Part shown: positions 1-64,000 of the stretch, piece by piece
Numbering within the stretch: position 1 is the first letter of the stretch
Layout of the letters: each line of letters begins with the position of its first letter
NCBI GenBank assembly: GCA_051313645.2
Contig: JBNRSN020000017.1
Location: 19,840,001-19,904,000, forward strand
Reading direction: 5' to 3'
Length of the DNA: 64,000 nucleotides
Source: Centroscyllium fabricii
Lineage: Eukaryota
Notes under the pieces: model-generated
The model's input: the letters and a program-made list of their open reading frames with translations, nothing else
Told to the model about the DNA's origin: nothing
Databases searched by the model: none
Translations under genes and position numbers: made by a program

Positions 1-1655
1 GCAAAATTAATACTGGAGAACAGATATGGATTGTACCAGTTCAAACAAGTTTATTCATCAACCAAGTGTATTGACGGCACTTTGCATGGTAGAGTCAGTG
101 AGGAAAACCAATGTGCATAACATGTCTGAACCACATGGGGGTCATCATCAATGCCAAGTCTGACGCTGGGCAGTCAAAAGCACATTTTCACCAAGCGGCC
201 TGTTGTCATGCAAACTGGATCTTTACTTTAAAAAGAGATCAGTTATTAAATCTTCTACAAGATCAGCTCTATACTGTTTTGACAAAAGAAGTGTTTAAAT
301 CATTCCCATTTCAGATATACACTACTTAGGGAGAATTAATTAGCACAATTCAACCACCCCAATGGAAACATTTTCTTGCAGTTATCAGTTCCATATTTCT
401 TGAAGTTAACTTTCCTAAAAAAAAATCCACTTTATAACTATTCTGATTCATTGAGAAGGATATTTTTCTCAGACAGCTTCTTAAAGCATTCAGAAAAGAA
501 AATGCACTACTAAAAATAGGGGATGTTCAATTTGAAAATACAGGGTCTAAAATGACAGCTAATTAACGGGGCTAGGAGCTGATGCCAAAAGCGTAGATTG
601 TAGGTCCTCGGAGCTGTAAAGGGCTGGGAGATGCCTGACAGAACAAGCTTCTAGGTGCTCCAGCATGAAATGTGTTCTCTTCAAATCAGGATCAACACCT
701 CCAAGTTCACACAATATGAAGCGTCAAATGTATTCACCCCAATACCTCAGCATGCCTAGCTTATACTACAGGCATAAAAAGTATTTTTGTCTGAGCGTTC
801 GGTACAAGAATACTGTCTCGCCGATTTCTGAATGTTTGTTTAGGAGAACTTCCAAGATGGAAAGAAATCCAAGCATAACCATTAGTGCGATGTCGATTTG
901 AGTGCTGCTTGATGATCAGACTGGGCAACTTGACATCAAGTTAAACTAGTTGATAAATCCAGCCATGAGAAAAATTCAGTAGATCGGCAAATCAAGTGTG
1001 ACAAGCATAGCAAAGTGAAATCACAAAAATCACACGTCCGAAAATTTTGCCAGAAGATACAATTAGTCTATAATCTCAGAATTTAATTTACTTCTCGCAG
1101 CTTTATTTAAAAATGTAGGAATAACTCTTGAATCCAGCCAAATTAGCCCAATTCTTTCCCTGTCTCAATCTACTTGATTGAATTTGCAGCAAGTAGCCTG
1201 GGGACAGTTAATGGTCGACAAGGGTTACAGTACTTTCAATACCATGCGACTCCAAGACGTTAGTTCAATGTAACTTCAAGTAATTACATGACAAGCAAGA
1301 GATGTTCATTTATGCACTGCCACCGAGTACAGCAAATATGGGCGCAGTTCAAGCAATCAAACAAAATGGACAGATTCACGAGTCAGCAGGAGTAGAGGAA
1401 CAGGCTTGGTGCCAAGACAGGAGATGACATTGGTCCATAAATCATCCTAAAATGACAGGGAAAGCTGGATGTGTAGAACAACTTTCACCTGCTTCGAGAT
1501 TGTTATCTTGTAATTCACCGATATCCAGCAACACAAGTTTTTAAAAGATTTTCCCAAAATGTTTTCATCAAGGGAGTGGGGGAAAAAAAAAAAAACAGAA
1601 TTATAGGGCAATTGTTCTTGCTGGAAAAAAAATCAGGAACTAATTTCCACAAAAG

Positions 1656-1855
1656 AAATAGCTTTGAAAGGTAGGTGTAGCACCGGAGATGAAATGGCTT
1701 TGAAAGGTAGGTGTAGTACCGGAGATAAAACAGCTTTGAAAGGTCGATGTAGCACCTGGAGATAAAACAGCTTTGACAGGTAGGTGTAGCACCCAGAGAT
1801 GAAATGGTTCTAAACAGTTAGTGTAGCACCTGAGATTAAATAGCTTTAAACAGGG
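1656..1855. repeat. 36-37 bp minisatellite, ~5.5 copies (aaatagctttgaaaggtaggtgtagcaccggagatg)
   Basis: Units start at 1656, 1692, 1728, 1765, 1802 and 1838, diverging progressively. Confidence 0.85.
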
Positions 1856-2833
1856 CATCTGGCACTTCAGAAGCAACCATGTTAAAGATAGATAATTTTT
1901 TGCAAATAATTTGTTGCAAAATCCAGAGCACAAATTACATCTTAATGTCGGTTTTTACATGACCTGAAAAGCTGGGTGGATGCAACTTGTGGCATGACTG
2001 TGTATTTGGCAGATGGCACGAAAGTTGCAGATGTAACCAGTAAACCAGATTTTATGACTGTGGCTCTGGAGTACTTAAATGTAAAATTTAGCTGAACAGA
2101 TCAACACAGTCACTGATAGTAATTTAGATTGAAAGGAGACATCTTGGTTTATTTTCTCCACTGTCATCGAGTCAAAACGCATTTCTACTTTATGTCCTAC
2201 TTGCTGCGGCCGAAGGAAGTATAAATTGCTTAAGATAGGACATAGTAATTGTAACACTAAAATTTTAAAAAAGACACACATTCTAGACCAGCTATACAGA
2301 TTGATTAACTTGAACAGAGACGGCAGCAGTTTTCGCAAACAGGATAGTTTATCCCTCTTTTTGAGGCTTAAGCTTGTCTTTTGCACGATTAGCGGTGACT
2401 GAGCCAGGCTAAGTTGGGGACAAGACAGAACTGGAAGATTAAATCTTCGAACGTGAATAAATTATTTATTTATCGAATCATTACCGAAGTCTGATAAACA
2501 GCAGGTAAAGTGAGCTGTTGCAATTAACAAGTGTAAGTGTAAAGCTTCATCGTCAGTCCTAGAACAAACGTGAATCTTAATCATCAGTGATGATGTTGGC
2601 ATGGTGCACTGGAATACTAATGTACGGTGTCATGGAGAAGTCAGATACAAGTGACATACGTGATGGCCCGCCGAGAGGCTCAGCAGCACACAGCAAAACA
2701 GAAGTGGCCTTCCCCAGGAAGGAAACCCAACTTCCACTCTCTTTGTGCTGCTCAAAGGTGGCTCATTCCAGAATGGCACTGGTAGAGAAGTAGAAGCAGG
2801 AAGCCTGCTGGGCCACTCAGTGGGACAATCAAT

Positions 2834-3202
2834 GGGCGGCACGGTGGCATAGTGGTTCGCACTGTTGCCTCACAGCACTAGAGACTCGGGTTCAAATCCA
2901 GCCTCGGGTACTATCTGTGTGGAGTTTGCACATTCTCCCCGTGTCTGCGTGGGTTTCCTCCGGGTGCTCCGGTTTCCTCCCACAGTCCAAAGATGTGCGG
3001 GTTAGGTTGATTGGCCATGATAAATTGACCCTTAGTGTTAGGGGGTTTGAATATGTGGGGTTACGGGGATAGGGTGGGATATGGGGACAAGGCAGGGGCC
3101 GGGTTTGGATGATCAGCCATGATCTCATTGAATGGCGGAGCAGGCTCGAAGGGCCGAATGGCCTACTCCTGCTCCTATCTTCTATGTTTCTATGTTTCTA
3201 TG
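2834..3202 (+). mobile_element. HE1-type tRNA-derived V-SINE, full length
   Basis: Head gggcggcacggtggcatagtggtt with pol III A/B boxes (gggttcaaatcc), V-domain core gtttgcacattctccccgtgtctgcgtgggtttcctcc, CR1-type tail ending in ctatgttt repeats. Confidence 0.9.
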
Positions 3203-3313
3203 ATGCAATGCATGGGCAAGGCCCAGGCACCAGCGAAAACCTATTTCCGGCTGGGCAGGGGGGAAAGGCAGCACATCTTCAAAAATATCATTTATTTTTA
3301 AAAAGCCACTTAC

Positions 3314-3379
3314 TTGTGCAATCTGTCATTTATTCCACCCTGCATTACACGAGTGTACGAGAAGGGAAACCATCCTCTC
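3314..3379 (-). CDS. BAIAP2: BAIAP2 exon (exon 11 orthologue), end of SH3: RGWFPFSYTRVMQGGINDRLH
   Basis: 66 bp, phase 2/2, ttccag acceptor, gtaagt donor; RGWFPFSYTRV identical to human. Confidence 0.95.
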
Positions 3380-3487
3380 CTGGAAACAGAGTGATAGAAT
3401 TATTGGGTCATATACTCTTACACTGAATAAAAATACCAAGTGTCTCTAATGTCAACACGAGACAGTCAAGTTGGTCATGCCATATAA

Positions 3488-4328
3488 GGGTACGGTGGCG
3501 TAGTGGTTATGTTACTGGGCTAGTAATCCAGAGGCCTGGACTAATGATCCATTAGTTCAGATCCCACCATGGCCGCTGGGAAATTTAAATTCAGTTAATT
3601 AAATAAAACTGGAATAAAAAGCTAGCATCAGTAATGGTGACCATGAAACTACTGTTTTGTTGTAAAAACCCATCTGGTTCACTAATGTCCTTTCAGGAAG
3701 GAAATCTGCTGCCCTTACCCGGTCTGGCCTATATGTGACTCCAGACTCACAGCAATGTGGTTGACCCTTAACTGCCCTCTGAAATGGCCTAGCACAGGGG
3801 TCCCCAACCGCCGGACCGTGGCCCGGTACCGGGCCGTGGAACATTTTTACCGGGCCGCAGCCGCAGAAGGAATGTTCGCCGCCCGCACCCCAGCTCCCTC
3901 CGCCCCGGGCCGCAGCAGGAATGTTCGCCGCCCGCACCGCAGCACCCCCCGCCCCGGTCCGCGAACCCCCCCCACCAGCACCCCCCCCCTCCCAGGTCCA
4001 TGAAAAACACCCCGCCAGCCCCCGCCCCGGTCCGTCAAAAAACCCTCGCCAGCACCTCCCCTCCCCCGCTCAGTGAAAAAAACTCCGCCAGCAGCCCCCC
4101 CCCCCCCCCGGTCTAGCTCAAAATGGTCCGTGGTCCAAAAAAGGTTGGGGACCGCTGGCCTAGCAAGCCACTCAGTTGTAACAAACCGCTACAAAGGAAT
4201 ATAACAGCACTGTGGGAGTACCTTCACCACATGGACTGCAGCGGCTCACCACCACCTTCTCGCGGGCAATTAAGGATGGGCAATAAATTCTGGCCTTGCC
4301 AGCGACGCCCACATCCCATGAATAAATT
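3488..4328 (+). mobile_element. tRNA-derived SINE (second family), split by a hAT MITE
   Basis: Head ggtggcgtagtggtt...gttcagatccc; body ggttcactaatgtcc...ctctgaaatggcctagca resumes after the insertion; tail gccagcgacgcccacatcccatgaataaa; related pieces at ~4745-5000(-), ~16975-17215(-), ~44390-44445(-), ~62760-62860(+). Confidence 0.7.
3795..4157. mobile_element. Non-autonomous hAT (Charlie/MER1-like) MITE
   Basis: TIRs caggggtccccaacc / ggttggggaccgctg; perfect 8-bp TSD gcctagca at 3787-3794 and 4158-4165. Confidence 0.9.
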
Positions 4329-4417
4329 TTAAAAATACTATATATAGAGTTATTTGCCTGTAACAAAGATGAAAGGACCGGAAGAAAATATGAATGCACA
4401 GTAAGGTGGTTACTTAC

Positions 4418-4619
4418 ATCCGCGTCTTTTCATTTTCTCCATAATGCCAGCCATCCTTGGCCTCAGGAACCAACAATGTGATGACATCGCCTTCGGTGAA
4501 GCTCAGCAGCGTGATGTTGCCTGCTGCCTGATGTGAAAAAATAGCTTGTACTTTGGCCCTTCCATTCTTTTCTAGCCCAGCAGCCATAGAGCTGGATCTG
4601 GGTAAAGTCCTGTTCTCAG
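4418..4619 (-). CDS. BAIAP2: BAIAP2 exon (exon 10 orthologue), SH3 domain: AENRTLPRSSSMAAGLEKNGRAKVQAIFSHQAAGNITLLSFTEGDVITLLVPEAKDGWHYGENEKTR(M)
   Basis: 202 bp, phase 1/2, attcag acceptor, gtaagt donor; matches the human TLPRSSSMAAGLE...DGWHYGE SH3 region. Confidence 0.97.
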
Positions 4620-6182
4620 CTGAATAGTAAGAAAAGGCGAGGTCACATAGGGTACAAAAACAAGGAAAATGTATCCCACTATTTGCTAAACATCATTCTC
4701 ACCATTTTCCAGTTTCTCCCTGGCATAAGGATACATTTTTTTTTTAACTCTCAATGCATTTATTGCCCATCACTAGTGTGCCTTCTATCCAACGGAGTGA
4801 CTTGTTCGGGACTTTAAATGAGTCGTGTGGGACTGGAGTCATGTGTAGGCCAGACCAGATAGGGAGACAGGTTCCCTTGAAGGGCATTAGTGAAGCAGTT
4901 AGATCTTTAATGACAATCCCACTGCTTTCAATGGCTGGGGCCATCTGATGTATGACCAGATTTAATGGATTCAATTTCATATCTTGCTATAGTGGGGTTT
5001 CAATTCATGACCTCTGGACTGACAGTGCCATGAACGCAGGGGTGTTCTGGGATTACAGCATTTCCCACTCCCCATGCCCAAAATTCATTAAAAGGTCAAA
5101 AAGTAATGGCCAGGAACCAGGAGAGTGAACGTGTCAGTAAATATCATGGGTGAGAAAGGGTCTACCATCGAAGGCAACAGTCATCTCTCCAACATTGGCA
5201 CCCGTGCCAGTGACAACACCCACATATAAAACCAGTCAGCAGCAAACCTACTACTTGGGAGTGTAGTGAAAGCAAACTGCTGCAGTTACAGAAGGGAAAG
5301 GTATGCAGATGTCCTTAATCCATATTTAACACTACATTCACTACTGTATTACATCTTCATTTCCAAATCTCAATTTAAGTGAAACTTAAAAAAAAAAAAG
5401 CACTACTAATGCGACCATTCACTTTCCAAACAGCAGCCCTGGCATTGTGGCATGTACAAACATCTGTTTTGACCACATCCCCACCCATACCAGCAATGCA
5501 CAAGATAAACTCCACACAAGCAACTTTTGCTGAGCGCAAAGCAAACTGCATTAGCAAATGAGTATCTCTGTTGCAATCCGACACCATGAGGTACTGGCCT
5601 GCTCATCACTTCTAGGATAAACATGTATTTTATCTATTTGCTAAGCTATTTACCTGATATACATTGAGCGGTCTTTTGGTGAAAAATTGAGATAGCAGTA
5701 TCAGACAATGTCCAGAATGTCAGCTATTGTAAAACAATGACGTCAACATGACCACATCACAGTACCACACAATGGAATGCAGTTATTTATAGAATTGACA
5801 GGGCCTATTAACAGTAGAGAGGGTTTGAAATGTTAATGTTGATATATAACTGGAGTGGGGGGTGGTCTTATGAGTCAGTAGGAATGCAACTATCACAAGA
5901 CTGCCTCAACTATTAAGGTGATAGACATTTGCTCTGTGTATTAAGGGGGGTAAGGGTTAAGTACATTTCACAACCACTTTGCATCAAGTCCACACCCAGT
6001 TAAATACTGGTTCTGATTAAAGAAACATACAAGTCAGCACAGGACTGTTGTCTATAGTATGTTATATCTCTTGTGTTTAAGTGCCATTTATATAATATAT
6101 ACACACACATATATGCTGATATTACTGCTTGAATATTTGTCCCCATTATTACTAATCAATGCCTAGATCAGTGGCCACTCAC

Positions 6183-6384
6183 CTAACAAAGGACTGGTTT
6201 TCAATGGCATTGCTTTGCGTGTGGGCAGTGTGTTGGAGTAGACATCATTCTGCTGTCTTGGAAGTTGGGGTGGTGAAGGAGGCTTTGGTTTGATATCAGG
6301 CCGGCCAGGGTGCTGATAGTCCACATGATGTGAATTTGATAGGTCACCATTAGGCACTAGTGAAATGTCCTGGCCCATCATGAG
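6183..6384 (-). CDS. BAIAP2: BAIAP2 exon (exon 9 orthologue): LMMGQDISLVPNG...PPSPPQLPRQQNDVYSNTLPTRKAMPLKTSPLL
   Basis: 202 bp, phase 0/1, tttcag acceptor, gtgagt donor; YSNTLP 14-3-3 site conserved; ORF 6163..6381. Confidence 0.93.
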
Positions 6385-6716
6385 CTGAAATGGAAACAGA
6401 AAAAAAATTGTTACTCAGTATCTAACTTTGTGAAAATAAAAATCAGCTTTTCTGAAAGAGTGCATCTTCCATATCTTTGTAGTTGCACAAGGCCAAAATT
6501 AGCAGTGTTGCATTATTTCAGTGCTGTACAACATTTGCAATCATCAGCCTTCAAGATTTTTCCCTCAATAATAATAATCCTGCTTTTTTGTCAAATACAA
6601 TAGACTCTCGGTGGAGTTTGACAAGTCAAAAATTTGCTCTGACTGCTTGATCTTTAGTTACCAGTGGCCAAATAATCTGAAGGTTTACCTTGGATTTCAG
6701 TCTTACAAATCTAGTT

Positions 6717-7109
6717 CATAGAAACATAGAAGATAGGAGGAGTAGGCCATTCGGCCCTTCGAGCCTGCTCCGCCATTCAATGAGATCATGTCTGATCATC
6801 CAAACCCAGTACCTGCTCACTCCCCATATCCTTTGATCCCTATCGAGCCTGCACCGACACATATCCCACCCTATCCCCGTAACCCCACATATTCAACCGC
6901 CCTAACACTAAGGGTCAATTTATCCTGGCCAATCAACCTAACCCGCACATCTTTGGACTGTGGGAGGAAACCGGAGCACCCGGAGGAAACCCACGCAGAC
7001 ACGGGGAGAATGTGCAAACTCCACACAGTCAGTACCCGAGGCTGGATTTGAACTCGGGTCTCCAGTGCTGTGAGACAACAGTGCTAACCACTGTGCCACC
7101 GTGCCGCCC
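6717..7109 (-). mobile_element. HE1-type V-SINE, full length
   Basis: Reverse complement of the 2834 copy. Confidence 0.9.
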
Positions 7110-7244
7110 AAGTTATGCAAGTCCTTAGATAAGCTTCCTTTACTGTGACAGCAACATCAAACTGTGTAATTAAAACCCTATTTGTTCTCCGATCTCCACT
7201 TATTTTACCAACTTTACAAAATTCATACCAAGCGGCTTTTACCA

Positions 7245-7785
7245 ATTACACAGAAATTACAGCAGGGAAATTAGCCATTCAGCCCAACCAGTACGAGTTG
7301 GAGTTTATCCTCCATACGAGAAGTAGTCTAATCCCATGTGGCTGCCCTCTTCTGATAGCCCTTTATTCCCTTTTCCTTCAACCACCTCGCTAACCTAGTC
7401 TTAAATGTGGATATAGTTTCCATTTCAATCACTAACTCTATTAGTGCATTCCACACCTCACAGCCCTTTTAAAAAAAGGTTTCTCCTGCTCTGTGTCCTA
7501 AAACTCTTACTTTTAATTTTATATCTATGTTCCCTTGTTTTAGACCATTCAAACAGTCTGTTTGCACCTAGTCTGTCCTATTAACACCTTTATCAAATCA
7601 CCTCGTAATCGTCTCTGTGCTAATAAAAACAGACCCAATTTTTCAAGTCCTTCTTTGTATTTCCTTGTACCAGGCGGCATCCCGAATTAATTTGTGCTGT
7701 ACGTTCCATATTGCCTCAACATCCTTCCTGTAGTGTGGAGCCCAAAACTGCACACAGCACTCCAACTGTAATCTTACCATGGTTT
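7245..7785 (-). mobile_element. Old degenerate CR1 LINE 3' fragment
   Basis: cctgtagtgtggagcccaaaactgcacacagcactcca reads in reverse as LExCVQFWAPHYR; followed by a decayed CR1 3' region. Confidence 0.65.
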
Positions 7786-8067
7786 GAAATTGATTCACCA
7801 CTACACTTGGCATTGTGCTCTTCCTGCTATGAAGGTGAATCTAAAACTAAACTGGCTTGCTATTATTTAATCATTGTTTACATCAGAAGGAGCATATAGA
7901 ATGATTGAAGGAGAATGAATGGAATTCAATTCTTTATACAAAAATGAGAATAAAGACTAGTTGGTCATATTCAGACAATTTAGAGCCCATAGGTACAACA
8001 CAAAAGTTAGTGAATCTAAGGAATATCACAACATTAGTTTCTCTACAAATAGTTTTGTATTGCTTAA

Positions 8068-9306
8068 CTGACCAACTTGATTGAATTTTTCGAGGGGGTG
8101 ACTAGGCGTGTGGACGAAGGTAGTGCAGTGGATGTGGTATACTTGGATTTCAGTAAGGCTTTTGATAAAGTCCCGCATAGGAGACTGGTCAAGAAGGTAA
8201 GAGCCCATGGGATCCAGGGCACCTTGGCACAGTGGATCCAAAAGGCAGAGGGTGATGGTCGAAGGTTGTTTTTGTGACTGGAAGCCTGTGTCCAGTGGGG
8301 TACCGCAGGGATCGGTGCTGGGTCCCTTGCTGTTTGTAGTCTATATTAATGATTTGGATATGAATGTAAAAGGTATGATCAGTAAGTTCGCTGATGACAC
8401 GAAAATTGATGGGGTGGTAGATAGTGAGGAGGGAAGCCTCAGTCTGCAGGACGATATAGATGGGTTGGTCAGATGGGCGGAGCAGTGGCAAATGGAATTT
8501 AACCCTGAAAAGTGTGAGGTGATGCATTTTGGAAGGACTAACAAGGCAAGGGAATACACAATGAATGGTAAGACCCTAGGAAAGACAGAGGATCAGACAG
8601 ACCTTGGTGTGCATGTACATAGATCCCTGAAGGCAGCAGGACAGGTGGATAAGGTGGATAAAAAGGCATATGGGATACTTGCCTTCATTAGCCGAGGCAT
8701 AGAATATAAGAGCAGGGAGGTTATGATGGAGCTGTACAAAACGCTGGTAAGGCCACAGCTGGAGTATTGTGTGCAGTTCTGGTCGCCACACTATAGAAAG
8801 GATGTGATTGCCTTGGAGAGGGTGCAGAGGAGATTCACCAGGATGTTACCTGGGCTGGAGTGTTTCAGCTATGAAGAAAGACTGGGCAGGCTGGGGTTGT
8901 TTTTCTTGGAGCAGAGAAGCTGAGGGGGGGGGGGGACCTGATTGAGGAGTACAAAATTATGAGGGGCATAGATAGGGTAGATAGAAAGGAACTTTTTCCC
9001 TTGGTAGAGGGGTTAATAACAAGGGGACATAGTTTCAAGGTAAGGGGCGGGAGGTTTAGAGGGGATTTGAGGAAGAACTTTTTCACCCAGAGGGTGGTTG
9101 GAATCTGGAACTCACTGCCTGAAAGGGTGGTAGAGGCAGGAACCCTCACAACATTCAAGAAGCATTTGGATGAGCACTTGAAATGCCATAGCATACAAGG
9201 CTACGGACCAAATGCAGGAAAATGGGATTAGAATAGACTGGGCTTGATGGCCGGCACGGACACGATGGGCCGAAGGGCCTCTTTCTGTGCTGTAAAACTC
9301 TGACTC
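8068..9306 (+). mobile_element. CR1 LINE, 5'-truncated; RT C-terminal part with frameshifts
   Basis: ORFs 8077-8277, 8207-8923 and 8959-9231 contain VYLDFSKAFDKVPH, GVPQGSVLGP, KFADDTK and LEYCVQFWSPHY; 3' UTR ends actctgactct. Confidence 0.95.
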
Positions 9307-10777
9307 TTAACGAGCCGGGGATGTTGGTCATTATAATAATGAGTCAACCACAACATGATCAGCAGTTATTTGACAATATACTCTCATTGCCCATCAGCTA
9401 ATTGCAAAACACCAAACAGGTGCTAGGGACATGCAATAAGACAGAAATTAGCTCTACTTAATGCAAAAAAATAAATGTTTAGTCAGATTTCTATCTGCAT
9501 TAGAATGGAAATTTTATTCAAGAGCTCAAATTTAGTGGCAGTAGAATGGACAAGGTTACTTCCTGTAAGTAACCTTAGATATGCAATATAGCTAGACAGA
9601 ATCAATCTACTTATTAAATCTAAAGAAATTTTCAGAATACCAAAGCACTGAGAGAGCAAAATCAGCTAACATAAATTAGACAAAATTAATTAAATCTTCA
9701 ACAGAGACAAGTACTCCTACTGAAATGGGTGCAAAGATTTGCAATTCTGGTGTGAGTAACTGGTCTGTCTGTTCCAGTCTTACTGGGGAGAGATCAATGG
9801 AAATCACTGTTTAGATGGACAGTGAGTGACAACTTCAATTCATGCTCGCATTAGAATTTTATAAAGAAGTACGCATGAAGTGTACATTTTGCAAATTAAT
9901 AAATCTGTTGCAAATCCCCTTGCAGAGTGTGTAGCACCATGCAATTACTTCCCAGACAGGGTTTGGGTCACAAATTGCTTGACATCTGTTGTCATTGCTA
10001 TTCAATGATTAGCTGTTGGAGGCGTCATTCATTTCGGATGAAGCCAGTTATTTCCCTTCCTGCAGTGATAAAGACGCACTTGATAACATTGCTGGCTAGG
10101 CCAACTGAAAACTGACCAGACCTACCAAGCAAGGCTAGTGTGTTCAAATAAAAGACAGATCATAACCTGTTCAGACGTGAAGTCTCCTATTATTAGAGCT
10201 ATTAGGGTACCCTACATCCATAAGGACACAAGGCAGCAATGGTGAAAGGATGAAAGGCTCACCTAGGTACCGGTTATTTAAGTCCAGGTTCAAAATGCGC
10301 ACAGACCATAAATCTCATTATTGGAGCTTCACTAAATTTCTATATATAACTTAAACAGTGGAGCACTCTTGAATTGTATCCAAAGCCTTTTTCATGAGAA
10401 TCCATACAATAAGTCTACGTATTGACAGTGCAATTCCATGAAAGATTTGAAGAAATGCAACACCAGTTAAACCCATTTGGAAATGATCCAAACCATTTTT
10501 TTTTTTTTTTTTTAAAGGAATTACCTGTGTGTTTTTTTAATTCATTCACGGGATGTGGGCGTCACTGGCATTTATTTCCCATCCCTAATAGAGCCACTAG
10601 CATTTACACAAATGTTTAGTGGAGAAGCGCACTAAAATATCCGCACTTTACATCATTTGCAAGTGACTGAAACAATCAATGAACTGATGGATGTCTAGAA
10701 TACACTGCCCGATCCCAGTTTGCACTGGTTACAGTTAACTATATAGAGTTAACTAATTTAATCACAGTTGTTTAATA

Positions 10778-11134
10778 CAGGTTGAACACTGTTAATCAGT
10801 TACCCGAAAAGCCGGCAACTTCGAACGTCCAGCAACGATTTCCCCGACTGCCCGGCGCATGCGCAAATGGCCGCTGCGATTCATGCTTTGGCGAATGATC
10901 TGCGCTGCCGAACGGCGAGCGCATGCGCAGACCATTCAAAACTTCCGCTGGCCATTTTGAATGATCTGCACATGCGCTTACCGTTCGGCGGCGCACGCAC
11001 AGATCATTCAAAATTTCGCGCCGGCCATTTTGAATGCTGTGCGCATGCGCCGCCGTGGCTTCAATCATTCGGCGTTTTCAACAATCCGGTCGGGTGCTGG
11101 TCCCGACCCTGCCGGATTAACGGTGTTCAACCTG
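10778..11134. mobile_element. Tigger/pogo-like MITE, family copy A
   Basis: TA|caggttgaacactgttaatc ... gattaacggtgttcaacctg|TA; gcgcatgcgc-rich interior. Confidence 0.85.
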
Positions 11135-11570
11135 TATTTACTTTTCTCAAAATTAATATCGCTTACAGCCAGTAATCACTGCACTGTAACTACTTTTAGT
11201 AGATAATTACACATACATGAATACACCTATTTGTATCTTATAAAATAATTAACTTTAGATTCATTTTAAAGAGAATGCCATTCATTCTAAAAAATCATTT
11301 TTATTATACCATAAAAACCGATGGTTATCAACACCAAGCAGAATCCAATATTTAAACTGGCATCATTATGCTACTTGAATAACTCCTGGTCATTGTTTGA
11401 CATTCATGTGTCTCTGAAGTCAAGGGAGCACATTTCTCAGCTGCACTCAATTAGAATATTTTTTGGCTCCACACACTGCAATATAATAAAAGGCATTTCC
11501 AGATGGCAACCTTATCTCGGTGTACCGTTTCAGTACCAAAAGAGTTTTTTTTATTTTTTTTAAAGTAAAC

Positions 11571-11700
11571 TACTGCAGATGCCAGAATTCTAGAAACAAA
11601 TACAGAAACGGCTGGAAATACTGAGCAGGTCAGGCAGCGTCGGTGGAGAAACAGATGCCAGGCAGTCAGCATTTCAGGTCCAACGACCCTTACACAGAAG
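11571..11700 (-). mobile_element. Penelope-like terminal-repeat fragment with a degenerate hammerhead core
   Basis: gctggaaatactgagcaggtcaggcagc is the reverse of the 21021 fragment; minus strand reads ctgtgtaagggtcgttggacctgaaatgc. Confidence 0.6.
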
Positions 11701-11715
11701 GAAGGCTCTTGTTAA

Positions 11716-11883
11716 AGGGTGGGATATGTGTCTGTGCAGGTTCGGTAGGGATCGAGGGATATGGGGACAAGGCAGGGACGGGGTACTGGGTTTGGATGAT
11801 CAGCCATGATCTCATTGAATGGCAGAGCAGGCTCGAAGGGCCGAATGGCCTTCTCCTGCTCCTATCTTCTATGTCTATGTCTA
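11716..11883 (+). mobile_element. HE1-type SINE, 3' fragment
   Basis: Matches the 3' half and tail of the 2834 and 63684 copies. Confidence 0.85.
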
Positions 11884-13222
11884 AATTCCCACAACTTGCA
11901 GATTCTCTTTTTTTGTCATTCCTTATTAGAGATAGTCTGACAGGACAAATCCAGTTGAGCCGACACATCGCATTATCCTCATCAAATAACTAACCCATTC
12001 TGTATTGCAAGTATGATCTGAAAGTTGCATAGCTACCAATGCATTTAAAATTCCTTTTCCTTTCTACATACCCAGAACCAACCATGGGCAAAGGTACACT
12101 TTTTTTCCCCATTTGAGAAATCTGAAAGTAGGGAGGCTAAGACAATTCTATAGCGGAGTAATATCTGTGATATGAACCCACCTACAGGGGACTTTCCTGA
12201 CCTCAGTATTAAAAATGCACTCATTTAACAAGCTCCTCTACAGTGCACCATTGTCACCAATTTCATTCAAGTCTATGTGAATGCCTCAGAATAATTCAAA
12301 TCAGTTGCTGCAGTTGTCAACCAAACCACTAACTGGGGCATCATCTGCTCCCCAGAAATGGGAAAGGAAATATTGGGTCATGGACGAGAACTTCTACTAA
12401 CCAATTCCCAACAGTTAACCTGTCAAGAGCCAAGCTGCAGTCGCAGTCTCCTAGCTGCAAGATAATGGGATAAAGGCTAGTAGTAGCTTATTAAGGAGGA
12501 AATGGAAGAGAATAAGGGAATCAATACATAAACAATTCAATAAACAGAATGTTAGGTGCTTGAGTATAACGTTGATTTGCATTTAATGAAGATAGGTACT
12601 GCAATAGTGTCGAAACTAAAGACTAAATTACTCCTTTCTCGTGGTCAGTGACTAAGAAACCAGCAGCATTTTGCTTACCTTGACATATAGAGATTGGTAT
12701 TCATTCAGTTTAAAATGGCAGTGTGCTTACAACTGTCAGTTGCAATACAGAAATTACCCCAACAGCATTTCACAATTTTCCTTTTATATAGGTGCAATAC
12801 CACTTGTCAGGCTTTCAGAAGCACCGACAATATGGGATTACTAAAGGAGAGTTAGTCTGTAATTAGCTTAATTATATGAACGTTTGCATCAACAACAAAA
12901 ATAAATTGTCAGGCCCATAAGAGGTGCTCTTGTTTCTATCTGATCAGAGATCCAGCATATCCTCTAGGAGTAACTCCCAATTGTTTGGAAAAAACCTGCG
13001 ACCAATTTCAGGGGAAAAAATCCTCTTGGGGAAACTGATCCATAAGGAGATCAAACAAGCGCCGGAAGACCCCGTTTCTCATTATGTGCTCGACAAACCT
13101 ATCCAACTCATAGCCCCTCTCCCTCGCCACCTCACCGATATGCCATCGAGTGAGTGGGAAGTGGGAAGAGGCAGAGGAATTCCCTGCAAACTTTATCACC
13201 TAGTCAGCAAGATGTTCATATT

Positions 13223-13617
13223 AAACATAGAAACATAGAAGATAGGAGCACGAGTAGGCCATTCGGCCCTTCGAGCCCGCTCCGCCATTCAATGAGATCA
13301 TGGCTGATCATCCAAACCCAGCACCCCGCCCCTGCCCTCCCCCATATCCCTATCAAGCCTGCACCGACACATATCCCACCCTATCCCCGTAACCCCACAT
13401 ATTCAATCCCCCTAACACTAAGGGTCAATTTATCCTGGCCAATCAACCTAACCCACACATCTTTGGACTGTGGGAGGAAACCGGAGCACCCGGAGGAAAC
13501 CCACGCAGACACGGGGAGAATGTGCAAACTCCACACAGATAGTCACCCGAGGCTGGATTTGAACCCGGGTCTCCAGAGCTGTGAGGCAACAGTGCTAACC
13601 ACTGTGCCACCATGCCG
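13223..13617 (-). mobile_element. HE1-type V-SINE
   Basis: Reverse complement of the 2834 copy. Confidence 0.9.
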
Positions 13618-14003
13618 TGAAGCAGATATGATTCATAAAGTCAGTTCCCCCCCCCGCCCCCAGTAACAATGCTGCACTCGCACAAGTAGTCGTGTAGTTG
13701 AAAACTAGTAAAACCAATTTGGACGATAGCAGGCAGAACAGGGCAGCCCTCGAGCTGAGAAGCCAACTGGGCATGATATTATTTCCTGTCACATAGCTCT
13801 AAAAACAAAAGTATAATTAGATAAACCGAGCAGCAGAGTAAAAGAACACTCAAAATGCACCTTTATACTGCTCTCTAATTTTATTCATGGATAAAAATAG
13901 ATTAAAATATCCAGCTTTTAAAACAAAAATGTTTTTAAACAGTTTCAAATACACTAAATAGACTTTGAGGGTCTAAATCATTGAGAAAATCATCAATACT
14001 TAC

Positions 14004-14255
14004 AGAACCGTGACCCATTCCACCTCCACCAACAAAAGGTGCAAGTTCTGGTGGTACGGGTAGAGGTTTAGCACCAGGAATGGGGTCCGATATGATCATC
14101 CCAGATTTGGTGGCAGCAACGGGTTCAGAGATGAGGGTTCCTCCACTGCCTGCAGACATCTGCTGCACCAATGACATTGCACGGTCAGGAATCCTGGATG
14201 GGTCGCTACAAGACTGTTGCCAGCCAGGAAGCTTTTGTGTTACCATATCCTTGCC
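14004..14255 (-). CDS. BAIAP2: BAIAP2 exon (exon 8 orthologue) with CRIB-PR motif: GKDMVTQKLPGWQQSCSDPSRIP...IISDPIPGAKPLPVPPELAPFVGGGGMGHGS
   Basis: 252 bp, ttacag acceptor, gtaagt donor; ORF 13935..14246; ISDPIPGAKPLPVPPELAPF is diagnostic of IRSp53 rather than BAIAP2L1/L2. Confidence 0.96.
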
Positions 14256-14504
14256 CTGTAAAAGAAAAACAATTGAGTGGTTACTTCAGATGAATCTAGA
14301 GACTAGAACACTTCAAGGGTCTTCATTTAATCAATTTTGGAGAGGACAAGATGGCCTCTTTCCGTGCTGTAAATTTCTATGATTCCATGACAAAAATCTA
14401 AAAAAAAGGTGAATACCATGAATATTAAAAATTGAGCAAAATTGGCTGAGAAAAAAAAGTAAAATTTAAATCCGATAGAAGGAGCTATTCCATTCAAATA
14501 CAAT

Positions 14505-16286
14505 GGGCGAAACATTCATGAGCGCACGATTTGGGGCGCTAAAATGGGCGCAGCGCTAAAATGGGCGCCGGAGCTTCCGAAACTGGGTTTTGCGCCGGCC
14601 TTGCAGATTTCAGCGCTAAATCTAGCGTTGCACGGGATGGCCAATTTCATGGCGCTAATTGGCGATTGCAGGTGCAGCGCTCATTCAGCAACTCCCTGCC
14701 TTCCCATGAACTCTGGAGCCGGACAGGTCTTAAAGGGGGTAGGGGAAGCAGTGCATGATGTGTCGGCTCCCCTCCCTCAGCATCTCCCCGATCTCGGGCC
14801 GACCCCCCTCCCTCATCATCGCCCCGATCTCGGGCTGACCCCCCTCCCTCAGCATCTCCCCGATCTCGGGCTGACCCCACTCCCTCAGCATCTCCCTGAT
14901 CTCGGGCCGACCCCCCTCCCTCAGCATCTCCCCGATCTCGGGCTGACCCGCCTCCCTCAGCATCTCCCTGATCTCGGGCTGACCCGCCTCCCTCAGCATC
15001 TCCCCGATCTCGGGCTGACCCCCCTCCCTCATCATCGCCCCGATCTCGGGCTGACCTGCCTCCCTCAGCATCTCCCTGATCTCGGGCCGACCCCCCTCCC
15101 TCAGCATCTCCCCGATCTCGGGCTGACCCCCCCTCCCTCAGCACCTGCCCGATCTCGGGCTGACCCCCTCCCTCATCATCGCCCCGATCTCGGGCCGACC
15201 CCCCTCCCTCATCATCGCCCCGATCTCGGGCTGACCCCCCTCCCTCATCATCGCCCCGATCTCGGGCCGACCCCCCTCCCTCAGCATCGCCCCGATCTCG
15301 GGCCGACCCCCCTCCCTCATCATCTCCCCGATCTCGGGCTGACCCCCCTCCATCAGCATCGCCCCGATCTCGGGCCGACCCCCCTCCCTCATCATCGCCC
15401 CGATCTCGGGCTGACCCCCCTCCCTCAGCATCTCCCCGATCTCGGGCTGACCCCCCTCCCTCAGCATCTCCCCGATCTCGGGCTGACCCCCCTCCCTCAG
15501 CATCTCCCCGATCTCGGGCTGACCCCCCTCCCTCAGCATCTCCCCGATCTCGGGCTGACCCCCCCTCCCTCAGCATCTCCCCGATCTTGGGCTGACCCCC
15601 CTCCCTCAGCACCTGCCCGATCTCGGGCTGACCCCCCTCCCTCAGCACCTGCCCGATCTCGGGCTGACCCCCCTCCCTCAGCATCTCCCCGATCTTGGGC
15701 TGACCCCCCCTCCCTCAGCATCTGTCCGATCTCGGGCCGACCCCCCTCCCTCAGCATCTCCCTGATCTCGGGCCGACCCCCCCTCCCTCAGCACCTGCCC
15801 GATCTCGGGCTGACCCCCTCCCTCAGCATCTCCCTGATCTCGGGCCGACCCCCCCTCCCTCAGCACCTGCCCGATCTTGGGCTGACCCCCCCTCCCTCAG
15901 CATCTGTCCGATCTCGGGCCGATCCCCCTCCCTCAGCATCTCCCCGATCTCGGGCTGACCCCCTCCCTCAGCATCTCCCCGATCTCGGGCTGACCCCCCT
16001 CCCTCAGCACCTGCCCGATCTTGGGCCGACCCCACTCCCTCAGAAGCGCTTGCCAAAGCTGGCGCGAGCAGCGTTACGCCAAGGGGACTGGCGCAAAGGC
16101 GAATTTCGGGCGCAGCCGTTGCACCCGGATATGAACGAGGATTGGCGATCGCAAATTAGCGCGCGCTAACATTTAGCGCCGGCGCTGTTCGGGTGGCGAA
16201 TTTAGCACCCGGCGCTAAATTTTCTGCATTCGGCGCAAAACCCGCCTGCGCCCATTTTCCGGCACTAAGGCGCCAATTTTCCGCCC
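14505..16286. mobile_element. PIF/Harbinger-like MITE carrying an internal minisatellite
   Basis: aat|gggcgaaacatt ... aattttccgccc|aat (3-bp TSD); agcgcc-rich subterminal regions shared with 45271-45981. Confidence 0.75.
14769..16043. repeat. 36-bp GC-rich minisatellite, ~35 copies (cccctccctcagcatctccccgatctcgggctgacc)
   Basis: Direct tandem units; source of the spurious PLPQHLPDLGLT ORF repeats. Confidence 0.95.
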
Positions 16287-16563
16287 AATGTTTCTGCAAA
16301 ATTTGATAGCCTTAATTTCCCACCGCCTCTCTCGATGTATAGTCATGGCAACTGACTCTGTACAGTGCTTCGCAGCCACAGAGTCAGCTGAATGATCTCC
16401 AATGGCCTGAGTACTTAAGAGACTTGCAGCTTTGAAGATGCTAGCCCTTTTTATACAAAGTGCACAAAGCAGATGTGCTGTAAACTTACCGAATTGCTAA
16501 GGCAATTTCAGTCAACATGCCAAATCTATTCATACAAACAAATAAAACACAGTTCCACTAATA

Positions 16564-16893
16564 CAGGAAACTCTCGATTTACCAGCACCTAAATAACCAG
16601 AAATCTCTATTAACCAGCAAAATTCAGGAGTAGGTTCAGATAAGTTTTACTTCATATTAGTGGCCGTTCCTCGATCTGTGGCTGTGCAACCAGGATTCCT
16701 GCACCTGTTGCTATGCAACAGGGACGCCTGGATCTGTGACCGGGGTTCCTGCACCTGTTGCTATGCAACAGGGAACCCTGGATTTGTGGTTGTGTACGGG
16801 GCTCTCGTACCTTTTACTATACCTCTCGGTTATCCGGACTTTTTGATAAACTGGCACCACGCCAGTGCCAGATTTAAAAAAAAGCGTTTCCTG
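16564..16893. mobile_element. Tigger-like MITE (different family)
   Basis: TA|caggaaactct ... agcgtttcctg|TA; internal 50-bp duplication (16696/16746). Confidence 0.7.
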
Positions 16894-17719
16894 TAGTTTG
16901 TTAAACAAAATTGTTCTTTACTATATATTTGTGTTGCTGAATATCCTTTGCATTCTTTAATGCAACTTTAATGCAGTTAAGAGTCAACCACATTGCTGTG
17001 AGTCACACATAGGTCAGACCGAGTAAGGACGGCAGATTTCCTTCCCTAAAGAACATTAGTGAAGCAGATGGGCTCTTACAACAATCCAGTAGCTACATTA
17101 ACTTTTTTATTTAATTAACTGATTTTAAATTCCCCAGCTGCCATGGTGGGATTTGAACGCGCGATCATTAGTCCAGGCCTCTGGATTACTGATCCAATAA
17201 CATAACCACTATGCTGTTCCCTGTAATTGGCCTCTGCAATCTGGATTGTGAAAACAGCCAAGGCCCTTGCTCCGAATCATTGTCCAATAAACTCACGCAG
17301 ATAGCGCATGTGTATGCGATCAGGTGAGGACTGAATCAGATTTGGCTGCGATACCCTTCAGGCTCAAGTATCCTGCTGACACTCACTGCCAGGGTGCCTG
17401 TATAAACATTTGCCACTTGAGTGAAATAGTGGAGGGCTGGCTCCCACAGAACTGTATGCCTTCAGAAGAAGCAAGGGCAATGAGGAAATTGGCAAAGAAA
17501 AAAGCAAATGTACTATACATTCAGCAACATAGGAAAGGAAGCTAATGAAAAGAAACAGAGTCACATTTTTCTTCAGGATATCCAATACAAAAATCTACTG
17601 TGGTGTTATTCACCTGATATGGGCGCGTACGACTGCAACTAAAACAGCTCACAATTATTTATGAGGCATCAACCTTTTAATATCAAGGTAACGTTAAACA
17701 TTATAACTGGAACATTGTG

Positions 17720-18020
17720 TGGTACTGAGCAATACAGATCAGGAAGAATCCAAATTTGAACCTTGGTCTCTGCTCAGCTAGCTGATCTCATCCAGGATGA
17801 CAGTAGGACATTACAATTGTCCTCGGCTTTCCCAAGCTCAAAAGAGGAAACATAAATAACCATGGGTTCTTGCTCCCAATTGCAGGAAAGATCTGAATGA
17901 GTGGGCATCGCTGGAGGACAGAATCGCACCCTGAGTTTATATGAAGAATGGTCAATTGAGTGAGCTAATAATTGAGTGGCATCTGTGGGACAAATTACCA
18001 CCTTTAGTTGAGGAGGAGAG
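17720..18020 (+). mobile_element. Ancient LF-SINE-like relic
   Basis: ggtactgagcaatacagatcaggaag...gctagctgatctca...acaattgtcctc resembles the LF-SINE consensus from memory; similar pieces at ~17222-17450, ~25915-26100, ~39290-39470, ~62250-62330. Confidence 0.55.
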
Positions 18021-18142
18021 AAACATGAAATAAATAAATATTAACACTTACCTGTTTCGTTATTCCTCTCTGAACATTTTTGAAAATCTGCAATGTTGTG
18101 GTTTAGATTTACTTAATTTGAAAGGATTAGCAAATTACTTAC

Positions 18143-18295
18143 CCTGCTGTGGTACACCATGTTATTCTTGGCAACTGCACACTGCCTTTCCACCAGAAAG
18201 CAGTACCGCCTACGTTCCTCACTCAGTGCAGTTTTGAAACCGGTTCCAACGTAGGTCTCCAGATCAGCCTGCTTTTTGCTTATCGTCTCCACATA
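18143..18295 (-). CDS. BAIAP2: BAIAP2 exon (exon 7 orthologue): YVETISKKQADLETYVGTGFKTALSEERRRYCFLVERQCAVAKNNMVYHSR
   Basis: 153 bp, phase 0/0, ctgcag acceptor, gtaagt donor; conserved ALxEERRRxCFLVE I-BAR motif. Confidence 0.97.
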
Positions 18296-18787
18296 CTGCA
18301 GAAATTAGGGGGGGGAGGAGAAAAAATAAAATAAAAACATTTAGGAAATGAACAAACTGTAGATTCCCAATCTGAAATATAAACTAAAATTTGTGATTAC
18401 TCAGTATAAAGTCAGATCCGCATTTTTGACCGAAGATCACATTCAAACCATATAATCTTATGTAAAGTGGTAATATAATAATGGTGAATTAATGATCGTG
18501 GTTTAATAAGATCACTTGCATGGGTATATTTACCCAGTGTGACCTCACAATATACAAGGTACTTTATGTCAACAGGCTAAATGGCAACTGTAGCTATCGC
18601 TAGGAATGGCTTTTATACATGTAATTTCCCAAGAGGGGTTTTTATGACAGTCCAACAGTTCTCGCGGCAATTTTATTTCTGGTGCTGGGTCACTAATTAT
18701 TAGATTTATTGAATTCAATTCACAGTTTAAATTCACAACTTCTGGATTGTTAGCATAGCGTGCATATTTCTCTACAGAATTGCAATA

Positions 18788-19226
18788 CAGGTCCGGCACC
18801 GTTAATCCGGATGGCGGTAATACGCTAACTTCAGTCGTCCGGAACGAATCTGGCCGACTGGTCTGCGCATGCGCGAAACGGCCGCCGCGCTTGGTTGCGC
18901 GTGCCCAGCCCTCTCCCCGACTGCCAGACTGGTCTGCGCATGCACAAAATGGCCGCCGCGCTTGGCTGCGCGTGCCCGGGCCTCTCCCCGACTGCCAGAC
19001 TGGTCTGCGCATGCACAAAATGGGCGCCGCGCTTGGCTGCGCGTGCCCGGGCCTCCCCGAACGATTGATGCTTCGGCAAGCGCATGCGCAGACCATTCAA
19101 AGTTGTTCGCTGTGGCCATTTTGAATAGTTTGCGCATGCGCTCGCCGAAGCTTCAATTGTTTGGAGTTTTCACTTGTCCGGCACCGGCCTGGTCCCGCCC
19201 GTGCCGGATTGACGGTGTCGGACCTG
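18788..19226. mobile_element. Tigger/pogo-like MITE, family copy B (71-bp internal repeat x~3)
   Basis: TA|caggtccggcaccgttaatccgg ... ccggattgacggtgtcggacctg|TA; units start at 18858, 18929, 19000. Confidence 0.9.
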
Positions 19227-20287
19227 TACTGCCTAAAACATTTGGTTGAAGACTAATAAACTCAGTAAAAAGGACGAGCCAATCCTTTATGATTACGCCT
19301 CTTCCTGAAAAATGTACTAAATTATAGCACAAATTACCAGTCATTCTCCTGCCACTGTTAGTTGCACAGCACTCGTCAAACTTTTGTCACAGATTGTATA
19401 CTGTCAAAATAAGGCAATGCACCTATACCCAAGATGTACTACAAAATATTTGCTAAAACACAAACATTAAAAAAAGTAATGAGAAAATGGGATTTGTGAC
19501 CAGTTTGCACTACAGTAGCAAAAAGTTAAATTTTTAATAAATCAAAGTTATTAAAACAAATGATCACTGTAATGCTTCACGAGGTACCACATAGGCATGC
19601 TGGAACTGGCTATTTGTTCTACTCATTCATGGACACGCTCTCATTAATGTGGGAGTGTGAATACATAGCCTAATTGAGAAACAGGAGTGGCAACATTGTG
19701 TTGAAAGTAATATAATATCTTTAATAAAGGTAAAAAGTTAAGTAAACTTTAATAAAGCATTCCTAACCCTCCCTCCAACACAAGCCGATTAAGCATTGGC
19801 ACTTCAAACATGCTGTTCAACGGAATTAATGCTCCAATCATGTGAGGAGATAATTGCAAAGAAATCAGGGAGGTACTCCCTGGGCGCGCCTCAAATGCCT
19901 GCTACTTCTGGACCCACAAAAATAAGAACTGAAAATATGCTGTGCCTTTTACAAAGGGGCCGCCAGCAGCCTTTTAAAGGATAGCTGGTTAGGCCACTCA
20001 ATGCCTGGTACAACTAGATGGAGCATGCGTGGCGCAAGCACCGTCTGTATGTACCCAAATTTCCCATTCAGGGTCCAATAATTGACATACAAGGTCTGAT
20101 TTATATTAAGGAGCCTAATGCACATTTCAGGCAGGTGCACCGGATAACTACAAGTCACCCAAGCCAATATGGTGCCTGCCGCAATTCTGGCATGACAGAT
20201 CATGCCGTGCAATTCGGAGGTTTATCACCGATTTTACACTGGAAAAACGGGTGACCGTGATCTGAATTTCTCCTCCAACTTACTTAC

Positions 20288-20420
20288 TTGGGGTGGACAA
20301 ATGTAAGAAGTCACACAAACACCAGGTTATAGTCCACTTCACCTGACGAAGGGGCAGACGCTCCGAAAGCTTGTGATTTCAAATAAAACTGTTGGACTAT
20401 AACCTGGTGTTGTGCGACTT
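20288..20420. mobile_element. Penelope-like fragment in inverted (fold-back) arrangement
   Basis: aagtcacacaaacaccaggttatagtcca is the reverse complement of tggactataacctggtgttgtgcgactt; homologous to 25010-25085, 29744-29872 and 36191-36397. Confidence 0.75.
20339..20376 (+). ncRNA. Minimal type I hammerhead ribozyme (Penelope-associated)
   Basis: tcac-CTGACGA-a-ggggc(agac)gctcc-GAAA-gc-TT-gtga: stem I tcac/gtga, stem II, palindromic mini stem III (aagctt). Confidence 0.65.
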
Positions 20421-21020
20421 GTTGCATTATTTACTGCCAGTTGTGGTTTGATGGTTATAACATTCAATAGGCGTGAAAATTGAAGTTTTTGAAATAGAGA
20501 ACGCCAATAACTGGCTTGATCTTGTATGCTAACTTTTAACATTCTCATAAGATTTATCAAACTAAACTGATTAAATTCTTGCAATTGATGAATATGATCC
20601 TAATTCTTGCAATTGATGAATACGATCCTCTAAATTAACAGAGCTGACCTCAGCTTAACTGCACAACTCCATTAGGTTCTTCATCAGTTACTTGACTTAA
20701 GATCCTCAAGTAAAATGTTCACCAAAATTACTGTCTATATTAATGCTTCACTCTATGCTTTCGATCATGGTTCTTGAAATATAGAGACCAAGCTTCTTGT
20801 AATAGTTTAAAGGGTAATGAAATGCAATTGTCAAATCCAATTAAAAGTACCGAATTCTATTTTACAGACTTTATATTCAAATTATAAAAATAAAGGTACA
20901 TTGAATGAGGGTGTATGAAGCTAGGCATAATTTGTCTATTTATTGACCAAAAAGTATTTATATATGAGTGGCAAAGGAAAAATTACTTTAATATGCATAA
21001 TATATTAGATATAATATATT

Positions 21021-21126
21021 ATTAGTTTTGATGAAAGGTCATTGACCTAAAACGTTAACTCAGTTTCTCTTTCTCCACAGATGCTACCTGACCTGCTGAG
21101 TATTTCCAGCATTTTCTGTTTTTATT
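21021..21126 (+). mobile_element. Penelope-like terminal fragment with a mutated hammerhead core
   Basis: agtt-TTGATGA-a-aggtc(att)gacct-AAAA-cg-TT-aact; flanked by direct repeat tataatatatt (21010-21020, 21127-21137). Confidence 0.65.
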
Positions 21127-21827
21127 TATAATATATTGGATGTTTAGTTGTTTATTAAAACAGCTACTCCATGGATCGAGCAATTTCTGTTGGAATAAGT
21201 TGCACAAAGGCTGGGGCGTCAACAGTTGGCTGGCTTGAGGCCAAATATGAATCTTAAGAGTTTTGAATAAAAATGAATTGAATCGCACACAAAAAAAAAG
21301 CTTTGCTTTGGCGCAATGCCAACTAACTTTGCATAAAAGCAACAATTAAAGCTTTCAGAAGGTCAAGGAAGGAAAGGAGAGCAGTTAAGATTTACGAGTC
21401 TAAGAACAATATCTTCTCACATCCGAGAGCTAAATCTAAAACTAGTCCCATACTGCAGAAAAAATATAATTATCTTTCTTTGCTGGCTTCAAAGTGAAGT
21501 AAAATTGAAAAGTCTAAATCCAGTTTACTAGAAAATGTGTACAGTCTATAAAACTACCAAAATATAGTAGAAATTAACAGGAAAAAGAAATCCCACTTAG
21601 TATCCACTAGGATGGATGATATGAGAAATAACATTAACACCAGTATAGCAGGTACTGACTGACTAAAGAGAAAAGTTAGTGTGCATCTAACCATGCTCTA
21701 CACAACATGGGACTGTTCAATACCAATAGTGACATGTCAAAAGTATAACTGTTCCATTCTCCAATACAGACCACTAACTTTAGCGATCACATGACTACAA
21801 GAGGGGGGGAAAAAAGGCTGAAGATAT

Positions 21828-22891
21828 AGACGCATAATTTGCAGTCAGTGGTGATGCGATGGCGATCGTCGCTGACCTCGAAGAAAACTGCCCACAGAGA
21901 TCTTGCAATTTAGGTTTCTCGACGTGTAATTGATTGCAGCACTGTCAATAGGTGATTCCTAGCACAATTCAGCAGTGACAACAACAAGCTGTTTAAGCAG
22001 CCAATCACATGAAAGAATTCTCAGGCAAACCAGGAAATGAAAAGCACCGATTATCTGCGCTTGTTAAAAATGTTAGAGTGAAATAAAGATTGGGACATAC
22101 ACATGGGGTTAAGGTAGAAGCTGAAATATCATGAAAAAACTTTAAAAAAAAATTAAAATCATAATTAAGAAATTTGACATTCCGCAAATATAAAAATGAG
22201 TTATTCAGGGTCAGAGCTGTTGTTCAGCAGTTAATACACTGCTAAAACCCCAGTTACACCTATTCCAACAAGGCTCATCATTTAATGGGGGTGTTTAACA
22301 GCAATATTAGCGCGTAAAACGAAACTTTCCGTCAGTTCCGCTGATTGCCGGACTATAGGCGGCAGGGGGGGTCCACAACGCAGCGTGTCGGAGCAGCGAT
22401 TTCCGCATTTAGATGCGCACGCGTTAAATCCTTAAGTTATGGTAAGTTTTGGAGGGGTAATAGAAACATAGAAGATAGGAGCAGGAGTAGGCCATTTGGC
22501 CCTTCGAGCCTGCTCCGCCATTCAATGAGATCATGGCTGATCATCCAAACCCAGTACCCTGTCCCTGCCTTGTCCCCATATCCCTATCGAGCCTGCACCG
22601 ACACATATCCCACCCTATCCCCGTAACCCCACATATTTAATCGCCCTAACACTAAGGGTCAATTTATCCTGGCCAATCAACCTAACCCGCACATCTTTGG
22701 ACTGTGGGAGGAAACCGGAGCACCCGGAGGAAACCCACGCAGACATGGGGAGAATGTGCAAACTCCACACAGATAGTACCCGAGGCTGGATTTGAACCCG
22801 GGTCTCTAGTGCTGGAAGGCAACCGTGCTAACCACTATGCCACCGTGCCACCCCACAGTTCGCTGTCATTGACCACCACAAAATCCGGGCC
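21828..22891. mobile_element. Degenerate Harbinger-like MITE with a nested SINE
   Basis: Ends ...cataatttgcagtcagtggtgatgcga / tcgctgtcattgaccaccacaaaatccgggcc are loosely inverted; AT-rich core resembles 40231-40986; boundaries approximate. Confidence 0.45.
22460..22853 (-). mobile_element. HE1-type V-SINE
   Basis: Reverse complement of the 2834 copy. Confidence 0.9.
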
Positions 22892-22942
22892 ATTATTTCC
22901 TTTATTGAAAGGTATTAAAGTATGACCACAGAGTAACTAGAG

Positions 22943-23075
22943 CATAAGAACTAGGAGCAGGAGTCGGCCATGTGGCCCCTCGAGCCTGCTCCGCCATTCA
23001 ACAAGATCATGGCTGATCTGATCTTGGCCTCAGTTCCACTTCCCTGCCCGCTCCCCATAACCCTCGACTCCCTTA
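22943..23075 (-). mobile_element. CR1/HER1 3' tail fragment
   Basis: cataagaactaggagcaggagtcggccat...cctgctccgccattcaa...tcatggctgatc, same tail as the 24257 copy. Confidence 0.75.
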
Positions 23076-24256
23076 CGCGATTAAAGTCAGCGCTGTATTA
23101 AAATAGAGTAGAGAAGAAAAAGCCAACACTACTCTATTCTTGGTTAAGATTAATATTTACCAAAGGAGGATTGGCAAGACAAAATAATTCCTTTGAAATG
23201 TCATTAATGCATGAAAGTAAACTCATTTTAATCAAAGTACGTCACCACAATAGTACATCCCTCAGTCCTGAACGGTGGAGGAAGGATTATGACTTAGAAA
23301 TATGTAGCTAAATTGAGGCCTCCAAGAGATTAAGTTTATTTGGGATTTGGCAGTGAACAAAAGCAAGCTGTGGATTTAGATTTAAAACCAAAGTGTTTTC
23401 CTGATGTTAATTAAAGTGCTTTTGCTTTCAGCGATCAAAGACTAATCTGGCTATGATCAAAGACGTACCTCAAGTTCTTACTCATGTTTCAAAAAAAATA
23501 GTTGAGCAAGTCATCAGCTTTGAAGCCAATCAAGGTAGGCTTGGGAATCAGGAGCTGAAACAGTTAAATAGTGGAAGGGTCGAATGAAGCCGCACCCTGC
23601 ACACACACAATGCTCCAGAATGGATTCACAAGGAAGCTGGGCATAACCACAGAGAGAAGCTATCAACAGAAACAGGTTATGCAAACAAGTATTGAATGAA
23701 GATATTTGCAATCATCAGCACCGTGTAATACCCTGACTAAAATATGCCAAAACAAGCCAAGCTCTCATCATGCATGCTCATTTGCACTCATAACAACCCT
23801 ATACATTTGCTCTGAAGGGCACTGCATTTTTACCTTCACAGAAAATTAAGTGGTATTTTATCTTGAAATTTATGTGTTGATCTTCAATTATTGCATGGAA
23901 ATGTCATTTTCCATGACTCACTACTGTATTCCAATACAAATGTGCTGATGATGGGGCTGTTGCCATAGCTACAGGAACTAGGTCATACCAGAAATTCTTT
24001 TCATAGTTGGGAACAGCATTACTTAAGGGGTGAAGCCTGTGGATACTGTGAACAGTTAAACCAAACCCACAGTAACTCCAGGCTGACAATGGTTATACTA
24101 TCAGTTGCTCAACATGCCACAAAAGAAGAGAACAAATAATGTTATTAAAAAAATTATAATATGTTCCTTAAGACACTAGGACTATATCAAACATGCTGCA
24201 CTCATTTTGTGACTCACTGTCCATCAGAGACAGTTACTAAATACTTAGTGTCCATA

Positions 24257-24968
24257 CATAAGAAGTAGAAGCAGGAGTAGGCCACACGGCCCCTCGGGCC
24301 TGCTCCGCCATTCAATAGGATCATGGCTGATCCGAACTTAGACTCATGTCCACTTCCCTGCCCGCTCCCTGTAACCCCTTATTCCCTTATCAGTTAGGAA
24401 ACTGTCTATCTCCGTTTTAAATTTATTTAATGTCGCAGCTTCCACAGCTCTCTGAGGTAGCAAATTCCATAGATTTACTACCCTCTGAGTGAAGAAGTTT
24501 CTCCTCATCTCAGTTTTGAAAGGGCAGCCCCTTACTCTCAGATTATGCCCCCTAGTTCTAGTCTCAGCCATCAGTGGAAACATCCTCACCGCATCCACCC
24601 GATCAAGCCCCCTGTGGTAAACCACTGTATATAGTATATATATGTCTCCCCCTTGTGTCCCCTCCCTGTAACTGTACGTAATGCCTCCTTGCCAGGGAGG
24701 ACTCACCTGGGAGGACTCCGCTTCCCGGCTTCCTCCCCAGGCTCCGCCCACTGGGTATAAAAGTGAGAGCACACCTGAGTGCTCTCACTTTGGCTTGGAA
24801 GATCGTCGGACCTGTGTCCACTTCTATGTGAATAAAAGCCTCGATTACATCTAACCAACGACTGGCGTAATTGATTGTGCATCACCCCCTCACAATCTTA
24901 TATGTTTCGATAAGATCGCCTCTCATTCTTCTGAATTCCAATGAGTAGAGGCCCAATCTACTCAACCT
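24257..24968 (-). mobile_element. CR1 (HER1-like) LINE 3' end interrupted by a solo LTR
   Basis: ORF 24344..24772 ends RTRGHNLRVRG...RRNFFTQRVVNLWN; CR1 sequence resumes after 24889. Confidence 0.9.
24613..24884 (+). mobile_element. Solo LTR (Gypsy-type)
   Basis: TG...CA termini, 5-bp TSD ccccc, TATA (gggtataaaa), aataaa signal; ends shared with the LTR at 60499. Confidence 0.85.
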
Positions 24969-25009
24969 ATACAAAATCTAACATGCCATATTCAAATGTA
25001 AGTTTTATC

Positions 25010-25085
25010 TGTTGGACTATAACCTGGTGTTGTGTGACTTCTGGCATTTGTCCACCCCAGTCCGACAGCGGCACCTCGTCACATT
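25010..25085 (+). mobile_element. Penelope-like terminal fragment
   Basis: ctgttggactataacctggtgttgtgtgacttc...tgtccaccccagtcc matches the 29744 copy. Confidence 0.7.
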
Positions 25086-26096
25086 CAAACCCTGCTCTCA
25101 CTTCATATAAGCAATGATCACCTGCGCTGGTGTAATGCTGCCCCCTCTGCTCTGGAGGATATTCTTTATACTTTAAGATTGTAATTTAATTGTAATATTT
25201 TAGGCCCTTATCTAAACGTTTATGCGTCATTGGATGCCTGGTACCGTAAGGCATTTTGGGTGCAACAGAGGCAGGCAAGTTGGTGGCCAATTCCCTCCTC
25301 CTGCGTAGTCTAATCCCATCGCCTCAGTAACCCCGGGGAGTGGAAGAGAGAGAGAAGCAATTAAAAAAAAAAAATTGTGTAGTCGGCAAGAGCTGCTTTA
25401 ATAAACTTTCTGCAAAACTAAATATGATCTTTCACTGTACTTCTTCAGGTTTTAAATACAGGTTCAGTTAGATGCTATTGGAAAAATCTTAAATACAGTG
25501 TGAAACAATAAAAGTAATCAGTATCATTTCCATTCAGCGTCTGGAGAATTCGCCTGAAAACTGATTGACAAATGATTTTTCAAAACACGATTTTTTACGG
25601 CACTACTATGTTCAATCTAAATTGGTTGCAAAGTTTTATATCCTCAATTGAACCCCGAAAATATAAGAGAATGAGATTACTGCTTCCAGTCTAGAGTTTA
25701 CACTTAAGAGCCCCAATTCCTTAGGTCAGTAAGTGTTGGATGTTTTAAGAAAAATAATGCAGTTTTAAATCATCAGTGTGAATTCCACACTGATCACACA
25801 TCAGAAAAAGTGCAGCTAATAATTATCATACAAATTAACCATATGCAAATCCGTGCTGAGCTGAAGCAGCAATCGGGGCATAATGCCTCGAGACTAGGAA
25901 ATTAAAATAAACCATCAGTGTGTGCGTGGAATCAGGCTTGGCTGTACCGCCCAACACAAACTGAAAAACCTGCTGACACTTGCCGTCAAGTCTCGCACAT
26001 AAAAAAATGACTGCTTAGGTATGGCAAGGCTCTGACCACTCGTGGAACTGTACATCAGCAAGACTCAGCATCTTCAGAGGAGAAAGAATGGAAATT

Positions 26097-26950
26097 GGAG
26101 AGGGGAAGAGGGAGGGAGGGAGAAGAGGGAGGGAGGGGAGAAGAGGGAGGGGGGAGGGAGAAGAGGGAGGGGGGAGGGAGGGAGGGGGAAGAGGGAGTGG
26201 GGAGGNNNNNNNNNNNNNNNNNNNNNNNNNNNNNNNNNNNNNNNNNNNNNNNNNNNNNNNNNNNNNNNNNNNNNNNNNNNNNNNNNNNNNNNNNNNNNNN
26301 NNNNNNNNNNNNNNNNNNNNNNNNNNNNNNNNNNNNNNNNNNNNNNNNNNNNNNNNNNNNNNNNNNNNNNNNNNNNNNNNNNNNNNNNNNNNNNNNNNNN
26401 NNNNNNNNNNNNNNNNNNNNNNNNNNNNNNNNNNNNNNNNNNNNNNAAGAGGGAGGGAAGGGGAAGATGGAGGGAAGGGGAAGATGGAGGGAAGGGGAAG
26501 ATGGAGGGAAGGGGAAGATGGAGGTAGGGGGGAAGAGGGAGGGAAGGGGAAGATGGAGGGAAGGGGAAGATGGAGGGAAGGGGAAGATGGAGGTAGGGGG
26601 AAGAGGGAGGGAAGGGGAAGAGGGAGGGAAGAGGGAGAGAAGGGGAAGGAGGGGGAAGAGCGAGGGAGGGAAGGGGAAGAGGGAGGGAGGGAAGGGGAAG
26701 AGGGAGGGAGGGGGAAGAGGGAGGGAGGGGGAAGAGGGGGGAGGTGGAAGAGGGGGGGAGGTGGAAGAGGGGGGGAGGTGGAAGAGGGGGGGAGGTGGAA
26801 GGGGGGGGAGGTGGAAGAGGGGGGGAGGTGGAAGAGGGGGGGAGGTGGAAGAGGGAGGGAGGGGGAAGAGGGACGGAAGGGGAGAAGAGGGAGGGGAAGG
26901 AGAAGGGAGGTGGAGGAGAAGGGAGGGAGGGGAGGAGGAGGAGGGGGGAG
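26097..26950. repeat. Polypurine (G/A) low-complexity tract spanning an assembly gap
   Basis: ggaggg, gggaaggggaagatgga and ggaggtggaagagggg units; N run at 26206-26446. Confidence 0.95.
26206..26446. other. Assembly gap (241 N)
   Basis: Run of n characters. Confidence 1.
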
Positions 26951-27716
26951 CTGGAGGGATTTGATCCAAAAAAAATATGAAAGGGAGGTGCAATATTATG
27001 CAGTGATAAAGTTATTGCAGAAGTACAAATTAATGCTTGTTCAGATTGTGCATATACAATTACAGCAGAGATCTGTACAGGACAACAGCACAGGGGGCAC
27101 TGATCCAAGTCAAAGGTGACGTAAATTCAGAGAACATCCAATTCCCTCACCCCATACCCAAACATCGACATTCATTTGCAGCAGCAGTTGATATATTTGG
27201 CACTGCCTAGCACTAATCATCCCTATTTCTCAGTTTCAACAATATTACAAGATGTGTGTTGAAAGTAACAATAATCGGATTGGACAACTACAATGCATTT
27301 TTATGCTGCTCTACCACTGGCACAGAAACCACAGGCCACAACTGCACTCTGGTTTCTGACTGATGACTGTTCAAATGCTGGTTCCTAAAAAGCAGCTGTC
27401 AAATTTGGAGTGGTATCACAACAATCTGCAAGACAGCTTCAACTCCCAAGTGAAACAAAGATACAAAGAAGTAATTCTGGAAAGTACGCAAACCAGTCCA
27501 CAATGCAGCTGAGCAACTCAGAAATAGCACATTTGATTAATTTAGTATAGAAACCTTATTACAATGCAACAAAAATCTGCAGTGCAAAATAATATACTTT
27601 TAATGAAAATTAAGATGAAAGAAACAAAACGTTTTACAAAAAAGGTGCCATCCATTTGGACAGATAAGTGAGAAATACCCACTACATGTGGTTTACAAGG
27701 TAGCAGGAAAAACAAT

Positions 27717-29274
27717 GGGGGGAATTTTCCAGGGTGGTCAGTGGCCAGGATCAGTGGCAGGTCAGGTGGGAAAGTGTTTATTTTTGACAGCAGGTCAGGA
27801 CCCCACTGTCAACCATCCGCCACGTGCCTTTACCAAAAGACGGGTCGGTCAGCACTGAGCAGACCAGACGTGCAGCGGCAGGGGAGGCAATTCAGGTCAT
27901 TATGACCTTGTTAACAGAAGATTAACAACAATTTTGAGCTCACCTTTCGAATTTACCAGCTCGCCCACGGGGTCCATGCTGCTCGGCGATCACGACTGTT
28001 AAGCTGGGTGCGAGTTGAATGGCCATGGAATCATCTTATTACTTGACAGCTTGAAATGTGCTATAAAAGCTCCCATCTCACAGCTGTTCACTTTCCAAGC
28101 TAAGAAGCTGTTGCTTACTGCATTTGGAAGGCAGATTGAGCTTTATGCAGGTTTGGAGTAAACTCTCTATCCAGTGTCACCTCATTGGAACACCTCTTAC
28201 CACTGACAGATTGCTTCTGTCATCTCAAGATCACCTGCATGGGTATGGTTTATACTTTCTCACCTTGGTCCTCAGAATCGGACCACAATCAGCCGCAACA
28301 CCAGCAGCACTAACTACCACACCAACCTTCTCCGCAATCACCTGATGCTGCACAGGACAGAGGGCATCAGCACCCGAATACATTGCTGTCTGGAATGTCA
28401 GGGATGGCTTCACCATGGCCACATTTACTTCACTTGATGCTGTACACCCTGGCTGCCACCACCCCATACCAACAACAGAAAGCATCCCTACAATGCCCAA
28501 GCCATTCCTTTCACACTCATCAGCTTTGCAAGGGGGTACTTTTATGTGTCATCATTCACTGCAACTTACTAAGCCACTTCCAAAGGTGCACACAAATCTG
28601 TCCAAGAACAGAAAGTATTGTAAATAAATATTTCAATGCTTGACAGCACATTAACAGAAAGTTCACATGAACACTGGCTAAAACACACAAGTGCCTAATG
28701 TAGATAGAGAGGGATGGGTGGAGGTGCAAGGTAAACTGGTGTGAGTAAGGATGTGCAGAAGTAGGGTAGGGAAGGCAGCGTGCTAGGGATGTGATAAGTG
28801 GCACAGCAGGATGAAGTTGAGTGTGGCTTTGCAGTAATGTTTCGTGATAAACTGAGATCAATGAAAGATTTGCGCCACTGCAGCCTGGTCCTCCTGACAG
28901 CATCCCTGCTTGTGCCCTCCTGTGCAATGTGCAACCAGGCTCAATGGAAGGGACGTGAACCTCCCTGTGTGCTGGGACTCCCTCCATAAGCATATGGAGG
29001 GAGTCATGGGAGAGCCTGGATGCACCTCTGTGTAATGCTAGTCAGTGTTTGCAGCACAAATGTCAAAGTAACACGGTCCCTTTAAGGAAGCCGGCTGATG
29101 ATGCATCCTCAAATGGCGTCATCAGACTTGCTCCCGTCAATTGGCCAGAAAACGCGCTGGGCGGGCTCAACAAGCCCAATCAGGGGAAAGTCATGTCGGA
29201 ATCTAGGACGGGGCCAGCAGAGAGGCCGCGACCCGCCACCGACCTCTCCCGCCCAGGTTGGGGAAATCGTGGCC
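27717..29274. mobile_element. Decayed PIF/Harbinger element with a Myb/SANT-like gene remnant
   Basis: aat|ggggggaattttcc ... ggaaatcgtggcc|aat; minus strand ~28855-29025 reads SRLSHDSLHMLMEGVPAHREV / AWLHIAQEGTSRDAVRRTRLQWRKSFIDL (frameshifted), typical of Harbinger Myb-like proteins. Confidence 0.75.
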
Positions 29275-29743
29275 AATGACCTTGTTCTGTGCTTTGCACT
29301 GAACCCAAAATAAATACCATCCTTTGGATTTTGCACACCCCATCATTAGCAAGAATATAAATAAAAACACAGAAAACCCATTTACAGCATCTTCGCAAAT
29401 GCAACCATTGGTCACAAAAATACTCATACTGTACATGAACCCACTTGGATTAAATACTCAATCTGAAGCTTCATTAAATGGTAGGCTAGTGATGTTGGGT
29501 TGGTGCTCCAGCGTGCTGTAACATGCAGTATTATGACATGGGTTCACACCCATGATTTCCACAAAAGCGATCTCCCAATTTCAGCTGTGCCAACAGGGAG
29601 GTAGGTAACCTGCCCCATCAGTGGGAAAATGTTATGTAGCTTATAAGAATTCTTTGAAGAAATAACAGAGGATAGATGTGCAATGGGTGTAGTTCAGATG
29701 GATCTTCAGAAAGCTTTTAATAAAGCACTGTATAAGACATTAC

Positions 29744-29872
29744 TCTTTCCACCTGACAAAGGGGCGAACGCTCCGAAAGCTTGTGATTTAAAATAAAACT
29801 GTTGGACTATAATCTGGTGTTGTGTGACTTCTTGCAATTGTCCACCCCAGTCCAACACCGGCACCTCCACAT
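29744..29872 (+). mobile_element. Short Penelope-like insertion with hammerhead remnant
   Basis: 13-bp TSD tataagacattac (29731-29743, 29873-29885); core CTGACAA (G8 mutated)...GAAAgctt. Confidence 0.8.
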
Positions 29873-29918
29873 TATAAGACATTACAACAGTATAATATAA
29901 ACACAATGACATTCCTAT

Positions 29919-30683
29919 ATTGACGATTTTGTGAATGGGGGCGTGTTGAAGGCGGGACTGCTGCTTGTCGGGTCAATGTCCCGCCTCTATCGATTTGTGG
30001 CCAACCCACGCTATTTTCCCCTGATTGATCTTGTTCAGCTGGCTTAGCAGATCAATCAAGGGAAAGTCAAAGATTTTTGACAGATGAATTGTCATCGTTT
30101 GACAGCTCTGTGAAGCTGTCAAACAGTGACATTCTTTGCAGTTTGATGAGATCTTGCATACATGACCGCATCAACCTTCTTTCTTTTACAGAAATGAGAT
30201 GGTTGTTGCATATGAAAATGCAACAGCCATCTCTCATCTGCAACACGGAGGTCCGAGAGTCTCCGCACACAAACCAACTGAAGCCTGCAGGAAGAAACAA
30301 AGGTAATTACACTTTTAAGAAACACTTTGCACTTACCTCAGATACTCACCTCTACACTCTTGCACCCATCACACCACACTTTTGCACCACCTCGACCCCC
30401 GCAGACCCAGGACTCACCTCGCTCAGCTGGCGTGTTTTGGAGCCTTCGGCAAGCCCGCACTTATGGGCAAAAAGGGGATTATCCTATTTTCTACTTGTTA
30501 ACAGGCAGTTAATAGGCGTTAATTCGTTCCCGCCTCCAAGGAGGCGGGACCCAGCGCGGGACGGCTACCCGCCTCCTGGGAAGATGACATGGAGGCGGGT
30601 TGGGCACCCGCCCCCAAATGCTGCCATTTTCCCAGCAGTCCCGCCTCCGTACCCGCTGCCCCAGGGCTGGCAAAATCACCCCC
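29919..30683. mobile_element. Harbinger-like MITE (inverted homologue of 37082-37910)
   Basis: Colinear with the reverse complement of 37082-37910; right end caaaatcaccccc|tat; left end degenerate. Confidence 0.8.
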
Positions 30684-30779
30684 TATATTTCTAAAAGTAC
30701 TTCTTTGGCAGAAAAGCACTTTGGGACGTGCTGAGGATGTGACAGGTGCTATATAAATGAAAGTTCTTTCTTTCTACGT

Positions 30780-31335
30780 GACTCATTGCAAAGATAATGG
30801 CACATATAATGAAAGGGCGATGTAGTCACAGAGAGATGGTTTGAGGTCAGAAAGCAAATGGTATGAGTAAAAGGGAAGCTTCTTAGACTGGATAAATATA
30901 GTGAGTCATGTTTCATAGTGGTCATAATGCATAATTAATGCAGAATAAATAAAAGCAAAGTACAGAAATATTTTGGACTTGGGAACTGAAGGAACAAGAT
31001 TAAAATTTGCTGATGATGCCAATTTTTTTTTGGGGGGGGGGGGGGGCGGTGGCGGGGAAAGAGTTACAAATTGTGACAAGGACTGTGAAAGACTCCAGAA
31101 GGGCACATATCGGTTAGCAGGAAGGATTGATAGGTGGAAGATGCAATGGGTCTAAAAGGTACAGAAATATGAAATAATACATTTTGGAAGCAAGAACAGG
31201 GAAAGGAAATGCATCTTAACGAGTAAGATTTTGAATGGACCAGAGGAGTAAAGGGGCTTTGGTATGAAGGTACACAGGTCATTAAATGTGGGAGTGCAAG
31301 TAGATAAAACTATACAAAAATGTGCAAATGGAATC
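30780..31335 (+). mobile_element. Old degenerate CR1 RT fragment
   Basis: LKFADDA...DCERLQ...W in ORF 30973..31155; a 5' piece at ~29640-29725 (DLQKAFNK). Confidence 0.6.
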
Positions 31336-32012
31336 CTTGTACAAAAGCAAGATTTTACAATTTGAACCAGTAGTAAAATGCCTGAAGCATATGAAAATTG
31401 AATATATACTGGAAAATAAACCTGAGTCACTGCCAATTTTAATTTCAAACATCTTTCAGTCATTTCATGGTCTCATTCACATCCTATTTGATTTGTCACA
31501 TTAGTTCCTTCAAAATCCATTTATACTGTATTTGTAAAGGAATAATAATAAAACATACAACAAAAAGTGATTTTGTTCATACTGTCAAGATTTGACAGAC
31601 TAAAAACCCCCATTACAAGGGAATCCTAGAGAAAGTCTTGCTCTATAAGCCCAATTCTTACTCTTGCAACATTTATTTCTATTATCCTTAGAAACAGCAC
31701 ACCTACATAGAGCATTTAACAGATTTAAAATGTTATGACAGCCCTCCAAAAGCACTGCTGATGCACAGCTTCCAACTGCACTGTGTATGACTCACAATGT
31801 GGTTGGCGGTCTTACCAGACAAAGAGCATGTGTGGGGGGAAACTACCCTTTATATTAGTCACTTTAAAAAAGTTATTATAAAGTTTTAAAATGCACTTTG
31901 GTTAGTTTAAGGATATAGTTTTGGAGAATTGAAAAAGACTGTACTGAGAGTATCAGCCATTTTAGTGCAAAACTGGGGACAGAATATCCCTAACATGCAA
32001 CACTTGTATTAC

Positions 32013-34848
32013 AGTGGTATTCAAAATGGTAGAGTATTCTATATGGTAGAATAACCGCCAGTGGTATTCTATATGGTAGAATAACCGCCAGTGGTATTCT
32101 ATATGGTAGAGTATTCTATATGGTAGAATAACCGCCAGTGGTATTCTATATGGTAGAATAACCGCCAGTGGTATTCTATATGGTAGAATAACCGCCAGTG
32201 GTATTCTATATGGTAGAGTATTCTATATGGTAGAATAACCGCCAGTGGTATTCTATATGGTAGAATAACCGCCAGTGGTATTCTATGTGGTAGAATAACC
32301 GCCAGTGGTATTCTATATGGTAGAGTATTCTATATGGTAGAATAACCGCCAGTGGTATTCTTTATGGTAGAATATTCTATATGGTAAAATAACCGCCAGT
32401 GGTATTCTATATGGTAGAGTATTCTATATGGTAGAATATTCTATATGGTAGAATATTCTATATGGTAGAATAACCGCCAGTGGTATTCTATGTGGTAGAA
32501 TATTCTATATGGTAAAATAACCGCCAGTGGTATTCTATATGGTAGAGTATTCTATATGGTAGAATAACCGCCAGTGGTATTCTATATGGTAGAGTATTCT
32601 ATATGGTAGAATAACCGCCAGTGGTATTCTATATAGTAGAGTATTCTATATGGTAGAATAACCACCAGTGGTATTCTATATGGTAGAGTATTCTATATGG
32701 TAGAATATTCTATATGGTAGAATATCCGCCAGTGGTATTCTATATGGTAGAGTATTCTATATGGTAAAATAACCACCAGTGGTATTCTATATGGTAGAGT
32801 ATTCTATGTGGTAGAATATTCTATATGGTAGGATAACCGCCAGTGGTATTCTATATGGTAGAATAACCGCCAGTGGTATTCTATATGGTAGAATAACCGC
32901 CGGTGGTATTCTATATGGTAGAGTATTCTATATGGTAGAATATTCTATATGGTAGAATAACCGCCAGTGGTATTCTATATGGTAGAGTATTCTATATGGT
33001 ATTCTATATGGTAGAATAACCGCCAGTGGTATTCTATATGGTAGAATAACCGCCAGTGGTATTCTATATGGTAGAATAACCGCCGGTGGTATTCTATATG
33101 GTAGAATAACCGCCGGTGGTATTCTATATGGTAGAATAACTGCCAGTGGTATTCTATATGGTAGAATATTCTATATGGTAGAGTAACCGCCAGTGGTATT
33201 CTATATGGTAGAATAACCGCCAGTGGTATTCTATATGGTAGAATAACCGCCAGTGGTATTCTATATGGTAGAGTATTCTATATGGTAGAATAACCGCCAG
33301 TGGTATTCTATATGGTAGAATAACCGCCAGTGGTATTCTATATGGTAGAATAACCGCCAGTGGTATTCTATATGGTAGAGTATTCTATATGGTAGAATAA
33401 CCGCCAGTGGTATTCTATATGGTAGAATAACCGCCAGTGGTATTCTATGTGGTAGAATAACCGCCAGTGGTATTCTATATGGTAGAGTATTCTATATGGT
33501 AGAATAACCGCCAGTGGTATTCTATATGGTAGAGTATTCTATATGGTAGAATAACCGCCAGTGGTATTCTTTATGGTAGAATATTCTATATGGTAAAATA
33601 ACCGCCAGTGGTATTCTATATGGTAGAGTATTCTATATGGTAGAATATTCTATATGGTAGAATATTCTATATGGTAGAATAACCGCCAGTGGTATTCTAT
33701 GTGGTAGAATATTCTATATGGTAAAATAACCGCCAGTGGTATTCTATATGGTAGAGTATTCTATATGGTAGAATAACCGCCAGTGGTATTCTATATGGTA
33801 GAGTATTCTATATGGTAGAATAACCGCCAGTGGTATTCTATATAGTAGAGTATTCTATATGGTAGAATAACCACCAGTGGTATTCTATATGGTAGAGTAT
33901 TCTATATGGTAGAATATTCTATATGGTAGAATATCCGCCAGTGGTATTCTATATGGTAGAGTATTCTATATGGTAAAATAACCACCAGTGGTATTCTATA
34001 TGGTAGAGTATTCTATGTGGTAGAATATTCTATATGGTAGGATAACCGCCAGTGGTATTCTATATGGTAGAATAACCGCCAGTGGTATTCTATATGGTAG
34101 AATAACCGCCGGTGGTATTCTATATGGTAGAGTATTCTATATGGTAGAATATTCTATATGGTAGAATAACCGCCAGTGGTATTCTATATGGTAGAGTATT
34201 CTATATGGTATTCTATATGGTAGAATAACCGCCAGTGGTATTCTATATGGTAGAATAACCGCCAGTGGTATTCTATATGGTAGAATAACCGCCGGTGGTA
34301 TTCTATATGGTAGAATAACCGCCGGTGGTATTCTATATGGTAGAATAACTGCCAGTGGTATTCTATATGGTAGAATATTCTATATGGTAGAGTAACCGCC
34401 AGTGGTATTCTATATGGTAGAATAACCGCCAGTGGTATTCTATATGGTAGAGTATTCTATGTGGTAGAATATTCTATATGGTAGAATAACCGGCAGTGGT
34501 ATTCTATATGGTAGAATAACCGCCAGTGGTATTCTATATGGTAAAATAACCGCCAGTGGTATTCTATATGGTAGAGTATTCTATGTGGTAGAATATTCTA
34601 CATGGTAGAATAACTGCCAGTGGTATTCTATATGGTAGAATAACCGCCAGTGGTATTCTATATGGTAGAATAACCGCCAGTGGTATTCTATATGGTAGAA
34701 TAACCGCCAGTGGTATTCTATATGGTAGAATAACCGCCAGTGGTATTCTATATGGTAGAATAACCGCCAGTGGTATTCTATATGGTAGAGTATTCTATAT
34801 GGTAGAATAACCGCCAGTGGTATTCTATATGGTAGAATAACCGCCAGT
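32013..34848. repeat. Satellite built from 30-bp (gtggtattctatatggtagaataaccgcca) and 17-bp (gtattctatatggtaga) units
   Basis: Directly visible tandem array of ~2.8 kb. Confidence 0.98.
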
Positions 34849-35917
34849 GTCATCACATCAATTTTATTATGAATCAACATCACTTTGGTACAACTGCAGC
34901 AGTGGCCAGAGTCTGGAAATAGACCGCTTGCATGTGTCCATTAGACATTAGTCACAAAATGACCAGGGTTAAAATGCCAGTCGGGGAGACTAGTCATATT
35001 CTTTGTTTTTCCCATCACTGTAAACCCCACAAAACCTGATGAGATTGTGGATATTGACAGCTGCACGTACTAGTTGGTTTTCTAAGATATCCTCAACACC
35101 CAATAAATTAAAGGTGAATGGACAGCAGTTTAAACATTTATTTTTTTTAAACGACAACAGCTGTCACCAAATGGGGTAGTCTCTCTCAAAACAACATTTT
35201 CTGTCATGTACATTGCTTTAAAGGCCTACAAAAAACAGCAAGTTAAACATTATACCAGACAACACTATTAAATTTAATACACAGTCACTGGATTTTTCTT
35301 GTACCTCATAGCTTCTGCTTTTCGCCGCTCAAGATTAGTTTGGCGTTCCAGTAAAAAAATGTCAAACCGGCTAATTTAAAATAGACTGCAGTCACCGGAT
35401 GAGGCAAAGTCTGAGGAGGGGCCCAATTTAAGCACACATAAAAAATGAGGCATGTTGAGGCGTGTTATTGTTCTACAGAGGAAGAACCAGAGCCTTGTGA
35501 CTCTAAGAACATTGGAGCATCAACACACAGTGCTCCCGAGTACAAAGCACACAAGCCCAAATGCTTTCAGACTATAAATTGCAATAAGCTCATTTGTGCT
35601 CAGCTAATGTGGGCCTGCAAGTGGTGCGATAACACATCGCAGAGCCACAAGGATTCTCAGCAACACGTCATAGCAACAGCACATTCGGCTGAAGTGTTTA
35701 GTATGGTTATGTCTCCATGGCATCAGGCACACAAAATAAATTTCGTTTGGGAAGTAAGGAGTCGCACATTACTGCATTTCACTTCTCTCAAATGCCTATT
35801 TGCTGCTGGTTTCTCTAAACTCAGTTCTGGTCTAGATCACCGTATAGTGCTGGATATTGGTCTGCTTCATAAAAGTGGGCAACTATAGTAAACAAAAATG
35901 TGAACATTTGAACAGTA

Positions 35918-36865
35918 CAGGTTGAGCACCGTTAATCCGGTAACCGAATAGCCGGCAGCTTCAGTCTGCCGGCACAAATTGCCCCGACTGCACTGCGCAT
36001 GCGCAAAATGGCAGCCGACATCGTGGCTTCAACGAATGATCTGCGCATGCGCCGAGTGCATGCGCAGATCATTCAAAACAGCTGCGGGTGTTTTGAATGA
36101 TCCGCGCATGCGTCGCCGGAAGGTTAGCGCATGCGCAGATAATTCAATACGGCCGCCGGTTATTTTATCGATAACTGTAATTGAAGCCATGATGTGGAGG
36201 TGCTGGTGTTGGACTGGGATGGACAATTGTAAGAAGCCACACAGCACCAGGCTGTAGTCCAAAAGTCCCACTCGAAATCACGGGCCTTCGGAGCGCCGCT
36301 CCCCCATCACCTGACGGGGAAGCGGCGCTCCGAAAGCCCGTGACCCCAACTAAAACCGTTGGACCACAGCCTGGCGCCGTGTGACCTCTTACAATTGAAA
36401 GCAAAACGGGATTGGATAAATTGCCCCCCCGCCGACCCGCGCCACCCTCCTTTCCCCCCCCCCCCCGGACCCGCGCCTTCCTCCTCCCCCCCCCCACCGA
36501 CCCGCGCCTTCCTCCTCCCCCCCCCCACCGACCCGCGCCACCCTACTTCCCCCCCCCCCCCCCCGCGCCGCGCCACGCCACGCCACCCTCCTGCCTCCCC
36601 CCGCAAGACCGGCCTTTCACTGCTGCCCGACAGCCCTAAAACCTAAACGGAACGCCACAAAAGCCTGAGCCCATCAAAAAACTTCGCGGCGGCCAATATT
36701 GGACGATCTGCGCATGCGCGCGCCAGCCAATACCAATGTTGCGCGCATGCGCGCTGCCATTGGGACTGGTGCGCATGCGCAGTGTCCAAACTCGTTCTCC
36801 CAGTTTTTTCCATTTCCCGGCACGGGCCTGGTCCCGCCCGTGCCGGATTAACGGTGCTCAACCTG
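35918..36865. mobile_element. Tigger/pogo-like MITE, family copy C, with a Penelope hairpin and C-rich repeat inside
   Basis: TA|caggttgagcaccgttaatccgg ... ccggattaacggtgctcaacctg|TA (perfect 23-bp TIR). Confidence 0.92.
36191..36397. mobile_element. Penelope-like fold-back fragment, hypermutated
   Basis: Both arms align without gaps to 20339-20420 and 29749-29872. Confidence 0.8.
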
Positions 36866-37081
36866 TAGTACAAAAAATGAGGTCCTCGGCTGATGAAAAT
36901 GTTTAACTTGTGGACCTTACGAGATATAATCGTCTGGTTGCACGGACAGGACGCAAAAGAACACAAAACAGCTTCAAAGTGCATGAGCAGCTCAATAACA
37001 TTTTTTTATTTTTTTTAAAGGCAGAAAAGCAAGTCTAAATTTCTAGATATATTTTACACAGTAGGTACCAGAAGAGAGTAA

Positions 37082-37910
37082 GGGGGCGATTTTTCCAGCC
37101 CTGGGGAGGCGGGTATGGAGGCAGGACTGCCAGGAAAATGGCAGAATTTGGAGGTGGGTGGCAAACCCGCCCCCAAACCGCCTCCATGCCATCTTGCCAG
37201 GAGGTGGGTAGCCGTCCCGTGCCGGGTCCCATCTCCTTGGAGGCGGGAAGGGATTAAAGCTTATTAACCGTCTGTTAACAGGTAGCCAACAGGCAGAAAA
37301 TAGGATTATCCCCATTTTGCCCTCACATGTGCAGGTTTCCCGATGGCCCCAAAACCCAACAGCTCAGTGAGGCAAGTACTGGGTCTGCAGGGGTTGCAAA
37401 AGTGTGGTATGAAGGTAAGTGATGAGTGCAAGAGTGTACAGGTGAGTATCTGAGGTAAGTGCAAAGTGCTTTTAAAAGTGTACTTACCTTTCTTTCTTCC
37501 TGCAGGCTTCAGTCAGTTTCTATGCGGAGTCTCTCGCACCCTCCGTGTTGCAGACGAGAGATATCCGTTGCATTCTCAGATGGAACAAACATTTCAATTC
37601 TGTAAAAGAAAGAAGTTTGATGAGGTCTTGTATGCAAGACCTCATCAAACTGCAGAGATTGTCACTGTTCACAGAGCTGTCAAATGATGACAATTCATCT
37701 GTCAATAAGTTTTGACAGATGACACGTCATACTTTGTGGTGCTCTGCAACCGGCTTTCCCTCAATTGACCTGCTTAGCCCGCTGGGCGGGCTTAACAAGG
37801 GCAATCAAGGGAAAACAGCACGGGCTGGCGACAACTCGATGGAGGCGCGACTGAAACCCAACAAGCAGCAGTCCCGCCTCCAACGCGCCTTCATTCACAA
37901 AACCGCCCCC
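37082..37910. mobile_element. PIF/Harbinger-like MITE
   Basis: TAA|gggggcgatttt ... aaaaccgccccc|TAA, canonical TWA TSD. Confidence 0.85.
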
Positions 37911-38039
37911 TAAGTTACCAGGTTAAGCAGCTTTTCCATCGGAGCTCAACTAACTGTCTGATTCTAAGAGCAGGTCAAGAAATAGCAGCATATTTTACAG
38001 AAACATTTATCTTTCACCAAGGTAACCACAACCAGTAAA

Positions 38040-38628
38040 ACCCTCATCCATGACTTTGTAACCTCTAGACTGGACTATTCCAACGCTCTCCTGGTCAGCC
38101 TCCCATCTTCCACCCTACATAAACATGAACTCATCCAAAACTCTGCTGCCCGTGTCCTAACTCGCACCAAGACCTGTTGACCTATCACCCCTGTGATCAC
38201 TGACTTACATTGGCTCCCAGTCTGGCAACACCTCGATTTAAAAAGTCTAATCCTTATTTTCAAAATCCCTCCATGGCCTTGCCTTTCCCTATCTCTGTAA
38301 CCTCTTCCAGCCCTACAACCCTCCGAGGTGTCTGCGCTCCTCCAATTCTGGGATCATGCGCATCCCCAATTTTAATCGCTCCACCATTGGCAGCTATGCC
38401 TTCAGCTGCCTAGGCCCTACGCTCTGGAATGAACTCCCTAAACCTCTCCACCTCTCTCTCCTCTTTTAAGGCACGCCTTAAAACCTACCTCTGACCAAGC
38501 TTTTGGTCACATGCCCTAATCGCTCCTTATGCTGCTCGGTGTCAAAACAATTTTGAGAACGCTCCTGTGAAGCACCTGGGGATGCTTTACTACGCTGAAG
38601 GCACTATATAAATGCATGTTGTTGTTGT
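38040..38628 (+). mobile_element. L2 LINE 3' fragment
   Basis: LIHDFVTSRLDYSNALLVSLP...IQNSAARVL...HWLP; tail ctatataaatgcatgttgttgttgt. Confidence 0.88.
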
Positions 38629-39511
38629 AAAATAGATCTTCTTGAAGACTAAAAAAGTTTCAGTGTTGTGAACTCGACATTTTAATAGGACCCACACACT
38701 GCTTGAATGCTTCCACAGAAAGGTTAATTTTAAAAATGCAATTATTCTAATCATAGTGCAAGTCTTTATGTAAGCCAAGTACTGGAGAAAGAAAAAACAT
38801 CTTGCTACTCCTACTGTGTCGCTTTTTGCGCTATTCAGTGAATTGCACATACATCAGCATATTGCTGCGTGCCAAGATTAAGGGATTTTACAATTTGAGA
38901 AAATATGTATTCAAGGCATTCATTAAAATTTAATATATTGAGTCCTCAATGATTGAAATAGTCCAAAGCAGCTAACAGGAAATAAACAGCTGCTGCAACC
39001 ACATTAACCATAATTTACAGCTCTATTCTGGACCATATTCACCACAATTTACAGCTCTACTCTGGATTTTTTTAACTCATTATCTTCATTGATATATCAC
39101 AAAGATATTTATTCAGGAGCAATCATCACTTTATATGAGATACAGTATATAATTTCTCCATAAGAGATTGCCATCAGCATTCAATATGAAATCTGGTAGA
39201 GAGAACCAGGCTCTCATCATTCCTACTCTAGCATAAAGCCACATAAGAAACTGTGTCCCTCCAGTGATTCAACTGGTCAATTAATCAGTGTTTTATTGGT
39301 AAACTATACAGGCCAGGGAAGTGGCAGCTTCTATTCCTTGAGTTAACTAATCGCAGCTGGAGCATCACTGGCAGCACTACAACTGGCCACAGCTTCCGTA
39401 GGCTAGGGAGGAGAAAATAAATCAGCCAGGGTTTCTGCTTGATTGTTATCATGGGGTCTTTGCTGGAACAAGTTACTGATACTAAAAGATGCAGATACAA
39501 TATATGTAATA

Positions 39512-39876
39512 CAGGTTGAGCACCGTTAATCCGGACACCGGTAATCCGCTAACTTCAGTTGTCCAGAACGAATCCGGCCGACTGGTCTGCGCATGCGCAA
39601 AATGGCCGCCGCGCTTGCAGGCCTCTCCCCGACTGCCAGACTGGTATGCGCATGTGCGAAATGGCCGCCGCGCTTGGCTGCGCATGCCCGGGCCTCCCCG
39701 AACGATTGATGCTTCGGCAAGCGCATGCGCAGACCATTCAAAATGGCCACAGGCCTTCGTGGCGGCCATTTTGAATGGTCCGCGCATGCGCTCGCCAAAG
39801 CTTCACTCGTTCGGCTTTTTCAGTAATCCGGCATGGGCCTGGTCCCGACCGTGCCGGATCAACGGTGCTCAACCTG
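39512..39876. mobile_element. Tigger/pogo-like MITE, family copy D
   Basis: TA|caggttgagcaccgttaatccgg ... ccggatcaacggtgctcaacctg|TA; interior closest to copy B. Confidence 0.92.
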
Positions 39877-40230
39877 TACTATTTATCTATCACTTTAGAA
39901 AATATGTTCAAGATGCAAATACCTGTAATGGTTTAATCTTCCCTGGGGATTGAGTTCTGCTTCCCAGAGTTGGAAATTTCACTTGAGCTTTGGGTGCTGA
40001 GGATTTTCAGCTCCTGGGACTGATTTTTGTGGGGAAATTCATTGCAGGTATTTCTAAAATTAAACTATTAATTTTTGGGGTAAGCTTAACGATTTTAGCT
40101 AAATTTATTTAATTCTCATTTTTTTTTAAATCAACATATTTGGCTGGGTGAAAAATTATATTGGTGGCTGCAACTGCTTTGGAAGAAAGTAAATTGAGAA
40201 AATGTATTCACAAGTGCGTATAAGGTTAAT

Positions 40231-40986
40231 GGGCCGTAATTTGTGACTCCTACGGGTCCGTACGAGGTGTGCACGCACCCGTAGGGGCCGCGCAGGTACC
40301 GGGTTTAGGCATGCAACGCGCATGTGTGAAAACACGGAACTTGCGAACTATCAAGAATTCTCTTGACAGATGACCCACATCCCCGGGAGAAGGGCCTCCG
40401 TGGGCGGAGTGTTGCCCTATTTGCCCAACTTCGGCCCAGCGAATGCCCTTGAAATTCTTACGCCTGGTAAAAACAAGAGCAAGGCCTGCTTTTACCAGCG
40501 TAAGAGTTTTTTAAAAAAATAGAAAAATAAAATGTTATCATTGATTTATACATTAAAAACCCTGTCCAATAAAGGTAAGCTTATTTTTAGCCCCGATAAA
40601 ATATAAAATTTTCAATTAAATTTGTTTAAATATTTAATTAAATGGCATTTTAATTAATTTTAAATATGTAATTAAAAAAGTCATGTGTTCGTGTATTTTT
40701 TAGGTGATCCCCTTTCATACTTACGGGAGTTCCGCACATATGAAATCCCCATAAGTATGAATGGGGATTCTCCTCCTTTCATTGGTTGGGCCGACCCATG
40801 TGATCCCAGGGGCGCTTGCGAACCGCCTGCACCCCGGGATACGTGGGCCTCTACCTGCGGGTACCCAGAGGGGCCCAGGAGCGCGAATCTACGAACCTCC
40901 CGGACCACCAGGTAAATTCGTAGATTTTTTGTAGGTCGGAGGCATCTGTCCGCTCGTGGGAAGCCTCTGACCGCAAATTTTGGGCC
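40231..40986. mobile_element. Harbinger-like MITE
   Basis: aat|gggccgtaatttgtg ... cgcaaattttgggcc|aat; GC-rich ends around an AT-rich core. Confidence 0.7.
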
Positions 40987-41471
40987 AATTTATCAATATA
41001 GACATTCACCCACCCAAATCACCACACAATTGTATTTTTCCAAGATAGTAGGTGGTCTGACTACAAAGTATTTTTTCCTGTTCAAAAAGAGTCCAAGCTT
41101 TAACCCAATATTCAAAAACAAAGCAACTGCAATTATTCAATGCCAAGTTTCCCATTAGTCTTCAGGGAAAATTTTAATATTTTTTTTTTTGGTGAATTCT
41201 TGTTTGTCAAATGGCCAACAGCAGCATTAAATGAATAAACAGTTTTTCACTGTAAACACCCAGTTTCGACATCGAGCACTCCCAGGCCAGGTGCAGCACA
41301 GTCAGATACACAACAAAACTCATCCCAAAAATGTACTTTAGCTTGAATCTCAGAAGAGCATCCGCTACTACATCAATGCACCATTTCCATTTACCAACAG
41401 CAGACATTCTTACGGCCTTGCTGAGCAAGACTGGCAATTTAGTGCCAAATTACAGAAGATTTGTACTGTGT

Positions 41472-42043
41472 CATAGAGTCAGAGTTACACAGCACAGAAA
41501 GGGGCCCTTCGGCCCATCGCATCCGCGCCGGCCGTCAAGCCCCGTCTATTCTAATCCCATTTTCCAGCATTTGGTCCGTAGCCTTGTATGCTATGGCATT
41601 TCAAATGCTCAGCTAAATGCTTCTTGAATGTTGTGAGGGTTCCTGCCTCTACCACCCTTTCAGGCAGTGAGTTCCAGATTCCAACCACCCTCTGGGTGAA
41701 AAAGTTCTTCCTCAAATCCTCTCTGAACCTCCTGCCCCTTACCTTGAAACTATGCCCCCTTGTTATTGACCCCTCTACTAAGGGGAAAAGTTCATTTCTA
41801 GCTAACCTTTCTATGCCCCTCATAATTTTGTACACCTCAATCAGGTCCACCCTCAGCCTTCTCTGCTCCAAGGAAAACAACCCCAGCCTGTCCAGTCTTT
41901 TTTCATAGCTGAAGCTCTCCAGCCCATGTAACATCCTGGGGAATCTCCTCTGCACCCTCTCCAAAGCAATCACATCCTTCCTATAGTGTGGTGACCAGAA
42001 CTGCACACAGTACTCCAGCTGTGACCTTACCAGCATTTTGTAC
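41472..42043 (-). mobile_element. CR1 LINE 3' fragment (same subfamily as 8068-9306)
   Basis: ORF 41551..42123 QLEYCVQFWSPHYRKD...GYGPNAGKWD is nearly identical to the 8959..9231 product. Confidence 0.95.
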
Positions 42044-42148
42044 CTGTGCTCACTGGGACCTGGGTTGAACCTAACTTCATATAGGCTCCTTGGAGTTGTT
42101 TTTCCATCCCATTCAGGTTCCAAAGAGGAAAAGATCAGTGGTCCAACC

Positions 42149-43922
42149 CAGGGGTATTCAACCTTTTTGCTTCTGAGGTCCCCCGCCCATGTTATAAAAA
42201 TTTCACAAATCCCCTGTCACGCAAGTCAAGTATTTTTTCTGTATAAAAATTCTCTCAGCGCTGCTCCCACTCACCAGGTTGCTGCTGCTATCCCGGCACC
42301 CCAAAAAATATAGGACCCCATGTCCATCTCACTCCTTTTCCTCTACAATAGCCCCAATCACCTGACCCCCAGTTTTCCTCTTTCCCCTGCAACCCCCAAC
42401 TCCCTCACCAACTGTTCCCGGCACATCAGCCGGTCCAAGTTCTCTGCTTGATTGTCAAACAGCCTTTTTCCCTGCCCCCATCTCCAATATTTTTAGAACT
42501 AATAAACAAAAGTATACCATTTTTTTTAAGGCCCGCATGATTTTTCTCCCAAATTGCTGGCAGCAGTGTCCAGATTAATGTTTTATTCCGGGTGTGAACA
42601 AGCAGGTCTGCTTGTGATGCCCTCTCCTTGGTAGAGCAAGACTGCCAACACTCGAGGTATAGGCGCGCAGGTGAAGAATGAATGAGGTTAGGCACCAAAG
42701 CACAGCCAGCACCCTTGTAACTACAGGTTGAGCACCGTTAATCCGGCACCCTCGAGACCAGGCCAGGGCCGGACTACTGAAAATGCCGAACCACTGAAGG
42801 TTCGGGGAGCGCATGCGCAGACTAGTCAAGATGGCCACTGCGCATGCACAGACCAGTCAAAATGGCCGCTGCGCATGCGCAGACCAGGCAAAATTGCCGC
42901 TGCGCATGCGCAGAGCAGTCAAAGCATGAAGGAATGGGATTCGCGGTCCTGGGACTCTCTGGTGCTGCCGGGGAGAGGTTCGCGCATCGCGGGGTGCTGC
43001 TGGGGAGAGGCCCGCGCGTCGCAAGCGTCCCTGGGATCACGTGGGCCGGCCAGCGGGATTCGTGCCGGACCACTGAAGGTGCCGAATTATTGGGTGCCGG
43101 ATTAACGGTGCACAACCTGTATGCTACAGTGCAAGTCAACACTTTGAAGATAGCGGGAGAGAAAATGGCTGGGGGGGGCGGCAGGATTAGACAGTGCAGA
43201 ATATTTAAATGAATTTGAAAACTGTTTCAGTTTTGCTGGCAATGAATGTCAATCCTAATAGTTTCATAATGTTGACATATTCCGCTCCTCTTCCTCCAGG
43301 AAGACAGCGACTCACTGTTTGACCCCAGCAGCTCCTTTCCTCCTTGCAGCTGCCGCTTATTTCCTTGCCCCTTCTTCATTTGATTGACAATCCCGACCGC
43401 GCAAATAACAAAAAAAAATTCTGAATGGGTTACAGTTGTCACTGGTGATGTATGGCACTGAGGGGATTCAGAGAGCGAGGGGTGAAATTAGAAGAGCAAC
43501 TGCCCCAATTAGCCCCGGGGAGGGGAACAACAACCCAAGCAGCGCGGCGTTAGGACAAGTGTGGTGAGGTGATGAAATATACGGCAGGACCTGGCGGTAG
43601 GAGAGCGGAGGACGGAAAGCTCGAGCTGGGGGAGGGGGGGGATCTGCACTCTGCGACCGCCGCCTCTCTCCCTCTTCAGCGAGCAGGGTCCTGGGCTCAG
43701 CAGCTGCTGCCGCCGTCATCACGCAGACATTCGGGAGGGAGGAAACAGAGGTGCGAGTTGGGGCCGGAGCCACCAGTTTGCTCAGCTCGGTCCCACCTTT
43801 ATGCGACGGTGTATTAAAAAAAAATTTTTTTTTTGAAATATGATTTGTTTTATAGAATCCCAGGAGTTATTTGTGGCGGACCTCTTGAAATCTTCTCGTG
43901 GACCCCCAGTTGAGAACCCTTG
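42149..43922. mobile_element. Non-autonomous hAT element (~1.8 kb) containing MITE copy E
   Basis: TIRs caggggtattcaac / gttgagaacccttg; 8-bp TSD gtccaacc / gtctaacc (7 of 8 match). Confidence 0.75.
42724..43119. mobile_element. Tigger/pogo-like MITE, family copy E (opposite orientation to A-D)
   Basis: TA|caggttgagcaccgttaatccggcaccc ... gggtgccggattaacggtgcacaacctg|TA. Confidence 0.9.
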
Positions 43923-44053
43923 GTCTAACCGACTAAGCCTCCCAAAAAGGAGGAAATTTAAAATAATTTCCCGCAAGAGAATTTTTCTGAAACACTTCCA
44001 AAAGGAGTTCAAATAACTGATCATGTGAAGAACCACCAGGGGCAAGTCCATAC

Positions 44054-44191
44054 CTGCATCTCTTTTTCTCCATATTTCTGTGGCTTCCTGCTCCCATGGC
44101 TCTTCCTTCTAATTTTCTTCAGCTCTGCATGGCACTTTTCCAGTGACTCCAGCCTGGCTTTATGTTCGGCTTGATACTTCTTCAATGTTGC
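44054..44191 (-). CDS. BAIAP2: BAIAP2 exon (exon 6 orthologue): [46 protein letters not shown]
   Basis: 138 bp, phase 0/0, ctttag acceptor, gtatgg donor; contains the I-BAR basic cluster (ELKKIRRKS). Confidence 0.96.
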
Positions 44192-45270
44192 CTAAAGGGA
44201 AAAATGTAAACAAAAATAACTCCAACAAAATTGGCAATGGTGGCAATATTACTTTAGCGACAGGAAGGAGGCCTGCCTTTGTTGCGGGATAATAAAGTAG
44301 AATGAACATGCAGTAAAAGGCAAGACTTCATTTTTGTTTAAAGTCAGTCAGTACGCAATTATGGTATTGATTTCAAACTGTTTTTTCAGAATTCATTCAT
44401 GGGATGTGGGCGTCGCTGGCAAGGCCAGCATTTATTGCCCATCCCAATGCTCAATTTTAGTTCAATTCTTCTTCTAATGGTTCCTGACACACTGATCTGT
44501 CAGCTATATATTAGGAGGTTTATCAGTTCACACCCACCAGTAAAATATATGTGTGAGAACCTGTCCTGGCTTTCTGAAACAGACAAAATATGATAAGGCT
44601 TTGGTTTGCCAATAAAAGTAGTCACATCTTGTTCTGTTATCCATTATGCAGTAAGGTTTGAATCCAACAGCTAAAGATAGGAGACTTGAAGGAACAATCC
44701 AAAGAGGCTCCTGTGAAGTGCCTTGGAGCATTTTATTACATTAAAAGGTGCTATATAAATGCAAGTTGCTGTTGTTGGTGTTGAGGCCACCCGGTCCAAG
44801 TAGAGAATTCCATTTCTGGCAGTGGATAGTAAAAACATGCCAGACGCAACAAAAAATAAACTACTGGAAGTGAACTAATTCCTCAAGGCACATAAGCTGT
44901 GTAATGTACAGTTATAAAGATTTTGACTGGCAGCACGAGGAGGTCTTGGAGCTAGCAGCAAACAAAGACTGTCACAAACTGTCTACAAATGTGACTGCAT
45001 TTATTGAAATGGAATTGCCTCTGTAACTTGAGACACTAATGTATAATATCCACCATGACATCTTATTATTTGCATTCATCACTCAAGATTAGTAAATTAG
45101 TATTGTTAATATGTTATACCCAATTTCAAAAGCAGGTTCACTCAGCTCATCGAAACTTAAATTTCTCTGAGTCAATGGTCCGCTTCTGATGCCAGTGATT
45201 CAGACAAACAGAATACAAGTTTTAAAAGGTTGATAAGTCAAGAAAATGCAAAACACACACAAAGCTTACC

Positions 45271-45981
45271 GGGCGCGAAATTGGCGGTCTAGCGCCGGCC
45301 CATTAGCGCCCAAAAATGGGGCGCTACACAATTAGCGCTAGTGCTTGCACCCAGTGCAAAGTTCAGTGGAGCGCTAAGTTGGGGGCTAACTGGGAGCGCC
45401 CCAACGAATTTTGCGCCCAGCTGGCCGATGTGAATGACGTCATAACGTCGCGCAGCGCCTGGGAGGCGCCCACGACTGAAATTGGTCAGCGCCCACTGAT
45501 TTATCGCTGAGCGCTGCCTGCGCCAGCTTTTTCGGGCCGTTAGTGGCGGTCGGCCATTTTTATTCCTGGCCGACTGCCAGCACCTCCCCCTCTGCCTCCG
45601 CCGCTGCTCCCCCGGTGGGGTCAGGCCTCCGGCAACTGAGCCCGGCACTTCCCTCCAGTGCCGGGCTCCTTCTGGCGATTCTCGTCCCACGGCGGCCCCG
45701 CGGGGCTCCAGCCGCAGCCGCGCTAGGCCCCTCCCCTTTAATCGGGGAGGAAGGCCTGCAGTGCCGCGGGCCGCCGCTATGTGCTCCTTGGCGCAGCGAC
45801 CCGCCCGCGCCCCGATATTCGGCCACATCGCACCAAGAGCGAGGGGGCCCGCCTGCTTTAGCGCCCGCCCTCCTATTACTGGCGAATTTCATCGCCAACA
45901 GCACCAGCGAACAGCTGGCGCTAAAAATAGCGCTGCGCTGACGTCAGCGCCACAAAACGTGGGCTGACCAATTTAGCCCCC
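45271..45981. mobile_element. Harbinger-like GC-rich MITE
   Basis: gggcgcgaaattgg ... ccaatttagccccc; agcgcc-rich like 14505-16286; TSD imperfect. Confidence 0.7.
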
Positions 45982-46463
45982 AATGGGTCTTAGAACTCAA
46001 ATGTGTGCCTCTGTTGAGGTATGAATGCCCAACTTTGTCCCTGTGACACATTAACCCAAACATTTTAATTGATAACGTGAATCACATGCTAGCTTACCAG
46101 CAAAATAATACAAAAAAAGCTGCAATGACTGGATTGGATGAAATAATATCACGTCAGCAACTGTGACCTGTGCAAAATTTAATTACAATGTATAAAGCCC
46201 ATCATTCCAGAATGGCACTGCAACAATTCACACTGCAGCAGCTAACAGTACGTCTGCAGCACCTGCCGAAAGCACCTGCTGTGGCAGGAAACTTTTCCCA
46301 AAAGCCAATATGGCAGATCTGAACCAGAATTTTCAGGAGAAGATAGTCCAGCAACCAAAGCAGCCTGAAAAAACTTCCCAAACCACCACTCTTTCCTCAG
46401 AAATGACAGGTGGATAAGGAACATTTTCAAAGCTGTAATTCAACCCTCGAGTTCATAACACTA

Positions 46464-47066
46464 GAGGTTGCGCACCGTTAATTCGGCACGGGCGGGACTA
46501 GGCCTGCGGCGGTATACCAAAAAAACCGGGAGAATGAAGCTGGCAAGTGCGCATGCGCGCACCATTCAAAATGGCCGCGCGCATGCGCACAACATTGGAA
46601 ATGGCCGCCGGAAGTTTTGATCACCTGCAGTGTAGCTGCAGCCGCCCAGAACCCGCCGTGCAAAGATCCCTCGGCTCGGCACGGCTTACCAGGCAGACAG
46701 GATGGGACTCTCTCCCCACCCCACCACACAACCATAAATTGAGGCCCAGGCTGCAGGCCCAGCATAACACTAACAAGTTGGTAGAGCCCGGTCCCGGGCA
46801 TCGCTGAGGGAGTGAGGCCGGAGCGAGCGGCAGATCCTTACCGTTCGGCAGCGCACGAATGAGGAGGCGAAGGTCGGTTCAGCCTCCGGCGGCCGTTTTG
46901 AATGATCTGGGCATGCGCTCGCCGTTCGGCGGCGCATGCGCAGATCATTCGCCGAAGCAACAATCGCGGTGGCCATTTTGCGCATGCGCAGGACAGTTGG
47001 GGCAATTTATGCCGGACGACCGAAGTTGCCGGCTTTTCGGTTACCGGATTAACGGTGCTCAACCTG
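46464..47066. mobile_element. Tigger/pogo-like MITE, family copy F, with a unique interior
   Basis: TA|gaggttgcgcaccgttaattcgg ... ccggattaacggtgctcaacctg|TA. Confidence 0.88.
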
Positions 47067-47228
47067 TATTAGATTACAAGCTTGTAATCAGTTCATGCCA
47101 TCTTTTTATTTTGCATTTGAAAACATACCTTTTTTTTTTACTGTAATATTACATGTTAAAAAGTGAACTGAAAGATTGAGTTTATTCATCAAATGGTGTG
47201 ACAGCACAGAATTCAGTCTGAAACTTAC

Positions 47229-47300
47229 ACTTAAGTACTTGGCATCTAACTCAACCTTCTGCTCCAGTTGCGTAAGCAGCTCACCGTGGAACACTTTCAA
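47229..47300 (-). CDS. BAIAP2: BAIAP2 exon (exon 5 orthologue): LKVFHGELLTQLEQKVELDAKYLS
   Basis: 72 bp, phase 0/0, tttcag acceptor, gtaagt donor; within ORF 47106..47462; matches human LKSFHNELLTQLEQKVELDSRYLS. Confidence 0.97.
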
Positions 47301-47966
47301 CTGAAACAGCAAGAAAACGTCAGCTGTACGATTTACAACATTCAATTTTAATAATGTCAAGAGCACAAGAATCCCCCTGAACACCCACACACAGATACTC
47401 ACACACACCCACGCTGCGGAGACACTGATTGTACTTTGGATCCTCAGATTAATCATGTGCAAGTGATGCTTCCCTCCTCCACCAGTTCAGCTCCTTAAAA
47501 GCTATAATTTTACCACACACACATCACACACACACTCTCTCTCTCTCTCGCTCAACACTAACCAACTTGGATTTTTACCCTGTCAACAGAGGTGCAGATT
47601 GCAACTATGTGGCAGCTCCCTTCCCCTAATCAATAATTGCATCTAATATGGATTATTAAATATATTAAAAGACAACCATTTTGATTCGTACTTGAATAAA
47701 ATAAAACTGCTATACAGCAGGCAGAATTTTAATTTGCTGGCTATATGTCAAACACATTTCTCTCAACAGGCAAATAGGATTTGAACGCAGTTGTGTCTAA
47801 TCTGGCAAAAGTATATTCATTTTTAGCTAGTTCTGCTAAAAAACTATCCCCTTCACAAGAAAAAAATAGGACAGAATTTAATCACTTGACAGAAACGGTC
47901 ACTCATCAGGTACAAGCTCTCGTGAATCAAACCGCGCACTCACACTACCTTAAAAGGAATACTCAC

Positions 47967-48028
47967 CATTTCTTCGAGCTGGATCTGGATTTGCCTGTGG
48001 ACCTCTGCCATCTGGAACAAGACATCCC
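47967..48028 (-). CDS. BAIAP2: BAIAP2/IRSp53 coding exon (human exon 4 orthologue), I-BAR domain: (G)DVLFQMAEVHRQIQIQLEEM
   Basis: 62 bp; ttttgcag acceptor and gtgagt donor on minus strand; near-identical to human IRSp53 GDVLFQMAEVHRQIQNQLEEM. Confidence 0.96.
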
Positions 48029-48389
48029 CTGCAAAATAACAAACTGGAGCTAAAATAACTATGTCTGCCATGTTAGAACTGATGAGTGCAGCATCCACAC
48101 AACATATGAGCAGAATGATTAAGGCAGTTGGAGTCCAAAAAAGGTGCCAATGCTGAACAAAAGTCTAACCAAGAACCTGCAATTTAAACTATGCTCTGAG
48201 CTTTTGTGTTTTAAAAAAAAAAGTTTTTTCACTTAAATTTTCTATTCTCACTCCCAAGTAACTATGACTGCTATTATTGGTCAGAAGGTTACTGGCACAC
48301 AGTCTCCAGGCATCCCCATAGATATCATCAATAGCACTCCAACTGGCTCACTCAGAGGCAAGAGGTTTGCATTTGGAAAGCTGATAAAC

Positions 48390-49204
48390 GGGGGGATTTT
48401 GCTGGAGGTGCGGGAACCCAGCAGGGATTGGTCGGGGCGGGTTCATCACCCGCCCGGCCAAGGGCCTGGGAAGCCCACACTATTTTAGCCGAATGGCTCA
48501 ATTAAATCCCCGCGTGCGGAGTGCCTCTGGCAATTGCAGCAGTCCAGTCGGCAATTACGGCGCCGAATCGGCATTGCAGGAGCCTGTCAGGGAGATGTGG
48601 GAACTGTTTGTTTACAGTTCCCATGGAAACACTCCACTGTGACATCACAGTGGAGTGGGACCAATGGGAGAAGCCAAGTGCTGTTGAGTGACAGGTGGGC
48701 GGGCGGGCTTCAAATCTTTGACAGATAATCTGTCAGTCGAGCTGGGAAGGTAAGTTTTTTACATTTTTGGCCACAGCTGGTGCTGAGACAAGGGAGTGAC
48801 TTACTCCTCCAGGGTGGTGAAGGCCTGGGTAGCATTTTGCTCCAGGTCCTTCAACACCTTGAAGGAGGAAGTTAGCAACACCACTGTGCTCCCGCTGGGT
48901 TTTCACTTGCGGTGTTTCAGGATGGCGGGGTTTGGGTGGGAAGGGGGTGAAAATGGCTAAAGGCCCTTAAAATGGCATTACAGATGCCAATTAAGGGCCC
49001 TTAATGAGCTGACCAAGCATCCCCGCCAGCTGCCGGCGGGAAAGATTCGGGCGGGGGGGACAGGGCAGGGGAAAATCTTAAAGCGGCGGGGATCCGACGG
49101 GGGTGGGGGAGGGGGGGGCGCGGCGGTCGCGACCCACCGGTTCCGCTATTTTCCCATTCGACCCGCTGAAAACCCCGCCTCATGGGGATATGAAAATCTC
49201 CCCC
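48390..49204. mobile_element. Harbinger-like MITE, cluster copy 1
   Basis: ggggggatttt ... aaaatctccccc; colinear with the 52626, 54815 and 59016 copies. Confidence 0.8.
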
Positions 49205-49818
49205 TTAATGTTGCAAATCTAAACCTGCAATTTAAACTGTCCAGAAATGCTCAAAACTAATTGAGGCATTCTTGCCCCTCCCTTTACTGAAGCCGCATTG
49301 TACCCTCACTCAGAATACACATCCCTAAACTGTAATGTTAAGCTCACTCCAATCAAGATATGATATACCACATGTGTAACATCTTGGGGAGGGGAGAGAA
49401 GGGAAAAATCAGGCCTTTATTACAGCACATGCAACAACCATATGGAATGGAACACATTACTGAAAAGGCAGACCAGAAGCTTAAAAAAATATATATATAA
49501 ATATGTAACATGTGAAAATTTATTTAAAATTATGTACAAAGAGTCCAATTCTGGTGGCTTCATTTTAAAATGTTATAGAAATGCTGCTCCAAAGGGCTTT
49601 GCCCAAGTAGTCTGATCCTCAACATACTGGACGACATAGGGACATGAAAGTGATGAAATAAGACACACCTTTAGGATCCTATCCAGAATAACATCAAAGC
49701 TGGTCAGTACAAGTGTGGAAGTAATTACTACGCAGCACCAACAGAACTTGGAAATCTATTCAAGACTAGTAACATAGATACTATTATGGTAGTTTATTGT
49801 GTGTGACATAGTACAGCA

Positions 49819-50388
49819 CAGGTTCGACACCGTTAATCCAGAACGGTCAGGACCAGGCCGGTGCCGGGTTACTGAAAAGTCCAAACGAGTGAAGCTTCAG
49901 CGAGCGCATGCGCGGACCATTTAAAATGGCCACACGCATGCGCAGAACATTCAAAATGGCCGCAGCACGCGCAGACCAGTGCAAGTGGCCGCAGCGCACA
50001 GCACGGGATTGGAGCGCGCGATGGGGACACGCCCCGGAAGGTCGGGTGCGGTTGCAGCCACACTGTCGGGACACACCCCGGAAGGTCAGGCACGGTTGCA
50101 GCCACGCTGTCGGGACCACGCCCCGGAAGGGTGCGCGCAACCGGGCTCCGAGTGCGCATTCGGAAAAGACCCCGGGAGGGAGCCCGGTCCAACACTCCAC
50201 GGGGCTGGAGCATCAGAGACCTTCTCCATTTCAGGTACCCTGTACAGGGTTTTTGCACAAAGCGTGGGAAGCGGCTGCTCAGAACGCTGAAGAGCGCCGC
50301 TGCACATGCGCAGACCAGTCGGGGAGATTCGTGCCGGACAACTGAAGTTGCCGGATTACCGGTTTCCGGATTAACGGTGTCGGACCTG
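49819..50388. mobile_element. Tigger/pogo-like MITE, family copy G (44-bp internal repeat)
   Basis: caggttcgacaccgttaatcc ... ggattaacggtgtcggacctg|TA; units start at 50024, 50068, 50112. Confidence 0.88.
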
Positions 50389-51699
50389 TAGTTTAATTCC
50401 TTTAGATTGTTATATTTCAGAGTGTAAGAAAGCACATGTTGCAATTTGGTTATGTTTTTTCCAACTGCAACAGCAGATTCTCTAACAATGCTTTCACATT
50501 AGGCGAGTATGATTTACAACTGACATGCAGTTCCCCCTCAGTTAACAACACTTCCTGAAACAAACAAACTGATGTCCACCCAGCAGACATTAACACAGAC
50601 CAACATTTTGTCATCAGAATAATCTCTTCCTTCTGTGGCCTGCTAAACACACTGAACCAGTTCAGTGCATCTCCATGCTGGTGTCATGCCACAATGCAGC
50701 ACAGAGTGTGTGTGCAGGAATATATGGGACAAGCTCACATCAAAAATCAGCAATACCAATTTTAAGCCTTTAAGTTGAAAAGAAAATGCAACTCCACTGT
50801 CAATACATTTGGCGAACATAATTATTTAAATTGCTTTACGTTGTAATAGAAATGTACTCTTGAAGAAGTCATCAAATCAAAGACCTTTTACGAGAGCACC
50901 TCTAGGCTCCCATATGCAGGCAAGAAATTGTGAAAATGCCTCAAACCCTTCCAGCTTCACAAACAGGACCTGGAACCTAGTCAGTTCACAAACCCATGAA
51001 TCAGAATGGAGGCCAGAGCCTCCAAAATGACCCCACTAAACTCCCAAAGAAAGCCAACAGAGGCCCAGGAACACCCCACAGTCGTCCGTGCCACTCTGGA
51101 AAAACCTGCAGGGCCCATCAACCCTTTGCCCATTGCGATTCACTGTAAGAAAGATGTCATCAGACTAGGTCAGTTCCTCAACAGGGGATAGCTGGTGTCG
51201 AAATTCCTTCGCCCATAGCGTGACCAGTATCATTACAGTACGGTAACTCCACTCCTCAACCGACCCCATAAACACATCCCTAACCTTTTGCTCCCGTTAA
51301 CAAATCAGAAAACCAGATGGAGGCCTAGAAAGGAGACTTGGGTCACCAGATAGAAAAGGATTGGAGACAGATATGAAAGCAAGCCTTCACAACTACCACC
51401 TGTAGCAGAATACAAGAGGATCAGTTTAAGATAATGTATTGAGTGCCCTGCACTGTACAGCACAGATAGTTCAAAAATTCCACCCTCCCTGGAGGATAAA
51501 CCACTGAGGGAGTGGAGGTCAGAAATGCAGACTGCAACACATGTTCTGGTCAGATGTCTGGACAGGACTCCTGAAGGCCACAGAGAACATGATGGGACTG
51601 AATTCCTGCAGGCTGAGCCTGTGCCTATTGGACTTATCCTCAAAATAAAACAAAAGTTCCTCTACCAATTCTTAAGCTGATGTCACTACTATCCACAAG

Positions 51700-52395
51700 C
51701 TGATGCCACTACTATCCACCCCCATCTTCATCCAAGGGGCTGAGGTGGAAAGGGTGTCCAGCTTCAAGTTCCTCGGGGTCCACATCTCGGAAGACCTCTC
51801 CTGGTCACTAAACACCTCCTCTCTGGTTAAGAAGGCCCAACAGCGCCTGTACTTCCTAAGGAAGCTGAAAAAAGCCAAGCTGTCATCCGGCATCCTCTCC
51901 AATTTCTACCGCTGCACAATCGAAAGCATACTGACAAGCTGCATCACAGTCTGGTATGGAAATTGCACCATCTTGGACCGGAAGACCCTGCAGTGGGTAG
52001 TCAAAACTGCCCAACGAATCACCGGTACCCAGCTACCGTCAATTGAAAGCATCTACCTCAAACGCTGCCTACGGAGGTCTCTGAACATTATTAAAGACCC
52101 CACACACCCCAGCCACAGTCTGTTCGCCCCCCTGCCCTCCGGGAGACGCTACAGATCAATTCGCACCCGCACGACTAGATTTAAGAACAGCTTCTTCCCC
52201 AGGGCTGTCAGCCTCCTGAACTCTATATAAAAAAAACAACTCCGGTACCTGCACACCTGAAAATGTACTTTACTGTATGCAATTTGCATGTAATTTATTT
52301 GCACTACTCTCGGGAGCGTCGAGTCTTCGTCTCGTTGTATTGTACTAGTACTCTGCAATGACAATAAAACTTGAATTGAATTTAATTGAATTGAA
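51700..52395 (+). mobile_element. Rex1/Babar LINE, 5'-truncated 3' end
   Basis: Uninterrupted ORF 51703..52230 VERVSSFKFLGVHISEDLSW...KKAQQRLYFLRKL...FYRCTIESILT...RFKNSFFPRA; aataaa followed by ttgaa repeats. Confidence 0.92.
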
Positions 52396-52625
52396 GATGT
52401 ATTCTCCCTCCCCACAAACAAACATGTGGGTGAAATACTTGTGGGACCAGTCAGCATGGGAACGTATGGAGCCTCTCTGGAAGCGCCAAGCAATCCGGAA
52501 TCCTACTTTACCCAGATCTCCTCACCCACACTGTACCACAAGAAAGAAATAATGGATCAGCTTGGAAAGCATACAAGTTGTTGTCGTATGGCTTGGAGAC
52601 AACCGGGGAAGAGGAAAGAAATAAT

Positions 52626-53433
52626 GGGGGGGACTTTGCCGGAAGCGCGGGAACCTGGTGGGGATTGGTCTGGGCGGGTACCTGTCCCGCCCGCCCACCC
52701 AAACACCTGGGTAGGCCACGCAATTTTAATTTAATTGGGTTGTTAAATCCCCGGCGGCGGCAGCGGATGGTAATTAACTCAATCGAGTGGGGCTGCGAGG
52801 AGTTTGATTGACAGTTCCAGCACTGGTTGTTGACAGTTCCCATGGAAACACTCCACTGTGACATCACAGTCGAGTGGAACCAATGGGAAAGGTCAAGTAC
52901 TGGTGACTGGCATGTGGGCGGGCGGGCTCCGAATCCTTGACAGCTCGCACTGGCTGTGAGCAAATGTGCAAAGCTGAGATTTCTCGGTTTTTGCTCACAG
53001 CTGGTGCAGCCAATATGGAGTAACTTACTCCTCTAAGGTTCTGGAGGCATGCCAAGCATTTGGCAGCATGTCCTTCACACCTTGAAGGAGAAAGTAATAA
53101 GCAGCGCTGTGCTCCCGCTGGGTTTCACCCAGCGGGGTTTCACCCAGCGGGGTTTAAGGTGACGGGGTTAGGGTGGGAAACAGCTCAAAATGGCTGAGGG
53201 CCCTTAAAATGGCATTAAACATACCAATTAAGGGCCCTTAACGATGTGACAACCCATCCCCACCGGTCGGCGGCGGGAAGGTTTCGGGGCGGGTAATCAG
53301 GGCGGGGGAAAATGAGAAAGCGGCGGGGATCCGGAGGTGGGGGGGGGGGGGGGGGTCGCGACCCACCGGTTGCGCTATTTTGCCGGCCTAGCTACCGAAA
53401 ACCCCGCCTCATGGGGACATGAAAATCCCCCCC
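52626..53433. mobile_element. Harbinger-like MITE, cluster copy 2
   Basis: gggggggacttt ... aaaatccccccc; homologous to the 48390 copy. Confidence 0.8.
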
Positions 53434-54814
53434 ATAGTGGGGCTCATTTTATTGCAAAAAAACCACACAACATAAAATTGATACTTGTATGCTTACAAAG
53501 CACTGTAGGTGATTCAGTTACAAAATCTAATTATTATTTCTATGTCTGCTTGTGCCTAATGCAATCCAAAACAACAACTAATTCAAGTTAGATCAGTCTT
53601 GGGTGGTTGGAGTTTTCATACCAGGTACAATAGTTAGGTAAACATGAACAAAATGTATCACTAACTTTTGAAGAGCTTCTGATACGTTTACCCATAATAG
53701 AAAATCTCACTCCATTAACAAGGTTACCACATTTCTCTCAATATAATGCACCTTCTTGCCATGCAATAACAAAGATTATTTTTCAAGTTGGCAGTTGTAC
53801 AGCACTGGAAACATTAGTCAACCATGGAGAACATCACAGTTAAGCCCAATCCTGCTCGCAGCGCACCTTTGTTGTTGGTAGATGAAGCAGGTATAAATAG
53901 AAGATCTGTTTGTAGCCGTTGCCAAAATTCACCTTGGTTTCTATGCAAAGTTGGCCACTCCCAAATGATGTCAAAATATCCTCACACAAACAAAGTTGTT
54001 ATTCATATAGTGTCCTCAAACAATACACGTCTATATTCAGCACTGCCCTCTGAAGACAAAAACCAATGACATTCCAAAGTGTATGTTGTAATAAACCGTG
54101 AACAAGGAAGGACACATCAGAGTAGATTTTTAAGCTACAATGGTTGCTGTAGGCTGTGATGTGTAGACAGGTAGGTCTGGGTCTTAACCTTATTCCTGGC
54201 TGCCATTTGCACTTGGGCTTCTCTCGGATTTTACCTGGGTCACTGCCATAACTAAGCAGAGGTGTCAATGATGAAAAGAAAAAGGAAGGGGTGGTAGGAA
54301 ATCGTGTTTCCCCTGGGGTCACACTTCACCTACAATTAAGATCAGGATCGGAGTGGCTCCTTGGGATGTAAATTAGAGTTTCATTGATGGGCTTAAATGT
54401 TTTTTTTTAATGAATATATAGACAGACGTATATTTGACACATTTTTTATCTCGGTTTACCTAGTGGTGCTAAAGAAAGACTTATTTAGTTCAACTTATTT
54501 CGTCCCTTATCATCCACTGGTCAGTCACTGAAAAGGCAGCTGGGTGATCTGCCGAGATCTCCAGGATTTTGTTTGATTTGCTCTTTATTGGGCACTGGGC
54601 CGTGCATTACAACAAAGATGGCCAGCTGGCCAACATTCATACCAACACTAGAAACTAAGGCTGTGATTCAAACCAAGGTCTCCCAGGCTGAAGCAGAATA
54701 CAGTTATGCATATTTTCCTTAAAGCAGAGCTGAAATTAAGCTATGAGCAACAACTCTGGCATTTTATTTCATACAATATAAATTACATTACATCACACAA
54801 AACTGGGAATAAAT

Positions 54815-55126
54815 GGGGGGGGTGATTTTGCCGGTATCACCCAGCGGGGTTTAAGGTGACGGGGTTAGGGTGGGACACGGCTCAAAATGGCTGAGGGCCC
54901 TTAAAATGGCATTAAACATGCCAATTAAAGGCCCTTAACGAGGTGACAACCCATCCCTGCCGGCCGCCGACGGTAAGGTTTCGGGGCAGGGAATCCGGGC
55001 GGGGGAAAATGATAAAGCGACGAGGATCCGGCGGGGGGAGGGGGGGGTCGCGACCCACTGGTTGCGCTATTTTGCCGGCCGAGCCGCCAAAAACCCCACC
55101 TCACGGGGACATGAAATTCCCCCCCC
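54815..55126. mobile_element. Harbinger-like MITE, cluster copy 3 (internal deletion)
   Basis: Left TIR joined directly to the right third of the 52626 copy (cacccagcggggtttaaggtgacgggg...). Confidence 0.8.
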
Positions 55127-55472
55127 AAACATGCTACATAGGAAAATAGGTAAGACTTGATCTTAAGTGGCATTGATTAAATGAAGAGTACTGCAGCTGC
55201 AAAGCGTGCAGAACCAGAAAGGCTTTGCATGGTTTTTCCATTACCTCCCTTGTGACTTGCAAATCAAATATATTTGAAAATTTTAATATTCCTGTTTTAA
55301 AAAATAAATTAAATTGTCTTATTTTGCTATGGACACATCCTGAAAACAGTATAAAAGCCAGAACCGTTTAACATTACCTCAGTAATTATATATATACATT
55401 TTTTTTAAAGAGTTCTATTAAAATCCCTGTTTGTATGCTTTTACTTGCAACTCTAAAAATAGCACTACATAT

Positions 55473-56250
55473 TGACCCAGTCTTTCCGATGATCGCATAT
55501 TGATTTGGAGCCGGGTGTAAGCGCACCCGAGCTCCAAATCGCACGGAGCAGCCGTTTGCAGCTGCTCCATGCATTTCCGAAGGTGGCCAGCAAGGGGGGG
55601 GGGGGGGGTAGAGCTGCTGCGAGGAGGATTGTACACGCCTGCGCACCACGGGGTGCGCAGTAAACTTCCTTTTTTTTCCCCCCAAGAGTTTTTCACGGGG
55701 TAAGTAGCGAAGATTTTACGCTTGAAAATACCAGACGTAAGCACCCGTTTTTAGCAGGTAAGTGTTTATTTTATAGATTTTAAGTATTGTTCTTACAGGT
55801 TTTTTAATTGTTTAAACTTTAAAGACAGGTAAGTATTCTTTTAGGCCTGTTAAAGACTGTAAAAAAAAGTCTAAACTTTTATTTTTTCTTTAAAATAGGT
55901 AATTTATGTTAGTTGGAGTACGGTTAAAAAAATGTGGCGTTTTGTAAATTTTATTTTGGAGTTTAGATGTGTTTTGGAAGATCTCTCTTTTCAAAAGTTA
56001 CACAGATTTCTCCGTGTAAGTTTTGAATGGAGGATTGCTTCCAATGATTGGCTCCCTGCCGATCACGTGGTCTCGTGCGAGATTTCAAATTAATTACGCC
56101 CTTCAGTTGCACCAGCAGCTCGCACAGAGCTTTCACAAGCTGTACAACTCGGGAGTTCACAGTGCAAAATTTCAAGACGCCAGAAGTGCTGGGTAAGTGC
56201 AAATAGGAGCCCTGCACTCGCACAAAGGCTCCAAGGCTAATTTCTGGCCC
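55473..56250. mobile_element. Degenerate Harbinger-like MITE
   Basis: Right end aatttctggccc|aat; architecture resembles 40231-40986; left boundary approximate. Confidence 0.5.
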
Positions 56251-57503
56251 AATGCTATCACTGAGCACTGATATCACATGCCCAGTAGAGAACTGCAGGT
56301 GCAAAAGGAGTCAGATTAGCAGTGCACGAGGTGCCTTAGTGGTTCCAGTAAGCACACACTACCTGAAACACATAGCTGCGGAGACGCAAGAGATGAAACT
56401 CTGACTTTCAACCCGTACTGTGCGGAGGTAACGTGCATCAGGCTTCACAAAAACATGCTTTGAATAAAATAAAGACCAGCGTTTGTAGTACTGGAGAAGT
56501 TTTGAAAGCACAACCTGTGGGCACGGTGTCATAACGCTTTACCAGAAAACTGCTTTGTTCCCATCCACTCCAGTGTCAAAACTGCTGACAAACATTTTTA
56601 GCCAGTAATGCTCAGCAAAATTTATATCAGAAGGTGCTGGCACAAATTAAACAGCTCAAGTGAATTTCAGTGTTGTGCTGCAGGTGGTGAAAATCAATTA
56701 TTCCACATCAATACCAGCCCATACTTTGCGAAATAAACTGGAGCTTTCTACCATTAAAACAACAAATTCTGAGACCATACTTGAAGGTTCTGCAGATAGA
56801 AATAACAAGTTGAACTTCATTTAAAAAAAAGTTAGCCACCAAACTGCATTTGCACAGGTTAAAAGTCAGACTGTCCTTTCGGGTGCCAAAGACATGACAC
56901 CACAAAACCATTCTTGTTTCCTTTTTTTGAAAATATATATCTTCAAAGAAAGGCCTTGAAAGTAGGGAGACACACTCCCAACCTTGTGTCCTCCGCTGGT
57001 GAAGCAAGGAATGTGAAATTGCGGGATGTGTTTTCAGTAGTTCCGATGGCTGATGAGGCTCCAATTTGTTTTCAATAGATACTAATGGTGGGCGAGCAGG
57101 GGAAAGCAGAGTTCACACATCGAGGTGTTTTTTGTATGTGATCATTCCTCCCAACACTGCTGCAGAGAACAGCAATTTTGCCAATTTGGTGCACTAGATG
57201 CAGCATTGTGGCTTCATTATTGCTGGAGCACCACGATCCCACGAAAACACCAAGAAAGTGTTTCTCGGTTGGAACTGACGTGCAAGTTATGCACCTACTC
57301 TGAATCAGCATTAAAAAAAGGGTTCAATAAAGAGCACACAACAGTAATTAAGTTTTGAACTGCATTGTGTGCATGAATGGTTAAAACCAAATTCAAATCA
57401 ATTTGGCAAATAAACAGTTCTAATTCTGGAATGTCTGCTTGCTGCACATTGCACTTAGACGGAGAGTATTATACAGCATCAATGCACAGTGTAAAGGAAG
57501 ATA

Positions 57504-57714
57504 GAAACATAGAAGATAGGAGCAGGAGTAGGCCATTCGGCCCTTCGAGCCTGCTCCGCCATTCAATGAGATCATGGCTGATCATCCAAACCCTGCACCC
57601 CGCCCCTGCCCTCTCCCCATATCCCTCGATCCCCATCGAGCCTGTACCGACACACGTCCCACCCTATCCCCGTAACCCCACATACTGAATCCCCCTAATA
57701 CTAAGGGTCTTATA
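57504..57714 (-). mobile_element. 5'-truncated HE1-type SINE with a 19-bp TSD
   Basis: cacagtgtaaaggaagata at 57485-57503 and 57715-57733. Confidence 0.9.
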
Positions 57715-59015
57715 CACAGTGTAAAGGAAGATATATTTAATAATGTATGTCCTCTATCTCCAGGCACAGCTTCAGAGAGAATATTTTTCAAGACCACGTT
57801 GCTTCCAATTCAATGCCTTATTTGTCTTAAATCACGCCAGATTCTGGAAAGGATGAATTCAGCTGCAATAATTACCCCACTTGGTTGGTTCACCTGGAAT
57901 CTCAAATCTCACTTTCTCAAAAGGGTACCAAAAAAATGAAAATATTAAAATAATTCAATATTCTAGCAGCCTGAAGGGAATTACCTTCCCCTAAAAAATA
58001 CTGCCATCATCTCTTGGCCATTTTGGTGAATGGCATCTTAAGTCTCTATTTAGCATCTACACATCATTTCTTCACTGAGCTTGTTTTGATAGTTCTTGCA
58101 GTAGCTTCTGCTGGCTGGAATTCCCAATGAAAATCAGTACAGTATGCTGCTGACATCACGCCACCTATACCCGGCAAATTGCAAAGCTCCACGTCTCATT
58201 CATTTCAACAACGGAATCATTACCCTTATAAAGGCAGCTTATTGTTGATAGCTGTGCGTCTTCTGTTTAAGAGTAGCGTATAGACTACGTATACTTTATA
58301 AAATCACACCCCACCCCACAAAAAGAATCGGGTGATATCCTTCCCTTGTGGAGATTATTTTAATTTGTTCTGCTAAAGATGCAAAACACACTGTGCCTGC
58401 CTGCACATAACATCAGGAGAGTCAACGTTCATTTTTTTTGGTTAAATATCAGATCGACAATACAGAAATGTATACAAGCTGTACAGTCATTCCCACCACC
58501 CCCCCAATCCACATTTCTTCTGGAAGATTATGCATGTGACATTACTGGACCAGTATGTTCACTTCCCAAAGGTCCCAGGTGTTTCAACGTCAACATTATC
58601 ATATGTCCATACACTGGGCACCCAGATAGTGCTGGCAAAGATCAGGAAGTACTTTAGACACTTGTCTTGTTGGGCTACTTGCCCCCTCAAACTCGAGTTT
58701 GTAAACTATCACTCCAGTTCTCACAGTGAGAAGAAGCGATTATTACTGGGAACTTGACTATCGCAGCTTTCCTTATACCAAGGCAAGAGGGATCAGAGGC
58801 ATGGAACGGGCAGAAGCAGCAAAATGGGGAAATTATCTTCTCCCAGCGTGGAGTCTCACTCAGCAGGAGCATAGCTCTGAGAATCAATAATGAACGCTCA
58901 AAGCCCAATTTGCTTTTAGAAAAAAAAAAAGAGTCCTGCAAATGGCCCACGCTGACTACAGGTTCAACTTTTCAATCTGCACTCCTATCAAGAGAGACTC
59001 TGGAGAGGAAGCAGA

Positions 59016-59746
59016 GGGGGAGATTTTCCTGGAGGTGCGGGAACCTGGCGGGGATTGGTTGGGGTGGGTTCCTGACCCACCCGGCCAATGGCCTGGGAAG
59101 CCCACACTCTTTTCGCCTAATCATTCAATTAAATCCCCGCGTGCCTCTGGTAAGTGCAGCAGTCCAGTCGCCAATTTTGGCACTGAAACGGCATTCCAGG
59201 AGGCTGTCAGGCAAATGCGGCAACTGTTTGTTTACAGTTCCCATGGAAACACCCCACTGTAACATCACAGTAGAGTGGAATCAATGGGAGAGGTCAAGTG
59301 CTGTTGAGTGACAGGTGGCCGGGCAGGCTTCAAATCTTTGACAGGAAGGCAGCATCTGTCACTGGAGCTGGGAAGGTAAGTTTTCTAAGGTTTTCCCCAC
59401 AGCTGGTGTTGACACAAGGGAGTGACTTACTCCTCCAGGGTGGTGAAGGCCTGGGAAGCATTTTGCTGTAGGTCCTTCAACACCTTGAAGGAGAAAGTTA
59501 GCAACACCATTGTGATACCGCTGGGTTTCACGAGCGGGGTTTGCAGCTGCTGGGAAATGGGTGAAAATGGCTAAGGGCCCTTAAAATGGCATTACAGATG
59601 CCAATTAAGGGCCCTTAATGAGCTGACCAACCGGCTGGCCGCCGGCGGGAAAGATTCGGGGCGGGGGAAATGCTAAAGCGGCGGGGATCTGGCTGGGGGG
59701 GGGGGGGGGGGGGTGGTCGCGACCCACCGGCTCCGATATTTTGCCC
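59016..59746. mobile_element. Harbinger-like MITE, cluster copy 4 (shortened right end)
   Basis: aga|gggggagatttt ... atattttgccc|aga; homologous to the 48390 copy. Confidence 0.78.
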
Positions 59747-59876
59747 AGAGGTTCCAAAAATGTACCAATGAAATAAAATCTGAGAGTTCAAAAGACTACC
59801 TGCCTCTAACAGCATCTCCAAGCTACATGCACTGCAAACCCTAGATACCATTTAAAGGGAGTCCTGCATTTAGTTA

Positions 59877-60016
59877 GAAGGAAAGACTTGCATTTTTATA
59901 GCGCCTCTCAGAACCTCATGACGTTCCAAAGCACTTTACAGCCAATAAAGTACTTTTGAAATGAAGTCACTATTGTAATGGAGGAAAACACGGCAGCCAA
60001 TATGTGCACAGCAAGG
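59877..60016 (-). mobile_element. DeuSINE/SacSINE1-like 3' fragment
   Basis: aaagacttgcattttatagcgcct...aaagcactttacagccaat...aagtacttttgaa...ggcagccaat; tail also seen at ~30695-30775(+). Confidence 0.55.
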
Positions 60017-60029
60017 CTATACAAGGCTA

Positions 60030-60727
60030 TGTACCAAATGCTGGTGTCCCCAGGGATCGTCTTGCTCCGGAAACACGTCAGGAGCCATAAGATGGACCCC
60101 CTCGTCGAAAGAGTCCAGCTCCTCCACGCAAACCCCCAATACGCCTATGTTGCGTATCCGGACGGGCGGGAGGACACCGTTTCTATTCAGGACCTCGCCC
60201 CCTCGGGGGCTCCCGATGCTGCCGAGCCCCGCCACCCCCCCCCCCACTTTTGCAACCCACCACCCCCCGGGAGGCGCCTGCGTCCGATCTTTCTCCCCTA
60301 GCCCCTGTACACTGCGCGCCGGATCCAAGGGCCCAGCCGCCAACCACCGACTGCCCCCATGCGGACGAAGACGTGGAACCAGCACCGCAGCCGGAGCCAC
60401 GACGATCACAGAGGCGTACCAGACCTCCTGAAAGACTCATGTACACTTGACTTTGTCTCACTTCACCCCGCTGGACTCATTTTTAAAGAAGGGGTGAATG
60501 TGGTAAACCACTATTTGTATATAAGTGCCTCTTGCCTGTGTGTATACATGCCCGGGCATGCCTGAAGCTGACTCCGCCCCTAGCCTACCTGATATAGGCC
60601 CAAGCTCTGGGAGCCTGGTTCATTACAAGGAGTCACCAGTCAGTCTAAGGATGTTCCAGGGTTCTTAGTGAATAAAAGCCTCAGTTGTATTCTCAACCTC
60701 GCCTTGAGTATAATTGATCGCATATCA
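60030..60727 (+). mobile_element. Gypsy LTR retrotransposon 3' end: integrase C-terminus, PPT and LTR (60499-60727)
   Basis: PGIVLLRKHVRSHKMDPLVERVQLLHANPQYAYVAYPDGREDTVSIQDLAP; PPT aaagaaggggtgaa; LTR tgtggtaaaccact...aataaaagcctc...taattgatcgcatatca. Confidence 0.85.
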
Positions 60728-60887
60728 CTTAGTTTCTTAGCTATTGCTGTCATCTGAGGCAGAACTTTCACAAGATGGAATGATGCCTGGAATCCACCAT
60801 CACTGGTAAAACAGGACTACAGACAGGTAGCACAAGTGATATTGAAATGAATACATTAGAAGATTTTAGATTTCGATAAACTCAGTA

Positions 60888-61288
60888 CAAGTTGAGCACT
60901 GTTAATCCGGCACCCTCGGGCCCAGGCCGGTGCCGGACCACTGAAAATTCTGAACCACTGAAGGTTCGGGGGGAGCGTGCGGTAGAACACTCCCCGGGGC
61001 CCGCGGGTAGAACACTCCTCGGGGCCCCGAGCGCGCAGTAGAACACTCCCCGGGGCCCGGAGCGGCGGTAGAACACTCCCTAGGAGGGAGCCTGGGGATA
61101 GAACACTTACAAAACCTATAAAAACAGAAACCCAAACGCCCGATGCCTTCGGCACTCGCCCACCCTTCGCCGGAAACAGTGGCGCCGCCAAGCAGCTGCT
61201 CCGCAAAATGAAGACCGCCAGTTTCCAATCGTGCCGGACCACTGAAGGTGCCGGACCAGCGGGTACCAGATTACCGGTGCTCAACCTG
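60888..61288. mobile_element. Tigger/pogo-like MITE, family copy H
   Basis: TA|caagttgagcactgttaatccgg ... ccagattaccggtgctcaacctg|TA; five tagaacact-anchored internal units. Confidence 0.85.
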
Positions 61289-61574
61289 TATTTGTATTGC
61301 AATGTTCTGTATTATATACAGGGAGTATCTGAATCCATTTTTTTAAGTATTATTTTTCAATAAAACACTTTTACTCATCAGGTGAGAAGAACATTTTTTA
61401 ATCCCAGTAAATCCCCAAGTAGAAGACTAGAATCTTGTTAATCTCCCGCTTTATTTCCCCGTTATGGAACATGGAGTCATGCAACAAAATTCAGCAGCAG
61501 TTCAGAGAAAATACATGAGGGGTCTGGGAACAAAAAAGGTACAAAGCGCTAAACTTTGAGGGAGAAATCGAATA

Positions 61575-62025
61575 CATTATGTGACCAACCTTGTGGTCTT
61601 TTTCTGAACTGCTTCCATAGACTGAATGTTTTAGTGACTAGAACTGAATGCAGTATTCAAGGCGCAGACTGATGAGAGCAATGTACAGTGGCAGCAGGAC
61701 AACCTCAGACTTGAACTCGACTGATTTGGCAATATAGCTCAGCATTCGGTTTGCTTTGCTAATGCTGCTCTGCAATGACTCAACATGGTCAGAATTAAGT
61801 CTATCTCTCCCAAATCTCTGAGTCCTTTCCCTTGTTGGTATGCATCATGTCATAAGTATTTCACGTCCCCATTTTTTCTTCCAATATCTAAGACTTTATT
61901 GCCATTGCATGTACTGAATTTCATCCGCCATAGTTCTGCCCTTACAAATAGTATCTAAATTCTTCTGTAATTCTTTGGTTACTTCATTAGAGTCTATTAT
62001 CATCTTAGTCTAGTATTATCTGCGA
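61575..62025 (-). mobile_element. Old degenerate CR1 fragment
   Basis: tgactagaactgaatgcagtattcaagg reads in reverse as LEYCIQF; decayed. Confidence 0.55.
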
Positions 62026-62342
62026 GTCTAACCAACCCAACCACCTTTTAAACCAGCTTTGACATTCAGTTATCCTCCCAGGGGAGTCAAACCCAAAAGC
62101 TGCAAGACTGCCTCCCCCCAGGGGTGTCTCAGCACTTCTTTTTGGAATTGGGGTGGGTCCTAATTCTGGAGGCATACTGACTGTCACCAGGAAATGGAAA
62201 CGGTTTTGTGGTAATGTTAAAGTTGCAGTATAAATGTATACTCAAGAGGCCTATTCTGCAGGAAAGTGCCTGTGTGTGGACAGCTGAGCACAGAATCTGG
62301 CTCAGCTGTGATGCCATCCATGATCAGTACCACACTGCATTG

Positions 62343-62731
62343 CAGGTTGAAGACCGTTTATCCGGTAACCGAAACGCCGGCAGCTTCAGTCGTCTGGCAT
62401 AAATCGCCCCGACAGCCCTGCGCAGGTGCAAAATGGCCGCCGCGATCGAGGCTTCGGCGAATGATCTGCGCATGCGCCGCCGAACGGCGAGCGCATGCGC
62501 AGACCATTCAAAACTTCCGCCGGCCATTTTGAATGATCTGCGCATGCGCTCGCCATTCGGCGGCGCATGCGCAGATCATTCAAAATTTCGCGGCGGCCAT
62601 TTCCAATGTTATGCGCATGCGCGTGGCCATTTTGAATGGTGCGCGCACTGGCCGGCTTCATTCTTCTTTTTTTGTCGCTATACCGGCGCGGACCTGGTCC
62701 CGCCCGTGCCGGTATAACGGTGTTCAACCTG
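62343..62731. mobile_element. Tigger/pogo-like MITE, family copy I
   Basis: caggttgaagaccgtttatccgg ... ccggtataacggtgttcaacctg|TA; five gcgcatgcgc palindromes. Confidence 0.88.
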
Positions 62732-63683
62732 TATAATCCTGAAACTCCCTACCCGACAGCATGGTGGGAGTACCTTCACCATGTAGACTGCAGTGGCTCA
62801 CGAAGACCCGCCACCACCACCTCACGGGCAACTAGGGATGGCCAATAAATGCCGGCCTTGAGAATTCTTTTTAAATGACCACGGTCCTCCATTACGTTCA
62901 GTATCTTAGAAGTGCTTGGTCTATTAGTAAGCAGATGAGATCACTAAACAAAGTCTTTCAGTTGTTTCCACCATCTCATAGTTAATAGATTTCCCCTCTC
63001 ATTTCAACTGAAGTTTTTTTTTGACACCAGTAATAATTTACTTTGGTTCTTTTTACGAAGTTACAATTTATGTCCATCAACCGAGGTCAGCGAGAGGTCA
63101 ACACCATTTGATAAACTAACCCGGCTGACCATAAAAATGTGGTTAATCTTACCAGCAGTCCTACTGGAGTGCTAAAGCAAACAAAAGCAAGAACAGGCTC
63201 TTCATGGCCAGTGCCAGCCCCACTTCAGATGTGCTTCACTGCATTATGGCGCATAATGATGCTCTCAGTCAAATAGCAGATGTGTGAAAATAAGCCAGCC
63301 ATTCAGAAAACATTGCGGTCCGTTTTAATGCCAATAAGCTCAATACAAGTACGTGATGTGATGAGTTACTCAAAAATGAATGATCTCTGCAGAGAAATTA
63401 ACTGAAAGGAAGTTTCATTTAAAACAAATACATGTGTTAGAGTTTGTGCAGCAAATGACAACCTGTGAAAACTAAAGGTGAGGTTTTGTATGTGTTTACT
63501 GAATGTACAAAACTCAACAGCTACACTGCTGGTAACAATGAGGAGAATTAACCACAATGCTCACCTGCCACCTTCCTCCTCCACACCTTCCTCCTCCACC
63601 CTCACTGTTCAAACAAAGTGAGCTATGTGTGTTCAACATAATTTTTCTGGGTGTGGAGGAATTTTTCAAAGCTTTGCTCTCAA

Positions 63684-64000
63684 GGGCGGCACGGTGGCAT
63701 AGTGGTTAGCACTGTTGCCCCACAGCACTAGAGATCCGGGTTCAAATCCAGCCTCGGGTACTATCTGTGTGGAGTTTGCACATTCTCCCCGTGTCTGCGT
63801 GGGTTTCCTCCGGGTGCTCCGGTTTCCTCCCACAGTCCAAAGATGTGCGGGTTAGGTTGATTGGCCAGGATAAATTGACCCTTAGTGTTAGGGCGATTGA
63901 ATATGTGGGGTTACGGGGATAGGGTGAGATATATGTCGGTGCAGGCTCGCTAGGGATCGAGGGATATGGGGAGAGGGCAGGACGGGGTACTGGGTTTGGA
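63684..64000 (+). mobile_element. HE1-type V-SINE, truncated by the window end
   Basis: Nearly identical to the 2834 copy. Confidence 0.9.

What the first reader, a model, noticed from the sequence alone, without database searches (positions are those of the whole stretch)
10778..62731. Nine-copy TA-flanked MITE family with constant ends and variable CpG-island-like interiors rich in housekeeping-promoter motifs
Seen: copies at 10778, 18788, 35918, 39512, 42724, 46464, 49819, 60888 and 62343 share a ~23-bp TIR (caggttgagcaccgttaatccgg), mostly TA TSDs, and two asymmetric subterminal blocks. Their interiors differ greatly (357-948 bp overall). Eight of nine repeat gcgcatgcgc, usually next to caaaatggccgc; copy C adds CCAAT boxes and copy G adds ccggaag and ccacgcccc. 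CpG is retained against a CpG-poor background even though copies have diverged. Established: TGCGCATGCGCA is the NRF1 site, AAAATGGC the YY1 core, CCGGAAG the ETS/GABP core; CAG...CTG ends with TA TSD are typical of pogo/Tigger. Inference: a mobile CpG-island or promoter cassette that may escape methylation and exchanges or captures interior sequence (Pack-type behaviour).
Basis: partly seen in the sequence, partly recalled or inferred. Interest (0 to 1): 0.75.

Follow-up and report, generated by a model that had tools for sequence, protein, structure and literature searches.

The report
Shark cargo-carrying MITE with edited hairpin
A very abundant miniature jumping element in a shark genome keeps fixed ends but carries different cargo, and one version carries a retrotransposon hairpin in which about half the A's of one strand read G, likely RNA editing written back into DNA, while its CpG richness likely reflects youth rather than promoter function.

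Summary
The nine copies are real: 23-bp TIRs, TA on both sides in 7 of 9, lying within a shark BAIAP2/IRSp53-like gene. This is a very high-copy pogo/Tigger-type MITE; copy C's site is empty in two relatives 4-8% diverged.

The promoter-cassette reading is weak. The 'NRF1/YY1' motifs are one subterminal unit at a fixed distance from each end, multiplied by tandem and fold-back duplication. Other repeats in the window are as CpG-rich, and CpG transitions run about 4-fold above other transitions in the conserved parts (a wider test shows little excess).

The capture reading holds. Four copies are built only from shared modules; five carry 117-511 bp of cargo. This includes a piece of another MITE family (E) and a 75-bp piece that is single or low copy in relatives (C).

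Unexpectedly, C carries a Penelope-like hairpin with 23 of 49 minus-strand A's changed to G. Arm-specific changes are 15 to 0 in that direction, with none in the unpaired tail and ADAR-like neighbour bias. This version is multicopy DNA. The likely route is an ADAR-hyperedited RNA, reverse-transcribed into a founder MITE, then amplified by transposition. No transposase partner or methylation data were reachable.

The parts
10778..11134 (+). MITE copy A, only shared modules (73-bp fold-back unit x1.9)
18788..19226 (+). MITE copy B, CAGGTCCG TIR variant at both ends, 71-bp unit x2.8
35918..36865 (+). MITE copy C, identical TIRs, 511 bp cargo; site empty in organisms D and E
36189..36397 (-). Penelope-like pLTR plus inverted pLTR hairpin (85 pairs) with ~35-nt unpaired tail, carrying clustered A-to-G changes on the minus strand; multicopy in organism A
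36424..36569 (+). C-rich 31-bp tandem repeat inside C's cargo
36598..36672 (.). 75-bp captured piece, 91-92% like one single- or low-copy contig in each of two relatives, highly amplified in organism A
   Evidence: tables 2 and 8
39512..39876 (+). MITE copy D, only shared modules, closest to B
42724..43119 (-). MITE copy E; 31-bp unit x3.7; cargo 42925-43041 about 70% like 40789-40889 inside another inverted-repeat element
46464..47066 (-). MITE copy F; unidentified cargo 46621-46836
49819..50388 (-). MITE copy G; cargo 49999-50265 with 44-bp tandem repeat that supplies the CCGGAAG motifs
60888..61288 (-). MITE copy H; no decamer; cargo 60982-61226 with 31-bp tandem repeat
62343..62731 (+). 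MITE copy I, only shared modules (72-bp fold-back unit x2.3)
20289..20426 (+). Unedited hairpin copy of the same Penelope-like repeat with a minimal hammerhead motif (about 20339-20375); internal control
4418..47300 (-). Host gene, BAIAP2/IRSp53-like: candidate exons 47229-47300, 44054-44191, 18143-18295, 14004-14255, 6183-6384, 4418-4619; A-F lie between these exons, G-I upstream of the first one found (inferred intronic)

Best explanation
The nine elements are short TA-flanked repeats with shared 23-bp inverted ends and variable cargo, likely a young, very high-copy pogo/Tigger-type MITE family moved in trans by an unidentified transposase, and one subfamily carries a Penelope-like hairpin whose one-strand A-to-G changes likely come from ADAR editing of an RNA that was reverse-transcribed into a founder copy. 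Steps: (1) Shown: the ends, including subterminal CCGG-type repeats and one GCGCATGCGC unit per end, are constant. Inferred: they are what the transposase needs, so CpG-rich master sequences keep being recopied. (2) Shown: interiors vary by tandem and fold-back duplication of 30-31-bp and 71-73-bp units. Inferred: slippage and template switching during gap repair. (3) Shown: five copies hold cargo, from another transposon (E), a single- or low-copy locus (C) and a Penelope-like insertion (C), and C's cargo is multicopy. Inferred: capture or nested insertion in a founder, then amplification. (4) Inferred: copies are methylated and lose CpG after insertion; they look like CpG islands because they are young and the masters are CpG-rich. 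(5) The ADAR origin of the hairpin changes is inferred from pattern only (about 0.65 on its own).
For: TIRs, TA flanks and orientation. Hundreds of contigs leave the element with unrelated AT-rich flanks just outside the TA dinucleotides (276 before 35916 and 1127 behind 36867 in X1; 267 and 1086 in X2). Summed depth over the ends is 1e6-4e6 against 3-5 in the flank (not a copy number). One contig each in organisms D and E skips 35910-36864, with flanks 3.7-7.7% different. No transposase domain in the 150 longest of 190 candidate frames. Module map. Cargo. CpG transitions 11/228 vs 6/504, p=0.006; elephant shark transposons are hypermethylated (PMC5437953, passages). Hairpin: 16 arm mismatches give G-U pairs on the minus strand and 0 on the plus. 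23/49 minus-strand A changed; arm-specific A>G 15 vs 0 opposite, p=6e-5; 0/6 in the unpaired tail, p=0.035. Changed A by 5' neighbour: A 11/18, T 3/6, C 4/13, G 1/7 (A/T vs C/G p=0.035), matching 5' U~A>C>G and the 50-60% ceiling in PMC3113232 (passages). The control hairpin at 20289-20426 shows 1 vs 1. Depth over 36260-36421 is about 1e5 in organism A and 0-500 in D and E. Only 5-6 C>T places are listed on the whole stretch, and gapped contigs cross the hairpin's right junction at depth about 1e4.
Against: No autonomous element was found (empty; no genome held), and no TIR in the two pogo/Tigger tables searched matches beyond the CAGGT end. Only copy C was dated. Ends are only 73-76% alike between copies and TIR pairs differ at 20 of 207 positions, more than C's age implies, so some copies may be older or the masters evolve fast. 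In the wider end alignment CpG transitions are 25/270 against 28/450 (other C/G) and 44/567 (A/T), a weak excess. The positive test is small, leaves out TIR positions 6-9, counts B's tandem duplicates and is conditioned on at most one mismatch. Hairpin ancestry rests on 2-4 window copies per column. Eight A/T-to-G/C changes are present in both arms and need an extra step (arm-to-arm repair or an earlier round). No pre-insertion form of C's subfamily was among the 15 of 75 joints shown. One organism A sample may be the assembly source.
Confidence: 0.72

Rival explanations
1. One reading: the family is a mobile, unmethylated CpG-island or housekeeping-promoter cassette kept open by NRF1/YY1/ETS binding.
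For: All nine meet sequence criteria for a CpG island (357-948 bp, GC 0.56-0.63, o/e 0.86-1.46). The full palindromic TGCGCATGCGCA occurs at 6 sites in 4 copies. The CpG excess in the wider end alignment is small. MITEs have been linked to open chromatin in Xenopus (PMC12676858, abstract). Motif names are recalled, not tested.
Against: Four-fold CpG transition excess in the most conserved parts. Motif number is set by duplication of one unit. H lacks the motifs. Similar CpG levels occur in unrelated repeats nearby. Copies lie inside a gene. About one copy per 7 kb here makes general promoter activity costly (inference).
Confidence: 0.12
2. The A-to-G cluster in C's hairpin arose at DNA level, by an error-prone polymerase (pol eta or iota type) or ADAR acting on an RNA:DNA hybrid during gap repair across the hairpin, with no RNA intermediate being copied.
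For: A 5' A/T neighbour bias is also expected of pol eta (recalled). DNA transposons are rebuilt by gap filling (PMC8277862, abstract and passages). Two further T>C differences between C and the family majority lie outside the hairpin (36103, 36704), and one subfamily-wide T>C against relatives (36644).
Against: 47% of A changed is far above polymerase error rates (recalled). Changes stop at the duplex edge (0/6 in the tail). The MITE's own short hairpins show no such cluster (A 4 vs 2, B 2 vs 6, C 1 vs 0, D 4 vs 0, I 4 vs 1). Strand-biased clusters were rare in DNA transposons in an 80-genome screen (PMC4866542, passages).
Confidence: 0.15
3. GC-biased gene conversion or long residence in a GC-rich locus produced the G/C-rich hairpin before capture.
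For: Eight changes shared by both arms are all A/T to G/C. The neighbouring cargo is very C-rich.
Against: Gene conversion is strand-symmetric, but arm-specific changes are 15 to 0. Almost all are transitions. The tail is unchanged.
Confidence: 0.07
4. The G/C letters in the hairpin are an assembly or sequencing artefact of a strong palindrome.
For: Hairpins and poly-C tracts are hard to sequence. The window has an N gap. No listed contig spans the whole element.
Against: Contigs of two samples cover the hairpin at depth 6e4-1e5 with only 5-6 C>T places on the whole 1611-bp stretch, where about 23 would be needed.
Confidence: 0.03

Closest known systems
pogo superfamily (Tigger, pogoR) and their non-autonomous derivatives; PMC7386202, PMC9219625
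   Same: TA target duplication, TIR of 23 bp (Tigger in cartilaginous fish 18-23 bp), CAGGT end motif listed for Tigger, pogoR, Lemi and Fot-like elements. Likeness of the TIR start to mammalian Tigger4/Zombi is recalled, not tested.
   Different: No listed TIR matches beyond the first bases. The three shark Tiggers seen in the table begin CAGTA. No transposase here.
Multicopy Pack-TIRs (Tan et al. 2021, PMC8277862) and plant Pack-MULEs
   Same: TIR element carrying captured sequence that is amplified by further transposition; tendency to GC-rich cargo.
   Different: That screen required more than 100 bp with a unique non-transposon parent and found four multicopy cases in 100 genomes; the word shark does not occur in its main text. 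Here the host-like piece is 75 bp, much cargo is transposon-derived, and amplification is far larger.
Tandem-repeat-containing MITEs (clam DTC84, PMC3879986; Xenopus T2-MITEs, PMC6004289; search listing only)
   Same: Constant ends with a variable number of internal repeat units.
   Different: Units here are GC-rich fold-back palindromes and are mixed with foreign cargo.
Penelope-like element pLTR with inverted pLTR, tail and minimal hammerhead (PMC4209133, PMC3846280)
   Same: Inverted repeat with an unpaired tail of about 35 nt on one arm (31-bp tail in the paper). Hammerhead core with bulged base, G-C closing pair, 4-bp helix I and palindromic core in the copy at 20339.
   Different: In copy C the motif is broken by the A-to-G changes, and the piece now travels inside a DNA transposon.
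APOBEC-edited LTR retrotransposons fixed in vertebrate genomes (PMC4866542)
   Same: Strand-biased clustered changes made during a retroelement's cycle and inherited in the germline.
   Different: G-to-A on cDNA of LTR elements there; A-to-G confined to an RNA duplex of a Penelope-like element here, then amplified by a DNA transposon. ADAR is not mentioned in that paper's main text.

Membership tests
pogo/Tigger-type MITE | TA target-site duplication | tested here: met
   7 of 9 TA..TA; loose ends start just outside the TA in hundreds of contigs. The empty site in relatives has 21 other letters, so it does not show a single TA cleanly.
pogo/Tigger-type MITE | Short TIR (<=40 bp) with CAG end | tested here: met
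   23 bp, CAGGT end; compared with tables
pogo/Tigger-type MITE | Small, non-coding, high copy | tested here: met
   357-948 bp; no Pfam hit in frames over the copies; 7% of the window; more than 1000 distinct right-hand flanks
pogo/Tigger-type MITE | Autonomous partner with same TIRs and a CENP-B_N/HTH_Tnp_Tc5/DDE_1 transposase | not testable with these tools
   No genome held; TIR scans of three mostly prokaryotic or viral collections empty
Pack-TIR (Tan et al. 2021) | Captured interior >100 bp with a unique parental locus free of transposons, >=90% identity | tested here: inconclusive
   C piece is 75 bp at 91-92% to single- or low-copy contigs of relatives; parent in organism A not seen; E cargo is transposon-derived; F, G, H cargo has no source in the window
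Pack-TIR (Tan et al. 2021) | Cargo amplified by later transposition (multicopy class) | tested here: met
   Depth 4-6e5 over 36584-36691 and about 1e5 over the hairpin against 5.27 single copy in X1; gapped contigs across the 36394-36398 junction. Shown for C only.
CpG island / promoter | >200 bp, GC >0.5, CpG o/e >0.6 (criteria recalled) | tested here: met
   9 of 9
CpG island / promoter | No excess CpG decay (germline unmethylated) | tested here: not met
   11/228 vs 6/504, p=0.006; weaker in the wider alignment, 25/270 vs 28/450
CpG island / promoter | Unmethylated, open, initiates transcription, binds NRF1/YY1 | not testable with these tools
   No bisulfite, ATAC, CAGE or binding data available
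Penelope-like element (insert in C) | Minimal hammerhead motif in the pLTR | tested here: met
   Copy at 20339-20375 against features in PMC4209133; Rfam hammerhead models do not score it
Penelope-like element (insert in C) | pLTR with adjacent inverted pLTR and tail | tested here: met
   PMC3846280 passages
Penelope-like element (insert in C) | RT plus GIY-YIG open reading frame | not testable with these tools
   Only terminal fragments are in the window
ADAR hyper-edited duplex | A-to-G on one strand in both arms, confined to the duplex, up to 50-60% of A, 5' neighbour U~A>C>G | tested here: met
   against PMC3113232; small numbers
ADAR hyper-edited duplex | Unedited DNA source with inosine in its RNA | not testable with these tools
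   Donor locus not identified

The most novel reading that the evidence does not exclude
Germline ADAR hyper-editing is a heritable mutagen. An edited Penelope hairpin RNA was written into a DNA transposon, which copied the edited, more GC- and CpG-rich sequence to many thousands of loci. Much of the GC-rich, CpG-rich interior of hairpin-forming shark MITEs would be built by repeated rounds of this route together with Pack-type capture of host fragments on a very large scale.
Probability: 0.2. Interest if true: 0.85.

Novelty: new variant of a known kind. Interest (0 to 1): 0.52.

Why it matters
The MITE family itself is ordinary in kind. Two things lift it. First, multicopy capture by DNA transposons was reported as rare in animals (four cases in 100 genomes, PMC8277862); here five of nine copies in 64 kb carry cargo and the one subfamily tested is heavily amplified. 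Second, copy C holds what looks like an ADAR hyper-editing event frozen in DNA and multiplied, the A-to-G counterpart of APOBEC-edited retroelements. It raises GC from 0.42-0.47 to about 0.59 and CpG from 3-4 to 5-8 per arm. Because the edited version is multicopy, the founder state can be reconstructed, which makes the question of whether RNA editing feeds back into germline DNA directly testable with a genome and germline RNA. Two full-text searches listed no paper on such a case and two none on this family; subscription journals, Dfam and Repbase were not searched.

Tried and rejected
No whole genome was held. TIR scans of viral, prokaryotic genome and metagenome collections gave 0 matches, which is uninformative for a shark element. 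Rfam over the window found nothing at gathering score; E-value scans gave only sub-threshold, mostly generic hairpin matches. ARAGORN found no tRNA. A Pfam scan of the 150 longest of 190 candidate frames found no transposase. Run search: no RNA holder listed, which is no evidence on expression; 4 of 20 listed runs were laid, on copy C only.

Capture from the copies' own neighbourhood: the cargo of C (36598-36677), F, G and H scores no better against the masked window than shuffles (21-30 vs 24-30); only E does (56 vs 23-26). The idea that the A-to-G cluster arose in place in the host gene's transcript was dropped: the strand matches the gene's sense strand, but the edited version is multicopy and an unedited hairpin of the same repeat sits in the same intron. 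A general one-strand bias in the MITE's own hairpins was not found. Full-text search for the TIR start returned only primer matches. Six look-ups in earlier findings returned nothing. The coral CMITE paper (PMC2872659, abstract) describes the opposite pattern (conserved interior) and was set aside.
Full report
Observation. Eighteen TIR matches pair up into elements of 357-948 bp. Fourteen are within 3 mismatches of the 23-mer, against none in 100 shuffles. TA flanks both sides in 7 of 9, and the exceptions are CA..TA and TG..TA. Left and right subterminal blocks differ, which orients A, B, C, D, I plus and E, F, G, H minus. The copies make up 4468 bp, 7% of the window.

Setting. Pfam finds IMD and SH3 pieces on the minus strand. 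A splice-site scan gives six candidate exons between 47300 and 4418. One matches human IRSp53 residues 167-217, and another has its best named relatives among sharks, at 85-91%. So the host is a shark and the window lies in a BAIAP2-like gene. Copies A-F are between exons. G-I lie upstream of the first exon found and are inferred to be intronic, because the start of the IMD domain was not found in the window. The window is crowded with SINEs, LINE pieces, satellites and other inverted-repeat elements.

Mobility and abundance. I laid 4 of 20 listed runs on copy C with its flanks. In two samples of organism A the summed contig depth is 3-5 in the flank and 1e6-4e6 over the element ends. Unrelated AT-rich loose ends start just outside the TA on each side (276 and 1127 contigs in X1). 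The tool warns that summed depth is no copy number; I take only 'very many', with more than 1000 distinct right-hand flanks. In organisms D and E one contig each skips 35910-36864. Their flanks differ by 3.7-7.7%, and depth over most MITE-proper bins is zero. Copy C therefore inserted after these lineages split, and C-like ends are rare in them. The empty site has 21 other letters at the joint, so it does not display a lone TA. Only C was dated. Other copies have up to 4 TIR mismatches and may be older.

Classification. TA duplication, a 23-bp TIR and a CAGGT end fit the pogo superfamily (PMC9219625, passages and supplement rows; PMC7386202, passages and supplement rows). No listed TIR matches further in, and no transposase was reachable. 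'pogo/Tigger-type MITE' is therefore a structural assignment.

What varies inside. The GCGCATGCGC decamer is not free interior. It sits at position 78 from the left end in 7 of 9 copies and at 85-86 from the right end in 7 of 9. Extra copies come from tandem repeats of a 30-31-bp unit (E, F, G) or a 71-73-bp unit (A, B, I). A, B, D and I consist wholly of sequence shared with other copies. C, E, F, G and H have 511, 117, 244, 267 and 245 unique bases. G's ETS-like motifs come from a 44-bp tandem repeat. Two of C's CCAAT-type boxes overlap letters where most family contigs read T. The names NRF1, YY1 and ETS for these motifs are recalled and untested.

Cargo. E's cargo is about 70% like 40789-40889, inside a different inverted-repeat element (E 5e-10; score 56 vs 23-26 shuffled). 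In C, 36598-36672 matches exactly one listed contig in each relative over the same 75 bp, with 6 and 7 differences. Their depths are 30 (single copy about 18) and 5.78 (single copy 5.66), while organism A has depth 4-6e5 there. This is a single- or low-copy sequence captured and amplified, though it could be a relic of the family's own ancestor. F, G and H cargo has no source in the window, no Pfam hit and no Rfam hit. This works like the multicopy Pack-TIRs of PMC8277862 (abstract, passages, methods section), but does not meet that paper's 100-bp unique-parent rule as far as tested.

CpG. All nine copies meet sequence criteria for CpG islands, pooled o/e 1.07 against 0.47 elsewhere. But 7 of 14 other CpG-rich blocks that I picked by eye reach 0.81-1.03, and masking all 14 lowers the background to 0.37. 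In the TIR core and the decamer, CpG transitions are 11 of 228 sites against 6 of 504 (p=0.006). This test omits TIR positions 6-9, counts B's duplicates and allows one mismatch per decamer. In the wider end alignment, where subfamily differences dominate, the excess is slight: 25/270 against 28/450 and 44/567. The local SINE gives 9/193 against 19/1035. Transposons are hypermethylated in elephant shark (PMC5437953, passages). The simplest reading is CpG-rich masters, young copies and ordinary decay. Escape from methylation is not supported, but it was not measured.

The edited hairpin. 36189-36397 in C is a different repeat, present three more times in the window. The copy at 20339 has a minimal hammerhead of the kind described for Penelope pLTRs (PMC4209133, first part of the text and passages; PMC6155905, passages). 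C's insert has the pLTR, inverted pLTR and tail layout of PMC3846280 (passages). The arms of C's hairpin disagree at 18 of 85 pairs. Sixteen of these give G-U pairs on the minus strand and none on the plus, so the minus strand folds at -159.8 and the plus at -115.6 kcal/mol. Against the outside copies, 23 of 49 minus-strand A are G. Fifteen such changes are arm-specific, with none of the opposite sense, and 8 are mirrored in both arms. The unpaired tail has 0 of 6. Changed A by 5' neighbour: A 11/18, T 3/6, C 4/13, G 1/7 (A/T vs C/G p=0.035). PMC3113232 (passages) gives 50-60% editing of long duplexes and 5' U~A>C>G. The same repeat's hairpin at 20289-20426 is unbiased (1 vs 1). The changed version is real multicopy DNA: depth is about 1e5 in organism A and 0-500 in relatives, only 5-6 C>T places are listed on the whole stretch, and gapped contigs cross its right junction.

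Mechanism. Shown: constant ends, modular interior, cargo, recent insertion of C, and amplification of C's cargo including the one-strand A-to-G pattern. Inferred: trans mobilisation by a pogo-type transposase; gap-repair slippage and template switching; read-through transcription of a genomic Penelope hairpin, ADAR editing, reverse transcription into a founder MITE and partial arm-to-arm repair for the 8 mirrored sites; methylation of the inserted copies. An error-prone polymerase is the main rival for the cluster; GC-biased conversion fails on strand asymmetry.

Novelty. The family is a new member of a known kind with Pack-like behaviour. The edited hairpin riding a DNA transposon is the unusual part. 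The nearest precedent I read is APOBEC G-to-A editing fixed in LTR elements (PMC4866542, passages). Searches listed nothing on this family or on such a case. The library lacks most subscription journals, and Dfam and Repbase could not be consulted, so the family may already have a library name. It rests on one founder event reconstructed from few copies. Overall interest 0.52.

Noticed in passing
window 4418-47300, minus strand: BAIAP2/IRSp53-like gene, six candidate exons; best named relatives are shark proteins at 85-91%.
   Followed up: partly
window 20289-20426, 25009-25084, 29750-29875: Three more Penelope-like terminal fragments; the first is an unedited hairpin with an intact-looking minimal hammerhead.
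   Followed up: yes
window about 16564-16893: A second TA-flanked CAGG...CCTG element, AT-richer, with a 50-bp tandem repeat and weak likeness to this family's right end (E 0.007); likely an older related MITE.
   Followed up: partly
window 40230-40986, 45270-45985, 14500-16290: Other CpG-rich elements (o/e 0.78-1.01), the first two with GGGC-type inverted ends; 14769-16043 is a 36-bp x35 tandem array inside the third.
   Followed up: partly
window about 3794-4150: Element starting CAGGGGTCCCCAAC with a matching inverted right end and C-rich internal repeats; hAT-like by recalled end motif.
   Followed up: no
window 48384-49210, 52621-53439, 54833-55125, 59017-59760 and 29924-30684, 37081-37905: Two further interspersed families of about 800 bp; the first also carries AAAATGGC twice per copy, so that motif is not specific to the family studied.
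   Followed up: partly
window 31927-34850: Satellite of 30/17/47-bp units with a higher-order duplication of about 1.16-1.2 kb.
   Followed up: no
window about 60020-60500: CpG-rich stretch whose plus-strand frame resembles the end of an LTR-retrotransposon integrase (recalled likeness; no Pfam hit).
   Followed up: no
window about 26200-26440: Assembly gap within a GA-rich tandem array; the window holds 241 N.
   Followed up: no
window 35909-35917: Relatives have 21 letters where organism A has 8 next to copy C's left end, suggesting a small deletion at or near the insertion site.
   Followed up: no
copies F, G, H cargo: Splice-donor-like and acceptor-like strings in the cargo; in F and H they read in the host gene's sense and could act as cryptic sites.
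   Followed up: no

What the first reader, a model, noticed from the sequence alone, without database searches (positions are those of the whole stretch)
36224..36397. Hairpin-confined T>C / A>G hypermutation: possible A-to-I editing fixed in the genome
Seen: this Penelope-derived fold-back aligns without gaps to unmutated relatives at 20339-20420 and 29749-29872. Over 2 x 65 aligned nt I counted by hand 20 T>C, 5 A>G, 1 A>C and 1 C>A. The adjoining unpaired part of the same element (36192-36223) shows only C>T and G>A. All five A>G changes lie opposite a T>C in the other arm, turning A:T pairs into G:C. The other T>C changes are A>G on the minus strand (the BAIAP2 pre-mRNA strand), where they leave G:U pairs. 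The hammerhead core is destroyed (CTGACGG). Established: ADARs hyper-edit A>I in long dsRNA. Inference: an edited hairpin RNA was reverse-transcribed or templated back into DNA, followed by arm-to-arm conversion. Alternatives are palindrome-specific GC-biased repair or an assembly/polishing artefact.
Basis: partly seen in the sequence, partly recalled or inferred. Interest (0 to 1): 0.82.

Follow-up and report, generated by a model that had tools for sequence, protein, structure and literature searches.

The report
RNA-edited hairpin written into genome
This genomic hairpin carries a dense one-strand burst of A-to-G changes, likely left by the RNA-editing enzyme ADAR before the RNA was copied back into DNA; a small DNA transposon now holds it at about 2,700 places, and dozens of other hairpins in this genome, including spliced copies of an unedited parent gene, show the same scar.

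Summary
Real, and larger than reported. The hairpin is cargo of a 948-bp TA-flanked MITE (2,671 hits), so the BAIAP2-type host strand is irrelevant. The same one-strand A>G scar marks about 44 independent Penelope-type hairpin loci (roughly 1-2 per 1,000 arms), with ADAR's 5' neighbour order (U,A>C>G). The clearest case: a gene with an unedited 3'-UTR fold-back has 19 examined retrocopies (the longest spliced); A>G hits 196 of 541 fold-back A's, T>C 2 of 574, and each edited copy differs. A LINE/SINE 3' tail lies downstream on the edited strand in 28 of 45 loci (mirror 3). So hyper-edited RNA was reverse-transcribed into the germ line repeatedly. Inferred only: the enzyme, how this cassette entered the MITE, and its 8 G:C pairs (a second, opposite-strand round is favoured). 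The scan noted ADAR-like fossils before on other DNA (e1-7810917, e1-8036428, e1-8045548).

The parts
35916..35917 (.). TA target-site duplication, left copy
   Evidence: sequence; TA on both sides in 28 of 28 sampled copies where both ends were found, of 30
35918..35940 (+). left 23-bp terminal inverted repeat of the MITE
35918..36865 (.). 948-bp non-autonomous DNA transposon (MITE), 2,671 pattern hits in the genome; body shows no T>C/A>G bias against its cargo-free sister family
36189..36223 (-). unpaired Penelope-type 3' tail, unedited (0 of 9 A's); may extend a few bases to about 36184
36224..36309 (-). long arm, element-sense on the minus strand: 11 A>G on the minus strand, 4 T>C, 1 G>T; hammerhead core broken
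36310..36311 (.). 2-nt loop at the 5' edge of the hammerhead
36312..36397 (+). short (inverted) arm: 12 T>C on the plus strand (= A>G on minus), 4 A>G, 1 G>A, 1 A>C; hammerhead core broken
36398..36424 (.). short stretch found neither in the sister MITE nor in the Penelope-type element; possibly flank captured with the cassette (inferred)
   Evidence: alignment to sister MITEs; no donor or empty site found
36425..36610 (.). C-rich variable tandem tract that makes MITE copies differ in length (about 810-1,310 bp)
36843..36865 (-). right 23-bp terminal inverted repeat
36866..36867 (.). TA target-site duplication, right copy
20289..20426 (.). unedited relative (partial fold-back) used as comparison
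29749..29875 (+). unedited single-arm relative with tail used as comparison

Best explanation
The hairpin is a Penelope-type fold-back whose RNA was likely hyper-edited A-to-I by ADAR on the minus strand and likely reverse-transcribed into germ-line DNA, and it now rides as fixed cargo in a young DNA transposon with about 2,700 copies. Shown: one-strand A>G at 23 of 49 stem A's, none in the tail or MITE body; the same scar at about 44 independent loci; and, for one family, spliced and 5'-truncated retrocopies that each carry a different A>G set from an unedited parent 3'-UTR hairpin. Inferred: the enzyme is ADAR; most such RNAs are read-through or mRNA transcripts primed by a LINE reverse transcriptase at a downstream LINE/SINE 3' tail; this cassette entered the MITE once, already edited (by DNA capture of an edited copy or by Penelope-type insertion); its 8 G:C pairs come from two passes through RNA on opposite strands, the A:C mismatches left by one pass being preferred targets in the other (my odds about 55%, against DNA repair or arm copying).
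For: Strand asymmetry 15 vs 0, all 8 A>G opposite T>C. Pattern for A>G arms: 52 hits, 46 with further A>G by the listing; G>A control: 16 hits, 0 with a further change; unedited 26-mer: 69,486 hits. Unselected partner arms: T>C 114/426 vs A>G 5/344 and A>G 89/283 vs T>C 2/364; tails 2/200; 5' neighbour U 0.51, A 0.54, C 0.28, G 0.19, site-level p=0.004; the window's edited sites are the hot sites of the other loci (p=0.006). Parent versus 19 retrocopies: fold-back A>G 196/541, T>C 2/574, single-stranded UTR A>G 16/2154, 5' G depleted p=6e-8, 14 distinct patterns; parent has four exons spread over 45 kb that are joined in the C800 copies; common 3' tail, variable 5' ends, 1,330 of 2,485 column pairs not tree-compatible. 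Sense LINE/SINE tail downstream in 28/45 edited loci, mirror 3/45, ordinary 2/52. MITE body 1 T>C in 407 positions. One other arm bears both A>G and T>C (L252). ADAR 5' U/A preference: PMC5663115 passages; A:C preference: 10.1101/605972 passages.
Against: No unedited or half-edited precursor, donor or empty site of this cassette was found, and no LINE tail adjoins it, so its own RNA step is inferred by analogy. In the window alone the 5' G effect is weak (3 of 10 vs 20 of 39, hand count). The 3' G enrichment of ADAR was not seen (p=0.21; G 0.42 vs U 0.46). 17 of 45 edited loci have no tail within 1.5 kb. Lone edited antisense arms exist (L098, L108, L118, L119, L120; L099, L107, L115 with unedited neighbours) whose partner is assumed lost by 5' truncation, untested. 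No RNA reads were laid.
Confidence: 0.88

Rival explanations
1. Same RNA-editing origin, but the 8 G:C pairs come from DNA events (G:T or A:C mismatch repair towards G:C, or copying of one arm onto the other) during capture into the MITE, not from a second editing round. This rivals one step only.
For: 8 of 8 plus-strand A>G sit opposite a T>C and none opposite T; if edits were independent at the measured hot-site rates the chance is under 1% (product of rates). A fold-back inside a sister MITE has arms that share private changes, so arms can be copied from each other (L270).
Against: Only 5 converted pairs against 466 G:U-type in 30 other two-armed loci; 0 of 378 conversions in 27 MITE copies that otherwise differ at 41 of 4,536 stem positions; donors alternate between arms at neighbouring columns, unlike conversion tracts; all 8 are editing hot sites (0.44-0.74); L252 shows both polarities in one arm.
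Confidence: 0.35
2. The changes arose in place in DNA: palindrome-specific GC-biased repair or a DNA adenine deaminase acting on extruded hairpins or DNA:RNA hybrids.
For: Edited fold-backs often keep the element's usual ends; ADARs can edit the DNA strand of hybrids in vitro (PMC12925331 passage).
Against: The parent locus has a perfect, unedited palindrome while its retrocopies are edited, also those truncated to one arm; ordinary genomic fold-backs are unedited; polarity follows the downstream LINE tail; C>T changes, which would also give G:U, are nearly absent (1 of 35 G:C columns).
Confidence: 0.04
3. A GC-rich subfamily, or selection on the MITE for an RNA hairpin that tolerates G:U while breaking the DNA palindrome.
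For: All 30 sampled MITE copies carry the variant; centre deletions in 2 of 30 show that the palindrome is unstable, so weakening it may have helped the MITE spread.
Against: Outside the MITE the A>G sets differ from locus to locus and are not tree-like; selection for G:U would use C>T as well.
Confidence: 0.03
4. Assembly or polishing artefact (for example RNA reads polished into the assembly).
For: None found; the single-copy edited loci were not checked against reads.
Against: Top 40 of 885 candidates are near-identical over 321 bases; 2,671 hits; contigs of runs X1, X2 (two samples) and X6 (another study, another organism code) cover all hairpin bins with no difference listed inside the stem.
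Confidence: 0.01

Closest known systems
ADAR-type A-to-G hypermutation of avian retroviral RNA fixed in DNA (Rous-associated virus U3, avian leukosis virus inverted repeat; Felder 1994, Hajjar and Linial 1995, as summarised in PMC12925331)
   Same: About half of the A's in an inverted repeat become G on one strand and are fixed by reverse transcription.
   Different: Here the templates are host mRNA/read-through RNAs with Penelope-type hairpins, the copies are inherited in a vertebrate genome at dozens of loci, the vehicle is mostly a LINE tail, and one product was amplified by a DNA transposon.
A-to-I hyper-editing of inverted repeats in introns and 3' UTRs (PMC5663115)
   Same: Substrate (inverted repeats in a 3' UTR), density and 5' neighbour rule.
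   Different: Normally seen only in RNA; here it is genomic. Goodier 2016 (PMC4982230 passage) called the role of such editing in retroposon sequence evolution not yet determined.
APOBEC DNA editing of retroelements (PMC2873906)
   Same: Clusters of one substitution type in genomic retroelement copies, tied to reverse transcription.
   Different: G-to-A on cDNA, not confined to double-stranded RNA; a G>A control showed no clustering here.
SINE/LINE shared 3' tails and stringent LINE recognition (PMC3747384; HE1/HER1 pair listed for sharks and rays)
   Same: Retrocopies share a 3' end at a SINE/LINE tail and vary at the 5' end.
   Different: A SINE tail inside a host 3' UTR mobilises a spliced mRNA together with its editing marks; the SINE and LINE family names are recalled, not tested.
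Penelope-like elements with inverted pLTR, hammerhead and 30-40 nt tail (PMC8557442, PMC11167929)
   Same: Head-to-head arms, one ending short and one with a 35-nt tail; hammerhead motif in unedited copies.
   Different: A minimal non-coding fragment with both ribozyme cores broken, moving as DNA-transposon cargo.

Membership tests
ADAR hyper-editing footprint | one substitution type (A>G) on one strand | tested here: met
   15 vs 0 one-sided changes; partner arms; 196/541 vs 2/574
ADAR hyper-editing footprint | confined to double-stranded RNA, up to about half of the A's | tested here: met
   23/49 in stem, 0/9 in tail; tails 2/200; single-stranded UTR 16/2154
ADAR hyper-editing footprint | 5' neighbour U/A preferred, G depleted | tested here: met
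   pooled p=0.004 and p=6e-8; weak in the window alone (3/10 vs 20/39, hand count)
ADAR hyper-editing footprint | 3' neighbour G enriched | tested here: not met
   p=0.21; G 0.42 vs U 0.46, A 0.38, C 0.29
ADAR hyper-editing footprint | inosine in the RNA and dependence on an ADAR enzyme | not testable with these tools
   no RNA reads laid; needs RNA-seq with matched DNA or enzyme assay
LINE-made retrocopy (gene-derived family) | introns removed | tested here: met
   four exons on C1044 joined in the C800 copies
LINE-made retrocopy (gene-derived family) | common 3' end at a tail, variable 5' truncation | tested here: met
   one of 20 loci (L246) ends earlier
LINE-made retrocopy (gene-derived family) | the tail belongs to a CR1-clade LINE | tested here: inconclusive
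   an RVT_1 fragment (E 1e-5, below Pfam cut-off) lies upstream of the same tail in L070; clade name recalled
LINE-made retrocopy (the window cassette itself) | LINE tail or target duplication adjoining the cassette | tested here: not met
   no tail beside 36189-36397; no empty site
Penelope-like element | inverted truncated copy plus 30-40 nt tail at one end | tested here: met
   description in PMC8557442 passages
Penelope-like element | hammerhead ribozyme motif in the pLTR | tested here: inconclusive
   core letters present in unedited arms (consensus recalled); Rfam reported no hammerhead in 20200-37000
Penelope-like element | linked RT plus GIY-YIG endonuclease ORF | tested here: inconclusive
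   weak RVT_1 (E 8e-4) between two arms in L219; no GIY-YIG Pfam hit in L219 or L126 frames
Tc1/mariner-pogo-type MITE | terminal inverted repeats and TA target duplication | tested here: met
   23-bp perfect TIRs; TA on both sides in 28/28
Tc1/mariner-pogo-type MITE | short, high-copy, homogeneous | tested here: met
   948 bp; 2,671 hits; about 1% divergence in the stem
Tc1/mariner-pogo-type MITE | autonomous partner with a DDE transposase and the same TIRs | not tested
   superfamily label rests on TA plus recalled TIR likeness to Tigger elements

The most novel reading that the evidence does not exclude
In this genome A-to-I editing is a routine germ-line mutator: LINE machinery copies hyper-edited mRNAs and read-through RNAs back into DNA at hundreds of loci, hairpins can pass through RNA twice on opposite strands so that A:U pairs ratchet to G:C, and DNA transposons can then multiply the product thousands of times. 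Retrocopy families with a surviving parent are thus a fossil, single-molecule record of germ-line editing.
Probability: 0.5. Interest if true: 0.88.

Novelty: new variant of a known kind. Interest (0 to 1): 0.78.

Why it matters
Whether RNA editing feeds back into inherited DNA and shapes retroposon sequences is usually argued indirectly. Here an unedited parent hairpin and many differently edited retrocopies, the longest of them spliced, sit in one assembly, so the flow from edited RNA to genome can be read molecule by molecule and tested against RNA-seq. It shows that heavily edited RNA can be reverse-transcribed in the germ line, gives a simple genome-wide test (one-strand A>G clusters upstream of LINE tails), breaks Penelope-type ribozymes, and warns that such loci can be mistaken for GC-rich subfamilies, miRNA-like hairpins or mis-mapped editing sites.

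Tried and rejected
Empty MITE site: 0 hits. Unedited donor at the right junction: 0 hits. MITE with an unedited site next to the left junction: 2 hits, both single back-changes in otherwise edited copies. Editing of the BAIAP2-type pre-mRNA in place: rejected. The whole MITE passing through RNA: rejected, its own inverted repeats show no bias. Penelope RT as the general vehicle, which predicted only lone sense arms: not borne out, lone arms of both kinds occur within 10 kb each side and a LINE tail marks polarity; it stays possible for this cassette. CpG-context glycosylase repair for the G:C pairs: 2 of 8 converted vs 4 of 15 unconverted in TpG context (hand count), no signal. miRNA precursor: Rfam matches (mir-3160, mir-1986) are below gathering scores and reflect a long stem. 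Run X12 lacks cover in parts of the stem; that is not proof of absence. Pfam found no GIY-YIG domain in spacer frames. Paper searches for prior genomic ADAR fossils in retrocopies or non-LTR elements returned no such report; the library lacks most subscription journals and bioRxiv supplements were not seen, so this is no proof of absence.

Full report
Observation. The fold-back runs 36224-36309 / 36312-36397 with a 2-nt loop and a 35-nt unpaired tail at 36189-36223. I scored it against the commonest letter per column of 59 family arms from the window and fetched loci (seven tandem-array duplicates dropped). Of 49 A:T columns, 23 have A>G on the minus strand and 8 on the plus strand; the 8 are a subset of the 23 (p=0.001), and the 15 one-sided changes all fall on the minus strand (p=6e-5). 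The tail has 0 of 9 A's changed. Ordinary arms show about 1% of either change. The minus strand folds as a near-perfect rod through G:U pairs, the plus strand less well.

It is genomic and it is cargo. A search of the own genome gave 885 candidates; the 40 scored were all near-identical over 321 bases (the 29 other fetched loci differ by one base). The shared unit is a 948-bp element, 35918-36865, with 23-bp terminal inverted repeats and TA on both sides. A pattern in its left part has 2,671 hits. All 30 sampled copies carry the edited hairpin (27 with the whole stem, 2 with the centre deleted, 1 interrupted). Contigs of runs X1, X2 and X6 cover every bin of the stem with no difference listed there (X1 or X2 may be the assembly's source, X6 is another study). 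Against a cargo-free sister family (13,394 hits; 23 of 25 fetched had both ends) the MITE body has 1 T>C in 407 scored positions. So the cassette was edited before or as it entered the MITE, and the host gene's strand here (an IMD exon on the minus strand) is irrelevant. No empty site, donor or half-edited precursor was found.

It recurs. A pattern fixing two A>G and excluding the MITE gave 52 hits, 46 with further A>G by the listing; its mirror gave 96; the unedited 26-mer 69,486; a control fixing two G>A gave 16 hits, none with a further change. I fetched the first 30 hits of each. After removing places found twice and 7 loci with three or fewer changes, 48 loci fall into 44 groups by 3' flank (L093 and L094 share a pattern, so about 43-44 events). 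With the joint rates of the fixed sites (7 of 17, 8 of 12) this suggests roughly 1-2 edited arms per 1,000, a rough figure. Partner arms, which were not selected, show A>G on the same strand: T>C 114/426 against A>G 5/344 in inverted arms, A>G 89/283 against T>C 2/364 in sense arms; these counts include a few unedited neighbours that are not true partners. Over 69 edited arms the rate by 5' neighbour is U 0.51, A 0.54, C 0.28, G 0.19 (site-level p=0.004), tails 2/200, and the window's edited sites are the hot sites elsewhere (p=0.006). This is ADAR's 5' rule (PMC5663115, passages). The 3' G preference was not seen.

The RNA step is shown for one family. Locus L073 belongs to about 22 long hits at 92-94%; 20 were fetched. 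They share a 3' end at a repeated tail and differ at their 5' ends, and 1,330 of 2,485 A/G column pairs are not tree-compatible. One member (L242, C1044) is the parent: its last exon follows a splice acceptor, encodes an HTH_psq domain (LCOR-like by recall), and three upstream exons lie 24-45 kb away, while the C800 copies have them joined. Its 3'-UTR fold-back is a perfect unedited palindrome. In the 19 copies A>G hits 196 of 541 fold-back A's against T>C 2 of 574; single-stranded UTR 16 of 2,154; 5' G is depleted (p=6e-8). Of 15 copies covering enough of the hairpin, 14 are edited, all differently, and one (L249) is not; copies truncated inside the hairpin keep a lone edited arm. Across loci, a tail of this kind lies downstream on the edited strand within 1.5 kb in 28 of 45 edited loci, in the mirror position in 3 of 45, and in 2 of 52 ordinary locus-strands. 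An RT fragment precedes the same tail in L070. By the SINE/LINE shared-tail model (PMC3747384, passages) a LINE RT most likely primed these RNAs; the clade (CR1) is recalled.

How it most likely works. Penelope-like elements leave head-to-head copies with a tail at one end (PMC8557442, passages; PMC11167929, parts 1-2 of 4 read), and this family has some 70,000 arms, so many transcripts carry long hairpins. ADAR edits up to half their A's (inferred enzyme). When the transcript also bears a LINE/SINE tail, it is reverse-transcribed, inosine is read as G, and the edits become heritable (shown for the gene-derived family, inferred elsewhere). One edited fold-back entered a MITE, which then spread by DNA transposition. 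Whether Penelope RT placed it there or the MITE captured an edited genomic copy is open: both ends are the element's usual ends, about 10 and 27 foreign bases flank it, and no LINE tail adjoins.

The 8 G:C pairs are peculiar to this cassette. In 30 other two-armed loci there are 466 G:U-type, 5 converted and 4 A:C-type positions, and 27 MITE copies show 0 conversions in 378 chances. Donor arms alternate at neighbouring columns. All 8 sites are editing hot sites, A opposite C is ADAR's best target (10.1101/605972, passages), and L252 has both polarities in one arm (1 of 2 hits). I favour two passes on opposite strands (about 55%) over DNA repair or arm copying (about 35%) and other routes; none is shown.

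Against my reading. The window cassette's own RNA step rests on analogy; its 5' G effect alone is weak (3/10 vs 20/39, hand count); 17 of 45 edited loci lack a nearby tail; lone edited antisense arms need a lost upstream partner; no RNA reads were examined and single-copy edited loci were not checked against reads; Rfam gave no hammerhead and Pfam no GIY-YIG, so the Penelope label rests on structure and recall.

Known and new. A-to-G hyper-edited inverted repeats fixed by reverse transcription are known from avian retroviruses (PMC12925331, passages; originals not read), and APOBEC leaves G-to-A clusters in genomic retroelements (PMC2873906, passages). A 2016 review called the role of ADAR editing in retroposon evolution undetermined (PMC4982230, passage). 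Six searches (listings only) found no report of inherited ADAR-edited retrocopies, within a library that lacks most subscription papers. Earlier notes of this scan describe ADAR-like fossils in a LINE-borne hairpin, a provirus and an L1 on other DNA (unchecked; one gave the lead to the retroviral precedent); none was found for this genome or sequence. New here are the parent-to-copy proof, the genome-wide recurrence with LINE-tail polarity, and amplification of an edited product by a DNA transposon. Verdict: real; new variant of a known kind; interest 0.78.

Noticed in passing
G000:C1044:340851081-340899500 (L242, L281, L283) and copies L231-L250, L287: A gene with an HTH_psq last exon (recalled as LCOR/LCORL-like) has produced about 20 retrocopies, apparently primed at a SINE tail in its 3' UTR; the C800 copies are spliced.
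   Followed up: yes
L242:790-1186: The parent 3' UTR holds a second SINE that the longer retrocopies lack; L237 begins within its tail, so copies may date from before and after this insertion.
   Followed up: partly
L232, L238, L241, L231 SINE part: The 3'-UTR SINE is heavily A>G changed in 4 of 19 copies (35, 18, 17, 11 of 66 A's); an inverted SINE in the parent's last intron could be its partner, which would put editing before splicing.
   Followed up: partly
L183/L184 (around L071): A>G-rich bins extend over about 3 kb of other repeats on one strand; L087 also has an edited SINE downstream, so the scar is not limited to Penelope-type arms.
   Followed up: partly
L252 (G000:C1377 near 205.152 Mb): A fold-back with one arm carrying both A>G and T>C clusters, a second candidate for two-strand editing.
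   Followed up: partly
L270: An unedited perfect Penelope-type palindrome with an 11-bp target duplication inside a sister MITE; its arms share private changes.
   Followed up: partly
window 39510-39878: An older, shorter cargo-free relative of the MITE with the same terminal repeats; a sister family has 13,394 pattern hits.
   Followed up: partly
L158, L176, L175: Two MITE copies lost the hairpin centre (36277-36313) and one is interrupted in the left arm; about 12 of 30 copies share a 5-nt deletion at the right junction.
   Followed up: no
L114, L116, L117 and many hits with the same matched letters: Another multi-copy family that carries one edited arm in a tail-to-tail arrangement.
   Followed up: no
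window 33500-34850 and upstream: A long AT-rich tandem repeat of mixed 13-27 nt units.
   Followed up: no
window 26206-26446: 241 N; not examined.
   Followed up: no
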